This document shows positions 1-64,000 of a DNA stretch of 64,000 nt, in pieces. How positions within the stretch are numbered: the stretch's first letter is position 1; every line of letters begins with the position of its first letter. The DNA is taken from sequence record PP337211; one strand, written 5' to 3'. The position numbers were made by a program, and so were the translations under genes. The notes beneath the pieces are model-generated. The model was not told where the DNA came from. It searched no databases and was given only the letters and a program-made list of their open reading frames with translations. The stretch comes from Escherichia phage ERS-1.

Positions 1-950
1 GACCTGGATGATGATGTCCGTCTGGCTTCCTGTGCCTCTACGCCGTCCTTGGTCTGGTCTCGCGGAGGAGCCCTGAATCTGCGGTTGGTCCCTTGTGGTT
101 CTTGCCCGTTCTCCCGTCCTCGTCCTTCGGGAAGTGGTGCGGCGACCGCTCGGTGTCGTGACGTAGCCGGCGGCCTTCGCCCGGGCTTCGGCCTTTGCCG
201 CTTCTCGATGCAAACGGCCTTGTGGTCGAAGGTGTCCGGGAGGGCCTGACCCTCCGGCCCCGCGGCCTCGAACCTCCGCGCCCCTTCCGCGACCTGGCGC
301 TGACCCTCCGGGCTGTTCGTGAACGGCCGGAAGCGGGGGCGTGCGGGCGGCCATCGGTCGGGAGCCCGAGCTTGCGCTCCTCCCCTCGCCCGCCTGTCCC
401 GGTAGGACCTGCCGGTAGATTTCCTTGGCGTCCTTGCGCTTGATCCCCGCCTGTCCGCCATCATCCGGTGGTTGTCGGTGTTCGGGTCGTTGCGGACTGT
501 CCCGGGCTTCGATTGTGGACCTGCCCTGCTGGTGCCCGTTTGGTCTTTGCCGGGTGGCGTAGTGGACCGCCTTGCGCGGCTCCTGCTGGCTGTAGTCGTT
601 GGACGCCCTGTGTTGGCCTTCCTCCGGGAGGTAGATGGCCCGCCGCGGCGGCGAACTCTTCCCCAGCCGGTCGCTGCTGGAGGTTCGGGTGTTCGCTGGA
701 CTGTCGCCCGTAGGCAGGCGCCGCGGTCCCGTCGCTTTCGTCTCTTCCCTTCCGGCGGCGGAGCTGGTCGAACGTCCCGTGGAGGCGCCGTTCGCCATGT
801 GGTCCGGGACGGACTGGCGAAGGTCGTGCGCCTTGTTTGCCTTCCGGCGCGTTCGAGGAGGCTCTGCCTCGGGTGGCTGATTGAGCCCTGGCTCCTTGTC
901 GATGTTGGGCTTGCCCTGGGAGGTTGTTCGGCTTGATGCCGATGTGTTCG
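1..950 (-). pseudogene. Frame-disrupted paralog of the small-gene cluster at 43,456-44,300; runs off the window edge
   Basis: Track ORFs 195..443(+) and 43874..44089(-) give near-identical off-frame peptides (…VEGV[R/Q]EGLTLRPRGLEPPRPFRD…); 461..1336(-) 'LRRRKGRDESDGT' matches 43493..43939(+) 'LRRRKDDESDGT'. Hand alignment shows substitutions plus indels. Confidence 0.35.
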
Positions 951-959
951 AGGGCGGGG

Positions 960-1790
960 GCGATCACCTCTGGCTTCCCGGTACGCTGCGGTGATCCGGT
1001 GGCCGGTGATCGACCGGACTTGGGCGTGGGCCTCCGTCTCCTTCTCCGCGCCGGGCTGGTCGGTTGTCCTGGCGGTCGCGTCGATTGCACGCCCCGGCGG
1101 CGAAGGCCCGTGAGGATCGGGGCAGGCCGGACTCCCTGGTGCAGGTTGCCCCGGGTCCTGCCGGACCTCCCGCTCCTGACGGCGGAGGATGTTGGGTGCG
1201 CGTGTCCTCCTCCGCGCACTTCCCGAGGCCTTGGCCGGAGGTCCCGGTTGCCCTTCTTCGGGCAATCCTGTACCACCGCGGCGGCGCGTGCTTCGTCCTT
1301 GCCGTGGAAGCCCCACCGCTCCGCGATAGCTTGCATGCTGTAGCCGTCGTGGAGTTTGGCAGTTGCGGGTCTGCGATCTGGATGTCACGGAAGTAGCGGA
1401 CCCGCTCCAACTCGAGTGCCGTCCCCGGCGAGGAAGTCCGTTGGTGCCAGGTTGGCCTCCCAGGTCGCCGGTGAGCACCTTTGCCGGGCGCGGAGGTAGG
1501 CCGGTACGCCCTCCGGCCGGTAGGTTGCCCCCGCCTTCGCGTCCGATGGGGAGTACCCGCCCGGGCCGTCCTCGATTGCGAAGCTGATGCCGGTGATGTA
1601 GCTGTTCGGCGACGGCCCGCCCCGGCCCCGAGCTCTCGAGGTCCGGTCCCCGCGTTCCTGCCGATGGCGACCCGCTCGGCCCTCCCACCAGGGAGGGTGC
1701 TGAGGTCCGGGGCCTCCCTGTCGCTGGAGACGGTCGTGAACAGGGTGGTTGGAGGTATGAGGCTTGGCTCCCACCTCCGCAATCATCTTG
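960..1790 (-). CDS. Hypothetical protein, frame-disrupted (segments …TTLFTTVSSDREAPDL…, …SYITGISFAIEDGPGGYSPSDAKAGATYRPEGVPAYLRA…, …LELERVRYFRDIQIADPQL…)
   Basis: High-GC3, protein-like segments on the minus strand in three successive frames, each displaced by -1. Confidence 0.3.
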
Positions 1791-4700
1791 CGCGAGGTTC
1801 AGGTGCCGCGGTCTGGCTCCGGGTCGGACTCCCGGAAGGTGAGGATGTGGACCGCTTCGGCTCCGTCCTCCGTCCTGCCCGTTCGCGGCGGCGAAGGCGT
1901 CCGGCATGACGACGGGGCGGAGCGGGGCGAGGACCCCGTTGCGGGCGCCGGACCCTCTCCCGTAGTGGATCGCCTTCTCGGAGGTCCTGGCGCGGGTCCT
2001 CGTGCTCTTGCGGTTGCGGGTCGCGCACTGGTCGCGCGGCCTTCGGTGTAGCGGAGGCCGTTGGTTCCTCCCAGCTCCTGTGTTGGACGGGCGAGCGGCA
2101 GCGCTCATCCGTCCTTGCTTTTCGTTTTGTCCTAACTCTCTTCCTTTGGTTTTGCAGCCGGAGCGTCTGCTGGCGGTAGTAATACCGGGAACCCCGCCTC
2201 CCCGTCGGTGTTGTATGGACCTTGCGGAGGTGCGCGAGTTCTTCCGTGTCGAAGGCGTAGAACTTCTGCTGCGGGCTCCTGCCGGTTGCTGGCCTCTCCA
2301 GTTGTTCGCGCACCACCTCCTCGAGAAGTCCGAGAGACGGCGATGCGGCTGGCGCTTCGCTGCCCGCAAGGGCGCACGGGTTCGGACTTCGGCCCCGCTC
2401 TCCCGTCACCGTCTTGCCTCTCCGGACGGCGCGACCGCTTCGTTGCCCGTGCTCCTCCCGGCGCTGCCCTGGTCGAGGGCGTCCGCGGCCTTTGCTGTCC
2501 TCCTCGTCGGGAGAAGGCCCGGGAGGTGCCTGGTCGCCTGTCGCGGCGTTCCGCGGCCTCCGTGCCCTTCCCCAGTTCGGGTGGTTCGCTCTCGCCGGGG
2601 CCGGCAATGTCGCCTGGCGGAACGCTCCGCGCAGTCGTGCCGCTTGGACCGCCTTGACAGGTTCGGCGACGGGTGCGGGTGGAAGGAGGCTCGACGCCGT
2701 AGCTGCGCTGGGCGATGTTGTACTGACCGTGGTGCGGGACGATGTGGTCCGGTGGACCGTCCCGGCCTCCCGGGTCGCGGCGATCCGGGCGGAGCGGCGG
2801 ACGGCGCGGCGGTTGGCTCCTCCGCCTCGCGCTCCTCGTCATGAATCTTGCTTCCCTGGCTTCCCTTCGTCCGCGTCTCCTCCCTGCCGCGCCGTCGTCA
2901 TTGCCTGGGCCTCGCGGGCCTCGAAGGCGGCGCGGCGGCGTTGATCCGTTTCCTTCCCCGGCCGTCTTCCCGTCGGTGGCGGCGACGTTCTCCGCTCGCC
3001 CCGGGCGGCGTCGAAGCGGAGGGGTTGGACGCTTGAAAGCCTTGTGGGCCTTGAGGTTGGGATTGCTCGCGGCGGAAGAAGGGTTGCGGAAGCCGTCGGC
3101 GTCCGGCTCGCCGGTGCCCGGCTCCTGGTCGCCTTCCTGCCGGTCCGTGGAGGCTTGAAGCGGAAGGGCTCCGCGATCCCGGCGGCGTAGGGGTCGGGCG
3201 TTCCTTCCCGGGGTGTTGGGTTGGCGGCGAGGTCCGCGAGCGGGCGACCTTGCCCAGTACCCTCATCGGCGTGGAAGTTGGCGCTGACTTGGCGGTAGAT
3301 GCCTTGTTGGCCCGAGGTCCGGCGACGTCGGCGGAGGTAGCTGAAGTGGACCGCGTTGGCCCCTGTAGGCTCCCCGGGTCCCGTCGTCGGAGCGGTTGGT
3401 GCGGTCATGTCCGGCCGACCGTCGTGATCTGGAAGATGGCCTGAAGGTTGGCAGGGGAGGTCCTTGCCTTGGCGGCCTGGTCCGCGTCCGCGCTCCTGTC
3501 CAGGACCTGGCGGTGGTCATCGCGGTTCGCCTTCGGGCGGCGATGATCTTGGGCAGTGGTCCTCGAAGAAGTGCTGGCGCCCTGCGGAAGCCGTAGGCCC
3601 CGTGGAAGGTCCTGCCGTCGTCCAGTAGCTGCGCTTGCGACCGGCGAAGCGGGGCGCGCATTCCGCGTCATTGCGTCTGCCCAGCATCCAGAGGCTTTCC
3701 ATCAGGTGGAAGAAGGGGTTGGCGTCCCGTTCTGCCCGGCGCGCTCCGCCGGCGGAGGCGCCGGTGGCGACGGGTTCCGGGCGTCAAGCGGGGCCGTTGC
3801 GCGAGTCGCGGCGGACGCCCTCGAAGGACCTGTCGAGAGGGCCTCCCGGGAGGGCCTGTTGTACGTTGCGGGCTTTGATGACTTTGTCTGTTAATTTGAA
3901 GATGACGTTGCCGGTCCGGCGAAGGACGCGGAAGCGGTTTGCGGGTGGTGCCCCGTTAAGCCGGCGTTCGGTTCGCGGATCGGGGGCGATAGCCCGGGAC
4001 GGCGATTTTAACCGCGAAGGGGCGGGCGAACTGCTCCGCCTCGGCCCGGTTTCATTGTTTCTGACCGTGGTGACGGAGTTCGTGACGGCCTCCGCGGAGG
4101 ACTTCGCCTTGGACTTCTCCGCGTCCGCTCGTCCCGGGCCTCTTCTAGGTGTCGGTGGTGGCTGTGGGCGCTTGGCGTGGTGTACCGGCGTTGTACTCGT
4201 GGGACTTGGCGATGCGGCGGCGCTCCCCGAGGTCGCGCGTGCGAAGCGTTGGCCCTCGAACTGGACCTTGACGTCGCCGTGGTCGGCAAGAAGCCGTCCG
4301 GCGCCTGCCCTTCCCGCTTGCGGAGCGGTTCCGGGTAGATGTCGTTGTACACGGCGTCCCCAGGGTGAACTTCTCCGCCTCCCTGGGCTTTTTTCGCGGG
4401 CCTCGAAGGCGTGCTGAGGACCCCTTGCCGCTCGCGGATGTAATTGGACCCGGCACCTGCCCGAACCTGGCCTCCAGTTCGTCGATGCCGCCGGAATGGT
4501 CCGGCGGCGAGGTTTCGATCCGGCGAGGGTGGTTGCCTTGCGCCGTGGTGCTCCAGCGGGTTTCTTGCCTTCGTCGGTGGTGCGCTTGCTCGTCGAACTT
4601 GGCGTGTGTTCGATGTCCCGGGCCTCGAACCGCGGCCCCCGCGCGGGCTCCCGAGCTGCGGCGGTCCGAAGGTTTCGTCGAAGCCCCGGGCGTCCGTGTT

Positions 4701-5332
4701 GGCTTGGCTTCGGCTCGATCAGTTTCCGCGTTCGTCTGCTCCGGGCGGGGCTTCGCGGCGAGGTCGTGCCCTGCTGGCGGTCGAGCCCGCGGATCGCCCC
4801 GGCAGGGCGTTGGCCGGTTCCGTGACGTCCTGGGCGTCGTGGTAGCGGGTGTGGCGGAGGTCGGTCACCGTTGCCCGGACGGCCCCCGCCGACCAGCGGT
4901 GCTGCTGGAATTTGGCCCTGCGCTTTCGAGGGTCGGAACCCGCGGAACCTTGGGGCTGCACTTGGCGGGCTCCGCGTCGCGCGCCCGTTCCTCGCGGTCC
5001 TCCCGGTACGGCCCGGCAATCTCCGCGATGTAGCGGTGCTTGGTCCGCTGTACCCTCCTTGGAGGGGTCGGACTCCGCGCGGATCGTGAGGCTCCGGGCG
5101 CCGCCTTGTTGCCCGCGGCGGCGTAGTCCTCCGGCGCTTCGCCGCTTCGCGGGCTCGAGTCCTCCCCTTTGCCGGGTTCCCGGCTCCGCCTTGTCCTGGA
5201 GAGCGGAGGGTGTCGGCTGTTGATGTAGCGGGCGATGGTGAGGGCGGGTCTTGTAAGGTGCGGGTGGTCCGCGTAGGGCTTGCGGATGTTCTCCTGGTCC
5301 TGGTCGTCCCGGGTTGGCTTCGCGGCAAGATG

Positions 5333-6003
5333 TTAGGGTACTGCCGCCCTCGCGAACCGGGTCCGCGGTCCGGGGCCGGGCTTCCCGGCCTTGCGGTCGG
5401 TAGACGTCGTGCCGGGCCCTTGAAGGCGGCGATGTCGTCGACGCGTGGGTGGTCGGTTCGGGGTCCTGGTCGGGCTCTCGATGACGGCCTTGATGTCCTT
5501 CGGGGCCGTCTCCCTGTGGATGTCGCGGACCGTCTCGCCGTCCGCCGTGGCCTCTCGCCGGACCCGGGCGATGGTGCGGTGCTTGTCGGCCTCTGGTTCT
5601 CCTCGACGGGCTTCCCGCCGTCGCGCTCCTGGATGTGCTTTGGGCTTCCAGCGGCGTGTCCTGAAGGCCGGGTTGTTCCGCCGTTCGCCTTCGACCCCTG
5701 CGCGTATGTAGATGGGCACTGACACCTCGCGCCCTCCAGCCCTACCGCCTTCACGTCCGGGCCCCGCCAACCAGCTCCGCGACGGCCTTGGCCGCGGCTT
5801 GGGTCTTGATCCGGTCCGGACCGGCGGTGGTCGCTCCGGCGGCGGCGGGGGTAGTCCCCGATGATGGCGATGCCGCCCGGCGCGTCGCCGGGATCGGCTT
5901 GTGGTCCGGGACGATGACGTCGATGACGTGGCCTGCGGATCGCGGTCCTGGCTGCGGGTGTGGTCTTGCCGGAGCCGTTACTGCCCTGCGTGATGTACTT
6001 CAT
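5333..6003 (-). CDS. P-loop NTPase with N-terminal Walker A (MKYITQGSNGSGKTT), kinase-like layout; 3' extent uncertain, frame-disrupted
   Basis: ATG at 6003 preceded by GGAGA 8 nt upstream on the minus strand; GxxGxGKTT motif; frame shifts -1 about 30 nt after the motif (…GHVIDVIVPDHKPI…). Confidence 0.35.
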
Positions 6004-6314
6004 CTTGGGTTCTCCACCGGTTGAAAACGGCGGAGCCGGAGCCCCGCCTGGTTGCTGTTGGTTGCGTGATCGGGATGATCTTGCGCTCGCCGCCGTCCTC
6101 CTCCGGCGGGTCTGGTTCCACGATCTTCTTGAAGTCGGGCGAGCGGCCTTCGCCGCTCCGGCTGGTTCCGAACCGGCGGGCTTGCCCTTCGTCCGCTGTC
6201 CGCGCGGTGGAGACCTGCCGGTGGGGCGCGTCCCTTGACCTCCTGGAAGGGCTGGCCCGTCGGTCCGGTGAAGGTTCGGCACGCGCTGGCCGTGGCCGGT
6301 CTGCGGTGATCATT

Positions 6315-7448
6315 TCACGCCTTCCAAAGCCAGTGCCGGCTCCGCCGGCTCCGGGCTTCCCGCGGCGGGTCCAGGCGTCGCGTAGGTCGGTTGCCGTGCT
6401 CGTCGCCAGTTCCGGTACCTGGCCGGTGGGCTTCGACCCGGCACGGCTCCGCGATGGTCTTTTCGGGCTCCGGCCTGGTTCTCCGCGGGCTGTCGGCCAA
6501 GGCTTTGGTACGCTCCGGTCCGAACCGCTTTGGAGGCGTTCGATCATTGCCGGGGCCCGCTGTAGCCCGCCTCCCGAATTTTCGGCGATTGTGGTCGTTG
6601 CCGACCGCGGCCTGGTGCTCCAGCGTGTGGCGGATGTCGTCGTGGGTGACGATCCCCGGGATCTGCGGATTGACCTGAATGGAGGTGTAGATGCCCTGAC
6701 GGCGCTCGGCCATTTCGTCAGATGGTCCTGAAGGCTGATGGCCCCGGCAGGCCGTGCCGTTGTGGTCGTTGCCGGTGTTCTGTGACTTCTGGGCGTAGCT
6801 GTAGGGGTTCCGCTTCGGGTGCCCATGGCCCGTGACGGTAGCCGAGACGGCTGGAAAGAAGATGGTGCCGGGCTCCCGAAGGCTTCCGCCCCCGCCGGGC
6901 GTTATGGGCGCCGTCCCGGTTGGGAAGGGGTCCGTGAAGCTGGAGAAGTAGCCCGCGGCGGAGGTCCGGGACTTCGAGAGGGTTTGCGGACCTGCTCGCC
7001 GGAGTTCGCCGGGACGCCGATGAGGCCGGTGCCGCGGTAGCCCCGGAACCCGCTGTCGACGTAGCAGGCGCGTGCCGCCTGTAGCCCTGGAGGTTCGTTG
7101 ATCGCCTCGCTGAAGGGGCGGGCGCGGGAGCCTCGCTCGTCGTTGCGCTTGTCCTGGTACCTGCCCTGAAGGGGCTTGGCGTTCGGGATGCGGATGTGCG
7201 GGAGGTAGGTGACGTCGTTTGAAGCGGCAGGCCCTCCACCTCCTTCTTGTCGTCGTCCTTCGCGTCGCGGACCTTCCCCTCTGCCCTTGCCGGAACTTCG
7301 CGCGGCTGGTCCTGTGGGTTTCCTTCTCCCCCATCGGGTCCTGGAACTCCCGTTGGTTCGGTCCGGCGGGCGAAGACTTGTAAGCCTCCTGCAGCGGCTT
7401 CGCCGGTTCTTCTGTCCTTGCCGCGTGGTCGGTGCCATTCTCCTTCAA
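6315..7448 (-). CDS. Hypothetical protein, frame-disrupted ([24 protein letters not shown]… / …[24 protein letters not shown]… / …[27 protein letters not shown]…)
   Basis: TTG start at 7448 as in the ORF track; four consecutive high-GC3 segments each shifted by -1; CTTTACTTCTTCCGG motif 22 nt upstream. Confidence 0.4.
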
Positions 7449-7469
7449 CTGTGAAAGTCAGCGCCTTAC

Positions 7470-7484
7470 CCGGAAGAAGTAAAG
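7470..7484 (-). promoter_or_regulatory. Recurrent intergenic motif CTTTACTTCTTCCGG (coding-strand sense)
   Basis: Plus strand reads ccggaagaagtaaag; lies just upstream of the gene starting at 7448. Confidence 0.4.
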
Positions 7485-9811
7485 CGGCGTTAATTCGGCC
7501 CGGCTCGCCCGTCGCTTCCGGGCGGCTCCCCTGGCCTTCGTCTCCTCCGAACGCCGGCGACCGGCGAACTGCCCGGAACCGTGCGGCGACCCTTCCGCGT
7601 CGGGTCGTCTGGTTGTCCTTTTGGGACCCGAGGGTGAACGCTTGGGGTTGACGGTGGCGGTCGGTCGCTGTGAACCTGGCGTCACCGCTGTCGGGGATCG
7701 GCAATTGTTCGAAGGGCTCGAGGATAGCCGATTCCTGCCGCTTGTAGTCGATGTTGGCGTGTACCGTGCTGAAGTACCTGGAGCAGGTCGGGTCCTGTGC
7801 TCCCGTCTCCGGGTCCTCCTTACAGCGGGCGTTTAGGTGAGCCGGTCCGTCACGGTTACCGATGTTCGGGCGATGGGGCGTGGATGGACGGAAGCCTGTC
7901 GAGCGGGTCGCTGCGTTTCGGCTTTTGGGACGGTAACGGGTTGGGGAACGGGGCGGAGGCGTCCCGGGCCGCGTCCGCGTACCCGTAGCCCTCGTCCGGA
8001 TGGGTCGATCCGGTTGCCCGGTCCGGCCCGCGGCCTTCTCGATGTACTCCCGGCTGGCGTCCTGGCTCCGCAGATCCGCTTGTGGAGGATGACGTCGTAG
8101 TTGCGGAGGCTCGCCTCCTCCAAGCCCTCGAGTGCCCGGCGGCGACCGTCCCCCGAGCCGACACCGATGACCGGGTCCCGGCAGTCCGGGAGGTGCGGGG
8201 CGGTGCGGACGGCCTCCGCGGCGTTCTCCGTGATCGACTCCGGGAGCTTGGGGCGTTGGCTGTAGCTGTCGTGGTAGTTCTCCTGGTGCTCTGGCCGGAC
8301 GGGCGATCGCGGAGCGGCCCGCCGGGATGTCCAGGTCCGCCCCGAGCTGGCGAGCGTGCTGCTGTTGGACGCGCGGGCGTCCGCGGCCCCGTCGCGCTTG
8401 AAGCGGGGCCCGTAGTTCGCTTGCACCCGTTCCCCAGCTGCTGGCGTAGGCGACCGCCCTGCCCGCCTTCGAGCGGCACGTGTCCGGCTGCCGATGGTGG
8501 TTCTTCTGCTGGTCTCGATATGGGCGAGGCCCCGTGAATCTCGCTGAAGGACGGACCCGGAGCGCCCTGCTCTCCCGCTTCAGGATCGGCACCCCGTCAG
8601 CTGGTGTTCGACCGGGGCGTCGTTGACGATTGTTGCTGCTCTTGGGCGTGGTCGAGGAAGGCCCGTGCGGCGGAGGCGGCCTGCCTCGGTCGAGCCCGCC
8701 GTCGATTTCCCGGATGTCGTTCCGGGTGGGAGCTGGCCCTTCGCGGGATTTTCCGGTTTGCCGCCGCACCGTCTCCACCTTCTGGATGTTCGGCGGGCGG
8801 TTGCCGGGTGGGGCGAGGTCCGCGAACTGCCGGTTTGTAAGTCCGCGACCCTGGGCGATCGCCTCGCGCTTGGGCTTCGCGTTCTCCGGGTACTCGTGAG
8901 CCTCGCGCCGCTCCGCCGTCGCGGCCTTCTCCGGTCCTTGAAGCGAAGACGGCGGCGTTGTCCGAGTCCGCCGGCATCTCGACCGGTTCCGGCTTGTCGC
9001 GATCTTGAAGCTGATCGGGACTGAAGCCGTTGTGCTCCTGGGCGCGGGCGGAGACGGTGCGGAAGGGGCGCTCCTCCTCCGTCGCCCGGGCTCCCCGGTG
9101 GGTGCCCCGCCTCCCGGGCGGTCGCCGAGCGGGCCTGGAGGGAGGTCCCGCAGTCGGCGGTGCGACCCTGGCCTGTAGCGGCGGCGCTCGCGTCCCCGGA
9201 GGCCTGTGACCCCCGGCGGGCGTCTCCTCCTCGTGGTGGGCCGCGACGTCCCTTTGCGGAACCTCGCCCTCCTTCTCCAGGAAGGAGGCGACCCCGGCGT
9301 GGAGTAGCTCCAGGTTGAGGCTAGCCTGTGGGCGGGTGGAGAAGTCCCCCGCCTGCCCGCGCCGAACCAGGGCCGTGCACACGGGGTCGGATCGCGGTGG
9401 TGATCCGGTGTCGGCCGGGAACGTCTCGATGTCCGGTTGGGGCAAGTTTCTGCCGTGTCTTTTCTCTGGTATGCGTGACCGATTTTCCCGCTCGTGTCCT
9501 TGCACATGTCCGGTTGGGTAATTGGCGACTGAAGGAAGGCTCCGTGCGGACTTCTTCGTTGACGTGAATACGGGATGGACCGTCTGCCCTTGCCGTCGCC
9601 GTCCTCCGTGATCCGGGTGAATCCCGCAGGTAGCTTGAGGGCTCCCTTCTGTATCCCCGCTCCGCCGGGCACCTCCGGCGGAGGGTAGCCGCGTGCGCTC
9701 CGAGGCTCCCAGTGGCCTTGCCCTGCTTGGGCTGGCGGGCTACCGGCGGGCGTCCTGCCTTCGGCGGACTTCTGCGGCTCGTGGGCCGGGATCGCGTGGC
9801 CTTCCGGGACC

Positions 9812-10390
9812 TCACGTGGAACCGCTTGTGCCGTCCGCGGCGAAGGCGGAGCGGCACCCGCAGCCCTTCCGCTTCATGTCCTGCTGAAGCCGGAGGGCGT
9901 GGCTCGGTCCGGGCTTGTTGCTGCCCGGGCTTCGACCTGTTCCTGCCTTGGTCGTCCGTTTCGGGGCGGGATCCTGTATGTCGGGAGACGCCCGCTCCAG
10001 CCCTCGCGGCGGGGATCGGGGCGTGGCCCGGGCGGCCGTGTCGGCGCCGCGCGGGGCGCGGGCCTTCTTCTCCTCCGCGGACTTCGGAGCCTTCTGGGCC
10101 TTCGGAGGCGACGGGGCGGGGGTTGCGGTTTGTTTGCGGTTTCGACCTTCTGGGTTCGGCCTGCTCTGCCGCTCAAACTTCCGGGTGCGCTTCGGCATAA
10201 CGCGCCAGGCATCTTCTGGTGTGGGGCAATGGCGGTGGTCTTGTTGGCGAAGCGGCGCACGTTCGGACGGACTTGCCGTTGCGGAAGGTGCCGATGACTT
10301 CGTCGGACCTGCTCGACCAGGGCTGGGCCGGAGGGCTCGCTGGGAGGCTTCGGTGTAGGCGACGTTGTCGAAGTTGATGGTGTTGGCGGT
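9812..10390 (-). CDS. Hypothetical basic protein, frame-disrupted (…[14 protein letters not shown]… / …[50 protein letters not shown]…)
   Basis: AAAGGAG-like SD near 10,400 on the minus strand; frame cycles F3 to F2 to F1 to F3 (all -1); stop at 9812. Confidence 0.35.
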
Positions 10391-10454
10391 AGGCTCCTTT
10401 TCTGGGGTTGAGGTGCGATCTTGTTCGACCGTGAGAGAATCTTAACCCTGGCCC

Positions 10455-10468
10455 CCGAAGAAGTAAAG
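10455..10468 (-). promoter_or_regulatory. Recurrent intergenic motif CTTTACTTCTTCGG
   Basis: Plus strand reads ccgaagaagtaaag, about 60 nt upstream of the SD of the 9812-10390 gene. Confidence 0.4.
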
Positions 10469-12900
10469 TGGTTTGACTAACTTTTTCAGGTTCTCGGTCC
10501 GAAGGCCGGGTGCCCGTTGGACGGCGGAGGGCGAACCGTTGAGGCCTTCTTCCCTGAAGGCCCGGGCGGCGTCCCTCGTGCCCTGGTTCTCCTGTACCGG
10601 CTGGTTGCGCCCCGAGGTGTGCGGTACCCTGGCGACCTCGAAGCCCTGCGACGTCCTGGCAAACCCTTGCCGGTGGAAGTCCTGGCGCTGGGCCGGATAG
10701 CCGAAAGCCTCTGCGACGTCTCCGCCGGGTCAGGAGGATGACGTGCCGACCGCCGGTGGTGGGCCTCCACCGCGGCCGCGGGCACCCCGCGTCCCGGGCG
10801 GGCCGCTTGTCGTCCCGCTTCCGGCGCCCCGGGAAGGTGTGGAGGGTGTCGGCGCGGTCGAAGGTCTTGAGGTAGTCCTTGGCGATAGGCCCGCCTGCTT
10901 CGCCCTACGCCCTCCCGCGGAGGACCGCGGAGGGGAGCCAGGGGCCGGTCGGGTCCGTGTTAGGTCCGGCGCTGGCCGATGAGTAGGGGCTTGTTCGGTT
11001 CTTCGGGCTCCTCGCTTTCTTCTGGTGACGTTTGGTTTGAGGGCTCGCTCTGTACCGGGATGGCCCTTTGGGGTGTCCTGGTTGCGCGAAGGAGGAACCC
11101 GGCCGGTGAATCTGGGTACCGCCTTCTGTCTGTCCTTTGCACCCTCTCCGTCCGGTGGCCGGGTCGACGCGGTCCGGCTCGCCGGCTCCTCCGCCGGGGC
11201 GTCCGCTTCGGGCTCGCCGCCGTCTCTTCCTTTGCCAGGATGCCCACCGCTTCCCGCCGGGCGGAAGGTCGTGTGCCCTTCGCCCCGCCTTCCCTGGTGC
11301 TGGCTGTGTCCCAGTCTTCCCGCTGATGTCGGAGCTGCCGCCGCTCCGCTCGCCGCGGAACGACCCGCTGGGCGGCGACGGGCGGGGCGGCGACGTGTTC
11401 CTGGACGGTGACGCGGGAGGGGCCTTGCCGCGGACCCGAACGCGGTCCGTAGTCCCCCGCCTTCGCCTCGCGGGCCGCCTGAACTCGACGGCGGTGCGGT
11501 CGAAGCTGTAGGCGAGTTCGGCCGGACCGGAGCTGACGTTGTCGGGCGTGCCGACGGTCCCGGTCGGGGCGATGGAAGTGAGGTGGGAGTTGCGGATGCC
11601 GTATTTGGCGATGGCGTCCTGCGTCCTCGCGGAGGGTCTTGATGAACTGGCCCTGAAGGTACTTGTCCTTGTCGAACTTCGGGAAGGAGCCCTTGACCTT
11701 GGCGATGTGGGCGCTGCCTGGTAGGCTGCGCGTGCGCGTGTCGGTACCCTGCCTCGAAGGCGAGGAAGGCGGGCGAACCGTACGCGGCCTGGCTTCGCGC
11801 GTTGCCCTGCCGGCGATCCCGAGGCCCTTGCGGCGCTTGTCCTTGGCTTCCTGCTTCTGCTGCGGCGGGTACATCGCGCCATCAACCCGTTGCCATCGCG
11901 CGGACCACCTGCGGATGTCCTCGCGGACTGGTCCCGTCGAAGGCGTAGCGGCCCGCCCCGTCCTCTAAGATGTACTTGACCTGTTGAAGGAGCCCAGGAG
12001 GCAGGCACCGTAGGGCGGCAGGGGTTGCTCGCCGGTGGGGTTCGTGGCGGCGATGGTCTGGCGTCCTGGCGCTCGTTTGCGGTTGATCGCGTCGATTAAT
12101 GGCGTACCCGGCTCCGCCTGTCCCGTTCGTGCGATCGCGTCCTGGCGCCTGGGCGTCGCTTCGCGGGCAGGTCTGGCCCTCGAAGGTGAGGGGAACGGCT
12201 CGCCGGAGGCGATGCGGCGCTGCCTTGTCGGTGATGGCGACGGAGACGTTGAAGCTGGTTGCTTTGGGTCTGCCGAAGGAGACGGGCCGCCGCTTCTGGG
12301 CTCCCTCCGGGAGTTGGTCCAGGTCCGGCGGCTGAACGTCCTTCCCGGGTTGCTTGGCGTGAATGAACTCCTCGATGTCGGGATGGTCCGCGGATCGTTG
12401 TCCGGGCTCCGCGGCGATGGCCGGCAGGAGGCGACGGCTGGCAATCGCGTCGAAGATGTGGGTGAAGCTGATGGGGCCGGAGGAGTGGGACTGGAGCTTG
12501 CGGATCGGTCGCCGCGAGGACGGAGGGTGCTGAAGTCAGGCCGATCCCCGCCGCCCTTCCCCGGTATCGCGTGGCCGCGGCTTCCGCGGCCCGGATCGCT
12601 TGACGGAGCCTTCGCCGTCCCAAGCTGTCGTTGATCGTCCCGGAGACGTAGGTTGTATGGCGTGACCTGGCGAGTGGAGCCCGTTTGCGGACTGGATGCG
12701 GCCCGCCGGGAGGAAGCTGCGCCTGGAGGGCGTCCCGGAAGTCCGCGAAGTGCTGGTCATTGTTCCTTCAGGGCCGCGGCGATCCGGTTCGATGGCCTCG
12801 CGGAAGGACTCGCCGCTGCCGCGGTACTTCTGGGCGTGTAGTTCTTGTGAGTAGGGTACTTGAGGACCTGTTGTGAGTCTCCTGAAGGGTTGAGGGCTTT

Positions 12901-14065
12901 CTATCGTGTTGTTGCTCCTGTTCTTGGGTAGGCTGGTGAACGAGGTCGATGTGTTCCGCGGCCCGGGTAATGGCGGTGTATGCCCCTTTCCTTCCGGTCC
13001 TTCCCGTACCCCTGTCCGGGCCTGGCGGACGTTGTTCCTTCGGGAGCCCTGCGACTTGTGGACGGTGAGCGGCTGCCCGTCGAACTCCTCCGCGTCCTCC
13101 GCTCCCAAGATTCGCTTGTTGCCGTGGAAGTAGTGGGGGTGGGCGCTGACTTCGACCTTCGCGCCGTCCTCGCCTTCGATGTCCTTTACGGTCGCCGCTG
13201 TCGAAGATCGTGTCGCGGCGGACCTTCCGGCTGGCCGTTGAGGCCTGCCCGTGGTTGTTGCGGAGGTGCCGCTCGTCGCCTTCCTGGGTGGGCGTCTGTC
13301 CGCCCGAGGAGTTCCCGGGTACGTCCGTTGCTCGTGATTCTCGTGGCGTCCTGCCGGGTCAGGAGCCCTTGGCGGTGGAGGTACCATGTCCCGCAGTTCT
13401 TCGCGCTGTGGTGGCGGTGGGAATTTGTGGCTGGTCCGTAGTCGCCGGGGCGGAGGCGCGGCCCTCGCGGACCTCCTTGGAGGTCCGGAACGATCGGGTT
13501 GTCCTGGGCCTGGCGGTGAATCTCCGTGAGGATGTCGGGCTTGTTCTTGAAGAAAGGGCGCTGCCCGGCGGGAGCTGTCCGGGATCGCCTGGTGAGGATC
13601 GGTGCCGAAGCCAGGCCCTCCTCCCGCCGTCGGTTGCGGAGATTTGCGAGCGTGGCCTCGAACCAGGGGCGACTCCGCGTTGAGCTGGAAGGTCGGGCGG
13701 GCGAGGTCGATCTGCTCCGCCTTGATCGCCGCAATCGACCTTCGCGAGGGTTTCCGGGACGGGCTTGTGAAGTGAAGAGCCGCGCCCGCTCCGCTTGGAG
13801 TTCCTTCTGGTGCTGCTGCGACTTGTCCTTGGGCGTGTAGATGAGCTTGTGAATGGGTTCCGTTGGTCGCCCCGGACTTCGTGAGGACGTGAGCGGCCTT
13901 GCCGGTGTAGGCGGCGAAGTGCCGGACCGTCGACGGTCGCGGCGAGGTGTTTGGCCGGGTGGTCTTGCCGGTTCCGGCGTACCCGGCGAGCTGGAAGGCG
14001 GGCTTGTCCCGGGTCTTGAGCGATGCTGCCCGGTTGGCGCGGTCCGCCGTTGCGGACTCCGTCAT
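12901..14065 (-). CDS. SF1B DNA helicase, RecD/Dda/TraA-like, frame-disrupted
   Basis: ATG at 14065 with GGAGAA SD; helicase motifs in order: I 'AGYAGTGKTT', Ia 'AAYTGKAA', '(T)IHKLI', VI 'LTVHKSQGS', then 'YTAITRA' in the -1 frame; stop TAG at 12,901-12,903. Motif spacing matches RecD-like helicases. Confidence 0.6.
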
Positions 14066-14082
14066 GACCGTTCTCCGTTTCT

Positions 14083-14114
14083 GATGAAAAGAAGGGGGGC
14101 CCTTGAAGGCCCCC
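14083..14114 (-). terminator. Rho-independent terminator-like hairpin (7-bp G/C stem, 6-nt loop, then CUUCUUUUC tail on the minus strand)
   Basis: Plus strand 14,095-14,114 gggggcc-cttgaa-ggccccc; the minus-strand 3' side is U-rich. Sits between the upstream gene and the helicase start. Confidence 0.5.
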
Positions 14115-14129
14115 TGAAGGTACGGCCCG

Positions 14130-15440
14130 AGGGCGGGCCGTCCGGGCTGGTCCTCCCGGTGGAATCGGGTCCGGCTTGCCGCCGCCTGCGCCTGGGCTTC
14201 TTCGTCCGCGAGCCCGGAGCCTGCGAACGGGCGCGCGGGCCTCGCCCTGCTCGATCGTCGATTCGATGTTCGGCGGATGGAACCTGCGGTTGTGGGCAGG
14301 AGGTGAGCCTGCTGGGCGTTCTCGCCGTCGAAGGCGATGGCGTCCCGTTGAAGAACTGGCCCTTGTCGTTCTCGCTTGCGGTCTTGAGGCGGTAGCGGTG
14401 GGCGAACCTGCGGAGCCGGAATGCGGCGACCGTCCGGCGGAATCTGGATGGCTTGGCCTTGGTCCTTCCTGCCCTTGCACTTCTTGATCTTCGTGGAGCT
14501 GAAGGCCGGTGACCGCTTCCAGGCGTTGCCGTGGTCGTTGCGCGATGCCGGCTGGCGCAAGGTTTCGATCCTGGCTCGTCGCCGTCCGGGGTGCTGCAGC
14601 TGCCGTGCCCCGAGGACGCGGCCTTGGCGGGTTCACCAGGTCGCCGTCGACTTCGTGGATGCCCGCAAACCGCCGCCCGCATCGCGTGGGCTTCCACGCC
14701 ACGTACACGTGCCGGGTGGTCGCCGGGACGAGTGGACGCCCTTGGCCGTCCCGGCTTCGCCGGTCCCGGTGTTGGATCATGCCCTGGTGGTGCTGTCGTT
14801 CTCCTGGAGCTGCGGGCTGAGGGCCTGAGAATCTGGAGGAACGGGATGCTGTAGTCATTGCTGGTCTGGCTCTCGAAAACCCGCGCGCCCGCGTAGTGGT
14901 GCGTGCCTGGCCTCTGCGGTTGCGGTGTTCTGTTCCTTCAGCCCGAGGTCGGTGGTCTTGCTATCGGTCTTCTGGCGGTTACAGGCTCCTTCGGTTCGAT
15001 GTGAGCGGGTCGATTGGGCCCCCGGTCGAATAGCCCTGCCGTTCCTGCCGGTGTACCCGCGTCCCGCGGGGCGGTTCGGCTCGGGAGGAAGGCCCGGGGC
15101 CGTCCTCCTTCCTGGTTTGTTCTTCGATCTTGGACGTGCTGACGATGGACCCAGGTGTCGGGGGACTTCCTCGCCTTGCGTGGCCCTCGCGGACGAAAGC
15201 GGTAGGGTTGAAGGATGGACGCTGGCGTTGTCGCCGCCTCGAACTCGTCCGCGAGACGCTGGCGGTTCGCTGCCTTCTGCCCCTCGCCCTTGCCGAAGGC
15301 GACGGTGACCCGCGCTCGATCATCGCGGCGCGGCCGTTCTGCTCGAGCCGGCGAAGGCGAGCGGGGCCTTGGCCTTCGGGATGCTGGCGCGGATCGTCTC
15401 GTCGGGTTTGATCTTCTGGCGGTGGTGGTCTTGAGCTGCC
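14130..15440 (-). CDS. Hypothetical protein(s) upstream of the helicase, frame-disrupted; boundaries uncertain
   Basis: Protein-like high-GC3 segments (…NIESTIEQGEARAP…); no intact stop found before the terminator. Confidence 0.25.
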
Positions 15441-15460
15441 AAGTTGCGCCGATCTGGTCC

Positions 15461-15645
15461 TTAGTTTGTACCCTGGCGCTCCGCGATGTCGCGGAGTTCT
15501 TCGCGGGCCTTGTCGAGTTGGGCTTCGAGGTCTGCGACCTTCGACTGGGCGCCTGTTGTTCGGCCTGCTGAGCGAGTTGGTCCTGGCTTGTCGCCGGCGG
15601 TCTGAGGTTGGACATAGTCCAGGTATGCGTTTTCACTTGAGGCAT
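15461..15645 (-). CDS. Small coiled-coil protein (MPQVKTHTWTMSNL… / …KVADLEAQLDKAREELRDIAERQGTN*), one frame shift
   Basis: GGAGAA SD 6 nt upstream of ATG at 15,645; stop TAA at 15,461-15,463; two motif copies upstream. Confidence 0.45.
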
Positions 15646-15684
15646 GTGGTTCTCCGTTTCTTCGGTAGAGGGGTATCCCAATTG

Positions 15685-15721
15685 CTGAAGAAGTATAGCC
15701 GGTTGTTCGGAAGAAGTAAAG
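15685..15721 (-). promoter_or_regulatory. Tandem pair of the recurrent motif (CTTTACTTCTTCCG … CTATACTTCTTCAG)
   Basis: Plus strand ctgaagaagtatag (15,685-15,698) and cggaagaagtaaag (15,708-15,721), 40-80 nt upstream of the 15,645 start. Confidence 0.45.
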
Positions 15722-17105
15722 AGGCCCAGGCGTCCACCGCGATGTAGCGTTGGTCCTTGCCGCTCCCTTAGCAGGGACGTCCCGTCGTTGGCGTCCGCGG
15801 CGATGGCGACGGCGAACCGATTGGGTACCGGATCGCCCGAGGCGAGGTGGTCCCCCGGCCCGAAGTCGGCCCGCTTTCTCCTCGGGCCGGTCATTCGGCT
15901 CCGGGCGGAAGGGGCCGCGGTCGGGCGGCGGGCACCGGCCTTCCCCAACTCCTCCGCCGGCGAGGTTGAATTTGGGCTCGAACCGCTGCTCGTCGCGGTC
16001 CCTGCGGTGTTGGTCTGTACAAATACACGGCTCGGGGTAGTCGTCACAACCTGTCTTTGAGGCGGTCGCCGGTGATCTGGCTCGCCCGTCCAATTCGTTT
16101 CGGCTTTCCCCTTCCCTTCCCCGGAGTCCTGCGCCCAGGTCGATGCACCTGCCCGTTGTTGGTCTGTCCGATCCGGTGGGCGCGGTCCTCCGACTGGAGG
16201 CGGTCGTTTGGCTTGAAGCTGTTGGAATAATAAAATGACCTGCTCTGGCTGTGGTCGGGTGCCGGTGCTGCGTCGCCCCCGCCGCGGGGTTGCCCTTTAG
16301 CCTCGCGGGCCCGCTCCTCCGGCGGACGGCCTCGCGCCCTGGACCCTGCCCGTTGTGGGCAGCGGGCGCTCGCCCTGGAACCGGGCCTCGGCGTCCGCCC
16401 GCTCGTCGTTCGTTTCCTGCCCTGCGGCGGACCGCGCCGACGCCGCGCTCGCGGAGGGCGTCCATTTGGTGATGTCCGCTTCTGGAACCGGGCCCGGTCA
16501 TCGCCTTGCGCCGGACTCCGACGGTTCCGGGGTGTCGGTGACGGCTCGGCCCCGGGATTGTGTACCCGGGTTCCGCTTCGTCGTCGGTCGGGAGGTAGCT
16601 GGCGTGATCTGCTGGAGGCGGAGGAGCCGGGTGATGGCGAGGGCGGCGATGACCGGGGCGGTGCCCTCCGCGCCCTGTCGGGGCGTCTCCTGGTCGGTGG
16701 GTAGACGAAGCCGTTGAAATTTTTTACCGCCGTTTGCCCGGTGCCGGGCGTCCGGCGACGGCTCCGCGGCGACCGCTTCCGCGTCCCGAAACCCGGCCCG
16801 TTCCGCCCTGTCGATGACCTGTTGGTGCTGGTGAGAACCTGCTTGCCCTGCTCCGGTCGTCGGGAGAACCGCTTGCTGGACCTGCTTCGGCGGGAGGTCG
16901 AGCACCCTTCCTTCGTGACCTGGGAGGAGACGGGCTGGAGGAGGCTGTTCGGGTGTCCAGGCGGCGATAGCCCTCTGCGTCGGGTCTGTTGCCGTCGTTC
17001 TTCTTGGTCTTGGGGTTGAAGGCGGTCGGGTTCTGCTTCTTCCAGATGCCGAAGTGCTGCTTGAACTCCGTGAGGTCCCTGCTGGTCTCGTTCCGTAGTT
17101 GTTGG

Positions 17106-17700
17106 TTTAAAACTCCATCTGGCTGTAGGCGTCGAAGGGTCCCGAGGGTTCCGCAGTCCCGGTCGGTGATCGCCCTGAATGGCGCGTACTTCGCGGAGCG
17201 GAGGATGGACTTGGGGTGCGCTCCGCGGTCGGGGTCTTGATGCAGTGCGCCTGTCCCGGACGTAGGAGGCGGCGCTTGTCGAAGAAGTTGGTTGGCGCCC
17301 GCTTCCCGGAGGTGGTGGTGAAGGCTTCAGGCGATGGTGGAGCCTGGCGAAGCCCTTGTGCTCGATGACGGCCTTGACCGCCTGGCTTGTGCCGCTTGGT
17401 GTCGGCCTTCGGGCTCTGGTAGTGGAAGGCCCGGGACGTGCTTGATCGCCTGCTTCGGGTACGTGGTCCGGGATTCCCTTCTGTCCCTGTTGCGGTGCAC
17501 GCCTGTTCGGGGCGACACCAGCACGCCGTCCGATGAGCCCGCGGAGCCTGGCCAGCAGTGCGGTGTCGATGGCTGCTTGGACTTGCCGGTGCCCTGTTCC
17601 CGGAAGATCGCGCGGGCTTCTTCTTCGCGGAGCGTGCCGCCCTCGCGCTGGTGGTTGAAGGGTTCGGCTTGAAGGGGTATTCGGGGCGGCTCCGCTTCGG
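17106..17700 (-). CDS. Hypothetical protein, frame-disrupted (…FNHQREGGTLREEEARAIFREQGTGKSKQ / AAIDTALLARLRGLIG… / …GPFDAYSQMEF*)
   Basis: High-GC3 segments in successive -1 frames; stop TAA at 17,106-17,108; start codon not identified. Confidence 0.35.
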
Positions 17701-18060
17701 TGATGCCCGGAAGTATAGCCCGCTGGGCGGCGAAGGCGAGCGGAGAATCGGGTGCGCTTGGGACGGGGCCCTGGCGCTCACTTCGTGTGCTGAAGAAGTA
17801 TGAAGTGGAGTAAGCGTGGAAGCCCTGCGGGCTGGGGGTTTATATTCTTCTTCTTCTTCTCTTAACTCACTCAACTACTTACCTTAAACCCCGCACGGCC
17901 TCCGAAACCTAGCAAACGGTCGTGTCGCCTCCCTGGTGGGGTCCCGGCGATTTATCGGGCGAAGTAGAACTGAACTGGAGAAGTGAAGTAACCTAGCGGG
18001 AGGGTCGGAGCTGTTACGGCGCTGGGCTTTCCATGGCGCTTGGGGTCTACTTCTTCGGGC
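17700..18060. promoter_or_regulatory. Intergenic region dense in TACTTCTTC-type motifs (both orientations) with a (CTT)n microsatellite at 17,843-17,863
   Basis: ggctatacttccgg, cttcatacttcttcag, gaagtagaac, gaagtgaagtaacc, ctacttcttcggg; lower GC; no coherent coding frame. Confidence 0.45.
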
Positions 18061-21000
18061 GTGAAGGTAATATTGGCAGCGGTCACCTATTTGTGGAACC
18101 CCTTGAGGCCTGAAGGACGGGGAGACCTGGCTGCAGAAGAAGATGCCCTGGTGGCGTCCCCTTCCGCTTCTGCCTCCCCTGACTCGCGCCCGGCGGAGGT
18201 GTTGGAAGTCCCTCTGCGGCGACGGTCGGACGTGTCCGCCCGAGCTGGACTGTGTTCGCTTCACCGCTCGGCACACGTCGTTGGCTCCGAGTGGACATGG
18301 ATTGCCGTTTCCGCGGCTCGCTTCGCCGCGTCCTCCGGCAGAGTTTCGCCGCCCGGGTCGTGCCGGGACGGCGATGTCTTCGACTTGCTCCGGGCGGGGG
18401 TGTTCGGGGCCTCGAATTAAGATGATCGGCTGGATTTCTACGAGTTGGAGGGCCTTAACTTTAGATGGCTGCCTGTTGTGTCTCCCTGCGAGCCCGTGGA
18501 CGTGTTCGGCTTGCCGGGTGGTGTCGAGTATTGGCCCCCGATCCGAGGCGGCGCTCGCCGCCGGGCGGTTCGCGGTCGTGCCGTAGCCGCGGAGGAACTT
18601 CCCGCGCCGCCGTTGGTGCCGGTAGGCGCCGTCGGCACCTCGGCGGACGGCCCTGCCCTTCTTCGGCGAGATTCGCGCCGTCGCCGCGCTCGAATAGCGC
18701 GCGATCCGTTGGCCCTGACCTGTTCGCGCCGGTCGGGCTCGCCGGCGCCACGTTGCTCCGCGGGCGAAGCCGGTTGGGCGGTCGTGGTCGCGGACTTCGC
18801 GTGGCCTGCAAGGCCGTCGTCACTGGGCGGAGGAAAGACTTTGCAATTGGTCGCAGGCGCTGGTCCCTGCTGGCGCCTTGCCTTCACGCCGGTCGGCTGT
18901 TACCGATAGCCGTGGACCTTCGGGACAGTTTCCAAACTCGTTCCCGAGTCTGCTGATCCGGTTCCAGTCGTGGGATCGGTAGCTGTCCGGCCGTCGCGGA
19001 CCGCCGTGACCTTGATCCGGTTCCGGCCCGCGGCGTTCTCCGTCGCCTCGTCGGTCCGTTGCTAGCGCCGGTTGGCCGGCTCCGACTTCGGAGCGTGCCG
19101 CCGTCGGCCGCGTAGATGTCCGCGGCAGGTTACCCGGCTCCGGCCGATGTTCGCCGCGGCGTGGTCGATGATCGGATGGACCCCGCCGGGTCCGGGTCCG
19201 CGGTGCGCCGGGTAGAGGCTTGTGACCTCCGAGGATAGCCGAAGGATACTGGAGACTGTTCGCCGGAAGTTCCCGGGAGCGTAGGCGCGCGAAACGGCTC
19301 GCGCCTCCGAGCTCCTCCGGGGGCGGAGGTGCCGGACGCCGACCCCGGACTGGCCCTGGCCCTTCGCGGCGATGGTCTCGCCGCTGTCAGACGGAGACGG
19401 TCGTGCGCGGGCGTCCTCCGCGAACCGGGTAACCGCGCCCCGGCTGCGCGTTCCGGCGCGCATGAATCCAGTTGACGGCCCGCTGGCGATCCCGTTCGGC
19501 CCCAGTGTCCCGGCGATTTCGTTGTCGGTTGCGGGTTGCTCGTGGGGGTCGGTGCGGGAGGGCCTGTTGGGCCGGATGGAGGTCTGTATGGGCGTGATCG
19601 CGTTCGTCCGGCGTAGCGTGCGCCGCGGGTCGCCGGTGGCCGCGTATGCGTAGGACCCGCCCGTGGCTTGTCCTGGTCGGGCTCTGGAGGTACTGGCGGG
19701 CTCGCCCCTTCCCTGCCGATCGGTAAGGCGGAGGCGTTGTCCGGCGCCTGGACTCGCCCGAGGGTGCTGTTCGCCTTGGCAGTTCGCCTCCTCCGGAACG
19801 GCGGAGGGCGAACGGGTTGGGCGCTTGACCGGTCCTCCCCTGCCCGAGCCCTGGTTGCCCGTAGGTGGAGGACGGAAGGCCAAGCGGTTCTGAACCGTTC
19901 ACCCAGATTTCGTCCCCACCTCCGCTGCTGGCGGCTCCGCCCAGCTTGCCCGAGGACGCGGAGCCACGTCCACAGGCTGGTGCTGGTCCCAGGAGAAGCG
20001 GTACGCCCCCCAGGGTCAGGTTCCATGCGTTCCGGTTCACCCGGATGCGGATGCGTGCGAAGGGGGTGGACTTCTCGGCGGAGGTCGCGGACGCCGTTTC
20101 GCCGCGTTCGCCGCGGTGTCGATCCCGGAGAGTTCGCCGTCTGGCCGTCACGCCCGTTGGGCCTGGATCGCCGCGAGGTCCTGCACGGTTGCGGAACCCG
20201 TCCTGCGGAGCCTTGCGGACGGTAGGTGACCTCTTATTCCGTTAGCACTCGCGTAGCCCGGGCGCTCGAGGACTCCTGCGGATCGCGTCGGACTGTCGGA
20301 CCTGCGGAGGCTTCGCCGCCAGTAGCCCTGCGCGGTACTGCTTTGCCCTGAACTTACCGGTTGTCGGGTTGCGTGTAGGAGGTCCGTTGCTGTGGTGGCC
20401 TGTTGTACACACGAAGGACTGATGGAGCTCCTGCTCGGTCGACGGTTGAGACGCCGGCCTTCCGCGCGTGAAGGGTGTCCGCGGCGCGAAGGCGGCGCTG
20501 TCGGGCGTTGATCGGGCACCCGTCCTGTCCGGGTTCGCTCTGTGTTCTGCAATGACGTGGCGGGGTTCGCCAGCCGTTGACGTCCGCCTTCTCCGGAGAA
20601 CCGGCCTTGCCCGGAGGCGCTTCGCCTTTGGTGCCTGGCCTTCCGGCAGGCGGCGGTCGGTGCCCTTCCGGAAGAACCTGCGAAAGGACGCCCCGGAAGG
20701 CCGGGACGGCGGTGCCGATTTTTGATTGGAGGTAACTGTTGCGGCCCTGGTTCGATTCCCCCCCACGTCCGTAGCCCTGGACACCCCTCCTCCTCGCCGC
20801 CGAGGCTCCGGGCTGTCGATGTAGATTTGCTGCGAGGCCGTCACGTCTCCGCTCCGGCGGTCCGGTTGCCCGGGCATTTCTGGACGGAATCACTGGCCCG
20901 TGAGGGGTTGCCAGGTGGGCGCCAGACAACTTGTACCCAATCGTTACGACAGATTTGCTGCCCGGCCTTCTGCGACTTGTAGCGCCGTGGTCGCCGGTCG

Positions 21001-24000
21001 CCTCCGCTCCTCCGCCGGCATGCCCTCGTGGACGTGCTGCGGTCCCTGCCCGTGTCGGGCGGCGAAGGTGCGCGCCGCGGAGGCAGCCGGAGGCGCGGGC
21101 GCGTTCGACCTGGACCGCCGGCTTGTCGTCGGCTCGCCGCCGTCCGTTTGACGGGACTGCTGGCCAACCTGTACCGGCGTCGTTCGGCCTTCGGCAACGG
21201 TCCCGAAGGTGGTCCGGATCGGTCGCCCGGGCTCCGCGGTTGGAAATTGGAGTCTTCGGTCAAGCGGGTTTGGGGGTGGCCTGCTTCGGCGAGGGCCGCC
21301 GCCGCGTACGCCCGCGACATGAAGATGATCCGGTACACCTGCCCCCTTTACGGGTCCTCCTCGGTAGATTCGGCGCCGTTGTTGGGTTCTTCTTCGGGCA
21401 GAACGGCTGACCCCCGAAGTTGTCCGTTGTTGAACTTGTTGTGGCACGTACCGGGGTGTGGTCGTCCTGGGATAGGCCCGGACGTCGCGTTGGCGGGTAT
21501 CCTGTCGGTCGGGGAGGTTGAGCGTGATCGCCTGCCCCGCGCGCGATGATGAACCGCCGTTCCGGATCCTGCGCTTCCTGGGTCCCGCAGCCCCCGGCGA
21601 AGTAGCGTTGTGAAGGAGGAGAAGGCCGGTGACCTGAGGTCCCGCCCCGAGACGCCCGTGAGGGTCGCGCCGCCCGGAGTTCGCGGAGGACTTCCCGCCG
21701 GCCCGAAGGACGTGGGGGCAGGTCGGGTCCGGCGGAGGGTCGGCGGCGGTGAGCCGGGCCTGCCGGCCTGTACCCTCGGCCTCGCGCTCGCGGATTCGAC
21801 GACCCCGCCGGGGACGGCGAGCTGGCCGTCGCCCCGTGATACCGCTGGATGGTGAGCTGGACGATGTCGGTGGGCGGCGAACCGCGGAACTGGAGGAAGT
21901 GACCGCCCTTACCCTTTGCCGGTGCCTGGTTGCTCCGGAGTTTCTGGTCTGCTGAAGGCCCCGCGCTTGATCTGGACGGAGTTGTACCTCCCTTCACCCT
22001 TGCTCCTCCGCTGAGGTGTAGTGCCTGGGCATCGCGCGCCCCGGGCGGTGGGTGCTCGACCGGTAGGCTTTGGCTGCTTCGCCGCGTGCGCTGCGTTGGC
22101 GGTTGAATCTCCCTTTGCGGACCGGTACATTCAAGGTACCCGGTTGGAGTTCCCACGAAGTTACCCGATCCGCGTCCTGGTGCTTTGTGCTGAAGCCGAT
22201 TGGCGGATGCGACTGGCGTTGATGTTGATCGGGGCGTCCTGGGCCGATCACCGCCGTGTCCGTCCCTGAGGCCGTCGCCGGTTGATTGTCCTGGGGCTGC
22301 GTTCCGTCTGTCCGTGAGGATGCCGATGTGGGTGCGCTCCGGCGGGGTCGCGGTAGTTGTTGGCGTGCCCCTGACGCTCTGGGCGGCTCGCCGGTCTGGG
22401 CGATCCGCGGTCGCTCTGAAGGTCGGAACCCGGAACGGTGCGCGGCCCGCGCGCCGGTGAAGGAACTTGCGGAGTTCGTGACGTCCTGGAGTCCTGGAAG
22501 TAACGGTAGGGGCGTCGGGTTCGGCGCGTAGGTCGGGTGATAGAAGCTGGCCCCCGCCGCGGTCCCTGTAGTCGGCGGTTGCCCCGGGCTCGAAGGCTGT
22601 CCGTGGCGCCTCGCCGTTCGCGCCTGCGGAGATGTTCAGGTGCCGAGGAACCGCGTGGGGGCCGCGGCGGGTCCGTCGATGTTGTCGCTGAACCTGGTGC
22701 CATTTCGGTGAACCGTTGTAGCCCGAGGTTGCCCGCGAGACGTTGCCAGGATCCGCCGAGGCGGCGGGCCGATCCAGGGGTTGGCGAAGGTTTGGCCTGG
22801 TCGGTTTGGTGCGGAAGTCCCGGCGGAAACGATACCCGTGCCGCGGTCGCGCTCTGCGGTTGGACTCCTCCGGATGCGACGGGCGCGCTGTCCCGGTAGT
22901 CGGAGGCGGTCGTGTCGATGTTGATCCGGTCGTGCCCGCCTGGTGGTTCCCACCTGTTGGGCCTTGGGTCTAGGGGTGACGGCCCTGGTATGGCGAGTTG
23001 GTCGGCCCTGGTCCTCCGCCCGGGCCATTTTCCGGTACGGGATCGGATAGGTGACGTTGAAGGACTGGCGGGGCTTCTTGCGCGTTCCCGCTGCTCCGAC
23101 CGTCGTTGGTCGTGAGGTATGTTTGTTTTCCATTCAGGACCTCCTTGGCGGGGCCTCGAAGATGTACGGCGGCGACCATGCGCGAGCCCAGGTTGCGGAA
23201 GTTGGCGTTGCGTCGCTGTCCGTTCCTGTCGAAGCGGAAGATGGCGTTGATGTCCGGCGGGCCGTCCGTGGTGATGGTCTGCTGATAGGTCTGGTCTCCG
23301 GCTGCCCGTGTCGCGGGCGGGACGGCCTCCTGGTGGACGCCGCCGCCGTTCTGACCTGGACGTTCCCTGAAGGTATCGGTTGTTGAAAAAGCCGTTCCTG
23401 TCCCTCGATTGCGAACTGCTGCTCGCCACAGGTTGCCCGTTTGTTCGAGGGGCGGATGTGGATGCGGTTGTAGCAGTCGTCCGGAAGCTAATGCCCCTGC
23501 CTGTGACGGGAAGTTGTACCGGGCTCGCCGATGGGGGAGGTTGTCGGTCTGCGGACGGTGTAACGTCGCGGCAGACTTCGGTAGTGGCGGAGGCAGGACT
23601 TTGGCTGGCAGGACCAAGGAGTCCTGCTGTTCCGACCTGTTCGTGACGGCCCCCAGGGTGCATCCCCGTCAAGGCGCGTAAGTGGTAATCACCGCCGGTC
23701 CGGTTTGCCCTTTCGTAAGCGACATTCCCGTTGCCTGCTCGTCCGCCTTTCTGGTACCGGGAAGCCTTCCCGACCCTGGTCGGGGCTGAACTCCTCCCCC
23801 GGCCGGCAGGGTTATGTTGTGCACCCGTATCCGGGACGATGCCCACCGGGACTCTAACTCGTCGTTGCGATTCGGCGAGAGGCGTTCGGCAAGGAGAAGC
23901 CCGACCCCGTCTGGGGGTTGGCGACAGTCCGGCACTCCACCGTGAACCCCCGCCTTGGCAAGCCTGGAACGGTAGGTGTTCGCTGCCGACCGCGCCGACC

Positions 24001-27000
24001 CACACCAATTGTCGAAGGAATCGAACTGAGCGCGGCAAGGAGCTGCCGTACCGTCGTTGGTCGTGGTATAGTCCGCGGCCCTGAAGGGACCTCCTCCAGC
24101 GTTGTAGTTACCGTTGTCAATTTTGTCATTCCTGCCCCTGGCCCACCCCTGGTGGAGGCGGATGTTCCCCGCCCGTAGCGTAGAAGAACCGCCCGCCGCC
24201 CGGAGCCGCCGGGTCGAACAAGTTGCCAGCCGAAGCCCTGGCGCTGGAAGATGGTGGATGCGACCCGGCTCCGGTAGATGGTCTTGCTGTCCGGTGGTAG
24301 AGCGGCAGGACGGGAACGGCCCCGACAGATGGGTGAGTGTTAGCGTGCCCTGGTCGCCGTTCGTGGAGGAGGTGCGCGGGTAGCCGGGCTGGCGATCCCG
24401 CGGAGCCCCCGGCGTAGCCGTCCGAGCCGCTGACCGCGATCCCGGACTCGCCGGATTGCGAGGAACCGTTGATGACTATGGTTTCGTTTTCGGTAGCTGT
24501 GCAGTCAAATAGGCCGTACCCTTGCTGAAGAGGGTAAGTCCTGCCCGGGAGCCGGTGCCGTTGCGGTTGGCGGTTCTGCCTGGGCCGCGGCGAAGTCGCG
24601 CGCGATGATTGCCGGTTGTTTGGTCCGGTCGCGGCACCTGGTTTCATAAGCCTTTGATCAGTTCTCCGTGGTACAAGGCCCTGAACTCGTGGACTGAGTT
24701 CCGGTATGCTTGCTGGATGCCCGTGGGCCCCTGCCGTTATAGGTTGTCGTGTTCTCCGCGGCGTTCTGATACCCGCTGACGCTGAAGGTCCCCTCGGCTC
24801 CCGACCTCCCAGCCAAGGGAGCCCGCTGGAGCAGGACGGTGGGCTAAAGGACCACCCGCCGCCGGTGTCGCAGGTACGGGAGCTTGCCTGCGGTCGCTTT
24901 GGTCGTTGGCGGGGCCGTGCGCGCGCCCGCCGCTGGACGGCGAGAAGGGGATGCTGTAGGATTGTGTTCGGACCGTAGATGCCTTCGGGCGGGCTGCTCG
25001 CCACGTTAGGGCGATTGGGCAACAACCCGCTCGTCCGGATCGCCTCGGAACAAAGCGTTGCCCGGAACGGCCTTCGCCCGTTTGGCGTAGCCTGTTGCCG
25101 GGGCCAGCGGGCTTGCCCGTGCGGTTCGCGTAGGAATAGCGCCGCTCCCGGGAACGGAGGGCGTCCTGCGGGACCGGAAGGACCCCCCACCGCCTGTGGG
25201 TAGGGGAACTGGTTGGGCGTAGGTGCGAGGGGACGAACCCCGTAAGCAGCCCCCTCAGGCTGGTCGAGACCTTCGGCGAACTGAAAGGAGCGGCCCGAGG
25301 CCGCGAGTTAAGAGGGTACCGCGGCGTTCCGCGGGATGGTTCGGGACGGCGAGCGGGCATTGAGCCCCGAACTGGTAGGCGCGCCCGGCTGGTCGTGAAC
25401 GGGCGTCCGGTTTGGTGTCAGGGCCGTGTACCCGTTCGGTAACCCTGTTGTACCTGCCTGCGGCGCCGTCGTACTTGACCTGATTCCCAGGTAGATTTTG
25501 TTGGGTTGCAGTTGCCCGTGCCTTCCTGGATGACCTCCGAGCCGAAGTGGTTGGCCACGGTTCTGTCCGCCTCCTGCAGGAGGAGTTCGGACCAGGAAAT
25601 GGACGTTGTTCCGGTTTGGACGGTCCTGGGATTGCCGGGTGAAGACCAGCCCCGGGAGTTCCGGGAACCGCGAAGGACCGCTGCTCCCCGAGGGAAAAGG
25701 CGGGCGTGTTCGTTATGGTCAAGGCGGTAGTCCAGGAAGTCCCGTTGTCCGAGTATTGGAGGCGGAAGGACCGCGGGGGGAGGTCCGTTGTACGTGCCGT
25801 TTGTCGGATGTGACTTGATGGTGTCTTGACTTCGCGGGCCGTCCAGTTTTTCCTCTCAATCGAAGCTGACCCCTCGCAGAGGTTCGAGGCGTAGAAAGCG
25901 GCCCCTGCGCTACGATCGGCGGGGTTGTTCGTGTTTGGTTTTCGCGTTGTGCTGAAACGCGTGGACGCTTCCGCGAGGTGGCGGGGAGGGTCCGTTGTTA
26001 CCGGTATGGGTGGCGATGTTGTCCCGGCGGACGCGCGCCTGCCGGCCGCCTGACCCGCCGCCGGGTCGCGTTCGCGGGTAAGAAAGGCGACGATCTTGCT
26101 GAGAAGTCCTCGGAAGTTCGTCGCGGTTCCGATTTCGTTTGCCTTGCCCCCTTCCCCTGCCGTCGTTGTCGGGCCTGGCGGACCGCGCCGCGTTGCGTTG
26201 GATTGTTTGCAGGACCCGCTCGCCCGAGGAGCTGGTCGGTAGTCCTGGCCGTGTTGGGGCTCGATTGTTCAACCCGGATCGCGGACCATCCGCCCTGCTG
26301 CCCCTCGCCACCGCCTGACGCGCTTCGTCCGCTCCTGGGTCGGAGTACGGATGGGGCTTCCCGTTTGCCGGCGTAGGCGGAAGGCGACCTGCTGCGAGTC
26401 GTGCCGCCTGCTCCGCCCGGCGGTGGTCGCCGCCAAGGCAAAGCCCGGCGTCTGGGCGATGATCTGGGCGACGTTCGCGCCGCCACCCGCGCCGGTCGCC
26501 GCCGCGAGGGCGTAGTTGGCCGGGGCGGAGCGGAGGCGAGGGCCTTCTGAACCGCCAGCACGCGCGTCGGATGGTCGCCGTGGCGATAGCCGCCGCCTTG
26601 CCGATTGCCGCCTGCTTCGCTCCCGACCGGGACTGCCCGGAGGGTGGAGAAGAAGTTGCGCTGGGTGGAGGGTTCTGCCTGTGATCTGGGCCTGAACCCG
26701 AGCCTTCAATTGCTGGGCGGTCTGCTCGCCGACCAGGTCGGCTTGCCTGTTGCCGTTGCGCGTTGCCTGCCGCCAGGCATTGCCTGCTGGGCTTCGACCG
26801 TACCGGCGAGAAGGTCCGCGTTGGATCTTCGCCCTAACTGGTTTGCCTGGGCCTGAGCGATCGCCCCCGCGGCCTGGCTCGTTGATCGCCGTGAGCTGGG
26901 CGGTGAACTCCTGCTGGGGTCCGAGGATAGCCTGAGGACCTGGTTGCGGGTTTCCGCCGCCCGGGTTTCCGCCGAACGGTGCCGCTTCTCCCGCGGAGTC

Positions 27001-30000
27001 GCTTCGGCCCCTGGTCCCCGAGGACGACGCCTTGATAGCGGCGTCTGTCCCATGTAGCGGGGCTGCTGTTCGACCTCGCGCTGCTCCGAGGCGAGGCGGT
27101 GGCTCGCGCCTCCTCCTCCGGCTGGCGGTTGATCGCGCCCTTCGGGTTCGGGTGTCCTTCTGCTGCTCCTCGATCGGTGCCGTGACCTGGGCCTTGCGCT
27201 CCGCGGTGATCCGCTGGCGCTCCGCTTTGCCGAGGTGCGCAGGGCGTTGGCGTACTCCGCTGAGCCGCCCGGTGCGGCGCGCCTACCCCTACCCGTTGGT
27301 TGAGTTCGTCCTGGAGTTTTCTCGAGGGCCTTGGCCGCCTCCTCATCGCCTTTCCCGGAGGTCCGGCGACCTCTTCCCCTTCCCCTGGTTCGGCGTCTCG
27401 ACTCTGAGCCGCGGCGACCCGCTCCTTGGAAATGTCGCGGCGCGTCGATCCGCTGTCCAGGTATCGCCTCGGCCGCTTTCGGATCGGGCGAGGACTTCCT
27501 GGCGGAAGCCTTCCTCGGGTTCGTGCCGATGTTGGCGCCCGGCCTTCCAACCTTTGATGTTGCTGGTCGCCGCGGCCTTCGGTCTGTCCGTTGCAGGTTT
27601 GGTCGCGTGGCCTTCGCGCGTTCCCGAGCTGGCGGAAGTTGTTCAGGGCGTCGATGACGGAGCCGGCGAGTTGAGGACCCCGCGGTTACGCCCCGCATCG
27701 TCCCGCCGATCATGTCGAACACCTGAAGGACGGTGCGGCCAGCTTCTGCCCAAGGCTTCCTGGTTCTGTACGCTGGCCCCGGCCTGGTCGGTTGTTCGCG
27801 CCGTCGCCGCGAGCCGGCTGCCGTCGAAGAACTCCCCGACCGTATTGGCGAGGCCGGTGATGATCGGCCGATGTCCTCCCTGGCGGTGCGGTGCGGTTCG
27901 CCCGGCTGGGTCGTGTCTGTCAAATTCTGGTCGATCTTCGTCCGGAAGGGTTGGTGGCGGTGATCGGCGGAGGCGAGGACGATCCTGAATGCGCCCGGGT
28001 GGGGTTCGCGGCGATGGCGGCGTCGAGGGCGACCGCCGCGGTGCGGACCGCGTTGAACGTGCCGCGCCCCCGGCGACGATAGCGAAGCCCGCGCCCCGAG
28101 GAGGACCTTGGCGAGGGTGTCCGTTATTGCTGATGAAGCGATCGCCTTGGACCTGGCTCGCTCGCGCCGGTCGCCTCATCGACTTGCCAACCAGGTCCAC
28201 CACGTTGTTCTGAAGGACTTGGAAGGACTGGCCGATGGTGGGGACGGACTTGGGCCTGCTTCCTCCGGCTCCGTCCTGGGCGTTCTTGAAGGCGTCGAAG
28301 ATGATGTCGGCGCTGATTTTGCCCTTCTGACCCCTTGCCGGAGTTCGCCGCGGGTTACGTTCTGCCGCTTGGCGATCACGTCTGCGACGGTCGGGCTGTT
28401 CCGGATGGAGTTTGGTTCATCGCTGCGGAGGACGCCCGAGGCGAGGCCCTGGCCTGCTGGATCGGTGCCGCTGAGCCTCGCCCGCGCTCGCGCCTGGAGG
28501 TGGGCGATGGCTTGGTTCTGTGACTTCGCGAAGTCGATGGTCCTGCCGCGAGCTGCCCGTGCCCTTCGCGCTGTCGGCCTGTCGGCCGCACGTCTCCGCC
28601 GTACCCTCCGGGACTGGCGGTGGAGTTCGAGATGTTGGTGACCGATAGCATCCGCCCCAGGTTCTGGGCTTCAGGCCGTCGCCCGGAGTCGGTTCTGTAG
28701 GTTGGTGTAGGTGTCCTGGCGGTGCCAGTTCGCGCGGTGTACGCGCCCTGGAGGTGGTGTGTGCTCTCGAGGAAGCCGCCCGTCCGCCTGCTCCTCGCCC
28801 GGACTCGCCCATGTCCTCCGCGTTTCGCTGAACGCTCGCCAGCCTCGTTCTGTGATGATGATGTCGGTTGTGCTCCTCGGACCTTTGCCGGCTCCCCGGT
28901 CCCCGTCAGAGTGCCCTTCCCAACTGTAGGGCCTGGACGGCTCTCGAGCACCCTGTTTGAAGTTCGCCGGGGCTTGGGCGGAATACCCTGTCCGTTGTTG
29001 GATGTACGGGAGGTTGTTGGTGATGTGAATCTCCTCCCCAAATCGTACCCGCGAATGACCGATTGGCTTGGTCGATAGCGGCCTGAGCGTCGGCGGCTTC
29101 GGCGCTGCCTGCCTCGCCGGCGAGAGGCGTTGAATTGCGGGAGGAGGGGGCGGAGCGGTCGCGGTGATCCGGTTGGATCGGGCGCGGCCCGTGTCCGGGC
29201 GTCCCGGAGGTCGCGGCTCGATCCGCGGCGAGGGCGACCTTGCGAGTGAGAGCGTCAGCGCCCTCCGCGACCTTCGGCCCCGGAGGGTAATGCGTCGGCT
29301 GAAGTTCGCTGAGACTTGGCGGCTGCGCCTCCTTGTAGACACTTCTGGCGGGTCGCTGGATGAACGGGTTTTCTCCTGCTGCTCGCCCTCGATCCCGTGA
29401 TCCGGGCGTTCCCTGTATGGCGGGTGGCGGACAGGTCCGGCCTGTGCCCATTCGCCGAGCGATGTTGTTCGGTAAAAAACCGATGTAGCACGGCTCGAAC
29501 AAGGGTCAACTCGGGGCGTTTGTATGCGGTCGGGTGGTCCGAACCCGGTACCGCTCGATGATCTTCGCGCTCGACTGGGCCTTGCTCGAAGCCGTAGGAG
29601 GACTTCCCGGCTTCCCGTCGTCTCCCGTACCTCGTCGCGGAGGCGCTGCGTTGGCGGACTGCTCGCGGAGGTCCGCGAACAGGTCCGGGTGCTCGAGGCT
29701 TTGGACGTTCTCCTTGTCGAAGTCGGCTTCGGCTGGCCGTCCGGGCCTTCCCGTTCATCGGTTGGGACGCCGTCTCCGCGAACAAGTTTCGGCACCTGCG
29801 GTCCGCGGTCTGTTGTCCGGGTCCGGTTGGACGGCCTTCTGTACGGGCGGGTGGCCTTCGCGCCTTCGAGAAGGCGACGTTCGCGGCCCCCGGCGCGTGA
29901 TCTTGATGCGGATCGAGCTTGTGTCCGCCGTTGGCCGTACTCCTGCGGAATGCTGTCCGTTTCCGTGCTTCTCGTTGGTCGGGCCGTTCCAACCTGCCTC

Positions 30001-33000
30001 TCCGTTTCTCGCCAGGGTGAGGGAAGGGAGGGCCGCAGCCCTCCCCGGGCTCTGTTGATCATACGTCCGCCGCGTTCGGAAGGTAAGGGAATTCGTTGAG
30101 CAGGGGTGTAACCCGCCGCGCTTTCCGCCGTGTCCGACAGGGCAGGGTGATCGGCTGGCCCTTCACGTTTGGGCGTCCGTCGCCCAGGGTGAGCAGCGGG
30201 ATGTCCCTGCCGGACCGGCGTTGTTCTTCGCCAAGGCGAAGTCCGGTGTTACGTTTGAGTCCGTCGTGCAATTCGCTGGACCGCCGCGATGTCCGCGAAG
30301 TAGGCCGTGACGTTGCCCTGCCCCTGGAAGGTGCCCGCGGAAACGTCGAAGGCCCCGAGGAGGGTGACTGCCTTGTCGGGCGAGACGTTGTCGTCGATCG
30401 TCAGCGTCAGCTCCGTGAGGAAGGCGAACAGCGCGGCGGGGTTCGACTCGCCCGTGGTCTGGTGCCCTTCCCCCGATCCGGCTGAAGTCCGAGGAGGTGT
30501 TGAAGGCCGGTGCGTCCAGGTCGGGACGGGCGCCCGACTTCACGCCGCGCAGCCGTCGCGCTGTTCGTTGTCGGTCGCCACGAAGCCGACGGCCGTGACC
30601 TTGTCGGCCTGGCGAATCTGGAGGCTCGGTTCGTTCGGGACCGCGCCCTCTGGACTCTGAGCGGTGCCGTTGGCGTCCTGGCCGGGGTACGTTCGAGCTG
30701 GTAGGCGCGGCGCTTGATCCCGTTGGCGTCCCGCTCGTTGATTGTTGCCGTAGGCTGCTGGATGGTCTTGCCCGTGCCCGTCTCCGCCGCGGCGCCGGCG
30801 GTCTTGTGGGCCCCGATGTAGGTGGCCGCGACCGCCCGGACGCGGGCGAAGCCGTTGTTGGCGGCGTCGGTGAACTGGTCGCCGCCGCGTCCCCCGCCGA
30901 TGAATCCCCGCCGCCCGTCAGGCTGGGTCGTCCGTTCTTCGCGCCCGAGCCGCGGACCAGGCGCGGATAGCTGCCCGACACGTCGATGTTCGGTTTGCGG
31001 AGCCCAACTGGAAACCGACCTTGACTGCTTCGCGGTCGCCGGGGCGTCTTCGTCGTTGCGGTTTGAGTTGCTGCGGTCGTGGCCGTGGAGCTGGCGACGT
31101 TCTTCTGCCGTTGTTCGAGGCCTGACCGAAGCCGGAGGCGAGGGCCAATTGCCGGTGAGGAACCGCGACCCCTCCGTGCCCGAGCCCTGGGTGTAGGTCT
31201 TGCCGGTGCCCGTTGCGCCGGAGAGGGCGGCGGTTCCGTTGGTCGGGATGTCGGCTGGCCTTCTGCGGATGTCCGCGAAGAAGAAGCCGGCTGCGGTTTG
31301 TTGTTCTGGGTTGTTCTCACCCGAAACCGCCCGAGGCGTCCGGTTCGTGGTCGCGCCCTCTCGCGCTGGCGGGACGGGTTGATGGGGTTCCGGCGACCGT
31401 GGCCTGCGATCCTCGGGCGTTGTAGCCGTTGGGCTCCGCGGAGACCCCGTCCGGTGAGGCCGTTCTCATCGCGTCCTCCTCCCAGGCGGAGGCCGGTGAC
31501 GTTGAGTCAATCTTGTTAGCCCTTGTCCGCAACCCTCCGTTTGAAGTGGTGGGTTCATTGGTTCGTCCGCCGACTCCACCACGTTCATCTGATACCCGCG
31601 CCGTCCGGGCCAATCTCTGGATGCGTGCGTCGCGAAACCAAACGCCGCTCGCGCGCCTCGCCCCTCGAAGGCGTCCCGGCGATCATCGCTTTTTTGGGTA
31701 GGCCCGGCCCCGGACCTGCGGGTAAAACTTGTACCGTGATCCTGTCCGGTACGGGTAAAGCGGCGACCGCCGGGGTCCGAAGGTCGCCTGCCGCGAAGTC
31801 GTGTGGGGGGCGTGATCGGGGGCATAGGGCTTGTCCGCGGGCGGAGGGTCGCCCGCGTCCACCTGGGCTGCTCCACGCGGATCGGAGCCCCGCCGTGAGG
31901 GCCGGGGTGTCCGTGGTCACTTGGTGTTGAACTGCCGGGCGATTCCGTCGCGGGCGCTGTCGAAGGTCGGGAGGGTCGTTTGCCTGGCCCTGGGTCGGTG
32001 CGATTGCTCGCCCGTTCGGGTCTGCGGTTTCACGGCGATGACCTTCCGGTCTCCCAGCCGGGCCTTTCCACCTCCGGCGGAGCCGTCTGGCCCTCCGCTG
32101 GGCGAAGTCGCGCTGGTCGCCCTTGCGGATCGTCTGGCCGTCGACGTAGCGTTGCCGGTCCTGGAAGATCGCTTTAACGGCTGGTCCGCCGCGACGTTGC
32201 CGCCCGGCTTCCCGGCTTCGCCGGATCGGGAGCGGCCCCGGCGGTGAAGCCCCGGCAGGGTGGCGGCCTGGCCGTTCTCTTGACTGCTTCTTGGCCTGCG
32301 CGATAGCGGAGTCGGGCCGTGCCCGGACCGCCCCGGCTCGTGCCGCCGGAGCGGAGAAGGCCCGCGCGGACCCGCTTCTGGTCCGCCGCCGGGCAATTCG
32401 GGTCCGGAAGACGGCCTGCTGCCCGAAGGTGACGGACTCGCCGACGGGTCCGACCGCTTCCGACTTCGAGGACTGCCTCGCCCGAGGCGTTCCGCTCCGG
32501 GTCGGGGTTTTGGCTCCGCGGCGAGGGTGCGCGGCGTACCCGCGCGCTTCCGACCCTGCGCGGGATGTCGTCGATGTAGCAGCGGTTGCGGTCCTGGCGT
32601 CGTCCGGGGCCCTTCCCGTGGTCTGGTCGCGGCCCTGCCCTTGCCCTTGAAGTTGAACCGCTGGTCCGGTAGTCGGTCGCGCGGATGACCGCGGCCTCGG
32701 TACCCTGGGGGTCCGTGGAGCCCGCGAAGGAGTTGCCCCGGTCGGTGTGGTAGGTTTGAACTCCTCCGCTGACGTAGGTGTTCGCCCCGGCGACGCCCTC
32801 CCGCGTCGTCTTGGACGACGGGTGCCTTCGCGTTTCCGGGCTTGACATCGGCCTGGCGGATCGTCCTGATGTTCTGCGCGGCTCCGGTTGATCTTGGTCG
32901 GCTCGGTTTCCGTAGCCCGGGCTGAGGGACGCGGGACTTGAGGCTGGTGCGTTCTGACGTGCCGGGTCGGGTCGGCCCGGGTCGTCCGCGGGCGTCGAGG

Positions 33001-35250
33001 CGGTGATCCTGTAGGACGCCCGCCGCCCCGCCGTTGTAGCTGGAGGACGAAGGCCCGTCCGTGACCGTCGCGCCCGGGTTCGCGGCGATCCTCGCCCTGT
33101 TCTCGTCCAGTTTCGATGGCCGTGAGCTGGAAGCCCGGGTCAGGCGGTTCTCCCGTCGATCGCGGGAGGGAGGCGTGGGCGCCGCGCTCCTCGAACTCGT
33201 TTGAACCGTTCGGAGCCGTCCGGCGATAGGCGACCGTGACCTGACCGAAGCCGAAGCCGGTATTTGCGATGAGGGCGCGCCTCGCCCGCGGGTTCTGGCG
33301 GAGTGCGTGAGGCTGAGACCGCTTTCCTGCTCCGATCCTGGCCGCGAGGGTCCGGGCTCCGGGCTTGCGGCCGGACCGCCCCTGCGGCTCGACCTGGGCC
33401 GGCGCATACACCTTCGCCCCCGAAGGGACGAAGGTGCGGGCGTCCTGGGCGAGGGCGACGGAGCCGAAGGCCCAGTAAGGGACCGCGAAGGCGAAGTGAA
33501 TCAGGCTCTTGCCGGCACCAATCCCAGGAAGGTGAAGGGATGGTTGGGGCGACGGCGAGGACCTTGAGGCCCCGTCCTGCCCGAGCTCTCCCGGGCGGTG
33601 CGAGCCATTCCCAGGTCCGCCCTGGGCAGTACTGCGGGTGATCCGGGCGGTGATCCCTGCCTGCGCGAGGGCGCTGTCCGTTGCGCGAGGGTAAGGTTGC
33701 CATGGCGGGTCGATCCGGTGCGGGACGATGCTGGCGATGGTACCCGCGCGAGGTCGAAGAAGGGGCGAGGGCGCTTGCGGTCGGGGAGGAAGCGGGTGAC
33801 GGCGATGTTGGTTGTTGGTTCTCCGGTTGCGGGAGGGTGCGGCCGGACGGCGGACCGCGCCCGGCTGAAGGGCGGTTGTTTTCCTGATGGCCCGGTCGCC
33901 GTCTGCGGCGATTCCCCGGTAGCCGCCGAAGTCTCTGGTGGGGTCGGCGTCCTGGCTCCCGGCTCCGCCGGCGGACTTGCTGGTCCGGATCGGGCTGGGA
34001 CGGTAGGAGACTTGGAGGCGCCTGCCGCTGATTGCCTGGTCCTGGGGTCCGGGAGTGCGCCGTCCCGCGCCCGGGCGTCCGCTCGCCGTTGGGCGAACTC
34101 CGCCCGGAGGTCTGCGACGCTGTCGGCGGGCTTTCCCGTTCACGGTTCTGTCGTTGGCCTCAGCCAGGAGGCGTCTCCTGCTCCCGTTCCCGGGCGCGGA
34201 CCTCCTCCTCGGATTCGTCGATGGCCTCCGCCGCCTCCGCGGTCGCGTCCGCCTTCCCGGAGCCGTAGCCGAAGCCGTAGCCCGCGAGGGTGATCAGGCG
34301 ACGGTGAGGACGCCCGCCGCGGCCCGGGCCTTGGAGGAGGGGAAGCCGAACCGGCCGGACCTCGCCCTTGTCCCTTGCCCTTGATCGGCGGCGGGGCCGG
34401 AAGGAGCCGGAGCGGACTTGCCGCCCCCATTGTCCTTCCAGTTCTGGCCGTGACGGTCGCCCGAACTTTCAGGGTTGACCATCTTCGAGGCGGTTGCCTT
34501 GGTGGTGCCGGATTTCGCCGGATGCTTCTCCTTCGGAGTTGGTTGGGTTACTGAGCGGCCTTCGCCTCGTCGCGGGTATGGCCCGGGGCGACGGCTTCCC
34601 GTGGCGCGGGTGATGCCGGGGAGCCTGCTTCTCCCGGTGGTCATCGCGGGCTTCCCGTCCTTGGTCGGTGGGTGTCGTCCGCCGGGTCCTGCCCAGGACC
34701 GCCTTCTGGAGCTTGGTGTTGGCTCGGCGGTCGGCTCCTTCGCCGGATCGGTCGGGACTGCCGGTCGCCCGTCCCCTTTGGATATACCCGGCTCGCCCGG
34801 CTTCGGCTTCGTACCTCTGCCGCGACAGGCGCCGCGTCCCGGTTTTGGCCTGCCCCCGTTGGGCTGAACGTCGCCGTGTACCGGCTGTTGGCCGTCCGGC
34901 TGGCAGCCTTCTTGAAGATCCCGCTGGCCCTTCGGGCACCTCTTCAGTGCGGGTGTCCTTCCGGGTAAGCCTGCCGTTGCGTTCGAGGAAGCGGGCGTGG
35001 GGCGACCTCCTCCGCCGGAGCGGTGATGGTCTGGGCGGCCCTTCTCGAAGGCGTAGGGCTGACTGCCCCAGCGGATCGCGCGACCCGCGAGGGTTCCGGC
35101 GGAGAGGGGCGTTCGTTTGGATGATGGTGGTCCGGTACGGTTCTCCGGTAGATTAAGGGAAGGGCGGACCGATCCCGCGATGGTGAGGGTGTTACGGTGC
35201 GGCCCGCCCTTCGGGTACGCGGGCGGGGCGCCCGCCCCGTCGCGGGGCGA
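18060..35250 (-). other. Unresolved block of minus-strand coding fragments; virion/tail structural genes expected here by synteny
   Basis: Protein-like segments (e.g. …AFAVPYWAFGSVALAQDARTFVPSGAKVYAPAQVE…, …ANTGFGFGQVTVAYRRTAPNGSNEFEERG… near 33,300-33,600) but frame breaks are too frequent to delimit genes. Confidence 0.25.
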
Positions 35251-35254
35251 GCCC

Positions 35255-36320
35255 TTAGTTCCCGAGGATGCCGTCTGCGGTGGTCGAGCCCTCCCGCCGT
35301 CGCCGTCGAACTTCGTGGTGGTCGCTGGCCGTCGGAAGCCGGCGAGGTCGCCGGCGGCCCCGCGCTGTGCCCTGTTCGTGGCCGGACTTGTCCGCGTGCC
35401 GGTCACGGCTTCTCCGCTCGTTTGGAGTCCTCCGACCGGCCGCCCTTCGGGTACGACGGGGGCCTCCCCCGGAGGGCGGGACCGCCTGGATGCCCGCGGC
35501 CCTGAGTCGCGGTCGGGTCCTCGGCCATGCCGTGGTGGCCACGCCTGCGCGCGCAACCGTTGTCTGCGTACCCGCGAAGATCGTGGTGGTGTCGGCGCCG
35601 GTGCCCTTGGTCTGGTTGGTCGGGATGTAGTCGTTGCGGAAGATCGGGGTGCCCGAGTAGGCCGGACCTCCGCGCCGCTGGCTCGACAACCCTGTTGATG
35701 GACGGACCCTGGTGGTGCGGAGCAGCGCCTTGTAGCTGTGGTGTACGCGCGGGCGGCCATGTAGTTCGCCTGGCTGCCCTTGTCGGCCAGGTCCTTTGCT
35801 TGTTCTTTCCAGTGATGGCGAAGCTGACGTCGGAGCCGTTCGCGCCGGTGGTCGCTTTCTGACCGGAGGCGCACAGCTGGATCAGGCCCGCGAACTCGTT
35901 GCCCGCGCCGGTGCCGTTGATCCGCTGGTCCTGGCAACTTGCGGCTGGCGGACTTCGCCTTGGAGGCGATCTGGACCTGCGGTCTGGTCGTCGCCGTCGC
36001 CGGAGCGGGTAGCCTGGATCCTGGCTGTTCGCTTTGGCGTTGCCCGGATGGTGGTGAGGTTGGAGTTGACCTTGGCGAGGTTGGCGGCCTTACCGGTGCC
36101 CGCGCTGGAGAAGGTCGTGCCGAGCCGGCCTCACGACGTTGCCGGGTGACGTTCTCGCGGTTGTACGCGAGGCCGTCGCCTTCGATGGAGCTCGAAGGGC
36201 CGTCGAACCTTTGCCGGTTGACGGTGATGATGTTCTCGATCCCTTGCCCGTGCCCGTTCGTCCTGGGCCGCTTGGCGCTTTCGGGGGGAAGCCTAGCCTT
36301 GACGGCTTCCTTCCGGAGTC
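35255..36320 (-). CDS. Major capsid protein, HK97-fold family-like, frame-disrupted
   Basis: Segments …GIENIITVNRQRFDGPSSSIEGDGLAYNRENVT…, …NEFAGLIQLCASGQKATTGANGSDVSFAITGKN…, …GPAYSGTPIFRNDYIPTNQTKGTGADTTTIFAG… resemble the conserved C-terminal region of HK97-type capsid proteins; stop TAA at 35,255-35,257; start not found. Confidence 0.4.
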
Positions 36321-36325
36321 GATGA

Positions 36326-36354
36326 ATTGTAGCGGTTTCTGCCGTGCCGGATTG
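36326..36354 (-). promoter_or_regulatory. Conserved ~29-nt intergenic element (minus sense CAATCCGGCACGGCAGAAACCGCTACAAT), copy 1
   Basis: Near-identical to the element at 38,441-38,471; ends in a TACAAT -10-like hexamer on the minus strand. Confidence 0.35.
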
Positions 36355-38440
36355 CCCGGTGTTCCGTCGCGGCCCGCGGAATGCCCCGTGGGCCTTCGCC
36401 TCTGGTGATATGTCGGAGCGGATGCCAGAGTACGGTTGCGAAAAGGGAAGCCCCCTGGCCGGGCCCCGGGGCCTCCCCATCCGTGTCGCCCGACCGCGGC
36501 CCGCCTTGAACTGACCCTTGGCGAGGCCTGGGCGATCTTCTCGTTGGCGGTGGTGACCTCGCCCTGCTGGCGCGGAGGCGTTGACCGCCGCGCCGGAGGG
36601 TTGCCGCCGCCCGCCGGGGCTTCCGACTCCAACCTGTGGCCTGGCTTCTCGTTGGCCTTCCATTTGCTGACCGGCTCGCGGATGGTCCTTGGGCTGGCCG
36701 GTTGTCGCCTGAGAATGCTGGACCCCTGGGTCGACCCGAGCCCTTGAATTCGCCGTCCTGCTCCACCCCTTGACCTGGTCTTGATGAAATGGTGAGTTCC
36801 GGGATGCCCTTCGGCCTTGGCGGCTGGTGGTGGTGCTTCTCTCTACCTGGAGCCTGGTGCCGGTTCTGGAGGGCTTCGGCGCGGGCTCCGGCCCTTCTGT
36901 CCTTCGCGCGTGGCGGTGGCCCTGGTGAACCTTGTCCGTTTGCTTGGCTTCGCCGCCCTGCCCTGTTGTTCTGGAGTTCGGTCGGCTTCGCGGCGATGTT
37001 GGCCTTGATCTCCCTCCTGGCGTCGTCGAAGCCTGCCCGGGGCGGTTTGGCGAGGTCTTGGCCTTCGCCTCGGCGCGAGCGGCCTTGAGGGAGCGGTTCC
37101 TGCTGGTCGTTGGTTTGCCATCCCCTTGTGGGCTTCGTCCGGCACGGTCTGCCCTTCATTGCCTGCTGTAGATTCCCCGGCAACTGTTCCGGGACCTTGT
37201 CGATGGAATCGACCGGAGTGAATTGAAGTTGGGAATCTGTACCCCTGTTGCTGGTGGATCCCGCCTGTGTTGTGCCTTGCGGTTTGGTGTTGTAGCCTCT
37301 GGCCTTGTGCGGGTGCCTGCCTTGCGGAAGGCGTCCGGCTTGCGCTCCGCGAGTTGAGAGGGCTGCTCGTTGCCGGCCGATCCTGGACCGGTCCCGTTCT
37401 GCCTGCCCTCCCGGGCTGCTTGGCCTCGGTCTTGCCCGTGACCCTTCCTGGAAGGAGGCGGGCTGCGCTTCAAGAAGTCCTGACACGCGGTCGCCGCCGG
37501 AACCCGGCCCCGTTCTCCGCGGCCCGGCCTTCCCGACGTCCTGGATCGGCTGCCCTGCCCCTCCTTCGCCTTCCGGCGGAAGTCGATTTCGCTTGGCGCG
37601 GGTCCGGGATCCGTTGCGGTCGGCGATTGCCCTGGAGGCCCTCGCCGTCGATGTAGGCGACCGGCCGACTGGTGAAGTGGGCCGGGGCTTCGCGTCCTTG
37701 GGCTGGAGGTGGGGATGTCCGCGGGGCTTGTCGCTTGCCTCGGGGCTCCCGTGGCCGTCCCGGGCGGGGTGCCTGCCGTGGTCCGACCGTCCGGCGTGTC
37801 CCCCGGCCTTCGCCGTGATGATGTCGCTGTTGGCGTCCCGGGCGCAGCCCCGCGCGGTGTTGGACGCGGTTGACCGCGGTGCGGACGATCCCCGGGCGTC
37901 CCGCCGGGTCATCGACGATGCCGTCCGGGCGGCGCTCTGCGCGTCCCGACCCCGCTGCGATGTCGTCAATGGGTTCCCCCGTTCGTCGTCCGAGCTGAAG
38001 GGCCGTGGCTGCTGCTGCTGGCTCAGCCGCCTCCGGTGCTGAACCTGTCCCGGCAGGAACCGGCCCTGGAACGGGCGGAGGTGGCGATGGCCCGGAGCTG
38101 GTCCGCGTTCGGTTGCCTTGAAGCTCGTCGTAATCGTGATGGAGGACCTGTAGGCCGTCGATTTCGGCCTGGCCTTCGAGGACGGCGAGCTGCCCGAGTC
38201 GCCTGGCGGGTCTTGTACTCCGCGAGGGCCGCGGCCGGGCTCCGCGGATGTCCGTGGGTGGCCTTCCTGCGTTCGCCGGTGAAGTCCGTGCACGGCCCTT
38301 GAAGCGGGCGAGCCGGGTGCGCGTGTTCGGTCGTGTCGCGGTCCGCCTCCTCCGGGAGCCGGGCGACCCGCTGGCGACGCCCGCGGTGTAGCGGTGGTGT
38401 CGATCCTGGTGACGCGCGGCGTCCCTGTAGTTCTTCGTTA

Positions 38441-38471
38441 AATGTTGCGGTTTCTGCCCTTCTGGATTGTG
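38441..38471 (-). promoter_or_regulatory. Conserved intergenic element, copy 2 (minus sense CACAATCCAGAAGGGCAGAAACCGCAACATT)
   Basis: Shares the GGCAGAAACCGC core and flanks with 36,326-36,354. Confidence 0.35.
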
Positions 38472-39114
38472 TCGGTCGGTAGCCGGTCTTCCTGGGCTGC
38501 TTTGATTGAAGGAGAGGCCTCCCGTCGGGCGTGACTGGGCGAGCCGGGCGAGCTCCCCGCTTCGCTTTCCGCCTTCGCCGCGTCTCCGGCGATCTACCGA
38601 CCCCGGACCGCTCCGAGAAGCGTTGCTTGGCGTCCTCCTTCCCTCGACCTGGACGGCCTGCCGCGGCGCTCCCGGACTCCGGCGGCTTGTGATAGCCGGG
38701 CGCGCCTTCGCCCCTTTCGGTTGCTTGTAGCCGTTCGGCTTCCTGGTCCCGAAGGCTTGAATGGCCCTTTGTTCGGCTGGGTGTAGTCCCGTTGTTCCGT
38801 GATTGCGGCGTTTGGTTGCGCCTGGCCCGGCAACTGTTCGGGCGTGGTGGAAGGGCCTCCCCGGCACTTCTCCCGCTTCAGCGGCCCGCCTCGGCGTACC
38901 GGTCCTTGAACCGGCCTGAGCCGTCTGGGTCGTGATGCCCAGAGGCTTTCCCGTTGGGGAAGGACCCGGGGGCCTGTCCCTGCGTTTCCTCCTCCGGCTC
39001 TGGTCGGTCCGTTTGCTGAAGTGGATACGCCTGATCGGAACGGGCCAGGACGATGCCTGGAGGAGCGAAGCCGGCAAGTGCTGGTTGTCGGCGGTTTACG
39101 CCTCCCGCATTTCC

Positions 39115-39163
39115 GCGCTTCGCCGCCTTCGCCGCCCTCGCCTTCGCCTTCGCCCTCCTCCCC
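39115..39163. repeat. GCCTTC/GCCGCCTTC short tandem repeat (Gly/Glu-rich on the minus strand)
   Basis: ttcgccgccttcgccgccctcgccttcgccttcgccctcc; minus-strand reading gives …EGEGEGEGGEGGEA…. Confidence 0.5.
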
Positions 39164-40599
39164 TTCGGGCGGGTTCTTCTGGCCGGGTCCGTTAGGCTGC
39201 GCGGCCCATCGCCTTGCCCATTCCTCCGGCTCCTCCCGTCCTCGTCCGTCCAAGTCCTCCGGCAGGACCCGCGCGGAGGCCGTTCGGGGCGCCTCCGCCG
39301 GCGACGTCGCGCTTCTCGCGTGCGACTTGGAGGGCCTGAAGGCCCGGGCGTCCGTTCTCCGTCGGCCCGGGCGCGGCGCCGCCGTTCGGCCCGAGGCGGT
39401 AGCCGTTCCGCGGCGACGTCCGGGCCTGGGCCGGGCGTCCTCGCACCTGCCCCGTCGTCGCGCTCGCGTCGCCGGTCGCCTCCGCGCTGTCCGCGCCCGG
39501 CGGTCGCCGTCTGCCCGCCGGTCTGCGCTTCGGGAAAACCCCGCGCCAGGCCCGCCCCGCGCCTCGGGTGCCCTTGAGGTCCGTGCGGCCCGCGGCGATG
39601 GCTGGCCGTGTGCTCCAAGTAGAACCGGCCCGCCGGTCCGGGTTGGAGGCCCTCGCTCCGGCCGATACCCTCCGGTCCCAGTCCTCCCCGCACGCCCCCA
39701 GGCGAGGATCGGGAAGCGGGAGACGGTGAGGATGTGGCGTTGGTCGGAGGCGGACTGCCCGTGCGCCGTTGAGGTGAGCCGTGCCGGGAGTGGGGGGCTT
39801 GCCCTTTAAGCCTTGGCGGTCCGCGTAGAAGGTGACCTGCGGGGACGTAGTTCTGGGCCCCGTCGCCCTTCTCCCCTTGCCCTTGCCTCCTTCCTGGGCG
39901 TTGGACTTCTTCGCCGGCTCCCGGCCTGGAGGCCCGGCTCCGGGACGCGGATGTGGCGCTTGGCGACCTCCGCGAAGCCTGCCCTGCTCGGCGAGTGTTC
40001 GATGATGCGGACGTGCTGGAGGACTTCCACCCCGTCGATCGACCTCTGACCGGGCGAACCTGGGGCACCCTCGGCCCATCAGTTCCCTGTACTGGGCGCA
40101 GGCCCTCCCGGTGACCCTTGCCGGGTCTGGGGTTGGCCGCCTCCGCGGGGCCTGGGGCGGGGGCGTCGATGAGGACGTGGGCAGGGCCTTGGCCCTGCCT
40201 TCGCGAACGGAAACTGACGGGCGTACCGTCGTTCCCCGCAGGTCCGTTGGTGATCGTCTCCTCAATTGCCTTGGGACGTTCTCTCGTCCAGCTTGATCGG
40301 CTCGCTGAAGGGCTTGCCGCTTGGGTGTCCGTGTCTGTTCGACCCTTGCTCAGGAGGACGGCGGAGGCCTGGGCGCTCCTGATAGCCCTTGTCCGTCTCC
40401 TCCTGGGTGGCGGGGTACGCCCCTGCCCGCCTCGCGCATTGTTTGCCCCCTGCCCTGGGCGTCTCGATGACGTGCCTGCGCGGAGCCGGTTGCGCCCCGC
40501 TGGTCGTGGCGGGGCTCTTCGGGCTCTTTGTTGGCCGGCGGTCGGTTCTCCCTGGTTCGCGGAATCTCGCCCGAAGGCGAGGACCCGGGTCAGTTGCAT

Positions 40600-42234
40600 G
40601 CGCCTGCTCTGACGCGCGCTCGTGCGCGGCAGCGGTTGCGTCGCCGTGGTCCTCCGCCTCCGTGTTCGCTGTCCTGTTGTCGTTGTGGGGCCTACCTGCA
40701 CTGTCTCGATGGTCTGTGATGCTTCCGTCGAAGATGGGGACCTGCCCTGGACCTCGCGCGGTCCCCCGCCCGCCGGAGGGGCAACCCCCTCGAGGCTGGC
40801 GGATTCGCTCCTGCCCTGCTCGCGCGAGCCTGGGCCTCGTCCGCGGGCGTCCGGTGACGCCTCCTCCCCGTCGGCGATGCCGTCGCCGTTCTCCCGCTCA
40901 AGATGGAGGAGCTGCGGGGCCGGGCTGACCCGACCTTCCGGTCGCCCCTCCCCTCCCTCCCCTCCCTTGGGCGACCTCTGAGGCGAGCGGCACGCCCTCG
41001 TTGCGCGTTCCGTTCCTGCTGGCACCGCTCCTGGACGGGCGAGATTGCCCCTGCCTTTCCCGGCCTCGCGGCCGGTTCCCTTCCCCCAACGGCTCCCCTT
41101 CCCACTCCGCCCGGCGACGGCGAAGGGCTTGCAGCTGCCCCGTGAAGCCGCGGGACTTTTCGCTTCGGGATCACCGAGGGCGGACGGAGGACGACGTGCA
41201 CGTCCCCCGCGGTAGATGTCGTCAAACATTCCTCACCCGCGATGATGTCCCGGGAGCCGTGGAGCCAGGCGGCGAGTTCGGAGGGGTTCCGGGCCGCGGC
41301 TCGAATCTTGCCGATGTACTCCGGGTCAGCGTGGAAGGTGATTTGGTCTCGGGCATGGACCGTGGATGGCGACCCGGGGCGGTTCGCGCTCGCCGTCTCG
41401 CGTCCGTGATTCCCGACTGCCGGTGGGGAGGCGGAAGCGGGCCTTGACCCGTCGTGGCCGGGGCCTAGGGGTCGGCGGTCGCCCGGTAGCAGTGGGATCC
41501 GGCTTCGCGGAGTGGCAGGGTCCGTTAATGGCGAGCTCTGCCATCGGCCGAGTTGGTAAGTTCTTCCCTGCCAATCCACGGATAGGCGTGGCCGTGGTAG
41601 TTCCAGATCCTCCGGCGACTTCGCGTGACGCGAAGCTGCTCCTCGCCGTCCGGAAGGTCCGACTTGTGCTCCACCTTGTTCGGTACTCGGCCCCCGGGAG
41701 ATGTGCTTGTCCCTTGGTGGTCTGTCATTGTCTGATGGCTGGGGTAGGTCGTGAAAGCCTATGCCCTGCCTCTCGACCCGTAGCCCTTCCCCCGGTGCCG
41801 GAGGAAGTCCATCAGCAGGCAGCTCGGTCTGCCCGGGCCGCGCGTCCCCTCAGACAGCACCTCGAAGATCGGGTGCGCCTTTAAGGAAGGCGAGCTGCGA
41901 CCTGTACTGCGGGGCCTGTCGCCTCCGACTCCTTCCCCGTCTCCGGTCCGGCAGCAGCCCTGGCTCGCTGGGCTCCGCCTCGCGCCGCTTCGGACCAAGA
42001 AGGTCCGGGCGGGCGGCGATGGCGACCGCCTTGTCGTTTTTCGGTTCGAGCGGGCTTTGCCGCCCTCCCCGGGTCGGACGGCCCGGCGTCCCGCGGGCGA
42101 GGTCCCGGGCTGGTTCTGCCGGTCGTTGATCGTGGCCTGGAGCCCCCGGACGAATTACCCTGCCGGTGCCCGAGGCGGGCGGCTGGCCGCGTCCTTCCCG
42201 TTCCTCGAACCTCCTGCGGTGGGCGCGGAGGCAT
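40600..42234 (-). pseudogene. Terminase large subunit-like P-loop NTPase, copy A; Walker A lysine lost (…EGTRGPGRPSCLLMDFL…)
   Basis: ATG at 42,234; collinear homology to 61,551-63,178 (PIFEVL[S/Y]EGTRGPG…MDFL…GKGYG, …SVIPKR…); local indel pair converts GKT to GRPS. Confidence 0.35.
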
Positions 42235-42271
42235 GGCGCGAGCGAATCGCTGGCACCCCGCCTTCGTGCGG

Positions 42272-42604
42272 TCACTCCGTCCTTGAACTTCCCGCCATGA
42301 TCGGGCGCTCCTCGCCGCCCGCGCCCGCTTCAGGGCTGTGCTGGAACCTGTGCCGTCGCTTGGCGGGCGTCCTCCGGCCTGGGAACTCTTGGGTCCCTTG
42401 AGGCGATAGTCGATGGTGGAGCCCGGCACGCCGCGGCAGTTGCGCGTGTATTCCGCCCTCCTGTTGGGACGCGTGCGGTAGGTTCCGTACCTGCCCTCGC
42501 GGTCCGAGGCGAAGGGTCGGCTTTGGCTCCGGTTTTGGTTCTTGGTTGGGGCGGGTTGCTCCCCCTTCGGCGTGACTGTTCGTCGGTTGCGGTTGCGTGG
42601 CCAT
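42272..42604 (-). CDS. Small protein upstream of the P-loop gene (terminase small subunit position), copy A, degraded
   Basis: ORF 42272..42604; DNA homologous to 61,229-61,551 with 1/3/5-nt gaps. Confidence 0.3.
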   Translation of the reverse strand: MATQPQPTNSHAEGGATRPNQEPKPEPKPTLRLGPRGQVRNLPHASQQEGGIHAQLPRRAGLHHRLSPQGTQEFPGRRTPAKRRHRFQHSPEAGAGGEERPIMAGSSRTE

Positions 42605-42736
42605 CCGAACCCGGCCTCAGGTTGGAGGAGTTTCCCTCGCCGCGAGTATAGCGTGAAGCTTGCAGTTAGGCGGGTCGCGCGCGGGGAGAGGTCAGGAGCG
42701 TGTGGCGAGGTGCTGTCTCAGGGACAAACCAAATGA

Positions 42737-42799
42737 TGTTTAACCTTAGCAGACCACCCGGTCCCAAGTAGACTACACATAACCATCGCTAAGGTTAAC
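42737..42799. repeat. Inverted pair of GTTAACCTTAGCA half-sites, 36-nt spacer containing CCAAGTAGA
   Basis: gtttaaccttagca (42,737-42,750) and gctaaggttaacc (42,787-42,799). Confidence 0.7.
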
Positions 42800-42988
42800 C
42801 TGGTAACCTGCACACAATACTCTCAGCACCTCTATCCGCTTTTTATTTAAAAACTCTTGGTTTCTTTTAAACGTTTGGCCCGATGATTTTTTGTTGCAAA
42901 GAGGTTTCCTTATTTTCTGTTGTTTCTTTTGATTCCCCTTTAACCAGTGAATTTCTAGGTGCTGGGAACTCTGTGTCCCAACTTACCA

Positions 42989-43052
42989 GGTTAACCTTAG
43001 CAATACGTAACTGAACCAAGTAGATGCTAGCAAGTCAATTGCTAAGGTTAAC
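42989..43052. repeat. Second inverted pair of GTTAACCTTAGCA half-sites, 36-nt spacer containing CCAAGTAGA
   Basis: ggttaaccttagca (42,989-43,002) and tgctaaggttaac (43,039-43,052). Confidence 0.7.
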
Positions 43053-43269
43053 AGACGACTACAAACGGAATCTACAGCGTCAATTGCGTAGTGAAGTAAG
43101 AAAGTTGAAAAAATCAGTTTACATTGACGATGATTTTGATTACAATACTTCTCAACCAGTTTAAGTTTAAATTAATCTTTTGAGGTTTGTCGGAACAATT
43201 TATATTAAACTGGTTCTTTTTAAACAGGTGCTGTCGATTCCGTTTGTAGTCGTCTGTTTAACCTTAGCA
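43040..43269. repeat. 33-bp inverted repeats flanking a 163-bp AT-rich core
   Basis: tgctaaggttaacagacgactacaaacggaatc (43,040-43,072) and its reverse complement with one extra T (43,236-43,269); the core also holds an 11-bp inverted repeat aaccagtttaa/ttaaactggtt. Confidence 0.7.
43118..43146 (+). promoter_or_regulatory. Sigma-70-like promoter candidate (TTTACA, 17-nt spacer, TACAAT) pointing into the right-hand block
   Basis: -35 at 43,118-43,123, -10 at 43,141-43,146; first plus-strand start codon about 180 nt downstream. Confidence 0.45.
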
Positions 43270-43322
43270 TATGTCTAATGTCGAAGCCACACACCACCGC
43301 CAGAGTTAAAGGATCGACTCCC

Positions 43323-43443
43323 ATGGAACACCAGCACCTTCGGCATCAAGCTGAGCAAGATCTTCCCGTGGCTGGTTCAGGAAGGAGCTGCCGGGATCAA
43401 TCGACTTCCCGTGGCGGACCTCCTCAACGCGCCCGGAAGGTGA
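43323..43443 (+). CDS. Small hypothetical protein (…NTSTFGIKLSKIFPWLVQEGAAGINRLPVADLLNAPGR*), frame break just after the ATG
   Basis: AAAGGA 9 nt upstream of ATG 43,323; high-GC3 frame to TGA 43,441-43,443. Confidence 0.3.
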
Positions 43444-43455
43444 ACAGGCCTGCGC

Positions 43456-43830
43456 ATGACCTTCGCCCAGCTCCGTCCAGGATGACCTGGCGGTGAACGG
43501 TCGCCTTGGCGGGACGTTCAACCTGCTTCGCCGCCGGAAGGATGACGAAAGCGACGGGACCGCGGGCGCCGCCGCACGGGCGACTGTCCGTGAATGCCCG
43601 AACCTCCCTGGCCGGCTCGGCATGAGTTCGCCCTTCACGTGGTGGGGCCTTCCACCTCCCGGAGGAAGGCCGGGCGTCTGGGCGTCCGGACGATGTCACC
43701 TGCCTGGAGCTGCGGCGGCGGCTCGTCACGCCTGCTCGGCGAAGGACCTGATTGGTGGGGCCTGGCTGTCTGGGTTGAAGCCCGGGACAGGTACTGTACG
43801 AACACCGAGCATCCGAGGACCCTCCGGTGA
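43456..43830 (+). CDS. Hypothetical protein, frame-disrupted (MTFAQLRPG / …DDLAVNGRLGGTFNLLRRRKDDESDGTAGAAARATVRECPNLPGRL… / …WWGLAVWVEARDRYCTNTEHPRTLR*)
   Basis: ATG at 43,456; four -1 frame breaks; stop TGA 43,828-43,830 overlaps the next start (TGATG). Confidence 0.35.
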
Positions 43831-44148
43831 TGGTGGACATGGCGGGGATCAAGCGCAAGGACGCCAAAGGAAACTACCTGGGCCGTCCTACGGGATGGGC
43901 GGGGCGAAGATGTGCCTGGGCTCGGGCTCCCGACGATGATGGCCGTGCGCGGCCCCCGCTTCCGCTGTTCGACGCGGCACCTGCCCGGAGGGTCGGCGCC
44001 TGGTCGCGGAAGGGGCGCGGAGGTTCGAGGCCGCGGGGCCGGAGGGTCAGGCCCTCCTGGACACCCTCCACCCGGGTGCCCGTTCGCATCGGAGAAGCTG
44101 GCGAAGGCTTGCGAAGCCCGGGCGAAGGCCGTGGGCGGCGTCACATGA
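43827..44148 (+). CDS. Hypothetical protein, frame-disrupted (MVDMAGIKRKDAKGNYLGRPT… / …LVAEGARRFEAAGPEGQALLDTLHPGA / …SEKLAKACEARAKAVGGVT*)
   Basis: GTG/ATG at 43,827-43,832; five -1 breaks; inverted paralog at 150-300. Confidence 0.35.
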
Positions 44149-44169
44149 CCTGAGCGGTCGCCGCTGCCG

Positions 44170-44468
44170 CTTCCCGAAGGAGGGGACGGGAACTACGACT
44201 GGGACCCGGCGACCAACCGGCTGATCGGGCTCCTCCCGCGGACCGGGTCAAGATGGCGATGGTGGCCTGCGCGGAAGCCGGACTGGGGCGTCCCGGGGCC
44301 GGCGATGAGATCGCCTTCGGCTAGGCGAGGCGGAGGAGGCCGCGGAAGCTGCCTGGTTGCGGACGTGTACGCCGCCCCAACTCCCGTCAAGGTGGACGTG
44401 GAGATTGGGCAGGCTGGGGTCATCGCTTGGGCTGGACGGGAGCCGCCTTTGCGGTTCCGCTACGGGTG
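44170..44468 (+). CDS. Hypothetical protein, frame-disrupted (…GDGNYDWDPATNRLIGLLPRTG… / …ADVYAAPTPVKVDVEIGQAGVIAWAG…)
   Basis: High-GC3 segments; paralogous to minus-strand sequence near 1-120. Confidence 0.3.
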
Positions 44469-47400
44469 ACGTGGGTGTCGGCTCACTCGTTTGCGGATCG
44501 CTGCGGGTGTACCCGCTCGACCCCGCAGGAAGTCCGGGCGAACCCCTGGAGAACGATATGCGCCGTGGCAACGACAGCGTCCGTGGACCTCGAAGTGTTG
44601 GCGAGCGTGAGAAAGGGGGCCCTGGTCGACGGCGGCGGTGAGGAGGAAGTCTGGATGCCGGGTTGGTGTCCGCGCGGTCGAGAAGAAGGGCCTGCGGCCA
44701 CCTGGACCGTCACCGAATGGATCGCCGGGTCAGAAGGGGCTGATATGAATGATCGCTGTGCGCTGGGAAGTTCTGGGCGGCGATGATCTGGGAGGCGGTC
44801 CTGGTCTGGCTCCTGGTAGGCGGTTGCCGGTGGACGCCTTCGAGTCCTTGACCTGGCCTCCTGCTGGGCGGCACTTCCTCGGAACGTTGCCCGGTTTCCG
44901 CTGAAGGAGGAGGTGAAATGAGCGAACGTCAAGACCGCCTGGGACCGCCGCGATGTTGGGCTGGCCGGTCGTCGCGGGCTGGAAGGGGTGATCAAGGTCG
45001 GAGCCGTCCTGGTCGGCCGGGCGGTGGCGCGGCTTCGACCGGGTTCAACGGCTTCCCGCCCGGTGCGATGACTCGCCGGAGCTGTACGCTGACCGCGGTG
45101 TACCTGCCGTCGGTGGCGGAGGCGTTGGCTCTTTAGGCTCGCCTGCGACGGCTTCGCTCTACATTCTTTCCCTGCTGTCCGAACTGTATGGAGGCCGCGG
45201 GGAAGGCGGGCGTGAAGCGGGTCGCCTTCCCGGTCGACTACGGGCTGCGATCCGGGGTGGGTTGCTGAGTGGAATTCGACGGTTGATGAGGCTTTGGAAG
45301 TCGCCCGCCGTTAGGGGTTGAAGCGAGGTGGGTAGATGTCTGAAGCCGGGCGCGGGACTCCCTCCGCCCCGTCATCCGGTCGCTGGACCCGGTGCGCGTG
45401 GAGAACCCCTTTCGCGCCCGGGACCCCGGATGTGAACTATGCCGGGCTGGATTGAATTGAAGTTCGCTGAACGCTGGCCGCCCTGGGCGGACCGCTTCCG
45501 AGTGGACCGACTCCACCTGCCCAGCACCTGGCTCACCCGTCGCCGGGTGCCGGGGCCGGGCCTTCCTCCTGCTGAAGGTCGGGAGACGGAGTGGTTGCTG
45601 ATTCGATGGAGCGGTGGCCGCTGCGACGCCGGGCCGGGTTCCGCGAGAACGCCTGTATGAGGTCTGCGCTGCCGTTGGATGCCTTCCAGAAATGAGGAGA
45701 TTTGTAAATGTCGCCGCGGTGAGGCGGGCGGAAGGTGAAAGCCCACCGCTACACCGCCGCTGGCAGGGTTGAACCAAATTGAGGCCGCGAAGGAGTACGG
45801 GGTCCTTGCACCGCTACCGTGATGGGAAGCGGACCGCCGCCTGGACGATGAACCGTGCCTGTCCCGGCGAGGTCCGAGCCCGAGGTCTGCTTGCTGTTCC
45901 GCCGCCGCTCGGGCAAGACCTGCGCGAAATCGCCGCCGCTCTGGGCTGACTCGCCTCGGGTTGTCCAGATGGCAGGACGGAAAGCGCCGGTTGAGCGCCT
46001 TCGTGAATATTGGGGCTTTTGAGGGGGATCGGAAATGGCGGAACTGCCGAAGTGGAGACGAGGATGGTTGACTTCCTGAAGAAGCGGTGCCGGAGGGGCC
46101 GTGGGTCCTGACGGCCATCGTCCGGACGGGAAAACGGAGACGGTACCGTCTTGTTGCCCACTGCTTAAGGCCGCGGAGTGGATCGAGGGCATCAGGGCAA
46201 GCGGGCCCCGGATACTTCCTCGCCAACCCGGCTCCGCCGGGCGATGGACGTGAAAGCCTCGAAGGAGGGATGGCCCGCCTCGCCTGGCTTCGCGTCCACC
46301 CCGCGAGCCGGGAGGACTTCGAGGAGGAGCGGGCGCGGGCGCTCAGCTGCTCCGGTCTGACCGCCGGAGCCGGCGGTCATCGTTGACTCGGGCGGGGGCT
46401 ATCCGGGCTTTTGGCGTCGAACCCGTCCGAGGCCTGGAGATTGCTGGATCGGCGGCGAAGGCTGGAGCTGGAAGCGTAGGTGTTCGGCTGGAGAAGGTGT
46501 TTCAGGCGGACCAGTTGCCGGCCACGTGGACCGCATCATGCGCCTCCCGGGCGATCAACATGCCCCGCGAAGAAGGTGGAGAAGGGTCGCCTGCCGACCC
46601 TCGCCCGTCTGCGTGGAGTGGAATGAGGCCGCTACCCCATCGAGGTTTACCCCCGCGGTTCGAGTCCAGATGGCGGAGCAGGGCCTGGCCGGGGGCCGTC
46701 CGAAGGTGAGATTGGGGCACGTCCGGAGGTTCGGGGACGGAGGAGCTGCGGAGCGGGCCCTTTAGGCGCAAGGCCATCCGTTACCCGCGCTGGCGCTGAT
46801 CGCTACTGGGCAGGGACCCGCCGGACCGACCAAGTACCCCTCCCGGTCGGAAGCCCTGTTCGGGTGCTCGCTGCGACCTCGTGCGGGCGGAGGTCCCTGA
46901 TGAACGACTTCGCGGGTGATCGCCGGCTTCGGCGAAATCGCCGCGCAGCCTGTCCGGTAGGGCCCAACTGGGAAGGCTACGCCTGCGGGGGTTCGAACGT
47001 GCCCTTGAGGAGGCGGTGCACCCTCGGCCTGGGCGGACCAGAAAGCTCGCCGTCGGTGGAGGTTGGCGGAAGTGCCGGGCGGTGAGGTCTGGGACCCGGC
47101 GATGAAGCGGTACGGGTCTGGGGGTCCTTCGAGGACTTCCGGCACGCTACCGCCGGAGGTAGTGGTTGGTCGGAGGAGGGGGTAGCCGTTGAGAAGGCCG
47201 CGGGAGCCTTCTGGATCGATCACCCGTGCTGCCCGGCACGAGACGGTTGGTTCGCCCCCGGCCTGAGGTCGAAGAAGCCTATGCCTCTGGCGCGGGTTCG
47301 CGCGCGATCCTCCCGGCGAGAGCTGCGCCCTCCCGGCACCTTCGTGAGGGCGCCGCCGGGGAACCCGGCTACCACGGTCACCTGGTCGGGTGGATGGCGC

Positions 47401-48139
47401 GGATGGTCCCGTTGCACGGCCCGGCGAGTGGCCGTGGTCCTCCGCGGTCGCCGCGGGCCGGGTTCTCTTCCTTCGCCGGTAGTCCTGGCGCGATGTTCGG
47501 GGGCGTCACGACTTCCGGCTTGCGACGAGCTGGTGGGCTCCTCAAACGCTTACCTTTGCATACCGTCCTGCTGTTCGGTGATGAGGCTTTCTTCGCCGGG
47601 AGGAGGCGAAAGCGTGCCGAGACCTCGCGACCGAAGAACGCCTGGTGATCGAGGGTAAGGGCGTGGACGCGGAAGCGGCCCCAACCATGTCCCTGGTCCT
47701 CGCCTCGAACGAAGATTGGGCGGTGCCCGCGGGTCTGGATGAACGCCGGTCTTCGTTGGTGGAGGTGGCGAGGGCCCGGTGACCCCGCCTGATTTCAGCG
47801 GTTGGGTGATGATCTGGAGGGCGCAGGACGCAGCCCGCCCCAGCCTTTCTCCCACCTATGACCTGAGCGCCTTCGAGGTTCGCCAGTTAACCGGGCGCTG
47901 CAGGACCAGAAGATCATGAGCATGTCGCCGGAAACCTGTGGATGTATGAGAAGCTGTGGGAGGGCCGGTCGCTCAAAGACCGACCAGGACTGGCGAAGCA
48001 AGGTGGTGAAGGACAGCTGCTGCCGCATGACGACGACGCAACGACCTCCGCGACCAGGGCCGGAACTTCCGCATGAGCCGCACCCGGCTTCGGCGGCTGG
48101 CTGCCCGGGCCTTCCCGGACGGCTGGCCGCGAAGTGAAA

Positions 48140-48543
48140 TGGCGGAGATCGCTTGGACGGGTCAAGGTTGGCTTCGAGGTGATGATCGAAGAAGCGCGTG
48201 GCCACCACCCGCCGCCGGAGGTGTCCGGCGCCTGGGAGAACTTTGGCGGCCCGTTCGAGTGGCCCGGGGTCCAACCTACCAGGAGCCTCTGAGGACGGCC
48301 CGAAGTCGGAGGCCGTCCCTTCCCAGGATGCCCCCATGAGTGAGCACGCTGTAAGCGACGAAGCGGGAGCTGGAGGGGGCGGGGATCGCCTACACGGTGG
48401 AGCTGGCCGGAGAGGTCAGGAGGCCGCTTCGCCGTGAGGGGGAAAGCCCCGATGGTGACGTGCTCGCGGACTTCCTCCACGTCGCGTGGCCCTCGGTCGC
48501 TCGCCTTCGCGTCTGGTGGAAGACCGCCGCGCGCTGGAATTGA
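48140..48543 (+). CDS. Hypothetical protein (…VKVGFEVMIEEARGHHPPPEVSGAWENFGGPFEWPGVQPT / …KRELEGAGIAYTVELAGEVRRPLRREGESPDGDVLADFLHVAWPSVARLRVWWKTAARWN*)
   Basis: 62 uninterrupted high-GC3 codons to TGA 48,541-48,543; upstream part in -1-shifted frames; 5' end uncertain. Confidence 0.4.
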
Positions 48544-48552
48544 CCTGAACCG

Positions 48553-48583
48553 CTTTACTTCTTCGGACTCTATCACTTCTTTG
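48553..48583 (+). promoter_or_regulatory. Recurrent motif pair CTTTACTTCTTCGG … CTATCACTTCTTTG
   Basis: Begins 10 nt after the stop at 48,541-48,543; same two-part layout as at 15,685-15,721 and 57,883-57,918. Confidence 0.45.
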
Positions 48584-48801
48584 CCAGTTTGAGAAATGAA
48601 CTGGTCCGGCCAGGTCGCGATTCGAGATTGGAAAGGAGCTGACCCTTAAATTAGGAAGAAGCCTTCCGCTGGTGCGGCTTCCCGATCCCGCGCGGTGGGG
48701 GTCCTGGTAAGTTGGGCGAGGACTCGCTGCGCGAAGCCCGTTGCGATTCGAGTTTGAAGTCGGTTCGCCTTCGGGCTATGCGTGGACGCTGACGAGGTTG
48801 T

Positions 48802-49060
48802 GTGACCGCCCGCTGGGCTGCTCCGCTCGCCTTCGCCGTCCTGCTGCTCTGGGGCCTGGCGGGGGTCTTTGCGGACTATCCTGGACCGCCCGGAGGTTTG
48901 TATCAGCTACCTGACCCGGGAGTGTGTGCGCGTGGTGAACGCGGACGGCTCCCCCGGGATCGTGTGGAGCCCTCCCGGACCGCTATGAGCGAGTGTGGGT
49001 GGAGAAGATTCTGTTTCAACCCTGAGAAAGGAGTTGCGCTACGTCTTTTTGGGTAGGGTG
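48802..49060 (+). CDS. Small protein with hydrophobic N-terminus, signal-peptide or TM-like (MTARWAAPLAFAVLLLWGLAGVFADYP…)
   Basis: GTG at 48,802 as in the ORF track; high-GC3, hydrophobic stretch. Confidence 0.35.
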
Positions 49061-49302
49061 CCGCTTCACTCAGCGGTTGTTGCCTTTGGGGTGGCTGAGG
49101 AGAACCCCGGGGCCGTCGGTTTTCGGGACCGGCCTCAAGACGCCATCGCCTCCTCCTCCGCGAGGGCTGCGCATCCCTTCACGCTGGGAGTGCAAGCTGG
49201 AGTTCGGCATCAAGCGGATCGCGTCCGGGTCGATGACTTCAACGTGGTCACGATGAACAACCGCCGTCTGGGCTTCACCACGGAGGTCGGCAAGACCTGG
49301 AA

Positions 49303-49584
49303 GTGTGGCCTTCCGCGAGCTGTATGGCGATGGACGAACGGGGCGAAGTGTTCGAGGCCTGTGAGGTCCCGGAGGTCGCCGCGGACGAAACCGTGATTGT
49401 GGTCCGGGGCGAAAGTTCCTGGATGTCTGGGCTCCCGCTCCACCCTTCCCGTCCTCCTGAACCGCTGGAGTGCGCGAGGCTGTCCGTGCCCTTCCCGGCC
49501 GTCTCGGGTTTCGCGCACGACCGGGGCGCGAGCTACCGGCTGGAGGACCCTTGGGCCGAGGTGTCCGGAAGAAGGTGGACCTGA
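49303..49584 (+). CDS. Hypothetical protein (…MAMDERGEVFEACEVPEVAADETVIVVRGE…)
   Basis: Protein-like high-GC3 segment within ORF 49303..49584. Confidence 0.3.
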   Translation: MWPSASCMAMDERGEVFEACEVPEVAADETVIVVRGESSWMSGLPLHPSRPPEPLECARLSVPFPAVSGFAHDRGASYRLEDPWAEVSGRRWT

Positions 49585-50139
49585 CGGAGGATCGGACCTT
49601 CGGAAGTGGTCCTGGACATGCGCCGCCGTCCGCCGCGGGCTCTGCGAATCCGGCAGGCTCCTCTGATCAAGAAGGCCGCCACCGCGCCCAAGGTGACCTT
49701 CAGCGTGCGCTGGAGTTCGAGGGCGTGGAGCCGTCCTAGCCCTTCCTGGCGACCGTCTCCGAACTCGCCTGCTTCGACTCCTCGCCGCCGCTCCGCGCCG
49801 AAGGCTTCGCGCCTGGACGCATGGATGGCTCCCGCCAAGGAGGCGACCCCGACGCGCCTGAGCGAGCTGGAACGGACCCGGCTGGAGAAGGCCGCGGGCT
49901 TCTGCGAGCGGCTGGGCTTCGCCGTCCAGGAGTACCCGATCCGTTGCTGTGAGTTCCTGGGCGAGGAAGTCCTGGGCCGGCGGCGAGAGGGGGATCAGGT
50001 CCGGGAGCCTGGTCCTTGATGATGGGTACACGCTGGCCGGCACGCTGATCGAGGAGTTTCGCCTTCGCCCCTCCGCTGGACCATGAAACCTGCCGCGGGT
50101 TCCTGATGGACACGTTCGTGTCCTTGGGCGGAACAGACG

Positions 50140-50406
50140 TTGCAGAACCGCTATGAGCTGGAACACGCCCTTCCGTCTCACCGGAGATGCCTGACCGCCG
50201 CCCGGGCCGTCCGCATCCACGGCCACGCCCAGAAGGCGGAGCTGGAACGCGAGTTTCAGGAGCGACTGAACGAACTCGGCGGACGCCCAGGAGCAGACCA
50301 GCCGGGCCTGGCCGGTGCTCTGAACGCCGCGGACCTCCCGATGGAGGAGCTGGGCGAGTGGGAGCTGGACGCGAGCTATTGGATGACCCCGGCTGCGCCT
50401 TCCTGA
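50140..50406 (+). CDS. Hypothetical protein (MQNRYELEHALPSHRR…AQKAELEREFQERLNELGG…)
   Basis: ORF 50140..50406; protein-like composition, one of the few segments without an obvious frame break. Confidence 0.4.
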   Translation: MQNRYELEHALPSHRRCLTAARAVRIHGHAQKAELEREFQERLNELGGRPGADQPGLAGALNAADLPMEELGEWELDASYWMTPAAPS

Positions 50407-53400
50407 GCAAGCGCGAGGCGGAGGACGCCCGCCCCTCCTTGGGCGACCTCCTCCGTCGTTGCACGGCCTCGGCTAGGCACCTCCGAGGAGCCCGACTATG
50501 ACAAGGAGCCCGATCAGAAACCGCTGCCGATCTTCGCCCTCGCCCTGCTGCCCCTCGCCCGCTCGCGGTCCGGAGGACCGCCCCCGCAGAACGCCGGGAG
50601 ACGGTCCGGCGTGCGGGTTGGCGGCTCCTCGCCTCGCCTCGCCCCTCCGTCCCGGGTCCTCCCGGCGGAGGTCGGGGCGAAGCCGGACCCGGCCCGCTTC
50701 GAGCGGCTGGAGTGCTGCCGCGACCCGCCCGACCCCTGGGTGCCGTATCGTTTGCGAACCTCGGAGAAGGGGTCAGAAGATGGAAAACCGGAAGAATTAC
50801 CCGCCTGGGCTGACGAAACCTTCGGCAGTGAAGCACCCGGTGGAAGTCGCCGCCGCGGATGAACGTGGAGGTGGCGGAGCTGGTCGCTGGCCTTGCCACC
50901 GTCGCCGCCGTCCCGGTCGGAGGATGGACCCGGAGCTGGTCCGGGAACTCCGGAAGGAGTGCGCGGACGTGTTCGGTTGCTCGCCCGTCGCGGAGAAGCT
51001 GGACGTGGACCTTTGGGTCTGTGGTGAACTTAGGGATGGGGGTGCACCGCTGCTGGGCTGGACCCGGAGCCCGTCCGGAAGATGTGCGTGGAAACCTTCC
51101 TGGACCCCGGAAGCGGGCTGAAATGGAGCTGGAAGGTTGACCTTCCCCTGCGACTCGGGGCTCTTTGCTGGGCTTCCACTCCGCCGACGTAGCCCTGAAC
51201 TGGGTCGGTCCGCGGCAGGGGATCGCCGCCGAGCGGAGGACGCCGTGGTGCCGACCTTCCGGCCGGGGCTTCTTCGAGGGCCTGACGGGCGTGAAGGTTG
51301 TACCTGGGCCGCGAGCTGCGCGCCTTCTGGAAAGCCGGACCCTGTGCGAAGGAGAACCTGGGACGTCACGATGGCGGGTGTCCAGGCCCGCCTCGGGCGC
51401 AACCCGGAGGACCCCCGCAAGTACCAGGTGACGGTCCTGGTGTATAGCCAGTTTGCCCCGGCCTGAGCCTCCACGGACATTGACCTGGCCAGTGCGCGAG
51501 CCAGCACCCCTTCCAGCCGATCGGGACGGCGGAGCCGCTTGCGCGGAGTACCTGGGGAGAAGTACGGCGACAACGACCCCGCGGCGGCCTCCCGGGATGC
51601 GGTCCGCGCCTTCGGGAGGAGTGCCGCTTGATGGCGGAACTCGCCCGCGACGTACCCGGAGAAGCTGAAGCGCCTCGAAGCCGACGTGGCCAAGCTGTCC
51701 GGTCAGAACCCGGCCCGCCGCGCCGCCTGCGCCACCCGTGGATCCCCGCGGAGAAGCTGCTGCCCGCGGGAAGTCGCGTGGCTGAATCAGCGCCTCGGGA
51801 ACTCGGAGGGCCTGCTGTGACGGACCTGGACGAAGCGGCCCTGGCCGTTCTGTTCGAGGAGTAACCGGTACGCTTTCCGGTCGCGGACTGGGAGGAGTTC
51901 CTGGTCATTGCCCGGGCGTCCTCGCCTCGGAGCGGGTCCGCTGCCGGTCGGCGCTGGGAGTATTTTGTGGAGGACTACCTGGAAGCCGATCTGCGCCGCC
52001 TTCTCCTCGCCGGCGGTTGTCGTTTGCATCGCCCGCCTGGCGATCCCGGGACCGCGACCGCTCCGCTGAAGGAACTCCCGTGGTGGAGACGCCGGGCGCT
52101 GCTCGCCCTCCTCCCGAAGCCGGATGACGAGGGTCCTGATCCGGGGCGGGAGAGGTTGATGATCGAGAGAATGGCACCCGGGCGGCGGTTTTTCGGCAAC
52201 CTACGCCCTGAAGAGGGCGAGGAGGCTGCGCGGGTGCTTGGGCCGCGGCCTTCGAGGCGATTGCCCTGATCCCCTCCGCGAAGCCGGAGGAGGTCCTGGG
52301 TTACCTGGACCTGCGCGTATGGGCGTCCCACCGCGGATGAAGTTCTGACGGTACCCGGTCGCCCGCCGGGTGGAGTTCCGCCGGGCTCGCCTCGCGCGTG
52401 CCCTTCGCGGAGATTCAACGCCAAACCGCCCGCGGGGCCTTCGAGGACTGACCATGATACGCTTTGACAAGTCGAAGCCTACGTGGGCGACTTCCTGAGC
52501 GAACTCCGCGGGACGGGGCCTGGGCGGAACATCGTGAAGGACTCGCCCGCCCAGCTCGGCCCTACCCGGAGCGGGCGCTGTGGACCGGGAGGCGGCTCGC
52601 CTTCCTGGGCGAGCCCGGGACTACCGCCTGGAGCTGCGCCGGATCGAAGGCGGGCACTGGGAGGCGATCCGCGAGGAGCGCGACCCGGACCGCTTCAACC
52701 TGCTGATGAGTCGACCTCGCGTAAGGAGGGCGACGCCATGAAACCAAGACTGAAGCGTAGCGCCCCAAACGGGATGCAGGAGCCGGAAGGCGCAGCGGGT
52801 GCCGCCGGTGAACCTTGACGCGGCGATCGCGGGGCCTCCGCCTTCTCGCCTTCGCCCTGTTCCGTCCGGGCTGTCGTGGAGGCTATCGTGGACCTGCGCG
52901 TAGACGGCCCGGTGTCCGACGGCGACGGCTCCGCGGCGACCTCCTGGGAGGAGCTGGAGCGGTCCTGGGGAGGAGACGGTGGAAGGTATGAGGGCCGGAA
53001 CTTGAAGGAGAACCGGGCTGGGAGCTGTGCTGGCATCGTCCCGGAGGTTCCCTTTGTTGGAAGAGGTGACGGGCTACGCCCGCGCCTGCCCTGGAGGCCA
53101 GAATTCCGTTTCGGGATGCGGGGTACCGAAGGAGTGAGAGATGGATCGGAGCGAGTTCTGAGCTGGCTGCGGAGCCTGTTCGGCGGACGCCCGCCGCCCC
53201 GCCGCCGGAGTCGGACTGATCGCCTGGCCCGGATGATGGCCCCGGGCTTCGAACCTTGGCTGCCCCTACCCGGAGAACTTCCCCTTGGAACTTATCGAAC
53301 TGTGGGGGCGTGGTGAAAAATGATTCGACCGGTGACCTTCTCTGGGCGACCGCCTGGGGTTCGGAGTCGCCCGCCTGGTGCACCCGCCCTCCGGCGGAGG

Positions 53401-53809
53401 CACTGCCTTGTGGCTAAGGTCGAAAACCACCGCCAGTCCTTCCGGATGTCGCGGAATGGCCGTGGCCAGTCCAGTTTGCCCCTGGGCGCGCCTGGTCGCC
53501 CCGCGTCGCCGCCTGGCCCCGCGGCATCGTCCTGATCCAGGAGCGGACGCGACCCCTGCCCCGGCGGCGAACTGCCGAAGGCAGCTGCCCGACTTCTTCA
53601 CCGACCTGAAGCCGGAGAACTTCGGCCTGATCGACGGTGGTGGCGGTGCGGCATACGCCCTCCGCCTCGCCTCCTCGAACCTGGTTGGGGAAGGCGAAGA
53701 TGAAGAAGGTGAAGAAGGACGAATGGCGACTGCCTGACAAGATCCATGCCCGATGGGAACGGAGCTGGGGCGGAAGTGTTGAGGCGACGGCACGCCGCTG
53801 CTGAGTTCG

Positions 53810-54260
53810 GTGATCCGGGCAGGCGCGGCCGACTTCGCGGACGCGATGCGCCTGGAAGTGGAGAAGAAGCGGGCGGAGGGCCGGCGGTTGGACGATCTTA
53901 CCCGGTGCCGGCTGGATTCCCTCGCGGTGATGCTGCTGGATCGCCTGGAGAAGGGCGACCCCGTGGACGGTGCCTTCGCCGGCGCCGCAGACCTACCGCG
54001 GCGACGGAGCGGACGGGTGGGCCCTCCGTCCTCGGGGCGACCTTCCGCGAATGGCTGGATCTCCGCCTGGAGGCCCGGGACATCGTTGCCTCAACCTCCA
54101 AGCCGCTTGGAAGGCCGCGGCCCGGATCGCGGAGCTGGAGGGGATCGCCGGACGCCTCGAAGGCGAGCGCAACGAGGCCCGCCGGTCGCTGGAGGAGGAG
54201 CGGGAGGTGTTCGGGCAGGAGCTGGAGGCGGAGCGGACGCCCGCCGCCGGTCGGAGCTGA
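53810..54260 (+). CDS. Hypothetical protein(s) with a coiled-coil segment (…DFADAMRLEVEKKRAEGRRLDDLTRCRLDSLAVMLLDRLEKGDP… / …AARIAELEGIAGRLEGERNEARRSLEEEREVFGQELEAER…)
   Basis: Two high-GC3 segments in frames offset by -1. Confidence 0.3.
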
Positions 54261-54712
54261 ACCTGGCCCGTGCCGGAGGGGTTCACCGCGTGACGGAAGG
54301 CGAACCGCCGCTGCCGGGAGTGCGGGCGAGGTCGGCGCAGCGGGTCGGAGGTCGGCCGGGCGGTACCGGATCGCCGCGGACCGCGCCTTGACCTGGGCGA
54401 ACCCCGCGACCCCTATCAATTCCGCCGATGGCCCGCCGGAAACCCCGCCGCGGGGAGTACGTCTGCCGCGGGGCCTATCCGGTTCCCGCACCGCTTCGCA
54501 GGCGGTCGCTGCTCGGGCTACTTCATCGCCGTGGAGCAGCGGAGTTGGCACTAGGGGACCGGCGACTGCCGCCTACTGTAACTGCCTCAACCGGACGGAG
54601 GCCGTGCCCACTGCGAAGTGGTGGAGGGCGGCGAGTCGGTCCAGGAATGCCCCGTGTGGCAAGAGTTTGTACGATTCAATGAGATCAAACTGAAGAAGGA
54701 GAAGTGAGATGA

Positions 54713-55030
54713 GTGATGACAACACGATGGACAGGCGTGATGATCGACCTGGAGACGATGGCGACCGGCCCCAGCGCCGGGGTCGTTTGTCGGGGCCATC
54801 CGTCGTTCAACTGCCGAACCGGATTGGTGAAGCCGGACCTGTTCGAGGTGGACGTGGACCTTCACGCCGACGCTGGGCGGCGAGGTCGATGCTTCCGGCG
54901 GTCGGTCTGGCGGGACCAGGTGGACCCTGCCCAGCGCTGGCCGAAGGCGATGCGCTCCGCGCTGACCGACCTCGCCCTCCTGGTCGGGGTACCCGGACCG
55001 AAGCGGGTCTGGGCCGGGGCTGTCCTTTGA
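54713..55030 (+). CDS. Small protein with N-terminal 'GVMIDLET' motif; possible RNase H-like or DEDD-type nuclease (speculative)
   Basis: GAAGGAG SD upstream of ATG 54,709 / GTG 54,713; uninterrupted high-GC3 frame to TGA about 55,028; the 'IDLET' Asp-x-Glu resembles exonuclease motif I. Confidence 0.3.
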   Translation: MMTTRWTGVMIDLETMATGPSAGVVCRGHPSFNCRTGLVKPDLFEVDVDLHADAGRRGRCFRRSVWRDQVDPAQRWPKAMRSALTDLALLVGVPGPKRVWAGAVL

Positions 55031-57244
55031 CGTTGCCATCTAGGGTTACTATCGCCGGCGGGCGTCCCGATCCCCTGGCATACTCCGCGCTGATGCTGAC
55101 ACCCGAACCGTGTATGACCTGGCGAAGGAGCGGGGCTGGTCGAAGCCGGAGGGGGAACGGGGCCGTTCTGCCGCCTGGAGGACTGCCGCTGCCGTACCCT
55201 TGCCGTCCATCAGCGCCCTGAACGTCCTCCGGGGCAGCCTGAAGGAGAACCCGGTAATTGGCTGACGAATCGACTTGAAGGATGGAATTCCCTTCCCCCC
55301 TTGCGGACCGCGAAGTGGCCCGGATCGCGGAGGAGGCGGCGACACACCGCCCGGGAGCCGGCGACTGTGACCTGTGTGGCGAATGGAGCGGGAGGCTGGT
55401 GGAGGAGTCTGTGCGCCCTGTCGGACCGCCCGGGCTTTGCCGGTGAATCGAAGAAGTTGTATGAGGGCTCTACTTCTTGCAGGCCCCCCGCCACTCTCCT
55501 TCGTTGCAGGTACCGGCCTGAAAATGGAGAACGGCGATGACCTGGATTTCCGCCTCCAACCCGACACCCGCGCCACTGCCCCGCTTCGTGGCCGGTTTCA
55601 CTGTCCTCGCCTCTGGCGGTAGCCCTCCGCGACCCTCGGCTACGCCTTCAGCCGCTAGAGCGTGGTTCCTGGCCTGGTCCGGCGACTCTGCATGGCATGC
55701 TGGAGGATGTACCGTGAAGGACGTGTACTGGAACCTGGCCCACTACCCCCGTCTGGAAGGCTCGGGTGCCCCCGCCCTCGCCCTCCGAAGTTCCTGGCGT
55801 CATCCCCGACCGTCGCCCGAATTGAAGCCCTGGGTGGAGTTCCGCGCCCCGAAGGCTGCGCCGGTGGTGAAGGCGGGAGCGCTTCTGCCAGGGGCGCCGG
55901 GTGCCCGCCCCGCGCCCGGGCTGGCCAGTCCTGATGGAGCTGGCAAGCCCTGGTCCGCCGCTGCTCCATGGTCCAGCCCCGCGAAAGTCCGGTCGGCGTA
56001 GGAAGGACGGAACCGATCCTCGCCGGCGAGCGCCTGGGCTCGCCGCGGGCCTTCGACCACCACCCGGGTTGAAGGAGCCCGCGTGTATCTGGAAGGATGA
56101 GCCGCCGCTGGAGGGAAAGGCCCGAGGAAGATGGAAGCGAGTACCAGAAGCGGGAGGGCTCCGGCCCTCCCCCCCGCGGGTCGAAAAAAGTTGTCTGCTG
56201 GGCTGACCTTCTTCGGGTTGGGTCACTTTTTGTTAGGCCGTAGAAATGGAGAACTGAAATCAGCCGACTCCCGCCCAGGTCGCTGCCCGCGAACTGATCG
56301 CAGGCTGGGGCTCGCCTCGCTGGGCGATGTCCGGGTTGTCAAGCCGCTGACCCTCCCGGCCGGAGTACCTCCGCGGCCCGCTCCTTCGCCGGTGACCGCG
56401 CGATCCGCCGGATCGGTGCCGGTCCTCCGCGGGACGTCCCCCTGGCAGCTGATCGGCTTCGGACCTCGCGGAGGTCGCCGGGCCCTCTGGAAGTCGGCTG
56501 CCGTTGACCGGGAGGGCCTGGCTCTCCCCCTCCCGGAGAAGGAGCCCCTTGTGAACCGGTGGCCGCCTTCCCCACCCCCTCCCCTCGTCCCCACTCCTGT
56601 TCATCGGAGTCGGGGAGCTGGGGCTGCTCTTCACCCTCCGCGAGACGGAGCTGAAGGCCGTCCCGGGTCCTGGCCCACGGACGCGGTGGTGAATGGCGTG
56701 TATCGGGGTCCTCCGAGGTCCGTGCTCCCGTGAAGAACCTGAGCCGGGACCGACGAAGCCTTCGAGAAGGCCCGGAAGCCTCTGCAGCGTATGGGCCGAG
56801 CCGGTGACCTCCCGCGACTCCCTGCGCGAGGAAATGAACGCGATTCACCGCGTGACGCTGCGGAGCTGGAGCGCCGGGAGCGCGAGCGGAAGGAGCGCGA
56901 GGACCGCCTGGGCCGCGGAACGGGCCGCGGAGGAGGAGGAGAAGCGCCTGTACCTTCCTGGGCTGGAAGTTTGCCTTCGGACCTACGCGTGGCGAGTTCC
57001 CAGGCCCCGCGGGCTGGCCTCCGCCGGTCGATCCAGCCTCCGGACTTCGAGGAAGGTGGCCTGATGCGCCTGACCGCCCGTGAGGTCGCCCGCCGGGTCC
57101 CTGTCCTCGCCCGCCGAAGCCGAAGCCCGACCTGTACGTGGGCGAGCCGAGAGTGCATCACCTTCGACGTGACCGTGGTGCGCCGTACCCTTGCGCCCGT
57201 GACGCCTGGAACGGCTACGGTATCGAGACGGTCCAGGCGTTGCG

Positions 57245-57603
57245 ATGATCGACCGCGCGACCGGGGCCTGCCTCGTGTCCAAGTCCGGGGCCTTCTACGC
57301 GGAGGAAGGCGAGGAGCTGAAGATCAAGGCCACCGTGAAGGAGCACGCGGAGCACCGCGGCCAGGCCCAGACCGTTGTCCAGCGGGTCGCGGTGCTGGAG
57401 GACTACCGGATGCGCCGGGAACCTCTCAGCTCGCGGTTGTTCGGAGGGCGAGCTGTACGCCGCCTGCACCAGGACCCCCTCACCGGGGCTCTTACGCAGT
57501 GGCCTTTGCCGGAGCCCTCGGGGAGGCCCGGCCGTCGCCCTCGTTGACTGGACTCGCTGAAGTGGACGGGTCACCTGCCCGGGCTTACCGCGTGGGTGAT
57601 TAA
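57245..57603 (+). CDS. Hypothetical protein (MIDRATGACLVSKSGAFYAEEGEELKIKATVKEHAEHRGQAQTVVQRVAVLEDYRMRRE…)
   Basis: ORF 57245..57547; long high-GC3 segment; 3' end uncertain. Confidence 0.4.
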
Positions 57604-57876
57604 GCTTCGCGCTTGGCGGACGCCCTCGTGCGATCCTTCGGAGCTGACCGGGCGTTCCGCGCGTCGGGCGATGAGTTCGCCGTTATGGGTGATAGCCGTG
57701 AACGTCTGCCCGGGCTCGCTTCTCCGCGCGAGGGTCCGGGTTTCTGCTTCGGACGGGGATCGGAGGCGGCGGAGGCGGACGGCGACCTGGCGCGTCGAGG
57801 GGCGGAGGGGGAGCGGTCCGGCCTTCGGGGCCGCGCGAGGGCTCCTCGACCGCCTTGGGGTCGATCATCGACCTCC

Positions 57877-57918
57877 GGGGGGCTTTACTTCTTCGGAGGC
57901 CCCCCGTCACACTTCTTT
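57877..57918 (+). promoter_or_regulatory. Recurrent motif inside a G6/C6 hairpin (GGGGGG-CTTTACTTCTTCGGAGG-CCCCCC), followed by CACACTTCTTTG
   Basis: Stem 57,877-57,882 / 57,900-57,905 with a 17-nt loop carrying the motif; could be a terminator, a promoter element, or both. Confidence 0.4.
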
Positions 57919-58106
57919 GTCGGGCGGTCCGGACCCGGAGAACGGCTGCCGGGGCGGCTGGGCATTTACTGTCTCCCCTGTCCAGGCCACGGACCTGCGC
58001 CTCCAAAGTTCTCCCGACCTTCTTTCGGGCGTGACTTCCTCCGGGTCCAAACGGCCCTGGACCGCCTCCTTAGATGGCGGAGGAGTAGGACGGTGCGCAC
58101 TGGTTC

Positions 58107-58360
58107 ATGTACAAGCTGTCCAACGGTGCGACTGACCTGGCCCCGGCGATCACCGACCGGAAGCTGCGACTGACCGTGGACACCAACGGCTACGGGCGAG
58201 GTCAGCGGAGACGCCGCGGGCCTGATCGCCTGCCTGTTCGTGTCAACGCCCTCGCTGGAATACCCGCAGCGCCAGGACTACGTGGACCTGTCTACAAGCC
58301 GCGCGACTTCGCCTTCGACCGCCGCAGGCTGAGGAAATCACCGCTGCCTTCGACCTGATA
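58107..58360 (+). CDS. Hypothetical protein (MYKLSNGATDLAPAITDRKLRLTVDTNGYG / EVSGDAAGLIACLFVSTPSLEYPQRQDYVDL…)
   Basis: ATG at 58,107; two high-GC3 segments separated by a -1 shift. Confidence 0.35.
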
Positions 58361-60896
58361 CCCTCGGCGCAGCCGACCGCCCCAACTTCCCGGCAAGGAG
58401 CAGATGACCGGTAGACCGCCCCCGGACCAAACCTCCTGCAGGAGACTTTCGTTGGTGTCGCCCCTGACGTGACCGCCCGCCGCGTCCGTCCTGGGCGACT
58501 TCAGGTGCGCCTCGGCGACCGAGTCGATGCCGGCTTCCGTCCTTCGCCCCGGGCGGAAGTCGGACCCGGCGACCCTGAGCTGGAACCCGTTGGCCCGTTC
58601 ACGCTGAAATGGCGACCCCGCAGGGCCTGCACATCCCGGCCGAGGTCCGGCTGGAACATCGCCTTGCCCGCCACTTCGACCGCCTGCTTACGATGGTCGG
58701 TGGACCCCCTCTGTAAGGTAGAAAAGGAGCCCGCGATGGCTGGGCGAGCCACCGCCGTTGGGAGAACCCTCCGTCACCTCCGCGACTGCGCGGAGCCGCG
58801 CACCCCCTGGGCGGATCCGGAAGCCCGCGCCCGGGCGTCCTCCTCCAACTCGCCGTGGAGGCGGCTGGAGGAGGTCGGGTGACGATCACCGCCGCGAGCT
58901 GGACGAAGCCCGAGCAACGCGGGAGGTGAGTGATGAGCGGACGCTACAAGGTCCTGGCCGGGTCCCAGTGCCCGGCCACCGCCGCTCGACTACACCGTGG
59001 TGGATGTCCGGAGCCTTTGCCCGCGGGCGCCTCGGGTGCCGTCGATGCGACTGCGAGACGTTTGGCGAGGAGGAAGCCCTGCGGTTGCCCGCGCCCGAAC
59101 GCGGCGATCGGCGAGTTGAAGTGTACCCTCGCCCGGGCCGCTCGCCTGTTCGAGGAGGCCCTGCCGAAGTCGTGCTGGGCGCCAGCGCCCTGGACGCCGG
59201 CGTGATCCGCTGCTTGGTCAGGTCCCGGCGAAGTCCGCGCGGCCCTGAAGGCTTGCGCCCTTGTGCGGAGGGGAAGTGCCCCGTACGGCCCCGAACCGCC
59301 CCTGGGCGAAGGAGGGCGGAGCATCACCCCCGGGCGCTGACGCCCTGATCCTGAGTTCGTGTCGACCTGGGCGGCTAGGGGTCAAGCGGCTGAAGGACCG
59401 CCGGGCGAAGATCGCCGGCTGTTCGCCCCGGGACGGACGGAAGGCGACCGCCTGGCCCTGTACGTCGCCGGGCGGGCGACCCTCCCGCTTCGACGCGGCC
59501 CGCTGCGCCGGTACGCGCCCGCCGCCCGTTGGACCTCTGCCGCGTGACGACCTAGGTAACGGCTCCGCCCGCGTGGTGCCGAAGTCGTAACGAGACCGGA
59601 GAAGGAGAAGCGGCGAAGCGGGGAATCTACCGCGGCCCGATCCCTGCCCGATTCGGCAGACCTGCGCTGCTGCGCGAGGCGACCCGGCCATGCTCGTGGC
59701 GGTTCGATGACGGAGCCTGACCCGGAGCGGCGACCCGATCCCGGCGGAGAAGCCCGAAGGCCCGCCCGCGGACGCCCTGGGCTACGGCTCGCGCCTTCCC
59801 GGCGGAGGACTTCGAGGAGAACCGGACCTGCCCGACCTGCGAGGCGACCGGCTTTCGGCGGCTCGCGCCGGGTCCTGACCGCTGTACCTTCTGCGACGGG
59901 ACGGCAAGGCGGGAACCCGCCGGAGGAGGACGGCGAGGCTGCCGGGGTGCCCCGCCCGACCGCCCGCGCGCGGTCGGTGACCTCCTCCGTGGGCATGACC
60001 CGCGACGGCTACCGGCTCGCCGGGTGGTTGTCGAGTGCGAGGACGGCGCTGTGGCGAACTCCGCCAGGAACGAAGCCGGGACTGATCCTGGGTCCGGCTC
60101 CCGGTGATCCCGGGAGGTGAACGATGTCCCTGGCTGAGTTCGAGGACCGCGTGGCGGATCCCCTGCCTCATCGTGGTCACCACCGGGAGCCCTGACGTGC
60201 CCGCGAAGTGCTGCGGCCCGCCTGAAGATCGCTACCCGGCGGAAGGCGGATGCGGTGAATGGGAAGTCCGCGACCGCCGCGGACGCCCGCCCCCTGGCCT
60301 GGAGCGGGGTATGACGGAGGCGGAGCGCGAAGCGGTTGACCTGGCCGTGTTCGATCCGTGCGGAGGACCGGCGATGACCTGCGTGCGCGTCCCCGGGGGT
60401 CGCTTGCCGTCGCCCTCTTCCGGCTCCGCCTCGCGGACGGCTCCTGCGCGTCGGAGCCCTGCCACCTGCGGGCTGCCTCTTCCGCGACCGGCGGCTGGCG
60501 TCTTCACACGAGTGGTGGAGGACCCCTGCGATCTGCGCCGCCCTGGACTGGTCCTTCAACGAGGAAAACGGGCCGACCGCCCTCGCCGCGGGATGCCCCG
60601 CCGGGTGGTCCCGCGGTGCCGACTGGTCGAGTCGGAGGCCGAAGGCTGCGGAAAACCGGCGGGCTCCCCCTCCTTCTCCCTTCCACCGGGTGCGCTTGGG
60701 TTACGGGAGTGCGCTTGGGTTCGGCTCCAAAAGTATGAAGGGGTGCGTGGCGGGAAGTTGTAGCCGTCTGGGGTTCCTGCCTTGCGCTTAGGTTACTTGG
60801 GATTCTTACCTGAAACAAATTTGCCCAGGGTTGACCCGGCGGACCGGCCTGAGAATCCTTGTTGAGGCTTCCGGCTGTCCGAGGGCTTCCTGGGGC

Positions 60897-60943
60897 TAAG
60901 GTAAGTAAGTTAAGTAAGTTAAGTATCTATCTATCTATCTATC
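60897..60943. repeat. Compound microsatellite (TAAGT/TAAGTTAAG)n followed by (ATCT)5
   Basis: ctaaggtaagtaagttaagtaagttaagtatctatctatctatctata, in an AT-rich intergenic stretch upstream of the packaging-like operon. Confidence 0.7.
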
Positions 60944-60974
60944 TATAAAGGGCTGTTTTATATGGCCTTTTTGC

Positions 60975-60992
60975 CCGCTTGACTTTTTACTT
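60975..60992 (+). promoter_or_regulatory. Degenerate copy of the recurrent motif (CTTTTTACTTTTTCGG)
   Basis: Sequence similarity to CTTTACTTCTTCGG; about 240 nt upstream of the 61,229 start. Confidence 0.3.
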
Positions 60993-61228
60993 TTTCGGAC
61001 GTGGAAGTGAAGCGCGACCCCTCGAACCTAAGCGGAGGACGCCGCGTGCCTGCTTGGGTCTGTTGCCCGTCGCTCCCGCGCCTCCCCCGCGGGCGAGCGC
61101 GACCCGCCCTTGGCGAACGCAGGCTTCGCCAGACTCGCGGCGAGGATGTCCTTGGGCGTGAGGCCGGGACGGATCGCCGCGTGATGCGCGATTGACGGGC
61201 GGTGCTGCCCAAGGGGGAGGTGATGTGC

Positions 61229-61551
61229 CCATTGAGAAACTGAAGCCGAAGCCGATGGTGCCCTTGCCCTTGGATGGAAGCAGTACCTGGAGTTGTTCCG
61301 CACGTCCCGACCTGGGTGGGTGGAAGTACCGTGCGCGGAGGCGTGGGCGTCTCCGGCTCCGCCGTTCCACTATGCCGTTGAAGAATGACCCGGAGTTTGC
61401 CCTGGCTCTGCAGGACGCCCGCCAAGCGTGGATTGATGAGATCCTGTTGCGCGGCCCTGAAGCGGGCGCGGGACGGCGCGGCAGCGCCCGATCGGTCGGG
61501 GAAGTTCAAGGACGAAATTATTGGATGAGCGGGTGTACTGTGATTCGCTGA
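61229..61551 (+). CDS. Small protein upstream of the P-loop gene, terminase small subunit position (…MPLKNDPEFALALQDARQAWIDEILLRGPEAG…)
   Basis: AAGGGGGAGG SD before GTG at about 61,229; stop TGA 61,549-61,551 overlaps the next ATG (TGATG). Confidence 0.4.
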
Positions 61552-63178
61552 TGGCCTTGACGCTCCGCGCCCGCCGTGCGGAGTTCGGGAGGACGGGAGG
61601 ACGTGGCCTGTATCACTGCCCTCGGCCCGGTGGGCGCCGATCGTCCCGGGCCCCGGCGTCGACCGGACGACTGGGAATTGTTTGGGACCTCGCCCGCGGG
61701 ACCGTGGGCCGTCCGACCGGGAGGGCGATGTTCGCCTGGTCCCAAGCGGGCAGGCGGTTGCCATCGCCGCCCGCCCGGACTACCCGATCGAGCGGCGCGA
61801 GGCGGAGCCCGGCGAGCTGCGGGCACCACGTGGACCCGGAGACGGGAAGGAGTCGGAGGCGACCTGGTGCGGGTACGGGTTGCAGCTCGCCTTCCTCGGC
61901 GTCCCGATCTTCGAGGTGCTGTATGAGGGGACGCGCGGCCCGGGCAAGACCGACTGCCGATGGACTTCCTCCAGCACGTGGGGAAGGGCTACGGTTGGAG
62001 CGGCGGGGTCCCCGTTCCGTCTGGCAGGGACCCCCGCTGTCGGACGTGATCAGACACAAAACCAACAAGTGGTTCAAGCGTTTCTTCCCGGCTAAGTACA
62101 GGCAAGGTGGGTTGGCGACCTTCCCGGCACGGCGAGGAGCTGCTGCTGTGTCGGCGGTCGCCGGAGGATTATTGGAACTACCCACGGCCACGTGCCCGTG
62201 GATTGGCTGGGAAGAACTCTTGGGCTGGGCCTGACAGCGCCACCGTTGCGACGTCCTGCCGCCGCTCCCAAGCCGGGGATGCCCCGCCGCGACCCGGGCG
62301 ACCGGCCCCACGGCCCCGCCCCTGGCTGGGTCAGGCCCGCTCCCGCCTCCCCCGTTGCGCGGTCGGGTGATCCTGGACGCGATGCGAGACGGCGAGCGCG
62401 AACCGCCCCGGGTCGCCTTCCCGGTTCCTTTCCCATGAGAACCGGGTTGCTCCTCGCTGACCCGGAGGGCCTGGTATTCGAGCCGCGGCCCGGAACCCCT
62501 CCGACTCGCCGCCTGGCTCCACGGCTCCTGCAGGTTGTTTGCGGGAGGATGTTGTACGAGGCTTGCACCGCGGGACGCACCGCGGCGCCCTCCGTCCCGC
62601 TGTCGGTGATCCCGAAGCGGTGGAAGATCGACCTGCGGCTTCCACCGGGCCGGAGCCCTTTGCCGTCCTGTGGTGGGCGGAGTCGAATGGGAGCCGTTCG
62701 AGCGGAATGGCCGCGTGTACGGAAGGTGCGGGGGCGATCTGTACCTGATCCTGTAGCGGGTACGGCTGGAACGGGAACGCGAGCAGGGCGTCCTGCGGCT
62801 CGCCTCGGAGGTCGCCCAGTGGGTGAAGGACCGGGAGGAGGATTGGGCGCTGGAAGGTCGGGTCAGCCCTGGCCCCCGCGACCTTCTCCTCACGTGGAGG
62901 TATGGGGCCTGGATTGCTGTGGAGGCGGAGAGAGGGTGTGCGCCTGGACGCCCGCGGGAGGCTGGGCTCGCGGGTGGGCTGGGAGGGGTTGGCTGTCGGA
63001 GGGCGCTGCCTCCGGCGGCGGGGACCGCGCCAGGTCCCTGGGCTGTTCGGTTTTTTCGACCCGTGCTGGTGTCGTCCAGACGGTCCCGCGCTGCCCCGCG
63101 ATGAGGTGTACCTGGGATGACGTGAAGGCGGAGGCGGAGGACCGGTTGGTGACGCGACCGCTACCGCGTGCGGGGTAA
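61551..63178 (+). CDS. P-loop NTPase, terminase large subunit-like (putative), copy B, frame-disrupted
   Basis: ATG at 61,551; Walker A 'YEGTRGPGKTD' at 61,921-61,950; then -1 shifted segments LPMDFLQHVGKGYGWSGGVPVP, LSDVIRHKTNKWFKRFFPAKYRQ, …SVIPKRWKIDLRL…, …VEWEPFERNGRVYGRCGGDLYLIL; sits upstream of the capsid gene by synteny with copy A. Functional call is an inference. Confidence 0.4.
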
Positions 63179-63189
63179 GCTGCGTGGTG

Positions 63190-64000
63190 CGGTGGTGGCC
63201 CGCAGAGGCTCGGCCGGGTCCTCGCCTTCGGGCGAGAATCCGCGAACCTGGAGAACCGACGGCCGGCGAGACGGCAGCCCTGCCGACCTGCGGGGCGTAT
63301 TAACCGCGCTCCCGCGCTGGCCCACGCTCCAGACGCCGCCTGGGCGGGACCGAAGGGCGCGCGAGGCGGGCGAGACGTACCTACCCCGCCCTCGGAGGAG
63401 ACGGCAGGGTGGGCTATCGGGAGCGCCTGGCCTCCGCCGCTCCTCCTCGGCGGTTGAACCTGGGCGCCTGGACCTGCCCTGCAGCGGAGCCCTTTGCCAG
63501 CCGATCAAGCCGGCCAGGACGTGCCCGGAGGCGATCCAGGAGATGATCCTGCCTGACGTGGACCTCCTGGGGCTGCCCACGCGTTCGCCCGTCCTGTGGT
63601 TCCGCCAGCCTATCCGGTGAGGCCCTGGCCTCCTCGTCCAGACCGCCTCGCCCGGCCCCGCGGAGGATGGCCTACCCGGACCTGGCGGATGACCGCCGGG
63701 AGGGCCTGCGCCCTGACTGGGTGATGATCCAAGCCGGAGGCGCCCGCTGTTGGCCCGGTCGGAGGTGATCAAATGGGGCCCGAGTCCTCTGCGTGCTGCT
63801 GTCCAAGTTACGAGGCGGAGGCAGGACGGCTTCGCGCAGGCTTGGGAGCGCTGTCCGCGTCCTGGAGCTGGGCCTTGTCCCGGCTCTGGCAGCCGGTGAG
63901 AAGTTGGTGGTCCCGCAAGGAGGAGTGGGTGCTGGCGGATGAGCGGGCCATGGGGCTGAACCACGTCCCTGTGGTTGCCTTTACGCACCTGAGCTAAACC
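63190..64000 (+). CDS. Hypothetical protein, partial; portal position by synteny; continues past the window
   Basis: Plus-strand high-GC3 segments after the TAA at 63,176-63,178; no motif recognised. Confidence 0.2.

Follow-up and report, generated by a model that had tools for sequence, protein, structure and literature searches.

A 64,000-nt window with two inverted Yuavirus copies reads as a chain of nanopore library molecules rather than as a genome

The window analysed here, by which we mean the whole stretch of 64,000 nt, is made up of two long phage arms in opposite orientations, separated by a junction of 630 bases (42,708-43,339). By blastn, each arm follows the ~62 kb Yuavirus genomes of the Pseudomonas phages PaTs-2 and PAE1 in collinear order at ~80-83% nucleotide identity. 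In the junction, native barcodes 08, 03, 02 and 07 and ONT ligation adapters flank two tiny extra inserts. The features are given below in window coordinates, with read and molecule assignments that are putative.

1-42,707, minus strand: Yuavirus genome in a putative raw, uncorrected nanopore read (read 1, barcode 08), from blastn against PAE1 and PaTs-2
112-897, minus strand: overlap 1, copy in the left arm (arm A), DNA polymerase gene; matches 43,382-44,191 at 75%
40,037-42,336, minus strand: overlap 2, copy in arm A, TerS, TerL and the start of the portal gene; matches 61,454-63,770 at 69%
42,708-42,752, plus strand: read 1 barcode adapter, AGGTGCTG then ONT barcode 08 then TTAACCTTAGCA; edit distance 5/39
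42,753-42,791, plus strand: garbled ligation-adapter bottom and top strands between molecules 1 and 2, from alignment to the expected design
42,792-42,831, plus strand: molecule 2 barcode adapter, AAGGTTAA then barcode 03 reverse complement then CAGCACCT; edit distance 5/40
42,832-42,956, no strand assigned: molecule 2 insert (barcode 03), 125 nt, flanked by both BC03 adapters
42,957-43,021, plus strand: second barcode 03 adapter and complete ligation-adapter strand GCAATACGTAACTGAACGAAGT; edit distances 6/39 and 1/22
43,022-43,080, plus strand: adapter top-strand remnant, then molecule 3 AAGGTTAA, barcode 02 reverse complement and CAGCACCT; edit distance 5/40
43,081-43,225, no strand assigned: molecule 3 insert (barcode 02), 145 nt, T4-like (Tequatrovirus) coliphage fragment, from database match
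43,226-43,269, plus strand: second barcode 02 adapter, AGGTGCTG then BC02 then TTAACCTTAGCA; edit distance 0/39
43,270-43,339, plus strand: garbled adapter strands, then molecule 4 AAGGTTAA, barcode 07 reverse complement and CAGCACCT; edit distance 8/40
43,340-64,000, plus strand: same or near-identical Yuavirus in a putative raw nanopore read (read 4, barcode 07), from blastn maps

Read 1 is truncated by the window edge inside the DNA polymerase gene, window position 1 corresponding to PAE1 46,919. From there it passes back through the genes for replication, modification, tail and head and then through TerL and TerS into the region upstream of TerS, the phage sequence reaching the adapter at 42,708. 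Read 4 begins midway along the DNA polymerase gene (PAE1 45,949), continues into the primase and early genes, and passes the record boundary at 61,058-61,097 into TerS, TerL and portal before it is cut by the other window edge. By blastn, PaTs-2 covers 98% of the right arm at 83.2%, and identity to dozens of different Yuaviruses has a ceiling of 82-83%. Genome-wide collinear similarity to type members places the sequenced DNA in Yuavirus, and the window resembles phages of this genus (PaTs-2 MH791403, PAE1 NC_028980, M6 and YuA; Mesyanzhinovviridae) in being collinear with a ~62 kb unidirectional genome. The PAE1 HNH gene is missing from both arms.

Comparison of the whole window with itself by blastn yielded exactly two large off-diagonal inverted matches, namely 40,037-42,336 with 63,770-61,454 (69.2% identity, 2,454 columns, E=3e-178) and 112-897 with 44,191-43,382 (75.0% identity, 829 columns, E=9e-122). 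A third inverted pair, of 40 bases (43,040-43,078 and 43,230-43,269), consists of the two copies of ONT barcode 02, the second barcode 02 adapter pairing with 43,040-43,078. Mapping onto the reference phages widened the homology to ~1-960 with 43,340-44,320 and ~39,900-42,707 with 61,060-63,986. The original prediction had placed inverted matches at both locations, where a dot plot was expected to reveal them, and had derived an anchor difference of ~59.4 kb; both matches are present in self-blastn and in the reference mapping, and the computed offset is 59,511 bases (41,439 + 18,072). The ~4% shortening of this offset relative to a 61.8 kb genome arises because deletions outnumber insertions. 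Mapping likewise upholds its geometry, in which one phage genome of ~60 kb is present as two partial copies, opposite in orientation and circularly offset, and the alignment to related phage genomes that it proposed found each arm collinear with a single Yuavirus genome (blastn). A fold-back (template/complement) read was considered and ruled out, as the arms meet at PAE1 ~62,145 and 45,949 and not at one point.

Adapters and barcodes in the junction were detected by a bit-vector edit-distance scan, and the layout was then aligned to the expected kit design. Barcode adapters were found for BC08, BC03 (twice), BC02 (twice) and BC07 at edit distances of 0-8 of ~40, as compared with one match in total in 60 shuffled controls, and barcode 07 was the only barcode to fit the molecule 4 adapter (8/40). 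Native barcodes with their kit flanks (AAGGTTAA-bc-CAGCACCT or AGGTGCTG-bc-TTAACCT) are paired around the inserts; the sequence of barcode 08 with flanks is given in PMC5534310, and BC03 and BC07 are listed in PMC6290886. The ligation adapter GCAATACGTAACTGAACGAAGT, a documented ONT sequence, is internal at 43,000-43,021 with one error in 22, and the other two joints hold noisier remnants. Between these adapters, the 125-nt barcode 03 insert is T-rich (~33% GC) and had no match among phage records, while the 145-nt insert matched 743 T4-like records (93.8% over 95 nt), agrees perfectly with T4-like coliphage over its first ~80 nt and is unrelated to the arms. The DNA flanking the internal adapters is thus unrelated from piece to piece, in the order Yuavirus, AT-rich fragment, T4-like coliphage, Yuavirus.

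The coding content of both arms is disrupted throughout. PAE1 proteins match in all three frames at 30-45% identity, against ~81% at the nucleotide level, every tested protein being split across three frames, and there is no intact homologous ORF among the PAE1 proteins tested, so that the window does not offer a usable Yuavirus genome; it differs from the Yuavirus genomes in that no ORF survives and identity is held to ~83% by read error. Gap runs occur at ~42 per kb, and the length of 89% of these is not divisible by 3; deletions (5-6%) and insertions (1.5%) relative to the reference are accompanied by substitution rates that ignore codon position (0.114, 0.122 and 0.120 at positions 1, 2 and 3). 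In this 68% GC sequence, gene calling based on GC3 detected hardly any coding signal because errors shift the reading frames. On the window plus strand, recall was 0.56-0.71 for A and 0.90-0.93 for G, with changes to A at no more than 1%, and this spectrum is shared by the two arms and by each 8-kb bin despite the flipped gene orientation. A spectrum that stays constant on the window strand while gene orientation flips therefore indicates single-pass reads, and the profile is indeed strand-asymmetric, frame-blind and deletion-rich. The signature of evolution (codon-3 excess, indels in threes, a gene-strand-linked or symmetric spectrum, clock-like branches) is absent from the arms.

Raw-read quality of this kind is typical of unpolished overlap-layout assemblies, and a mis-join by an assembler, such as an unpolished long-read assembly with two phage reads inverted, would agree with the 'chimeric assembly' proposed in the original prediction. 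However, a mosaic of reads would mix orientations, whereas the error asymmetry keeps one sign across all 64 kb, and the joint holds two complete mini library molecules (125 and 145 nt) that no overlap-based assembler would chain. We consider a mis-join very unlikely, although an assembler could have passed a chimeric read through unchanged.

A three-way comparison with PaTs-2 gave private differences of 14.0% and 14.4% for the two arms and shared differences of only 2.7%, and, in phage coordinates, the substitutions private to one arm have a spectrum complementary to that of the other arm. Of 94 sites that distinguish PaTs-2 from PAE1, 66 are concordant between the arms and 11 discordant, roughly as expected from the error rate. 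Both arms carry the same alleles and represent one same or near-identical phage read twice. The shared alleles place this phage near PaTs-2, with some sites PAE1-like, and in the overlaps the phage itself departs from PaTs-2 by only some 2-3%. The mutual divergence of the arms (25-31%) very probably reflects two independent error-laden reads, each ~17-19% off the true sequence.

These comparisons also bear on whether the arms could be related or decayed prophages lying head-to-head in a bacterial chromosome and diverged as paralogs, possibly with an inversion. The inverted and patchy similarity of 69-75% with independent indels would suit such a pair, all genes are broken as in decayed elements, and a replication-strand mutation bias extending over the whole chromosome might in principle operate in the frame of the window. 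However, 14% private against 2.7% shared differences would require copies evolving far faster than their free-living relatives, and ~42 indels per kb together with 78% miscalling at one dinucleotide correspond to no known mutational process. The whole window is phage or adapter, with no host DNA, host flanks, attachment sites or integrase-bounded junction; the annotated genes of PAE1 and PaTs-2 all lie on one strand, and no prophage is among the matching blastn records. Prophages are, in our assessment, extremely improbable. While the geometry of the original prediction stands, and 'chimeric assembly' was among its candidates, its headline of paralogs or prophages does not: the supposed divergence is read error that is blind to codon and frame, strand-asymmetric and private to each arm, and the supposed prophage joint or inversion is made of nanopore adapters, four barcodes and a T4-like fragment.

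Exact-match searches of viral, genome and metagenome collections returned no hit to this sequence. Taken on its sequence, the window is very probably not a genome but a chain of four complete ONT library molecules from one multiplexed native-barcoding run, preserved as raw basecalls, and the head-to-head join and the divergence are best read as sequencing artefacts and not as biology. The chain would run from a Yuavirus read of >42.7 kb (barcode 08) through a 125-nt fragment (03) and a 145-nt T4-like fragment (02) to a Yuavirus read of >20.7 kb (07), the source of the Yuavirus DNA being, on this account, an M6/YuA/PAE1-like Pseudomonas phage. The head-to-head and circularly offset picture would follow from opposite entry and different genome start points of the two long molecules. 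Consecutive molecules that passed through one pore and were left unsplit are the most likely joining step, while plain concatenation of the reads in a file that had not been demultiplexed would give an identical picture. Alternatively, library preparation may have linked the four molecules covalently, so that they were read as a single strand. Such joins between barcoded molecules are documented (PMC5600009) and all pieces are contiguous in one sequence, but at each joint the bottom and then the top strand of the sequencing adapter lies between the barcodes, which indicates that the molecules were already finished library molecules, and adapter-to-adapter ligation via motor-loaded ends is not expected. 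A physical chimera is thus unlikely and is a sub-variant of the same artefact that leaves the verdict unchanged.

Unsplit or chimeric nanopore reads across barcodes are a documented artefact (White et al. 2017, PMC5600009; Wick et al. 2018, PMC6245502), and the window resembles them in its internal adapters and barcodes, mixed barcodes, unrelated adjacent inserts and single-pass error profile. It differs in the unusual length of the chain, with four molecules and two reads of >20 kb, and in an error in the phage parts that is far above that in the adapters and the T4-like insert. An overall error of ~18% is high for a run with a perfect 80-nt T4-like stretch and one perfect barcode; this contrast needs an extra inference, namely modified phage DNA, whose hypermodified thymidine would be the source of much of the error.

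The errors are unevenly spread over sequence contexts, with 65% falling at 5'-CA-3'/5'-TG-3'. The T of 5'-TG-3' was called correctly in 22% of cases and miscalled in 78%, as compared with 82-96% correct in other contexts; TC sites were called normally (0.85-0.96), and only TG is affected. The 5'-TG-3' sites with this massive miscalling make up 33% of T on one strand. A general basecaller bias against A was also considered and ruled out, as the adapters and the T4-like insert are correct at A, CA and TG.

This clustering probably reports, as an indirect basecalling signature, the thymidine hypermodification known in the Yuavirus/M6-like group. It is about an even chance that, on the strand threaded through the pore, nearly every TG thymidine is hypermodified while TC is spared, in which case the errors would map the modification at single-molecule resolution. 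The adapter construct is symmetric and the same for either reading direction, but the near-complete copy at 43,000-43,021 looks more like the start of a minus-strand read because adapters at the start of a read tend to be more complete than those at its end, which is the only hint as to the strand. Had the plus strand of the window been read instead, the miscalled base would be the A of 5'-CA-3'; this is less likely, and we know of no description of adenine modification in Yuavirus/M6-like phages.

For M6-like phages, 5-NedU is predicted at ~30% of T, and restriction data pointed to TG/TC contexts (Lee et al. 2018, PMC5889632; Flodman et al. 2019, PMC6449724). The 33% of one-strand T miscalled here is close to that prediction, whereas TG alone and not TC is affected, in a signature that consists of basecalls with the strand read being inferred. 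We looked for the 5-NedU cluster (hydroxymethylase, 5-hmdU kinase, PLP enzyme and radical SAM enzyme) and found, in a part of arm A collinear with PAE1 36-44 kb, matches to the PAE1 'photolyase' (6.0-7.4 kb) and 'thymidylate synthase' (2.9-3.9 kb), with frames that are unreadable through the errors. A literature search returned no paper pairing 5-NedU with nanopore basecalling.

Here we have traced an apparent inverted duplication to what are very probably chained raw nanopore reads. As a genome feature the window is of no importance, and it should leave catalogues of inverted duplications, prophage pairs and novel 'diverged' phage lineages; left in, it would pass as a new species at ~80% identity. 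The lesson is that windows should be checked for sequencing adapters and frame-blind divergence before repeats are read from them. The only biological value is indirect: the error pattern provides a cheap and testable hint that the thymidine hypermodification of M6-like phages is aimed at TG dinucleotides. If true, TG targeting would be the sequence specificity of the 5-hmdU kinase pathway in Yuavirus and would explain the ~30% of modified T in M6.

Comparison of the window with itself by blastn detected two large inverted off-diagonal matches, between 40,037-42,336 and 63,770-61,454 (69.2% identity, 2,454 columns, E=3e-178) and between 112-897 and 44,191-43,382 (75.0%, 829 columns, E=9e-122), and a 40-base inverted pair (43,040-43,078 and 43,230-43,269). 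The original prediction, that two diverged partial copies of one phage-like element are joined head-to-head, was reproduced in its coordinates, its patchy identity and its anchor offset of ~59.5 kb. Megablast matches to phage records were confined to the Yuavirus group (Pseudomonas phages PAE1, PaTs-2, M6, YuA, LKO4, MP1412 and others), in which the matched genomes are ~62 kb and, for PAE1 and PaTs-2, have all annotated genes on one strand. The layout was the same for PaTs-2 as for PAE1, with fewer pieces; each arm thus aligns collinearly with one genome.

Placement of the window on PAE1
1-42,662, minus strand: PAE1 46,919 down to 29
43,340-61,094, plus strand: PAE1 45,949 up to 62,181
61,097-63,986, plus strand: PAE1 3 to 3,614
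40,531-40,647 (left arm) and 63,143-63,308 (right arm): TerL-portal sites lacking the HNH gene, by comparison with PAE1

Sequence common to both arms lies in the DNA polymerase gene, in the middle of which the right arm starts, and in TerS-TerL-portal. A net loss of ~4% through deletions shortens the ~62 kb expected to an apparent period of 59.5 kb. An HNH endonuclease gene located between TerL and portal in PAE1 (2,265-2,882) is absent from both arms, as from PaTs-2, and this is a real structural difference common to both reads. Short segments (e.g. 24,802-25,126, 35,146-35,485 and 7,485-7,943) match neither reference. The phage sequence of the left arm (read 1) ends upstream of TerS (42,560-42,707), ~36 nt past PAE1 record position 1 (PAE1 ~62,145); this stop possibly corresponds to a physical end of the genome (pac/cos region), because a random break within ±40 nt of that position has a chance of roughly 0.1%. 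The right arm (read 4) passes without a break through the PAE1 record boundary (61,058-61,097), which implies a concatemer, terminal redundancy or permuted molecules.

Oxford Nanopore sequences were recognisable on inspection of 42,541-43,500. An edit-distance scan of the entire window with kit-design patterns produced matches confined to the junction between the arms, with a total of 1 match from 60 shuffled controls.

Kit sequences at the junction (BCnn, native barcode; rcBCnn, its reverse complement)
42,708-42,746: AGGTGCTG-BC08-TTAACCT, edit distance 5/39
42,792-42,831: AAGGTTAA-rcBC03-CAGCACCT, edit distance 5/40
42,957-42,997: AGGTGCTG-BC03-TTAACCT, edit distance 6/39
43,000-43,021: ligation adapter GCAATACGTAACTGAACGAAGT, edit distance 1/22
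43,041-43,080: AAGGTTAA-rcBC02-CAGCACCT, edit distance 5/40
43,226-43,264: AGGTGCTG-BC02-TTAACCT, edit distance 0/39
43,300-43,339: AAGGTTAA-rcBC07-CAGCACCT, edit distance 8/40

Full alignment of the expected 'end-of-read plus start-of-read' design recovered all three joints. Documentation exists for BC01-07 with the GGTGCTG/TTAACCT flanks (PMC6290886), for bc08 with flanks (PMC5534310) and for both ligation-adapter strands (Porechop_ABI preprint). The 40-base inverted pair corresponds to the two BC02 adapters. Between these lies a 145-nt insert (43,081-43,225), a piece of a T4-like (Tequatrovirus) coliphage whose first ~80 nt match such phages perfectly; unrelated phages were thus present in one run, which was basecalled accurately on this T4-like DNA. 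The 125-nt insert between BC03 adapters (42,832-42,956) is T-rich (~33% GC) and had no match among phage records.

The window is thus almost certainly a raw-basecall chain of four finished library molecules, which bear barcodes 08, 03, 02 and 07 and derive from a multiplexed native-barcoding run. Both sequencing-adapter strands are present at each joint, indicating complete library molecules and making consecutive molecules in one pore, left unsplit, the likeliest origin. Reads that were simply concatenated would give an indistinguishable sequence, and ligation of molecules is less likely than unsplit reads. Cross-barcode chimeric reads are a known nanopore artefact (PMC6245502, PMC5600009). 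A fold-back read is ruled out as the arms join at different genome coordinates. The original interpretation is supported in part: the predicted geometry of two offset, inverted partial copies stands, and its candidates included a chimera. The prophage, inversion and paralog readings are ruled out: the joint is synthetic, no host DNA is present and the error signature speaks against them. As a genomic feature, the head-to-head arrangement is not real.

The 'divergence' of the arms is not evolutionary in origin. Identity to dozens of distinct Yuaviruses levels off at 82-83%, PAE1 proteins match the same stretches of the window in all three frames, with identities of just 30-45%, and no GC3 coding signal was found in the window sequence of 68% GC. 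Gap runs relative to PAE1 number ~42 per kb, 89% not being multiples of three. Left-arm substitution rates relative to PAE1 were 0.114, 0.122 and 0.120 at codon positions 1, 2 and 3 and 0.123 in non-coding sequence, with similar right-arm rates. Substitutions and deletions are strongly strand-asymmetric, identically on the window plus strand in both arms despite the flip of coding strand, and with constant sign in every 8-kb bin: A is recovered at 59-69% and G at 92%, changes to A are ≤1%, and deletions reach 5-6% vs 1.5% for insertions. In three-way alignment of the overlaps with PaTs-2, private differences were 14.0% and 14.4% and shared differences 2.7%, the private spectra being complementary in phage coordinates. 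Of 94 sites that distinguish PaTs-2 from PAE1, 66 had the same call in both arms (52 PaTs-2-like, 14 PAE1-like) and 11 had conflicting calls, approximately the error-rate expectation. The two arms are therefore noisy readings, made independently, of a single phage or of near-identical phages.

The phage arms are much noisier than the adapters and T4-like insert. This excess is concentrated: within CA±2 lie 31% of positions but 65% of all errors (error 37% vs 9% elsewhere). The plus-strand A of 5'-CA-3', equivalent to the minus-strand T of 5'-TG-3', is correct in only 22% of cases (n=3,587; called G 29%, deleted 24%, T 16%, C 10%), and A outside this context in 82%. All NTGN contexts are miscalled alike, and the pattern is concordant between both arms and both references. 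CA and TG are correctly called in the insert and adapters, so the miscalling stems from the phage DNA itself. A milder T-to-C excess at the plus-strand T of 5'-TG-3' (15.5% vs 6% in other contexts) could reflect an opposite-strand modified base, the behaviour of the basecaller or true CpG/TpG polymorphism with respect to the references. Adapter symmetry precludes proof of read direction, although a single hint that the minus strand was read comes from 43,000-43,021, where an adapter copy of unusual completeness fits a read start on that strand. We infer that the minus strand was read and carries hypermodified T at nearly every TG.

In M6, ~30% of T is replaced by 5-(2-aminoethyl)uridine (5-NedU), as predicted likewise for PAE1, YuA and relatives (PMC5889632); TG accounts for a similar 33% of minus-strand T here. 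Restriction data pointed to TG/TC contexts for the modification (PMC6449724), whereas T in TC is called normally here (correct 0.85-0.96). The TG-specific error signature, a probable mark of hypermodified thymidine at TG, alone merits follow-up.

Follow-up and report, generated by a model that had tools for sequence, protein, structure and literature searches.

Thymidine hypermodification of the M6 type yields 5-NedU, a nucleoside of 271 Da, via a 5-hmdU DNA kinase, an AADT, a PLP decarboxylase and an rSAM isomerase (Lee 2018, Lee 2021, Flodman 2019). In M6 itself about 30% of T is replaced by 5-NedU, the sole non-canonical nucleoside seen by LC-MS (PMC5889632), and a TG/TC motif was inferred from the restriction-resistant sites in M6 DNA (PMC6449724). 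A TG motif has also been proposed for the hypermodified T of Pbunavirus phages (PMC12191111). The window analysed here, a stretch of 64,000 nucleotides recorded as Escherichia phage ERS-1 (PP337211), shares collinearity and gene modules with the genus Yuavirus (Mesyanzhinovviridae; M6, YuA, PAE1, AN14, Epa38, PAC9), but its nucleotide identity to other records is no higher than 81-84%, a difference almost all of which is attributable to read noise.

Two technical phenomena are also close to what was found. Like unsplit ('in-silico chimeric') ONT reads, the window has start and end constructs and ligation adapter adjoining one another between inserts of different barcodes, and the error profile is deletion-biased and raw-read-like; its error of about 18% is, however, higher and far more motif-specific than canonical DNA usually gives. 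Nanopore miscalls at methylation sites, such as Dam and Dcm sites in bacterial assemblies, resemble the errors described below in their short motif, strand-specificity and footprint of a few bases, which matches the sensing window of the pore. The effect here is much stronger than at those sites, the central base of a 2-nt motif being miscalled in about 78% of cases. The explanation that very probably accounts for the window as a whole is that of unsplit ONT reads of a Yuavirus phage with TG-centred miscalls that most likely arise from hypermodified T.

Composition of the window

The window is a chain of at least four unpolished and untrimmed ONT reads, all from a single multiplexed run with native barcoding, and no finished genome (Table 1). 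It may have been deposited as a raw read or as an unpolished assembly built from one, and the joining of the parts is most likely due to successive molecules that passed through one pore and were left unsplit. The constructs were located by aligning the flanks AAGGTTAA...CAGCACCT and AGGTGCTG...TTAACCTTAGCAAT around each catalogued 24-nt barcode, with barcode sequences taken from PMC9229804, flank sequences from PMC11984142, and the ligation adapter sequences for start (AATGTACTTCGTTCAGTTACGTATTGCT) and end (GCAATACGTAACTGAACGAAGT) from the Porechop_ABI preprint. Six native-barcode constructs (BC08, BC03 twice, BC02 twice and BC07) and the ligation adapter were found, all within 42,708-43,339, and the rest of the window contained no ONT barcode or adapter construct. 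Local alignment scores of the six were 42-88 against shuffled maxima of 20-28, and wrong barcodes scored at most 34.

Table 1. Location of reads, constructs and selected genes in the window
Feature	Position	Strand	Evidence
Read 1, long and noisy, Yuavirus-like phage	1..42707	-	Collinear with Epa38 8,438-51,775 and beyond; blastn
Thymidine-hypermodification gene cluster, garbled copy	2866..9471	-	Frameshift-aware alignment to Epa38 proteins; PAC9 annotation
Helicase gene, example of the sequence-only reading	12914..14077	-	23 frameshifts against the Epa38 protein (1-nt deletions 6, 2-nt deletions 9, 1-nt insertions 8)
AGGTGCTG-BC08-TTAACCTTAGCAAT native-barcode construct, adjoins read 1	42708..42751	.	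Score 63/92, shuffled maximum 26
Junction J1, garbled adapter-to-adapter, between two reads	42752..42790	.	Direct reading; adapter alignment weak
AAGGTTAA-rc(BC03)-CAGCACCT native-barcode construct	42791..42831	.	Score 56/80, shuffled maximum 22
AT-rich 125-nt insert, own short read	42832..42956	.	BC03 constructs at both ends
AGGTGCTG-BC03-TTAACCTTAGCAAT native-barcode construct	42957..43004	.	Score 66/92, shuffled maximum 20
Junction J2, ONT ligation adapter	42999..43043	.	Plus strand is GCAATACGTAACTGAACCAAGT
AAGGTTAA-rc(BC02)-CAGCACCT native-barcode construct	43044..43078	.	Score 61/80, shuffled maximum 22
T4-like coliphage insert	43079..43225	.	BC02 constructs at both ends; 478 T4-like records at 90-99%
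AGGTGCTG-BC02-TTAACCTTAGCAAT native-barcode construct	43226..43269	.	Score 88/92, shuffled maximum 28
Junction J3, garbled adapter-to-adapter	43270..43304	.	Direct reading and adapter alignment
AAGGTTAA-rc(BC07)-CAGCACCT native-barcode construct, adjoins read 2	43305..43339	.	Score 42/80, shuffled maximum 24
Read 2, long and noisy, same or near-identical Yuavirus-like phage	43340..64000	-	Opposite physical strand to read 1

Two long reads, of about 42.7 kb (read 1, BC08) and at least 20.7 kb (read 2, BC07), make up the phage-derived part and together span the whole phage genome from end to end. In read 1 the phage genes are on the minus strand of the window, the putative read orientation. They are on the plus strand in read 2, which follows Epa38 from 9,408 down to 1 and then from 61,775 down to 49,144. 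The inversion of the second block relative to the first has its sole cause in the reading of the other strand. The only non-phage material consists of adapters, barcodes and the two short inserts of foreign origin, with no host flanking DNA in the window, and a search for phage matches to the AT-rich insert gave none that was significant (best E about 0.3).

Reads 1 and 2 represent the two opposite strands of a Pseudomonas phage of the genus Yuavirus (M6/YuA-like). The classified yuaviruses Epa38 and PAC9 are collinear with nearly the whole window outside the junction at 42.7-43.3 kb, with a few short stretches of phage-derived sequence unaligned to them, and the window carries a hypermodification cluster, DNA polymerase, helicases, RNR, tail and head modules. 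Against these two genomes the window is 81-82% identical with about 7% gap columns, blastn of read 1 giving 80-83%, whereas Epa38 and PAC9 share 96.4% identity (3.6% differ) with 0.33% gap columns. Identity reached a plateau of 82-84% against every relative compared, 38 phage records covered at least 80% of window positions 1-25,000, and in the frame-corrected gene alignments (n = 79) about 70% of residues were identical. With respect to the 95% species-level threshold, the observed 81-84% is capped by read noise.

The two reads overlap at window 112-897 and 40,037-42,336. In these doubly covered regions the mutual identity of the two copies is only 69-75%, below that of either copy to a GenBank phage, with 521 and 525 columns private to one copy and 121 shared. 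The genuine divergence from Epa38, estimated from 3.3 kb of doubly covered regions, is at most about 3.7%. Errors private to each read together with an excess of deletions over insertions give the window the error profile of raw reads.

Broken reading frames and indels

A sequence-only reading of the window had proposed that coding frames break every ~50-150 nt and always by -1. The breaks themselves are seen throughout the window. The phase with the highest GC3 changes 11.6 times in each kb, compared with 2.1 in PAC9, and only 3% of bases lie in same-phase runs of at least 600 nt, against 69% in PAC9. The frameshift-aware protein-to-DNA alignment which that reading had called for returned 1,213 frameshifts over 79 reference gene alignments, with a median spacing of 32 nt or about one per 32-40 nt, and the identical program found 0 frameshifts in the reference DNA. 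In DNA alignment to Epa38, 2,395 of 2,672 indel events were frame-shifting (one in ~25 nt, with a median distance of 18 nt). The breaks are thus more frequent than had been proposed.

Nor is their direction uniform. At the DNA level 1,373 events were equivalent to -1 and 1,022 to +1, at the protein level the numbers were 647 and 566, and successive readable segments (at least 45 nt) were offset by -1, 0 or +1 in 123, 101 and 116 cases. The roughly equal mixture of shifts that would speak against the proposed -1 bias is accordingly present in frame terms, but not in the underlying indels, where 1,998 deletion events stand against 674 insertion events (about 3:1). The DNA-level events comprised 1,128 deletions of 1 nt and 467 of 2 nt, and 500 insertions of 1 nt and 123 of 2 nt; 5.4-5.9% of reference bases were deleted and 1.4-1.7% inserted. 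Homopolymer runs, which had been suggested as a place to look, showed no enrichment of deletions (7.0% at isolated bases, 4.1-7.7% in runs of 2-5).

The helicase example was borne out, since the motifs LTVHKSQGS (~13,051) and YTAITRAAE (12,980) lie about 24 codons apart in different frames of the window and within one ORF in Epa38. So was the warning that six-frame ORF calls cannot be relied on in this sequence. In nature the phage genes are intact, and their shattered appearance comes from base-caller errors of about 18%, among which deletions outnumber insertions by a factor of 3-4. The extreme A/T skew of the window (7,699 A against 12,698 T) and its long stop-free ORFs on the minus strand are the same artefact as the frame breaks. 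The earlier account of the window did not include the centring of errors on a motif as opposed to homopolymers, the chimerism of the window or the artefactual nature of the A/T skew and of the long minus-strand ORFs.

An error footprint centred on TG/CA steps

Read on the minus strand, error was 0.776 at the thymidine of TG, 0.39 at +1 and 0.34 at -1, and fell to 0.067-0.073 at distances of 6 nt or more. The wider context around TG had no influence, with error at 0.70-0.84 throughout. Thymidines outside TG and far from any TG had an error of 0.054-0.069, and T in TC context 0.055. Deletions follow the same pattern in that 61% of deletion events touch 26.5% of bases. The motif, being only 2 nt long, recurs every ~18 nt, and all reading frames are wrecked as a consequence.

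The footprint is strand-specific. Most of the error in excess is non-random and falls on one base of each TG/CA step, which is always on the same strand as seen from the read. At genomic sites shared by the two reads, the block-1 copy had an error of 0.77 at A-of-CA and 0.27 at T-of-TG, and the copy from the opposite strand 0.34 and 0.75, respectively. Error is also raised at the complementary base, which in read orientation is the A of CA (0.27-0.34 against a baseline of about 0.09 in those regions), and this rise is not fully explained.

The T4-like insert serves as an internal control of base-calling. Over its initial 78 nt it agrees with Escherichia phage Pu-Krd-SF5 at every position (78/78). 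Such a perfectly read fragment would be unexpected if its cytosines were glucosyl-hmC.

Genes for thymidine hypermodification

The cluster in read 1 encodes a thymidylate-synthase homologue, a 5-hmdU DNA kinase (helical and kinase domains), a radical-SAM enzyme, a PLP enzyme and an amino acid:DNA transferase. Pfam searches with Epa38 proteins identified Thymidylat_synt, Nmad5, HMUDK_hel, HMUDK_HMUD1, Radical_SAM (weak), PALP and ADDT, and all of these proteins except that with Nmad5 align to the cluster in a frameshift-tolerant manner. The M6-type gene set of a dUMP hydroxymethylase-like thymidylate-synthase homologue, kinase, transferase, PLP and rSAM enzymes is thus present, and both the genus and the gene set are shared with M6.

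TG steps hold 32.8% of T in PAC9, close to the ~30% of T modified in M6, and a TG-containing motif is common to both. A difference is that the published motif, 'TS', comprises TG and TC, whereas the footprint here is confined to TG. The evidence here is indirect, consisting of base-calling errors in two reads of assumed orientation.

Discussion

The miscalls point to thymidine hypermodification, putative in this phage, as their cause. The virion DNA would, as in this phage group, carry hypermodified thymidine (5-NedU in M6), introduced after replication by a phage-encoded 5-hmdU DNA kinase pathway. A base-caller trained on canonical DNA would then turn the modified T into C (29%), delete it (24%) or call it A or G (25%), and about five neighbouring bases on each side would also be disturbed. 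We consider it moderately probable that the noise is a single-molecule footprint of this modification at essentially every T of 5′-TG-3′ on both strands, with an apparent occupancy of at least ~78% and no further context, and that T in TC, TA and TT is unmodified.

Of the two alternatives offered by the sequence-only reading, systematic deletion error in the sequence stands and deletion-biased decay of an old, inactive element falls. Frameshifts fixed as mutations in the duplex DNA of such a (pro)phage would agree with the many frame breaks, the stop-free garbled genes and an excess of deletions like that in bacterial pseudogene decay. A decayed prophage was nevertheless rejected, and its probability is negligible: the window contains synthetic ONT adapters and barcodes, the two blocks make up a whole phage genome that is not embedded in a host chromosome, error falls sharply with distance from a dinucleotide step, and the adjacent T4-like fragment is error-free for 78 nt. 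Moreover, the lesions are private to each copy of the same loci and sit at strand-specific positions, which is impossible for mutations in duplex DNA. Generic raw nanopore noise, from old chemistry, a fast or mismatched model or high G+C and with no role for DNA modification, has in its favour that error against PAC9 remains at 7-10% even at a distance from TG/CA steps, that raw ONT reads are deletion-biased with up to 10-20% error and that high-GC templates are harder to call. It is quite improbable as the whole explanation, since 48% of all errors fall within 1 nt of a TG thymidine, that is on 17% of bases, and a true CA (window orientation) was called correctly in only 15% of cases while error at the A of GA was about 0.10. 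In the T4-like insert 5 CA and 6 TG steps were read correctly within the 78 nt, as was CA in the adapter. We know of no base-caller bias on canonical DNA that abolishes one dinucleotide, which also counts against generic noise.

The remaining question is which base is affected. We infer that the reads run along the minus strand of the window, which would make the T of 5′-TG-3′ the affected base. The start and end constructs of ONT are mutually reverse complementary and leave the orientation unproven, and if the plus strand were the read, the A or C of 5′-CA-3′ would be modified, for example through methylation by phage or host or through some other adduct on adenine. In window orientation the peak error indeed lies on the A of CA (0.71-0.81) with 0.40 at the preceding C, and the symmetry of the adapter constructs permits this reading. 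The minus orientation is modestly supported by the better calling of the putative 'start' constructs and by the adapter at J2, where the bottom strand in plus orientation (42,999-43,025) scores 39/44 and the top-strand start adapter on the minus strand aligns over 27/28 nt (score 44/56). A modified CA is further opposed by the single non-canonical nucleoside of M6, a thymidine derivative at ~30% of T (PMC5889632), a figure matched by the TG share of T, and by an encoded pathway for thymidine modification, with no enzyme for adenine or cytosine modification noted in the annotations. It is therefore unlikely, and the T of TG is the preferred site.

The window is thus raw, chimeric and untrimmed nanopore data in which all ORF calls are artefacts, and no biological reading should be given to its A/T skew, to what looks like a large inversion at ~43 kb, to the T4-like 'insertion' or to the long stop-free ORFs on the minus strand. 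Native DNA of hypermodified phages can give nanopore sequence that resembles a decayed element, and the errors, being systematic, may outlast consensus polishing. At the same time, a footprint of base-calling errors suggests a simple route to reading modification motifs.

For the yuavirus, the footprint points to a strict and testable TpG rule for thymidine hypermodification. If true, such a rule would narrow the TG/TC motif guessed at in the literature on M6-like phages, explain in quantitative terms why ~30% of T is replaced, and direct attention to the specificity of the 5-hmdU DNA kinase. The rule has a bearing on 5-hmdU DNA kinase specificity and on the evasion of restriction and defence.

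Results

The reading frames of this DNA are broken throughout, as the sequence-only reading had claimed; GC3-phase switching (11.6 switches per kb, compared with 2.1 in the Yuavirus reference phage PAC9), indel counts and frameshift-aware alignment all agree, and the example of neighbouring helicase motifs lying in different frames was correct. Compared with the complete genome of the reference phage Epa38 used for alignment (L001+L002), 82-83% of the Epa38 bases matched, 11-13% were mismatched and 5.4-5.9% were deleted, with 1.4-1.7% extra bases inserted. There were 1,998 deletion and 674 insertion events, and 2,395 of all events were frame-shifting, one per ~25 nt. Since gapped HSPs cross frames, tblastn was unusable for frameshift detection, and all Epa38 proteins were instead aligned to the matching window segments by a purpose-written frameshift-aware protein-to-DNA dynamic programme. 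The 79 alignments contained 577 deletions of one nucleotide and 330 of two, 236 insertions of one and 70 of two, at a median spacing of 32 nt, in addition to 513 codon-sized losses and 46 gains. The same aligner found 0 frameshifts on reference DNA. The further assertion that the breaks are always by -1 proved wrong, given a near-even frame mix at the protein level (647 vs 566) and the DNA level (1,373 vs 1,022), and successive readable segments related by -1, 0 and +1 in 123, 101 and 116 cases, respectively. The actual asymmetry is an excess of deletions over insertions of about 3:1.

The window has a G+C content of 68% and aligns collinearly with Yuavirus phages of Pseudomonas, M6/YuA group (Epa38, PAC9, PaSz-9, PAE1, AN14 and others), although megablast against GenBank phages gave an identity of just 81-84% to every matching yuavirus. 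Exact 36-mer matching against viral_contigs and metagenome_contigs gave no hit, and three long ORFs of the window had no identical product on record. Alignment to Epa38 resolved two blocks in opposite orientation, which overlap at both ends and jointly span the entire ~61.8-kb genome (see table). Read 2, which forms the second block, crosses the ends of the Epa38 record without interruption, and it therefore seems that either this GenBank record carries a short terminal redundancy or read 2 came from a concatemeric or circular molecule. The small terminase gene is followed downstream by a large intergenic gap, and read 1 stops within it; since read 2 continues through the same region, the stop need not mark a physical end of the genome. 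Six stretches do not align to Epa38 and/or PAC9 and the tail genes (window 20-28 kb) have a lower identity (0.76); these are probably genuine strain-specific differences on top of the read noise.

Features of the window
Feature	Window position	Orientation	Correspondence or score
Block 1	1-42,336	forward	Epa38 8,438 to 51,775
End of read 1	42,337-42,707		~370 nt past last Epa38 alignment
AGGTGCTG-BC08-TTAACCTTAGCAAT	42,708-42,751		63/92
AAGGTTAA-rcBC03-CAGCACCT	42,791-42,831		56/80
AT-rich insert, 125 nt	42,832-42,956		BC03 constructs on both sides
BC03 end construct	42,957-43,004		66/92
Ligation adapter	42,999-43,025		44/56
BC02 start construct	43,044-43,078		61/80
T4-like coliphage fragment	43,079-43,225		between BC02 constructs
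BC02 end construct	43,226-43,269		88/92
BC07 start construct	43,305-43,339		42/80
Block 2	43,340-63,986	reverse	Epa38 9,408 down to 1, then 61,775 down to 49,144
Match to both record ends	51,587-51,838		first ~250 nt and last ~190 nt of Epa38
Doubly covered pair	112-897 with 43,381-44,190
Doubly covered pair	40,037-42,336 with 61,453-63,769
Stretches without alignment	4,046-4,430; 7,485-7,859; 24,779-25,126; 35,146-35,485; 38,445-39,006; 55,882-56,101		Epa38 and/or PAC9
Long ORFs, examples	6,718-9,672; 3,784-6,282; 31,585-34,143	minus

Oxford Nanopore native-barcoding constructs were seen on reading 42,280-43,420, and their positions were assigned by local alignment, in which shuffled queries scored at most 28 and wrong barcodes at most 34. 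Barcode sequences were verified in PMC9229804 (Table 1), adapter start and end sequences in the Porechop_ABI preprint and barcode flanks in PMC11984142. A search of the rest of the window yielded no adapter-like sequence. The T4-like fragment matches a hypothetical/DUF5499 gene region and over its first 78 nt does not differ from Escherichia phage Pu-Krd-SF5. This accuracy would be unexpected were its cytosines glucosyl-hydroxymethylated, and the BC02 sample may thus have been unmodified or amplified DNA. For the AT-rich insert, a third sample of the run, the best E value in the phage collection was about 0.3, which is not significant. The constructs and the inserts between them show that the window strings together at least four reads of one multiplexed run, namely two long yuavirus reads of opposite strand (BC08 and BC07) and two short foreign reads. 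Since the long reads differ in barcode, two samples of the run held the same or nearly the same phage.

Errors did not rise near T in the window orientation; nearby A mattered instead, which led to the analysis of CA/TG steps. A true CA was called correctly in 15% of cases, with an error of 0.71-0.81 at the A and 0.40 at the C in both blocks, against about 0.10 at the A of GA. The adapters leave the read orientation unfixed since the start and end constructs are mutual reverse complements. At the ligation-adapter junction, however, the minus-strand alignment of the 28-nt top-strand adapter covers 27 nt and extends 5 nt past the end of the 22-nt bottom strand, and the constructs acting as starts under minus-strand reading are the better-called set. 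These observations lend modest support to minus-strand reading, in which case the affected base is the T of 5'-TG-3'.

Error by distance from this thymidine was 0.776 at 0, 0.39 at +1, 0.34 at -1, 0.26 at -2 and 0.21 at +2, and settled at 6 nt or more to 0.067-0.073, a baseline that includes about 3.6% genuine divergence. The thymidine itself was called C in 29%, deleted in 24%, and called T in 22%, A in 15% and G in 10% of cases, and wider sequence context had no effect on its error. Thymidines that were not part of a TG step and lay away from such steps had an error of 0.054-0.069 regardless of the next base. Positions within 1 nt of a TG thymidine, 17% of bases, accounted for 48% of all errors, and bases near TG/CA steps, 26.5% of the total, were touched by 61% of deletion and 56% of frame-shifting events. 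The base-caller has no intrinsic trouble at these steps, since the T4-like insert, with 5 CA and 6 TG steps, was correct at 78/78 positions. In the doubly covered regions the A of CA in read orientation, complementary to the putative modified T, also had a raised error (0.27-0.34 against a baseline of ~0.09), which could be spill-over from adjacent TG sites or could arise if the modified complementary strand affects how the motor steps.

Discussion

The frame breaks are a sequencing artefact and not a real genomic feature. Of the two alternatives offered earlier, decay of an old element or systematic deletion error, it is the latter that holds. The difference between Epa38 and PAC9 is 3.6%, with gaps in 0.33% of columns, while that between the window and either phage is 18-19%, with gaps in about 7%. 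The doubly covered regions are mutually only 69-75% identical, below the identity of either copy to a GenBank phage. In three-way alignments 521 and 525 columns were private to one copy each and just 121 had both copies agreeing against the reference; deletions were likewise largely independent (18 shared, 154 and 120 private). Where the two copies cover the same genomic positions, error at the A of CA was 0.77 in the block-1 copy and 0.34 in the opposite-strand copy, and at the T of TG it was 0.27 and 0.75, a mirror image. Since a mutation in duplex DNA would be visible whichever strand is read, these are strand-specific failures of read-out. Even at positions over 3 nt away from every CA/TG step, private differences from PAC9 amounted to 9-10% in each copy against 1.1% shared identical ones, which places the sequence at the level of raw reads and makes a consensus assembly unlikely.

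Homopolymer slippage, whether of the 454/Ion Torrent type or biological, was considered, and the sequence-only reading had proposed checking whether shifts fall in homopolymer runs. Deleted bases were not enriched in runs and the deletion rate peaked at isolated bases (7.0%), and slippage was rejected. A fold-back (template-complement) read was likewise rejected: block 2 begins at Epa38 9,408 and not at the end of block 1, runs the opposite way round the genome and carries a different barcode. An actual inversion of the genome, combined with insertion of T4-derived DNA at ~43 kb, was also rejected, since the junction consists of adapters and barcodes; both are only apparent and result from read chaining.

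Two further peculiarities are by-products of the miscalling. The base asymmetry of the window (A 7,699 vs T 12,698; AT skew -0.3 to -0.45 over 1-42 kb) has an identical sign in both blocks although these represent opposite genome strands, so that it is a property of the read-out rather than the genome, an artefact of T loss in read orientation. On the minus strand stop codons are depleted 2.5- to 5-fold (5.6-11.5 per kb vs 18-21 per kb in PAC9), TGA most of all, and ORFs of up to 984 aa occur despite a frameshift every ~25-40 nt. These ORFs are spurious and not genes, since the miscalled T of TG depletes the stop codons.

The yuaviruses serve as type group of thymidine hypermodification. About 30% of T in M6 is replaced by 5-(2-aminoethyl)uridine and no other non-canonical nucleoside was seen; the same modification was predicted for YuA, PAE1, AN14 and relatives, with the motif then unknown (PMC5889632). 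Reference genes collinear with window 2.9-9.5 kb hold the whole pathway (Thymidylat_synt, Nmad5, HMUDK_hel, HMUDK_HMUD1, Radical_SAM (weak), PALP and ADDT), and they align to the window when frameshifts are allowed. The TG share of all T in PAC9 is 32.8%, near the published ~30%. Most likely, therefore, native virion DNA was sequenced, with modified TpG thymidines derailing a base-caller trained on canonical DNA, a reading that depends on the read orientation and on chemistry transferred from M6. With TpG steps every ~18 nt per strand and a quarter of them deleted, no reading frame would survive. Our literature search turned up no account of yuavirus DNA being miscalled in nanopore sequencing.

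Sites resistant to restriction led Flodman et al. to infer a TG/TC motif, which they ascribed to the 5-hmdU DNA kinase (PMC6449724), and for the hypermodified T of Pbunavirus phages a TG motif has likewise been put forward (PMC12191111). We consider it more likely than not that the error footprint maps the hypermodification and reveals a strict TpG rule, with nearly full occupancy, on both strands. If true, such a rule would refine the TG/TC proposal of the literature.

Follow-up and report, generated by a model that had tools for sequence, protein, structure and literature searches.

What is the motif CTTTACTTCTTCGG that recurs between the genes of this phage DNA, and does it mark promoters or transcription stops? 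The initial annotation had proposed both an element-specific promoter and a terminator or antiterminator site. We searched the window, that is, the whole stretch of 64,000 nt of record PP337211 that was analysed, allowing up to two mismatches. The search returned eight matches where 0.22 were expected from shuffled sequences, and no shuffle reached eight. The exact core TACTTCTTC was found eight times, with 0.10 expected. This confirmed that the motif recurs at the places where it had been reported. By orthology, every copy falls within intergenic DNA; the site at 15,680 also covers the final codons of the gp03 orthologue. As argued below, CTTTACTTCTTCGG is very probably the −35-like half of a phage-specific promoter of the genera Yuavirus and Vojvodinavirus (subfamily Rabinowitzvirinae).

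Megablast matched the window to 53 records of Pseudomonas Yuavirus-type phages, nine of Bordetella phages and one of a Sphaerotilus phage, with 81–82% identity to PAC6, PAE1 and others. In tblastn and blastn comparisons it was collinear with Pseudomonas phage YuA, its gene order following gp02–gp77. Judged by this sequence similarity, the window is a Yuavirus of the YuA/M6 group. It is, however, an unclean genome: a concatenation of raw, chimeric and error-rich barcoded nanopore reads with strand-specific miscalls. Oxford Nanopore barcodes and an adapter at 42,708–43,339 join two reads of opposite strands. About 15–20% of the bases are miscalled, with errors clustering at CA (TG on the opposite strand), and indels make up about 7% of the columns in the blastn alignment with YuA. 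The CA-centred miscalls fit the known thymidine hypermodification. Sequencing errors also inflated the background of 70% GC assumed in the initial annotation; the window has 68.1%, compared with 64.3% in YuA and 64.2% in FP1, both clean relatives. Because of the indels, GC3-based gene calling yielded no usable genes in the window, and gene positions were transferred from YuA by tblastn and blastn. Since the open reading frames are broken, whether a copy is intergenic was judged through YuA orthology. The window is unsuitable for use as a genome sequence.

In the GenBank record of YuA (NC_010116), five repeats of 28 bp carry the label 'putative sigma70 promoter requiring phage-encoded cofactor'. 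They read CTTTACTTCTTCGG-N8-CACTATAC, the right half also being given as CACTATACTTCTTC. Comparison with promoters of related phages had been suggested as a check for the motif. The YuA repeats have the same sequence and orientation and occupy orthologous intergenic positions, and nothing substantive differs, apart from the read errors that have corrupted most second halves in the window. Scanning YuA revealed six full sites, all on the plus strand, upstream of gp04, gp08, gp12, gp28, gp42 and gp45. Five lie in non-coding DNA; the sixth, at 2877, has a left half that extends over the final codons of gp03. This site, upstream of gp04, is outside the five annotated repeats, yet a full copy is present in YuA, PAC6, FP1 and the window. 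The exact core TACTTCTTC occurs 11 times in YuA, with 10 of the 11 matches in the 6.5% of the DNA that is non-coding and 9 in sense orientation. In Bordetella phage FP1 (Vojvodinavirus) we counted seven full sites, each in sense orientation and located upstream of a gene. What our own analysis shows is that the motif exists, that it is bipartite and oriented, and that it keeps orthologous positions and is conserved in two genera.

The full element can be written as [C/G]TTTACTTCTTCGG-N8(9)-C[A/T]CTATACTTCTTC. It contains the hexamers TTTACT and TATACT, separated by 17 (once 18) bp; promoters of this geometry are read by the host RNA polymerase when it carries a sigma-70-type factor. Full elements are located on the coding strand, 49–115 nt upstream of the start codons of genes for DNA metabolism, hypermodification and host interaction. 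Among these, gp45 is annotated as an anti-restriction protein, and gp12 as a 'DNA repair photolyase', which in our reading belongs to the thymidine hypermodification cluster as its radical-SAM enzyme.

Each of the six full YuA sites has a counterpart in the window, on the gene strand and upstream of the orthologous gene (Table 1). The left half CTTTACTTCTTCGG is preserved with no or one mismatch at five of them. The sixth, near 55,468(+), was absent from the initial list of copies because it is degraded. The right half, C[A/T]CTATAC(TTCTTC), 8–9 bp past the left half, is intact in the window only at 15,685–15,698. At the other five sites it survives as a recognizable corrupted remnant, and the bipartite form is directly visible at one site. 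The right half is present in the clean relatives YuA, FP1 and PAC6, and its corruption in the window matches the CA-specific miscall pattern. A rigid 50-column weight matrix built on 13 clean sites recovered just three window sites, since read errors shift the register; we mapped the sites instead by orthology with gapped alignment.

Table 1. Motif matches, predicted promoter sites and half-sites in the window, with their YuA counterparts.
Feature	Position	Strand	Sequence	YuA position	Placement and state
Predicted full bipartite promoter, best preserved	15680..15721	-	CTTTACTTCTTCCG-N9-CTATACTTCTTCAG	2877-2913	Upstream of gp04 orthologue, overlapping last codons of gp03 orthologue
Predicted promoter copy	10427..10468	-	TTAAGATTCTCTC replaces CACTATACTTCTTTC in second half	7722-7749	Upstream of gp08; first half exact, second half degraded
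Predicted promoter copy	7445..7484	-		10500-10527	Upstream of gp12; one mismatch in first half, second half degraded
Predicted promoter copy	48553..48594	+	CTATCACTTCTT as second half (CACTATACTTCTTC after deletions and miscalls)	22639-22666	Upstream of gp28; first half exact
Predicted promoter copy, degraded	55468..55505	+	CTCTACTTCTTGCAGG...CCACTCTCCTTCG	29058-29085	Upstream of gp42
Predicted promoter copy	57883..57925	+	GTCACACTTCTTTG in second half	31098-31125	Upstream of gp45; first half exact, second half degraded
Sense half-site, -10 type	17792..17803	-	CATACTTCTTCAGC	713-726	Large regulatory region upstream of helicase (gp02 orthologue)
Sense half-site	17707..17720	-	GGCTATACTTCCGG	798-811	From direct sequence reading; about 30 nt ahead of helicase start codon in YuA
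Antisense half-site	18045..18058	+	GTCTACTTCTTCGG (YuA and PAC6: CTATACTTCTTCAG)		
Degraded antisense copy	60726..60740 (approximate)	-	CTTTACTTCTTCGA in YuA	32982-32995(-)	gp49-gp50 regulatory region
Variant	60985..60998	+	TTTTACTTTTTCGG, preceded by CGCTTGAC	33251-33264	Identical to YuA
Matches to CTTTACTTCTTCGG, up to two mismatches	7471-7484, 10455-10468, 15685-15698, 15708-15721	-			
Matches to CTTTACTTCTTCGG, up to two mismatches	18045-18058, 48553-48566, 57883-57896, 60985-60998	+			

This mapping changes how several copies are to be read. The second part that had been seen to accompany many copies is the −10-like half of the bipartite element, and the supposedly separate copies at 15,685 and 48,570 are each this second half of an element already listed. 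The copy placed at 60,975 starts at 60,985 and lacks a −10-like second half at the usual distance. Gene-sense orientation, claimed to be without exception, was found for seven of the eight copies. The copy at 18,045 runs against the direction of all genes around it, and a second, degraded antisense copy is located near 60,726–60,740(-). The supposed cluster at 17,700–18,060 is indeed a large regulatory intergenic region with two sense half-sites and one antisense half-site, but it contains no full bipartite site. In YuA, its antisense half-site has the inverted boxes GCGCTTGGG and CCCAAGCGC on either side; compared with the YuA form, the half-site in the window has lost TA and shows CA miscalled as CG.

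The reading as an element-specific promoter agrees with the YuA annotation and with transcription start sites mapped by ONT-cappable-seq. That 2024 study found a single highly conserved motif (MEME E = 2.7e-26) common to nine start sites in YuA (PMC10914365). Four of the nine motifs are described there as previously reported and lacking in vivo promoter activity in uninfected cells, and YuA as having no RNA polymerase of its own (PMC10914365). From the GenBank annotation and the reference to earlier repeats in the study (PMC10914365), we infer that the nine mapped starts carry this exact motif, with counts that match inexactly: four 'previously reported' motifs compared with five annotated repeats, and nine starts compared with six full sites in our scan. 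The study also states that the motif does 'not resemble bacterial promoters' (PMC10914365), while the element scored as sigma-70-like, with 9 of 12 matches, in our simple consensus scan.

That score raises the question of whether these are plain host sigma-70 promoters that work without a phage factor, the additional conserved bases reflecting shared ancestry or selection on promoter strength or the discriminator. The pattern TTTACT-17-TATACT was found at window position 15,720 and at YuA 22640, 29059 and 31099. Its spacer falls within the 16–18 bp range of canonical sigma-70 promoters, and several sites carry an A-rich stretch (AAAAAAGTTG or AAAATAATTTG) about 10–20 nt upstream that resembles an UP element. 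We nevertheless consider this explanation unlikely. Unlike canonical sigma-70 promoters, the element has seven further conserved positions after the −35-like hexamer (TCTTCGG) and five to six after the −10-like hexamer (TCTTC), which set it apart because sigma-70 recognition leaves them unexplained. In the 13-site alignment, these bases do not vary between the two genera, whose hosts differ, whereas the 8-bp spacer core varies freely. The reported inactivity of four sites in uninfected cells (PMC10914365) and the cofactor requirement stated in the YuA record also argue against it.

In the phage-specific promoter favoured here, host RNA polymerase would initiate only with the help of a putative phage-encoded factor, and the conserved bases outside the hexamers would be what this factor reads. 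With these bases, CTWTACTTCTTC is repeated in direct orientation in the two halves, at a distance of 23 bp. It is conceivable, and we put this forward tentatively, that a putative phage specificity factor recognizes the tandem 12-mer CTWTACTTCTTC, or else that only phage DNA in which 5-hydroxymethyl-dU or hypermodified thymidine is present supports activity of the element. On either view, it would be expected to stay silent on unmodified plasmid DNA.

The same 23-bp register of direct repeats could also be read differently, with the conserved 12-mers as operators of a phage repressor or activator, such as gp25, and promoter function confined to the hexamers. The bound protein would then switch transcription units on or off, a view that overlaps with the phage-specific promoter preferred here. 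Two helix-turn-helix units were recognized in gp25 of YuA (Pfam HTH_31, E = 2.5e-9, and a weaker N-terminal HTH); the protein is 77% identical in FP1, and a fragment of its orthologue is found at window 45,882–46,019. We regard the operator reading as rather improbable, as nothing links gp25 to the motif and a homologue with 41% identity is encoded by Ab18, a phage that lacks the motif. The comparison of gp25 across YuA, FP1 and Ab18 was non-discriminating. Furthermore, a monomer of 108 residues would hardly reach across two sites separated by 23 bp. Besides gp25, a Pfam search with 20 functionally unassigned YuA proteins returned families of unknown function and Nmad5 (nucleotide-modification-associated). 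No homologue of MotA or AsiA, and no sigma-like or known RNA-polymerase-binding protein, was seen among these 20 proteins.

The alternative that the motif acts at the RNA level, as a terminator or antiterminator, is highly improbable. Some copies directly follow stop codons, G-runs and C-runs flank the first half at YuA 29058, YuA 31098 and window 57,883, and CTTCGG could form a UUCG-type loop. This flanking complementarity is limited to a minority of sites, however, and RNAalifold found no conserved pair over 13 aligned sites from two genera; we rejected the terminator because of this lack of conserved RNA structure. A scan for terminator-like patterns found none at motif copies, and none of the annotated YuA terminators coincides with one. 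Almost no credence can be given to a sequencing artefact made of adapter remnants or systematic miscalls, despite the barcodes, adapter and heavy systematic errors in the window, given that the same motif occupies the same orthologous positions in the clean, independent genomes of YuA, PAC6 and FP1 and is unlike the adapter and barcode sequences.

We also considered sigma-54 promoters (TGGCAC-N5-TTGC, −24/−12), which YuA also uses for late genes. A GG/GC dinucleotide pair with this spacing is missing from the motif. The sigma-54 consensus had no match in the whole window with up to one mismatch, for which read errors may be the cause.

Among known systems, the closest in concept are the middle promoters of phage T4, which combine a MotA box with a sigma-70 −10 element and depend on sigma appropriation by MotA and AsiA. 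Shared with these is the idea that phage proteins redirect the host sigma-70 holoenzyme to a phage-specific promoter class, and in both a good −10 element is kept together with a distinctive conserved upstream element. The sequences are unrelated, and the upstream element, which here includes a −35-like hexamer, occupies the standard −35 position instead of −30 as in T4; the need for a factor is, in our case, inferred. The promoters of single-subunit RNA polymerases of T7 or phiKMV/LUZ19 are likewise compact, conserved, strand-specific and placed upstream of gene blocks, but they are contiguous and roughly 20 bp long, whereas the present element has bipartite −35/−10 geometry.

Beyond the two genera, a scan of IMG/VR with the 14-mer alone gave more than 120 single, apparently chance matches and was uninformative, while the bipartite pattern identified 10 stretches, including some on contigs roughly 60 kb long. 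In the first 50 kb of the Abidjanvirus Ab18, CTTTACTTCTTCGG was absent at up to three mismatches, apart from chance-like matches in coding DNA. Ab18 has candidate promoter-like repeats of its own (CTTGCCTTTTGCC ... AGAAT) that differ in sequence from the YuA element. Like the latter, they are intergenic, bipartite, upstream of genes and on the same strand, with a T-rich extension behind the first hexamer. They sit in the replication/early-gene part of the genome, which is collinear with YuA.

The element is thus real and was correctly interpreted as a promoter from raw sequence. It was already known, from the YuA annotation and then from the 2024 start-site mapping (PMC10914365), so that its recovery here is a correct detection that adds little. 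Three comparative features, namely the architecture of direct repeats, conservation in FP1 and replacement in Abidjanvirus, narrow what the putative factor must recognize, without making the question newly testable. If a phage specificity factor or DNA modification does govern the element, the replacement of the motif by CTTGCCTTTTGCC in the sister subfamily (Ab18) would represent lineage-specific co-evolution of promoter and factor.

A search of the window for CTTTACTTCTTCGG that tolerated at most two mismatches gave eight matches, compared with a mean of 0.22 in dinucleotide-preserving shuffles, and the nine-base core of the motif, TACTTCTTC, has eight exact occurrences where 0.10 is expected. 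The recurrent intergenic motif reported in the initial annotation is thus real and highly non-random, and the positions given for it were correct to within a few bases, with the exception of a copy placed at 60,975 that lies at 60,985.

Megablast with window 15,000-22,000 returned 63 phage records (53 Pseudomonas, nine Bordetella and one Sphaerotilus) at approximately 81-82% identity with the entire query covered, and the matches listed were phages of the YuA/M6/PAE1 type. Proteins of the reference phage YuA (NC_010116), whose gp numbers we use, map in order along the window. Orthologues of the thymidine-hypermodification cluster are present, in frameshifted form, on the minus strand at approximately 2,900-9,450. 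Here gp12, annotated 'DNA repair photolyase', is taken to be a radical-SAM enzyme and gp11, annotated 'threonine dehydratase', a PLP-dependent enzyme; YuA gp15 matches Pfam Nmad5.

In the YuA record, five repeat regions of 28 bp carry the label 'putative sigma70 promoter requiring phage-encoded cofactor', and their sequence is CTTTACTTCTTCGG-N8-CACTATAC followed by TTCTT. Scanning YuA revealed six full bipartite sites (2877, 7722, 10500, 22639, 29058 and 31098), all on the coding strand, with the left half starting 49-107 nt ahead of the ATG of gp04, gp08, gp12, gp28, gp42 and gp45. Exact matches to TACTTCTTC number 11 in YuA: 10 fall within the non-coding 6.5% of the genome and nine are sense, the two antisense matches lying in the two large regulatory regions that separate gp01 from gp02 and gp49 from gp50. 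Gapped alignment places an orthologous, gene-strand copy of each of the six YuA sites in the window, including a degraded one overlooked initially. Both gp08 and gp12 have a motif promoter directly upstream, inside the hypermodification cluster. The 'second part' noted at 15,685 and 48,570 belongs to this element too, as its right half.

Features located in the window and, where stated, in phage Ab18
Feature	Position	Strand	Basis or remark
Copy upstream of gp04 orthologue	15,721	-	gapped alignment to YuA
Copy upstream of gp08 orthologue	10,468	-	gapped alignment to YuA
Copy upstream of gp12 orthologue	7,484	-	gapped alignment to YuA
Copy upstream of gp28 orthologue	48,553	+	gapped alignment to YuA
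Copy upstream of gp42 orthologue	55,468	+	gapped alignment; degraded
Copy upstream of gp45 orthologue	57,883	+	gapped alignment to YuA
CTTTACTTCTTCGG matches	7471, 10455, 15685, 15708	-	<=2 mismatches
CTTTACTTCTTCGG matches	18045, 48553, 57883, 60985	+	<=2 mismatches
gp21 to gp02	337-17,677	-	YuA protein mapping
gp77 to gp52	18,517-40,091	-	YuA protein mapping
gp23 to gp51	44,918-63,191	+	YuA protein mapping
Hypermodification cluster members, including gp17 (dU hydroxymethyltransferase-like), gp13 (kinase) and gp10			YuA protein mapping
Barcode 02, exact 24-mer	43,234-43,257		reverse complement at 43,051-43,074
Barcode 03	within 42,708-43,339	both	
Adapter bottom strand	43,000-43,021		
Barcode-08-like sequence	end of first part		
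Barcode-07-like sequence, then CAGCACCT	directly ahead of 43,340		start of second part
Inverted duplicate pair	112-897 with 43,382-44,191		75% identical (aligned parts)
Inverted duplicate pair	40,037-42,336 with 61,454-63,770		69% identical (aligned parts)
Ab18 CTTGCCTTTTGCC/AGAAT repeats	2,440-26,000 (Ab18)		upstream of ORF03, ORF08 (twice), ORF24, ORF30, ORF33; seen by eye

The two halves carry TTTACT and TATACT, respectively, separated by 17 bp, and a sigma-70 consensus scan scored TTTACT-17-TATACT at 9/12 both in YuA and at window 15,720. Conservation reaches past these hexamers, while the eight bases between the halves vary freely. Each hexamer is followed by TCTTC, which makes the halves a pair of CTWTACTTCTTC direct repeats offset by 23 bp. 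In a study of YuA-infected cells, transcription starts were mapped by ONT-cappable-seq, and nine YuA promoter regions had one highly conserved motif in common (MEME E = 2.7e-26; PMC10914365). The GenBank annotation leads us to infer strongly that this is the motif studied here. Annotation and start mapping support the promoter reading proposed at the outset. The terminator or antiterminator proposed alongside it, which would act at the RNA level, is rejected, as RNAalifold found no conserved pairs over 13 aligned sites from two genera and no annotated or pattern-predicted terminator coincided with a motif copy. In this phage group the element had been described before.

That the motif lies 'always in gene sense' is nearly but not strictly right. 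The supposed cluster at 17,700-18,060 is the gp01-gp02 regulatory region, which holds sense half-sites at 17,792-17,803 and 17,707-17,720 and an antisense copy at 18,045(+). YuA and the reference phage PAC6 read CTATACTTCTTCAG at this antisense position; in the window, a deleted TA and a CA-to-CG miscall make it resemble the left half. Window 17,700-18,100 corresponds to gp01-gp02 of YuA and 60,690-61,000 to gp49-gp50, and these intergenic regulatory regions are paralogous. Each contains the core CTTAGGTTACTT annotated as a sigma-70 early promoter, a (CTT)n or (TATC)n microsatellite, repeated GCGCTTGGG boxes, one antisense motif copy and the 26-mer AAGGTAAGTAAGTTAAGTAAGTTAAG. The 26-mer is exact at 60,898-60,923, with a degraded minus-strand form near 17,862-17,889.

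The window is approximately 77-87% identical to YuA with approximately 6-9% gap columns. Protein identities are typically 35-50% (full range 32-95%), so nearly every window gene is frameshifted. Oxford Nanopore native-barcode flanks, with four different barcodes, and adapter occupy 42,708-43,339. The window is therefore not a genome but barcoded reads of a multiplexed run joined end to end, two of them long and two resembling adapter dimers. Its two parts, 1-42,700 and 43,340-64,000, represent one type of phage genome, read from opposite strands. YuA 17,375-18,345 and approximately 33,740-36,370 each occur twice, inverted, and the identity between copies implies approximately 15% error per copy.

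The two parts share one strand asymmetry of substitutions despite their opposite genome strands. On the window's plus strand, a reference A is retained only 59% and 67% of the time in the two parts. After C the figures are 19% in the first part and 31% in the second, compared with 87-88% after G, and both parts show this loss at CA whichever strand the genes are on. It is a TG-specific miscall on the strand passing through the pore. In phage M6, approximately 30% of thymidines are replaced by 5-(2-aminoethyl)-dU (PMC5889632), close to the 32.3% of all T that stand in TG context in YuA. From restriction data, TG/TC contexts were implicated (PMC6449724); in this read, TC, which appears as GA on the window strand, looks unaffected. 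The miscalls account for the inflated GC content (68.1% versus 64.3% and 64.2% in clean relatives), the AT skew of approximately -0.4 and the corruption of the right half wherever the plus strand carries CACTATAC. The left half, which lacks CA on both strands, survives.

When 20 YuA proteins of unknown function were scanned against Pfam, no sigma factor or known polymerase-binding protein emerged. The sole DNA-binding candidate among them is gp25, a 108-residue 'putative repressor' with two helix-turn-helix units, 77% identical in Bordetella phage FP1 and 41% in Pseudomonas phage Ab18. The gp25 orthologue in the window lies at 45,882-46,019 (+). We regard gp25 as no more than a candidate motif factor.

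IMG/VR contigs of a length typical of Yuavirus genomes (59.8-61.6 kb) contain the bipartite pattern CTTTACTTCTTC-N12-CTATAC and are probably further lineage members. Ab18 (Abidjanvirus, Bradleyvirinae) has a repeated promoter-like sequence of its own, CTTGCCTTTTGCC, approximately 13 bp and AGAAT, upstream of genes in a collinear early region, and CTTTACTTCTTCGG is absent from its first 50 kb. FP1 (Vojvodinavirus), approximately 79% identical to YuA across the terminase-portal region, has seven full sites, all sense, with left halves starting 49-115 nt upstream of start codons. Presence in FP1 and absence from the first 50 kb of Ab18 make the motif lineage-specific and common to phages of different host genera, a distribution that fits, short of proof, the involvement of a phage component in its recognition.

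Follow-up and report, generated by a model that had tools for sequence, protein, structure and literature searches.

By its sequence, the locus examined here is an ordinary Dda/RecD-like SF1B helicase gene of a Yuavirus-type Pseudomonas phage, and as such it is already known. It lies within a 64,000-nucleotide stretch of sequence record PP337211 (Escherichia phage ERS-1), which was analysed over its whole length and is called the window in this manuscript. We consider it very probable that this ordinary gene has been scrambled by the errors of raw nanopore reads, and that the errors at TG dinucleotides are miscalls caused by hypermodified thymidine.

The initial annotation had recognized a RecD/Dda-like SF1B helicase whose motifs stand in order but in several frames. 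Three-frame translation of positions 12500-14200 bears this out, with the helicase motifs on the minus strand, collinear, and in alternating frames (Table 1). Motif I has the form GxxGxGK(T/S), motif Ia (A-x-T-G-K-A-A) is followed in a different frame by the T-I/L-H-K/R-L element, and motifs III (GDxxQLPPV), V (T-V/I-H-K-S-Q-G-S), and VI (Y-T-A-I-T-R-A) are all of the expected form. Motif II is unreadable because its stretch is dense in TG; in PAE1 the corresponding stretch is rich in GTG, ATG, and TTG codons. Two details of the annotation needed revision. The VHKSQGS element that it had labeled VI is motif V, and of the limits that it gave (12901-14065) the start near 14065 stands, while 12901 is slightly too far for the end, which we place near 12929, the stop codon there being miscalled. 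No single uninterrupted frame runs through the gene in the sequence as written. It weakens our trust in the sequence but not in the gene, and we attribute it to read errors.

Table 1. Features of the window, with their positions, strand, and the basis of each assignment or a remark on it.
Feature	Position	Strand	Basis or remark
Dda/RecD-like SF1B helicase gene, PAE1 Orf37 ortholog	12929..14065	-	DNA alignment, frame tracing, Pfam and PDB matches
Motif I (Walker A) segment, AGYAGTGKTT, SLKTRDKPAFQLAGYAGTGKTT	13956..14023	-	three-frame translation and frame tracing
Motif Ia segment, FAAYTGKAAHVL / HFAAYTGKAAHVLTKSGATN	13860..13921	-	three-frame translation and frame tracing
T-I-H-K/R-L element, (T)IHKLIYTPKDK, IHKLIYTPKDKSQQ...	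13770..13856	-	frame other than that of motif Ia
Place of motif II (Walker B, DExx; PAE1 LLVVDEYSMIDEQMGEDLLSFGC, VVDEYSM)	13604..13662	-	garbled, 7 frame segments in 59 nt
Motif III, GDPGQLP	13560..13590	-	frame tracing
Motif IV-like, PFFKNKPDI-LTEIHRQAQDNPI	13492..13559	-	frame tracing
Motif V, (P)LTVHKSQGS	13022..13074	-	frame tracing
Motif VI, YTAITRAAEHIDLV	12939..12980	-	frame tracing
Ribonucleotide reductase, PAE1 Orf38 ortholog	11138..12907	-	directly downstream of the helicase, equally frameshifted
PAE1 Orf36 ortholog (hypothetical protein)	14165..14976	-	directly upstream of the helicase
SNF2-like helicase, PAE1 Orf33 "DNA helicase" ortholog	16044..17682	-	EKU1 record note "HepA superfamily"
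Thymidine-hypermodification cluster	2881..9456	-	Pfam on PAE1 proteins, alignment to the window
Read junction, ~630 nt	42708..43340	-	adapter and native-barcode cassettes
ONT ligation-adapter top strand	42999-43025	-	23/28 match
BC02 head cassette	43226-43265	-	40/40, barcode 24/24; mate (tail) 43044-43072
BC03 head cassette	42957-42998	-	mate (tail) 42791-42831
BC08-like head cassette (probable)	42708-42747	-	
BC07-like tail cassette (probable)	43309-43339	-	
Nanopore read 2, coding strand, holds the helicase	1..42707	-	from ~33 nt before the PAE1 record start to PAE1 46919
Nanopore read 1, non-coding strand	43340..64000	-	from PAE1 3614 downward, across the record ends, to 45949

A blastn search of phage genomes with the helicase region matched 98 records, most of them from the PAE1/M6/YuA group of Pseudomonas phages; 52 of the matches, at 84-88% identity, span 80% of the query or more. 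The features hit are annotated as Dda-like helicase, DNA helicase, RecD-like, or exodeoxyribonuclease V-like, and a ribonucleotide reductase follows them. The reference for our comparisons was Orf37 of the Yuavirus PAE1 (YP_009215728.1, 397 aa), an intact 397-codon gene in the RefSeq genome. When Orf37 was compared with the window by tblastn, all three minus frames gave significant matches (E values of 4e-48, 2e-33, and 3e-12), and the stitched, frame-corrected translation of the window gene is identical to Orf37 at 293 of 397 amino acids. By blastn, tblastn, and frame tracing, the motif match is far beyond chance. The window gene is collinear with Orf37 over its whole length and has the same neighbors; further orthologs of Orf37 occur in the Yuavirus phages M6, YuA, AN14, PaSz-4, Chuck, BL8, and others.

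The stitched translation matches the Pfam family AAA_30 with 37.9 bits (gathering cutoff 27, E value 2e-9), and UvrD_C_2 falls just under its cutoff (24.5 versus 27.4 bits). The initial annotation had named the lack of any helicase match in a frameshift-aware search as the outcome that would speak against its call, and the AAA_30 match is the opposite outcome. The intact PAE1 ortholog matches AAA_30 with 72.5 bits (5e-20), AAA_19, and UvrD_C_2 with 52.5 bits (4e-14). In a sequence search against solved structures it matched RecD2 (3E1S, 1e-16), RecD (1W36_D, 4e-6), and T4 Dda (3UPU, 4e-6). The Deinococcus radiodurans RecD2 (3E1S, 3GP8), the RecD subunit of E. coli RecBCD, and T4 Dda are SF1B 5'-3' helicases. 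Like them, the PAE1 ortholog combines AAA_30 with UvrD_C_2 and has motifs I, Ia, III, V, and VI of the RecD/Dda type. Unlike RecD2 and RecD, which have 574-609 residues, it has only 397, and its matches to these proteins are distant and local. The predicted product would be an ATP-driven helicase translocating 5'-to-3' on single-stranded DNA and would belong to a replication and nucleotide-metabolism module. Nothing in the window suggests that this helicase differs from its orthologs.

The gene order Orf36, Orf37, Orf38 is shared with PAE1. Tail genes at 18.4-21 kb precede the helicase on the coding (minus) strand, and the helicase itself lies between the SNF2-like helicase, the second helicase of this module, and the ribonucleotide reductase, in agreement with the earlier proposal of a replication module downstream of the structural genes.

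The initial annotation offered no cause for the scatter of frames. The helicase region aligns to the PAE1 gene from window position 14060 to 12939 with 1013 matches and 92 mismatches; relative to PAE1, 76 nt are deleted in 45 runs and 17 nt inserted in 12. When the intact gene is followed codon by codon, the window gene falls into 45 frame segments, so that its frame changes 44 times within 1.1 kb, and the expected stop codon is miscalled and cannot be read. Programmed recoding, by ribosomal frameshifting or by editing across the frame changes, could account for motifs that remain collinear across frames. It would have to act at all 44 switches, across segments as short as 1-3 codons and through 56 of 397 codons that are incomplete, and the orthologs in dozens of genomes are single open reading frames. 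We know of no recoding mechanism operating at 44 switches per 1.1 kb, and we give this explanation practically no credence. The indels, the 92 mismatches, the 44 switches, and the absent stop are instead attributed to read errors and not to the phage. Judging from the orthologs and from the error statistics, the helicase of the real phage, which is covered here by a single read pass, is almost certainly one intact open reading frame of about 397 codons.

The helicase errors are concentrated at TG. TG occurs 61 times in the gene, chiefly within CTG, GTG, ATG, and TGG codons, and of the 57 thymines at TG that could be aligned, only 7 are kept. Among 49 frameshifting indels, 36 fall within positions -3 to +2 of a TG, a zone that makes up 28% of the gene. 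The other 13 lie away from TG and fit a baseline error of about 7%; individually they could be real. The 61 TG sites would thus give the gene most of its frameshifts, and since the errors fall at TG, the residues lost are mostly leucine (CTG), valine (GTG), methionine (ATG), and tryptophan (TGG). A reading of the locus in one frame was also considered. It offers an open reading frame of 674 amino acids at 12536..14560, and the 509-residue part of this that begins with the ATG at 14065 has no Pfam match. The window has a G+C content of 68%, which produces long spurious open reading frames in every frame, and the 674-residue frame is a by-product of this composition and not a gene.

The same disorder extends over the entire window. 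Genome-wide nucleotide comparison found 65 related records, and both nucleotide similarity across the genome and gene order place the phage in the genus Yuavirus (Mesyanzhinovviridae). The window aligns with PAE1 over nearly its full length as two blocks of opposite orientation, the first (window 1-42662) running from PAE1 46919 down to 29 and the second (window 43340-63986) ascending from PAE1 45949 across the ends of the record to 3614. One stretch without a PAE1 match, 56171-58413, was considered as something unusual and ruled out as such; it is a normal variable module common to phages Churro, AN14, and others. Indels are spread evenly over all 64 kb, with about 42 per kb, some 38 of which shift the frame, and the helicase bin, with 31-36 indels per kb, is among the lowest in the window.

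That no single frame is open across the motifs, and that motif II and the stop codon cannot be read, would also be expected if the helicase were a decayed pseudogene whose frameshifts are real mutations, as might be found in a defective prophage or a degenerate remnant of a phage. Decay of this kind would have had to strike every gene alike, as about 38 frameshifts per kb are found throughout, with the terminase, portal, capsid, and DNA polymerase genes equally hit. A further argument comes from two stretches that are present twice, in inverted orientation, because the two PAE1-aligned blocks overlap. Between the two copies, identity is only 75% in one stretch and 69% in the other, a disagreement at 25-31% of positions. 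The cleaner stretch, the DNA polymerase region, was aligned three ways with PAE1. Of 1035 columns, the single copies differ from PAE1 at 136 and 199, and at only 19 do both copies have the same difference. In this stretch the identity of the underlying phage to PAE1 is therefore about 98%, each pass adding 13-19% of independent noise; the resulting divergence of about 2% comes from one doubly covered stretch, the only one that could be measured cleanly.

The poorly conserved base is A on the plus strand of the window, hence T on the minus strand, in both blocks, despite their opposite gene directions. The errors therefore belong to the physical strand that was read and not to the orientation of the genes. 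Together with the sequencing adapters found inside the window (below), these observations make decay of the gene itself extremely improbable. The errors are instead deletion-biased, strand-specific, and independent from pass to pass, as in raw nanopore sequence.

Between the two blocks lies a junction that contains adapter and native-barcode cassettes (Table 1). Its elements are named by reference strings taken to be those of the ONT adapter and native barcodes. By these strings, the head cassettes have the form AAGGTTAA-24-nt barcode-CAGCACCT, and three are complete (02, 03, and probably 08). For the cassettes other than the BC02 head, alignments of 40-68 nt contain 36-62 identities. Between cassettes stand two AT-rich inserts, each about 130-160 nt long, which must come from other samples of the same run. 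PacBio SMRTbell, ONT rapid-kit, and Tn5 sequences were also sought and gave background scores only. With adapter and cassettes inside the sequence, as in raw reads of natively barcoded Oxford Nanopore libraries, the window is composed of at least four unsplit raw nanopore reads. The two long ones carry the phage DNA, and the genes of read 1 are read forward on the plus strand of the window. A foldback (template-complement) read was considered as the source of the inversion and rejected, as the blocks end at different coordinates (PAE1 45949 versus about 62149, just before the record start) and are separated by complete adapter and barcode cassettes and two short foreign inserts. In our reading, the window is not a finished genome but a succession of raw reads, never split, from barcoded native DNA prepared PCR-free.

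The read strand is the minus strand of the window, and nearly every T before G on it is miscalled, either substituted (often to C) or deleted. Thymines of the read strand match PAE1 at 22% of TG sites, compared with 89% of TC, 79% of TA, and 69% of TT sites, with similar values in both blocks; 54% of the TG thymines in phage DNA are substituted and 24% deleted. Isolated TG sites, with no other TG nearby, have error rates of 0.79 at the T, 0.30 at -1, 0.24 at -2, and 0.34 at +1, falling back to about 0.1 by ±4. Failures at TG thus come with collateral errors over the 1-2 nt on either side, on top of the baseline of about 7%. At least one error within -2 to +1 is found at 89% of isolated TG sites versus about 20% for control dinucleotides. 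The thymines of TC, TT, and TA have an error of 5-6%, and the T of isolated TC sites is kept in 95% of cases. Between the roughly 11% of TG sites that are clean and the affected sites, we found no clear difference in wider context.

Some of the errors are of a kind that raw nanopore noise alone could produce, the TG errors then being a quirk of basecaller or chemistry that involves no base modification. An error of about 7% persists away from TG, and a second systematic error converts A to G after a pyrimidine (C or T) in 11-26% of cases. The latter is not predicted by modification of T and shows that the basecaller has biases as well. The adapters and barcodes in the same record, which went through the same pore, however, provide an internal control. 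Their unmodified, synthetic TG dinucleotides are kept in 14 of 15 cases, compared with 763 of 3453 (22%) in phage DNA (Fisher p=9e-9); with a less certain cassette included, 19 of 20 are kept (p=7e-12). As synthetic TG is read correctly in the same record, the TG defect is a property of the phage DNA and not of the basecaller. Three further points argue against noise alone: hypermodification of about 30% of T is known in this phage group, where TG makes up 33% of T in the window; related pathways are reported to prefer TG; and a GenBank record from the same phage group has the same TG-specific defects (each discussed below). We therefore regard noise alone as quite unlikely and favor hypermodified thymidine as the source of the TG miscalls.

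The genes for such a modification are encoded 3.5-10 kb downstream of the helicase. Pfam searches with the PAE1 proteins of this cluster identified Orf43 as an amino acid:DNA transferase (ADDT, 1e-46), Orf44 as a PLP enzyme (PALP), Orf46 as a Radical_SAM protein, Orf49 as a 5-hmdU DNA kinase (HMUDK_hel, 4e-55), Orf51 as Nmad5, and Orf53 as a thymidylate-synthase-like protein (hydroxymethylase). The 5-hmdU DNA kinase pathway genes of 5-NedU-type DNA are thus found among the PAE1 proteins, and they align in the window. By this pathway, about 30% of the thymidines would be converted after replication to 5-(2-aminoethyl)-deoxyuridine, and a basecaller trained on canonical DNA would fail at the modified thymidines.

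In phage M6, which belongs to the same phage group and has the same gene cluster, 5-NedU replaces about 30% of T, and Lee et al. (2018, PMC5889632) predict the same modification in PAE1, YuA, and further phages. Where the window aligns to PAE1, TG sites contain 33% of all T. Given this agreement with the replacement of about 30% of T in Yuavirus, the TG miscalls are likely to mark hypermodified thymidines, which are known here by the footprint of errors that they would leave in basecalled sequence. The sequence motif of the M6-type modification was called "not yet known" in 2018 (PMC5889632), and in 2019 the restriction-resistant sites of M6 were found to be enriched in TG and TC (PMC6449724). 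The M6 restriction data thus point to TG or TC, whereas the footprint in the window, a pattern of errors and not a chemical measurement, is confined to TG and leaves TC seemingly unaffected. A related modification that depends on a 5-hmdU kinase, alpha-dapT of the Acinetobacter phage SH-Ab 15599, was shown in 2026 to prefer TG (PMC13458397), the same context as in our footprint. Our literature searches turned up no nanopore study that describes TG miscalls in Yuavirus.

The best database match to the helicase region, at 87.6%, is the Pseudomonas phage EKU1 (PV844354), and it has the same defect. In the EKU1 helicase region TG is kept at 36% of sites relative to PAE1, compared with 77-100% for other dinucleotides, and the coding sequences of its helicase and ribonucleotide reductase are fragmented. 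Unlike the window, EKU1 is a consensus sequence as deposited, and its errors are fewer. At 87 columns the two share a difference from PAE1, and systematic miscalls common to both may explain part of the higher similarity of EKU1 to the window. In this phage group at least one record deposited as a "complete genome", that of EKU1, appears to contain uncorrected TG errors of the same kind together with fragmented gene calls.

This helicase, present in all Yuavirus-type Pseudomonas phages, belongs to the core genes of an extensively sampled genus and is well annotated there; its odd layout, as a sequencing artefact, is of little importance in itself. For the record as a whole the consequence is that the window is not interpretable at the level of open reading frames, and other findings from it should be discounted where they depend on its reading frames, stop codons, supposed pseudogenes, or inverted repeats. 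The failure of native nanopore reads of Yuavirus DNA at TG has a more positive side, since it amounts to a cheap, genome-wide map of likely hypermodification sites. With moderate confidence, we suggest that the footprint may be a base-resolution map in which essentially every T in TG and essentially no T in TC, TA, or TT is modified, on both strands, with an occupancy of at least about 87% and with no further context. If this is true, the specificity of the M6-type 5-hmdU DNA kinase pathway would be pinned to the TG dinucleotide, and strict modification of TG would account quantitatively for the reported replacement of about 30% of T.

The junction between the two long phage reads that flank it contains an Oxford Nanopore adapter and native-barcode cassettes, together with two short AT-rich foreign inserts. 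The window is therefore no assembled genome: it strings together several raw reads of a multiplexed run that were never split. Two regions, one containing DNA polymerase sequence (75% identity) and one containing the terminase and portal genes (69% identity), occur as inverted pairs. Each pair is a single genome region covered by two different reads, one per strand. The pairs represent neither a genomic inversion nor terminal repeats.

Both long reads also cross the ends of the record of PAE1, the annotated Yuavirus-type Pseudomonas phage genome used as reference. Read 1, the second of the two in the window, passes from PAE1 position 62181 to position 1 without interruption, and read 2 begins approximately 33 nt ahead of the point where that record starts. 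It follows that the DNA molecules in the run were concatemers, had joined ends, or were permuted differently from the PAE1 record.

Features located in the window
Feature	Window coordinates	Strand
Thymidine-hypermodification gene cluster, 3.5-10 kb downstream of the Dda/RecD-like helicase gene	2881-9456	minus
Adapter and native-barcode cassettes BC02, BC03, BC08-like and BC07-like	42708-43340	
Inverted pair, DNA polymerase region	112-897 and 43382-44191	
Inverted pair, terminase and portal region	40037-42336 and 61454-63770	
Crossing of PAE1 record ends, read 1	~61090-61100	
Crossing of PAE1 record ends, read 2	42660-42707	
Sites lacking PAE1 Orf3	~40531 and ~63143-63308	
Segment lacking a PAE1 counterpart (2.2 kb)	56171-58413	

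Over the whole window, on the read strand (the minus strand), the thymine of 5'-TG-3' is miscalled in approximately 78% of cases, and an error falls within positions -2 to +1 at 89% of isolated TG sites. Thymines in TC, TA, and TT are read normally, and the TG sites of the synthetic adapters are called correctly. The pattern fits a hypermodification of the 5-(2-aminoethyl)-deoxyuridine (5-NedU) type, strictly targeted to TG and present on both DNA strands. The hypermodification cluster encodes a 5-hmdU DNA kinase, an amino acid:DNA transferase, a PLP enzyme, a radical SAM protein, Nmad5, and a thymidylate-synthase-like hydroxymethylase; its frameshift load equals that of the rest of the window.

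A separate error class, seen across the whole window on the read strand, affects adenine after a pyrimidine (CA, TA) distant from any TG: only 65-87% of these adenines are kept, with 11-26% read as G, and approximately 91% of purine-preceded adenines are kept. These A to G errors could be caused by basecaller bias, by a modified complementary strand acting on the motor, or by a second modification.

The best database match to the helicase region, Pseudomonas phage EKU1 (GenBank PV844354), was deposited as a "complete genome" yet has the same TG-specific defects there as the window when PAE1 is the reference, with TG kept at 36%, CA at 99%, and other dinucleotides at 77-100%. Its helicase and ribonucleotide reductase coding sequences are both fragmented, and the deposit looks like a nanopore assembly made without error correction. 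Systematic errors common to EKU1 and the window may be part of the reason for its top rank.

Two differences from PAE1 concern gene content. The HNH endonuclease gene Orf3 (PAE1 2265-2882) is absent from both read copies; this phage genuinely differs from PAE1 in lacking this mobile endonuclease. The segment lacking a PAE1 counterpart is matched at approximately 82% by other Yuaviruses (Churro, AN14, and vB_Pa-PAC9), in which it is annotated as encoding DNA-binding, GGDEF-like, and antirestriction proteins; it is a variable early-gene module of an ordinary kind.

Follow-up and report, generated by a model that had tools for sequence, protein, structure and literature searches.

The window analysed here, a stretch of 64,000 nucleotides from the sequence record of Escherichia phage ERS-1 (PP337211), poses a double question at positions 35255-36320: which gene lies there, and why does it look broken? 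A sequence-only reading had recognized an HK97-type major capsid protein signature in this interval and had suspected frameshifts, since it called for a frameshift-corrected translation. We conclude with high confidence that the minus strand from 36300 to 35255 is the major capsid protein gene of a Pseudomonas aeruginosa siphovirus of the YuA/M6/PAE1 kind, and that the gene looks broken only because the window consists of uncorrected composite reads. The signature itself was borne out by orthology to Yuavirus genes, by Pfam and PHROG matches of an intact orthologue and by Foldseek comparison of a model of that orthologue. What could not be seen from the letters is that read errors cause the frameshifts and that the phage belongs to an already described genus.

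The garbled Yuavirus major capsid (head) protein gene was placed at 35255..36300 on the minus strand, in good agreement with the proposed interval, by nucleotide alignments to the PAE1 and Epa38 genes, tblastn and PHROG 212. In the alignments to both genes the stop codon TAA falls at 35257-35255, and the start codon at 36300-36298 is called AAG where ATG is expected; the gene measures 1046 nt in the window versus 933 nt in Epa38 and PAE1. The peptide on which the signature had been based, GPAYSGTPIFRNDYIPTNQTKGTGADTTTIFAG (about 35668-35570, minus strand), aligns to positions 217-249 in the major head proteins of PAE1 and Epa38 (PAYSGTPIFRNDYIPTNQTKGTGTN[T/A]TTIFAG), a part of the 310-aa capsid protein that is made of beta strands in the structural model described below. 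The upstream segments that had been counted toward the same protein, in other frames, likewise match it (ENIITVNR..., INGTGAGNEFAGLIQLCASGQKATTGANGS...). Searched against the window by tblastn, the PAE1 major head protein gave E = 8e-34 over two frames and, because of this E-value, the sequence match is judged to be far beyond chance. A guided translation, read codon by codon along the alignment, had 199 of 271 residues in common with the Epa38 capsid protein (73%, errors included).

A 3.2 kb query around the capsid region found matches in 136 phage records, the best of them Yuavirus Pseudomonas phages (PAE1, Epa38, AN14 and YuA among others). More than 50 Yuavirus genomes with an annotated capsid gene matched 91-95% of the query at a raw nucleotide identity of 82-84%, and the annotations beneath the match name a scaffolding protein and lysis genes besides the major capsid or major head protein. 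Segments of the window gave 81-84% raw identity over 80-98% of their length against many Yuavirus genomes, and raw identity to known members of the genus stood at about 83%. Judged by this genome-wide similarity and by collinearity, the phage belongs to the genus Yuavirus (Mesyanzhinovviridae).

Gene coordinates around the capsid gene were obtained by carrying the PAE1 annotation onto the window through the window-PAE1 alignment. All of the following genes lie on the minus strand: the terminase small subunit (TerS, first copy, 42554-42056), the terminase large subunit (TerL, first copy, 42056 to about 40580), the portal protein gene (PAE1 orf4 orthologue, 40531-39089), a head morphogenesis protein gene (PAE1 orf7 orthologue, 38451-37298), the head scaffolding protein gene (PAE1 orf8 orthologue by map and annotation, 37233-36484), the capsid gene, a small orf11 homologue (35132-34548) and, downstream of 34548, spanin, holin, endolysin and head-tail adaptor. 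The order is thus TerS, TerL, portal, head morphogenesis, scaffold and capsid, then lysis and head-tail genes, which is the tailed-phage morphogenesis order that had been proposed; the capsid gene starts 5.8 kb downstream of the TerL start, close to the 6 kb from a terminase-like gene given in the sequence-only reading. By comparison with PAE1, this gene therefore has the standard head-module position (terminase, portal, scaffold, capsid). GC-rich hairpins 3' of it (35150..35254, minus strand) are the counterpart of the terminator annotated after YuA gp56, and the T-run of this terminator is degraded in the window. Compared with PAE1, the window phage is without the HNH endonuclease orf3 (40531-40647) and orf10 (35146-35485), the latter being missing from Epa38 as well, and is divergent near orf48-50 (4413-5479); these differences are the usual mobile-endonuclease mosaicism among Yuaviruses.

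The window copy of the capsid gene was too damaged for direct testing of family and fold, and the intact orthologue (Epa38 capsid protein, 310 aa) was tested instead, with its link to the window checked. Among Pfam families the orthologue matched PF17236 (SU10_MCP) best, at 32.8 bits against a gathering cut-off of 24.1, and PF05065 (Phage_capsid) at 24.5 bits, barely over the cut-off of 24.2; a weak SrpI-like match fell under its own cut-off. By these profiles the intact orthologue belongs among the HK97-fold capsid families. The profile search that had been suggested for a corrected translation had a divided outcome: PHROG 212 ('major head protein') matched the window's guided translation at 5e-41 (6e-83 with the orthologue), while a Pfam scan of the same translation gave no match. 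Nor did a Pfam scan of the three longest in-frame capsid fragments, which are too short, return anything. A database search with the guided translation collected 1281 relatives, the closest of which, P0001, shares 99% identity with the Epa38 capsid protein.

Searches of the Protein Data Bank with a single capsid sequence and with a shallow 24-sequence profile gave no match. A diverse family profile of 97 sequences matched, among solved structures, the phage capsid 8cjz (1e-15), family 2 encapsulins (SrpI at 6e-15), BPP-1, epsilon15 and HK97 gp5 (1e-4). A first AlphaFold run, for which the alignment was 82-95% identical to the query, reached a pLDDT of 35 and was discarded; the AF2 model of P0001 computed with the 97-relative alignment reached a pLDDT of 90.7 and a pTM of 0.83. 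In this model a beta hairpin spans residues 76-94 and a long helix residues 108-130; from the secondary structure we read the two as the E-loop and the spine helix. Foldseek matched it to HK97 (1ohg_A) with E = 3e-14 and a target-normalised TM of 0.70, and also to T5, SU10 and gene-transfer-agent capsids and to encapsulins (TM up to 0.79). The model indicates an HK97 fold, for the orthologue rather than for the garbled window sequence itself. The narrower HK97 gp5-type assembly does not describe this protein of 310 aa, which starts directly with the N-arm, has no delta domain and has a separate scaffolding gene upstream; between its portal and capsid genes, the PAE1 head module bears no annotation of a prohead protease.

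The same searches bear on whether the gene might encode the shell of a family 2 encapsulin rather than a virus capsid. The top Foldseek matches are indeed family 2A and 2B encapsulins (TM 0.71-0.79), and the SrpI matches, by the 97-sequence profile at 6e-15 and weakly by Pfam, point the same way; the HK97 fold is common to encapsulins and phage capsids, however, so that such a likeness is expected. The gene follows the terminase, portal and scaffolding genes and precedes those for lysis and head-tail functions, it does not lie in a cellular cargo operon, the 62 kb genome is collinear with those of cultured, plaque-forming phages, and YuA gp56 is annotated as a phage structural protein. We consider an encapsulin hardly conceivable here. 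As a capsid protein, the product is predicted to be the main component of the virion shell, by analogy with YuA gp56 ('major structural phage protein'). Going by its family, the 310-aa HK97-fold protein would co-assemble on the portal with the scaffolding protein, the product of a separate gene, into a procapsid that the terminase would then fill with DNA.

The second part of the question concerns the state of the gene. No intact capsid ORF is present in the window, every frame being interrupted, as had been suspected: the 815 nt that align to the reference include 66 gap columns and change frame about 30 times. The ORFs listed for the region are Arg- and Pro-rich nonsense, typical of wrong frames in DNA of 69% G+C. 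Every other gene in the window is broken in the same manner. Programmed frameshifting was considered for the broken capsid gene and rejected.

The make-up of the window bears directly on this. Positions 1-42662 correspond to the PAE1 minus strand from 46919 down to 29, and positions 43340-63986 to the PAE1 plus strand from 45949 to 62181 and then from 1 to 3614. The latter part is a second Yuavirus read in the opposite genome orientation (43340..63986, plus strand), with a second terminase copy at 61223 to about 63143 and no second capsid gene; the capsid gene occurs once only in the window. Running down to about position 29, the first read stops just before the beginning of the PAE1 record. 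The second read crosses the PAE1 end-to-start junction without a break (61094 to 61097), and the molecule was therefore a concatemer, a joined end or a permuted genome.

Between the two long reads lies a junction (42711..43339, no strand assigned), delimited by sequence reading and motif counts, that holds barcode flanks, barcodes and two short inserts. Its repeat unit reads AAGGTTAA, 24 nt, CAGCACCT ... AGGTGCTG, 24 nt, TTAACCTTAGCAAT and ACGTAACTGAAC..., and TTAACCTTAGCAAT occurs 5 times versus 0.03 expected by chance. By the adapter sequences that the manufacturer has published, we take these units to be Oxford Nanopore native-barcode flanks; the 24-mers presumably represent barcodes, resembling NB08, NB03 and NB07, with NB02 clear. 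The NB02 sequence is found twice, once exactly and once with a single mismatch. Because four different barcodes lie inside it, the window is at least four barcoded single-molecule reads run together and not an assembled genome; that the reads are of nanopore type, we infer. The two Yuavirus copies carry different barcodes. One short insert is AT-rich (about 126 nt, 42841-42966, between barcode-03-like flanks) and had no match in the phage collection at blastn sensitivity. The other, a barcode-02 short read of about 150 nt, is T4-like: 79 nt (43078-43156) are identical to a Tequatrovirus hypothetical protein gene, after which the sequence diverges, and other phages were therefore present in the same sequencing run. 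Adapter sequence adjoining the long reads is noisier than usual.

Genome-wide error statistics were calculated on the window minus strand with PAE1 as the reference. Error rates by base were 38% for T, 17% for A and G and 8% for C, and depended strongly on the following base: the T of 5'-TG-3' was miscalled at a rate of 0.78 and T before C at 0.11, compared with 0.066 at positions at least 8 nt from any TG. The error maximum coincides with the T of TG and falls off within about 5 nt in either direction, and the wider sequence context is without effect. Against Yuavirus references, mismatch away from TG was about 5-6%, and identity at least 6 nt from TG was about 94-95%. The capsid gene itself follows this pattern, with 37 of 46 TG thymines wrong versus 8 of 78 other T; of its 30 deleted bases, 25 are no more than 2 nt away from a TG. 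On the window minus strand, A shows 14% error far from TG, mostly A to G, versus 5-6% for C, G and T.

The duplicated terminase region allows two reads of the same genes to be set side by side, as an internal control that presupposes nothing about divergence. The two copies differ at about 35% of columns, and of their 123 and 106 deleted bases only 7 are in common. In PAE1 plus-strand coordinates one copy errs at the T of TG (0.79) and the other at the A of CA (0.78); in both, the errors are at the T of TG on the strand shown as the window minus strand. About 3% of terminase columns differ from PAE1 in both reads, which is likely to be true divergence from PAE1. Since so few deletions are shared and the errors are specific to TG, the frame changes in the window are artefacts. 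For the capsid gene, which is present once only, we infer read errors from the error signature and the duplicated terminase region.

A real pseudogene, that is, a decaying prophage or defective element with true frameshifts in its capsid gene, would also leave the region with no intact ORF and all frames interrupted. It would not account for all genes of the window being broken alike, for adapters and barcodes inside the window, or for terminase copies that each have more than 100 deletions, only 7 of them in common, and whose TG errors fall on opposite genome strands; true mutations would have no preference for the presented strand or for one dinucleotide. We hold this explanation to be very unlikely. 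As raw composite read data with adapters inside, the window is unfit for mining genes, frameshifts or pseudogenes, and any 'broken gene' result from it is an artefact.

The TG-specific errors are most likely to arise from a basecaller failing on a hypermodified T in TG. In phage M6, about 30% of the T is present as 5-NedU (5-(2-aminoethyl)uridine); the same modification, in a motif that was then unknown, was predicted for PAE1, YuA and their relatives (PMC5889632). Restriction-resistant sites of M6 are enriched for TG and TC (PMC6449724). The biosynthetic genes of the pathway are those for dUMP hydroxymethylase, 5-hmdU DNA kinase, amino acid:DNA transferase, PLP enzyme and radical-SAM enzyme. 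The window aligns, with garbled frames, over candidate genes of this pathway in PAE1: orf43-orf47 correspond to 5479..9456 (minus strand), two of them bearing the annotations 'threonine dehydratase' and 'DNA repair photolyase', and on the PAE1 map a thymidylate-synthase-like gene (orf53, a dUMP hydroxymethylase in this group) lies at 2881-3885. The M6 counterparts of the former two are the PLP enzyme and the radical-SAM enzyme of thymidine hypermodification (PMC5889632, PMC8989533). Mechanistically, a bulky hypermodified T in TG would be misread by a basecaller trained on ordinary DNA, giving substitutions and deletions on the strand that was read, taken to be the window minus strand, and these, in uncorrected reads, would make the capsid gene look broken.

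TG makes up 33.4% of all T in this comparison, and the agreement of this third with the approximately 30% of T modified in M6 supports modification as the cause. In the DNA of the composite read that is not from a Yuavirus, TG is read correctly: in the T4-like insert, whose 79 exact nt contain 11 TG over the two strands, in the AGGTGCTG flanks and in the barcodes. M6-type modified thymidine is a candidate constituent of the window DNA; its support is indirect, in that both genome strands show the TG miscalls and other DNA of the composite read does not. Read direction could not be decided from the adapters: their layout is unchanged by reverse complementation, and every junction has one noisy side. 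Errors at C in the T4-like insert were uninformative on this point (79 nt exact, then divergence). Because the layout is symmetric and the read strand is not fixed by it, the choice of T over the complementary A as the affected base would rest on the known chemistry of this phage group.

The capsid gene could also be that of a Yuavirus garbled by a general defect of the run or the basecaller, or by artificial corruption, with no role for modification. A baseline error of about 6% does persist away from TG, A is error-prone even far from TG, and the adapter beside the long reads is noisy, all of which would suit a general defect. Such a defect should have struck TG equally in the adapter flanks and the T4-like insert, where it is called correctly within one and the same composite read, and the shape of the signal, a peak on the T of TG with a decay over about 5 nt, is what a pore that senses a few neighbouring bases at once should give at a single altered base. 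With 33% of T affected, the proportion agrees with the 30% measured in M6 (PMC5889632), and independent restriction data point to TG (PMC6449724). On balance we regard a defect of this general kind as unlikely and prefer hypermodified T in TG as the source of the errors.

One stretch of the gene fits this account less well. The C-terminal part (35280..35484, minus strand) is unalignable save for short anchors (GTCGGAGGACTCC and the final ADGIL-N*), and 35484-35280 is about 110 nt longer than in known Yuavirus records, none of the 54 matching records having the extra sequence. The additional bases contain a 16-nt copy (CGTACCCGAAGGGCGG) of a sequence that recurs downstream at 35219-35204. Simple miscalling gives no obvious explanation for about 110 extra bases, which counts against the artefact account. 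The reference counterpart of this stretch is unusually rich in TG, with about 11 of them in 97 nt, and over-calling by the basecaller during a stall in such a stretch is a plausible origin; the extra bases may also be a real insertion. The true protein sequence of the window phage is not recoverable from one read.

As a capsid gene, the locus adds nothing: it is the already known, ordinary major head protein gene of Yuavirus, with the expected HK97 fold, in the standard place, in a well-sampled genus of Pseudomonas phages. The sole point of wider interest is the TG-specific miscalling, and this is partly anticipated in the literature. We think it probable that essentially every T in 5'-TG-3' is modified, on both strands and in any context, and that T before C, A or T largely is not. 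If this is true, the specificity of the pathway would be the plain dinucleotide TG, presumably set by the 5-hmdU DNA kinase; the published inference of 'TG or TC' would be sharpened and the approximately 30% of modified T in M6 accounted for. TG miscalls would then offer a cheap, sequence-resolved readout of hypermodification sites, of possible interest to the field of phage DNA modification.

Among known systems, the Yuavirus major head proteins (YuA gp56, PAE1 Orf9 YP_009215700, Epa38 QIQ65840; Mesyanzhinovviridae) are the same gene at the same genomic position and in the same PHROG; the window copy differs from them in being garbled and in its C-terminal 200 nt, which fit no reference. HK97 gp5 (PDB 1OHG, 2FS3), the founding member of the fold, shares the fold at about 16% identity to the window orthologue, whereas the Yuavirus protein has only 310 aa, is without the N-terminal delta domain and is served by a separate scaffolding gene upstream. 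The SU10 major capsid protein (PF17236; PDB 7Z48) compares with the P0001 model at a TM of 0.65 when query-normalised and 0.59 when target-normalised, but it comes from an unrelated phage, the relationship is distant and the protein is longer (346 residues in the solved chain). The family 2 encapsulins (SrpI 6X8M, Mmp1 8WOL) are the closest solved structures by TM-score (0.71-0.79) and profile E-value; these are cellular nanocompartments with cargo operons, in contrast to the capsid gene of the window, which sits in a complete tailed-phage morphogenesis module.
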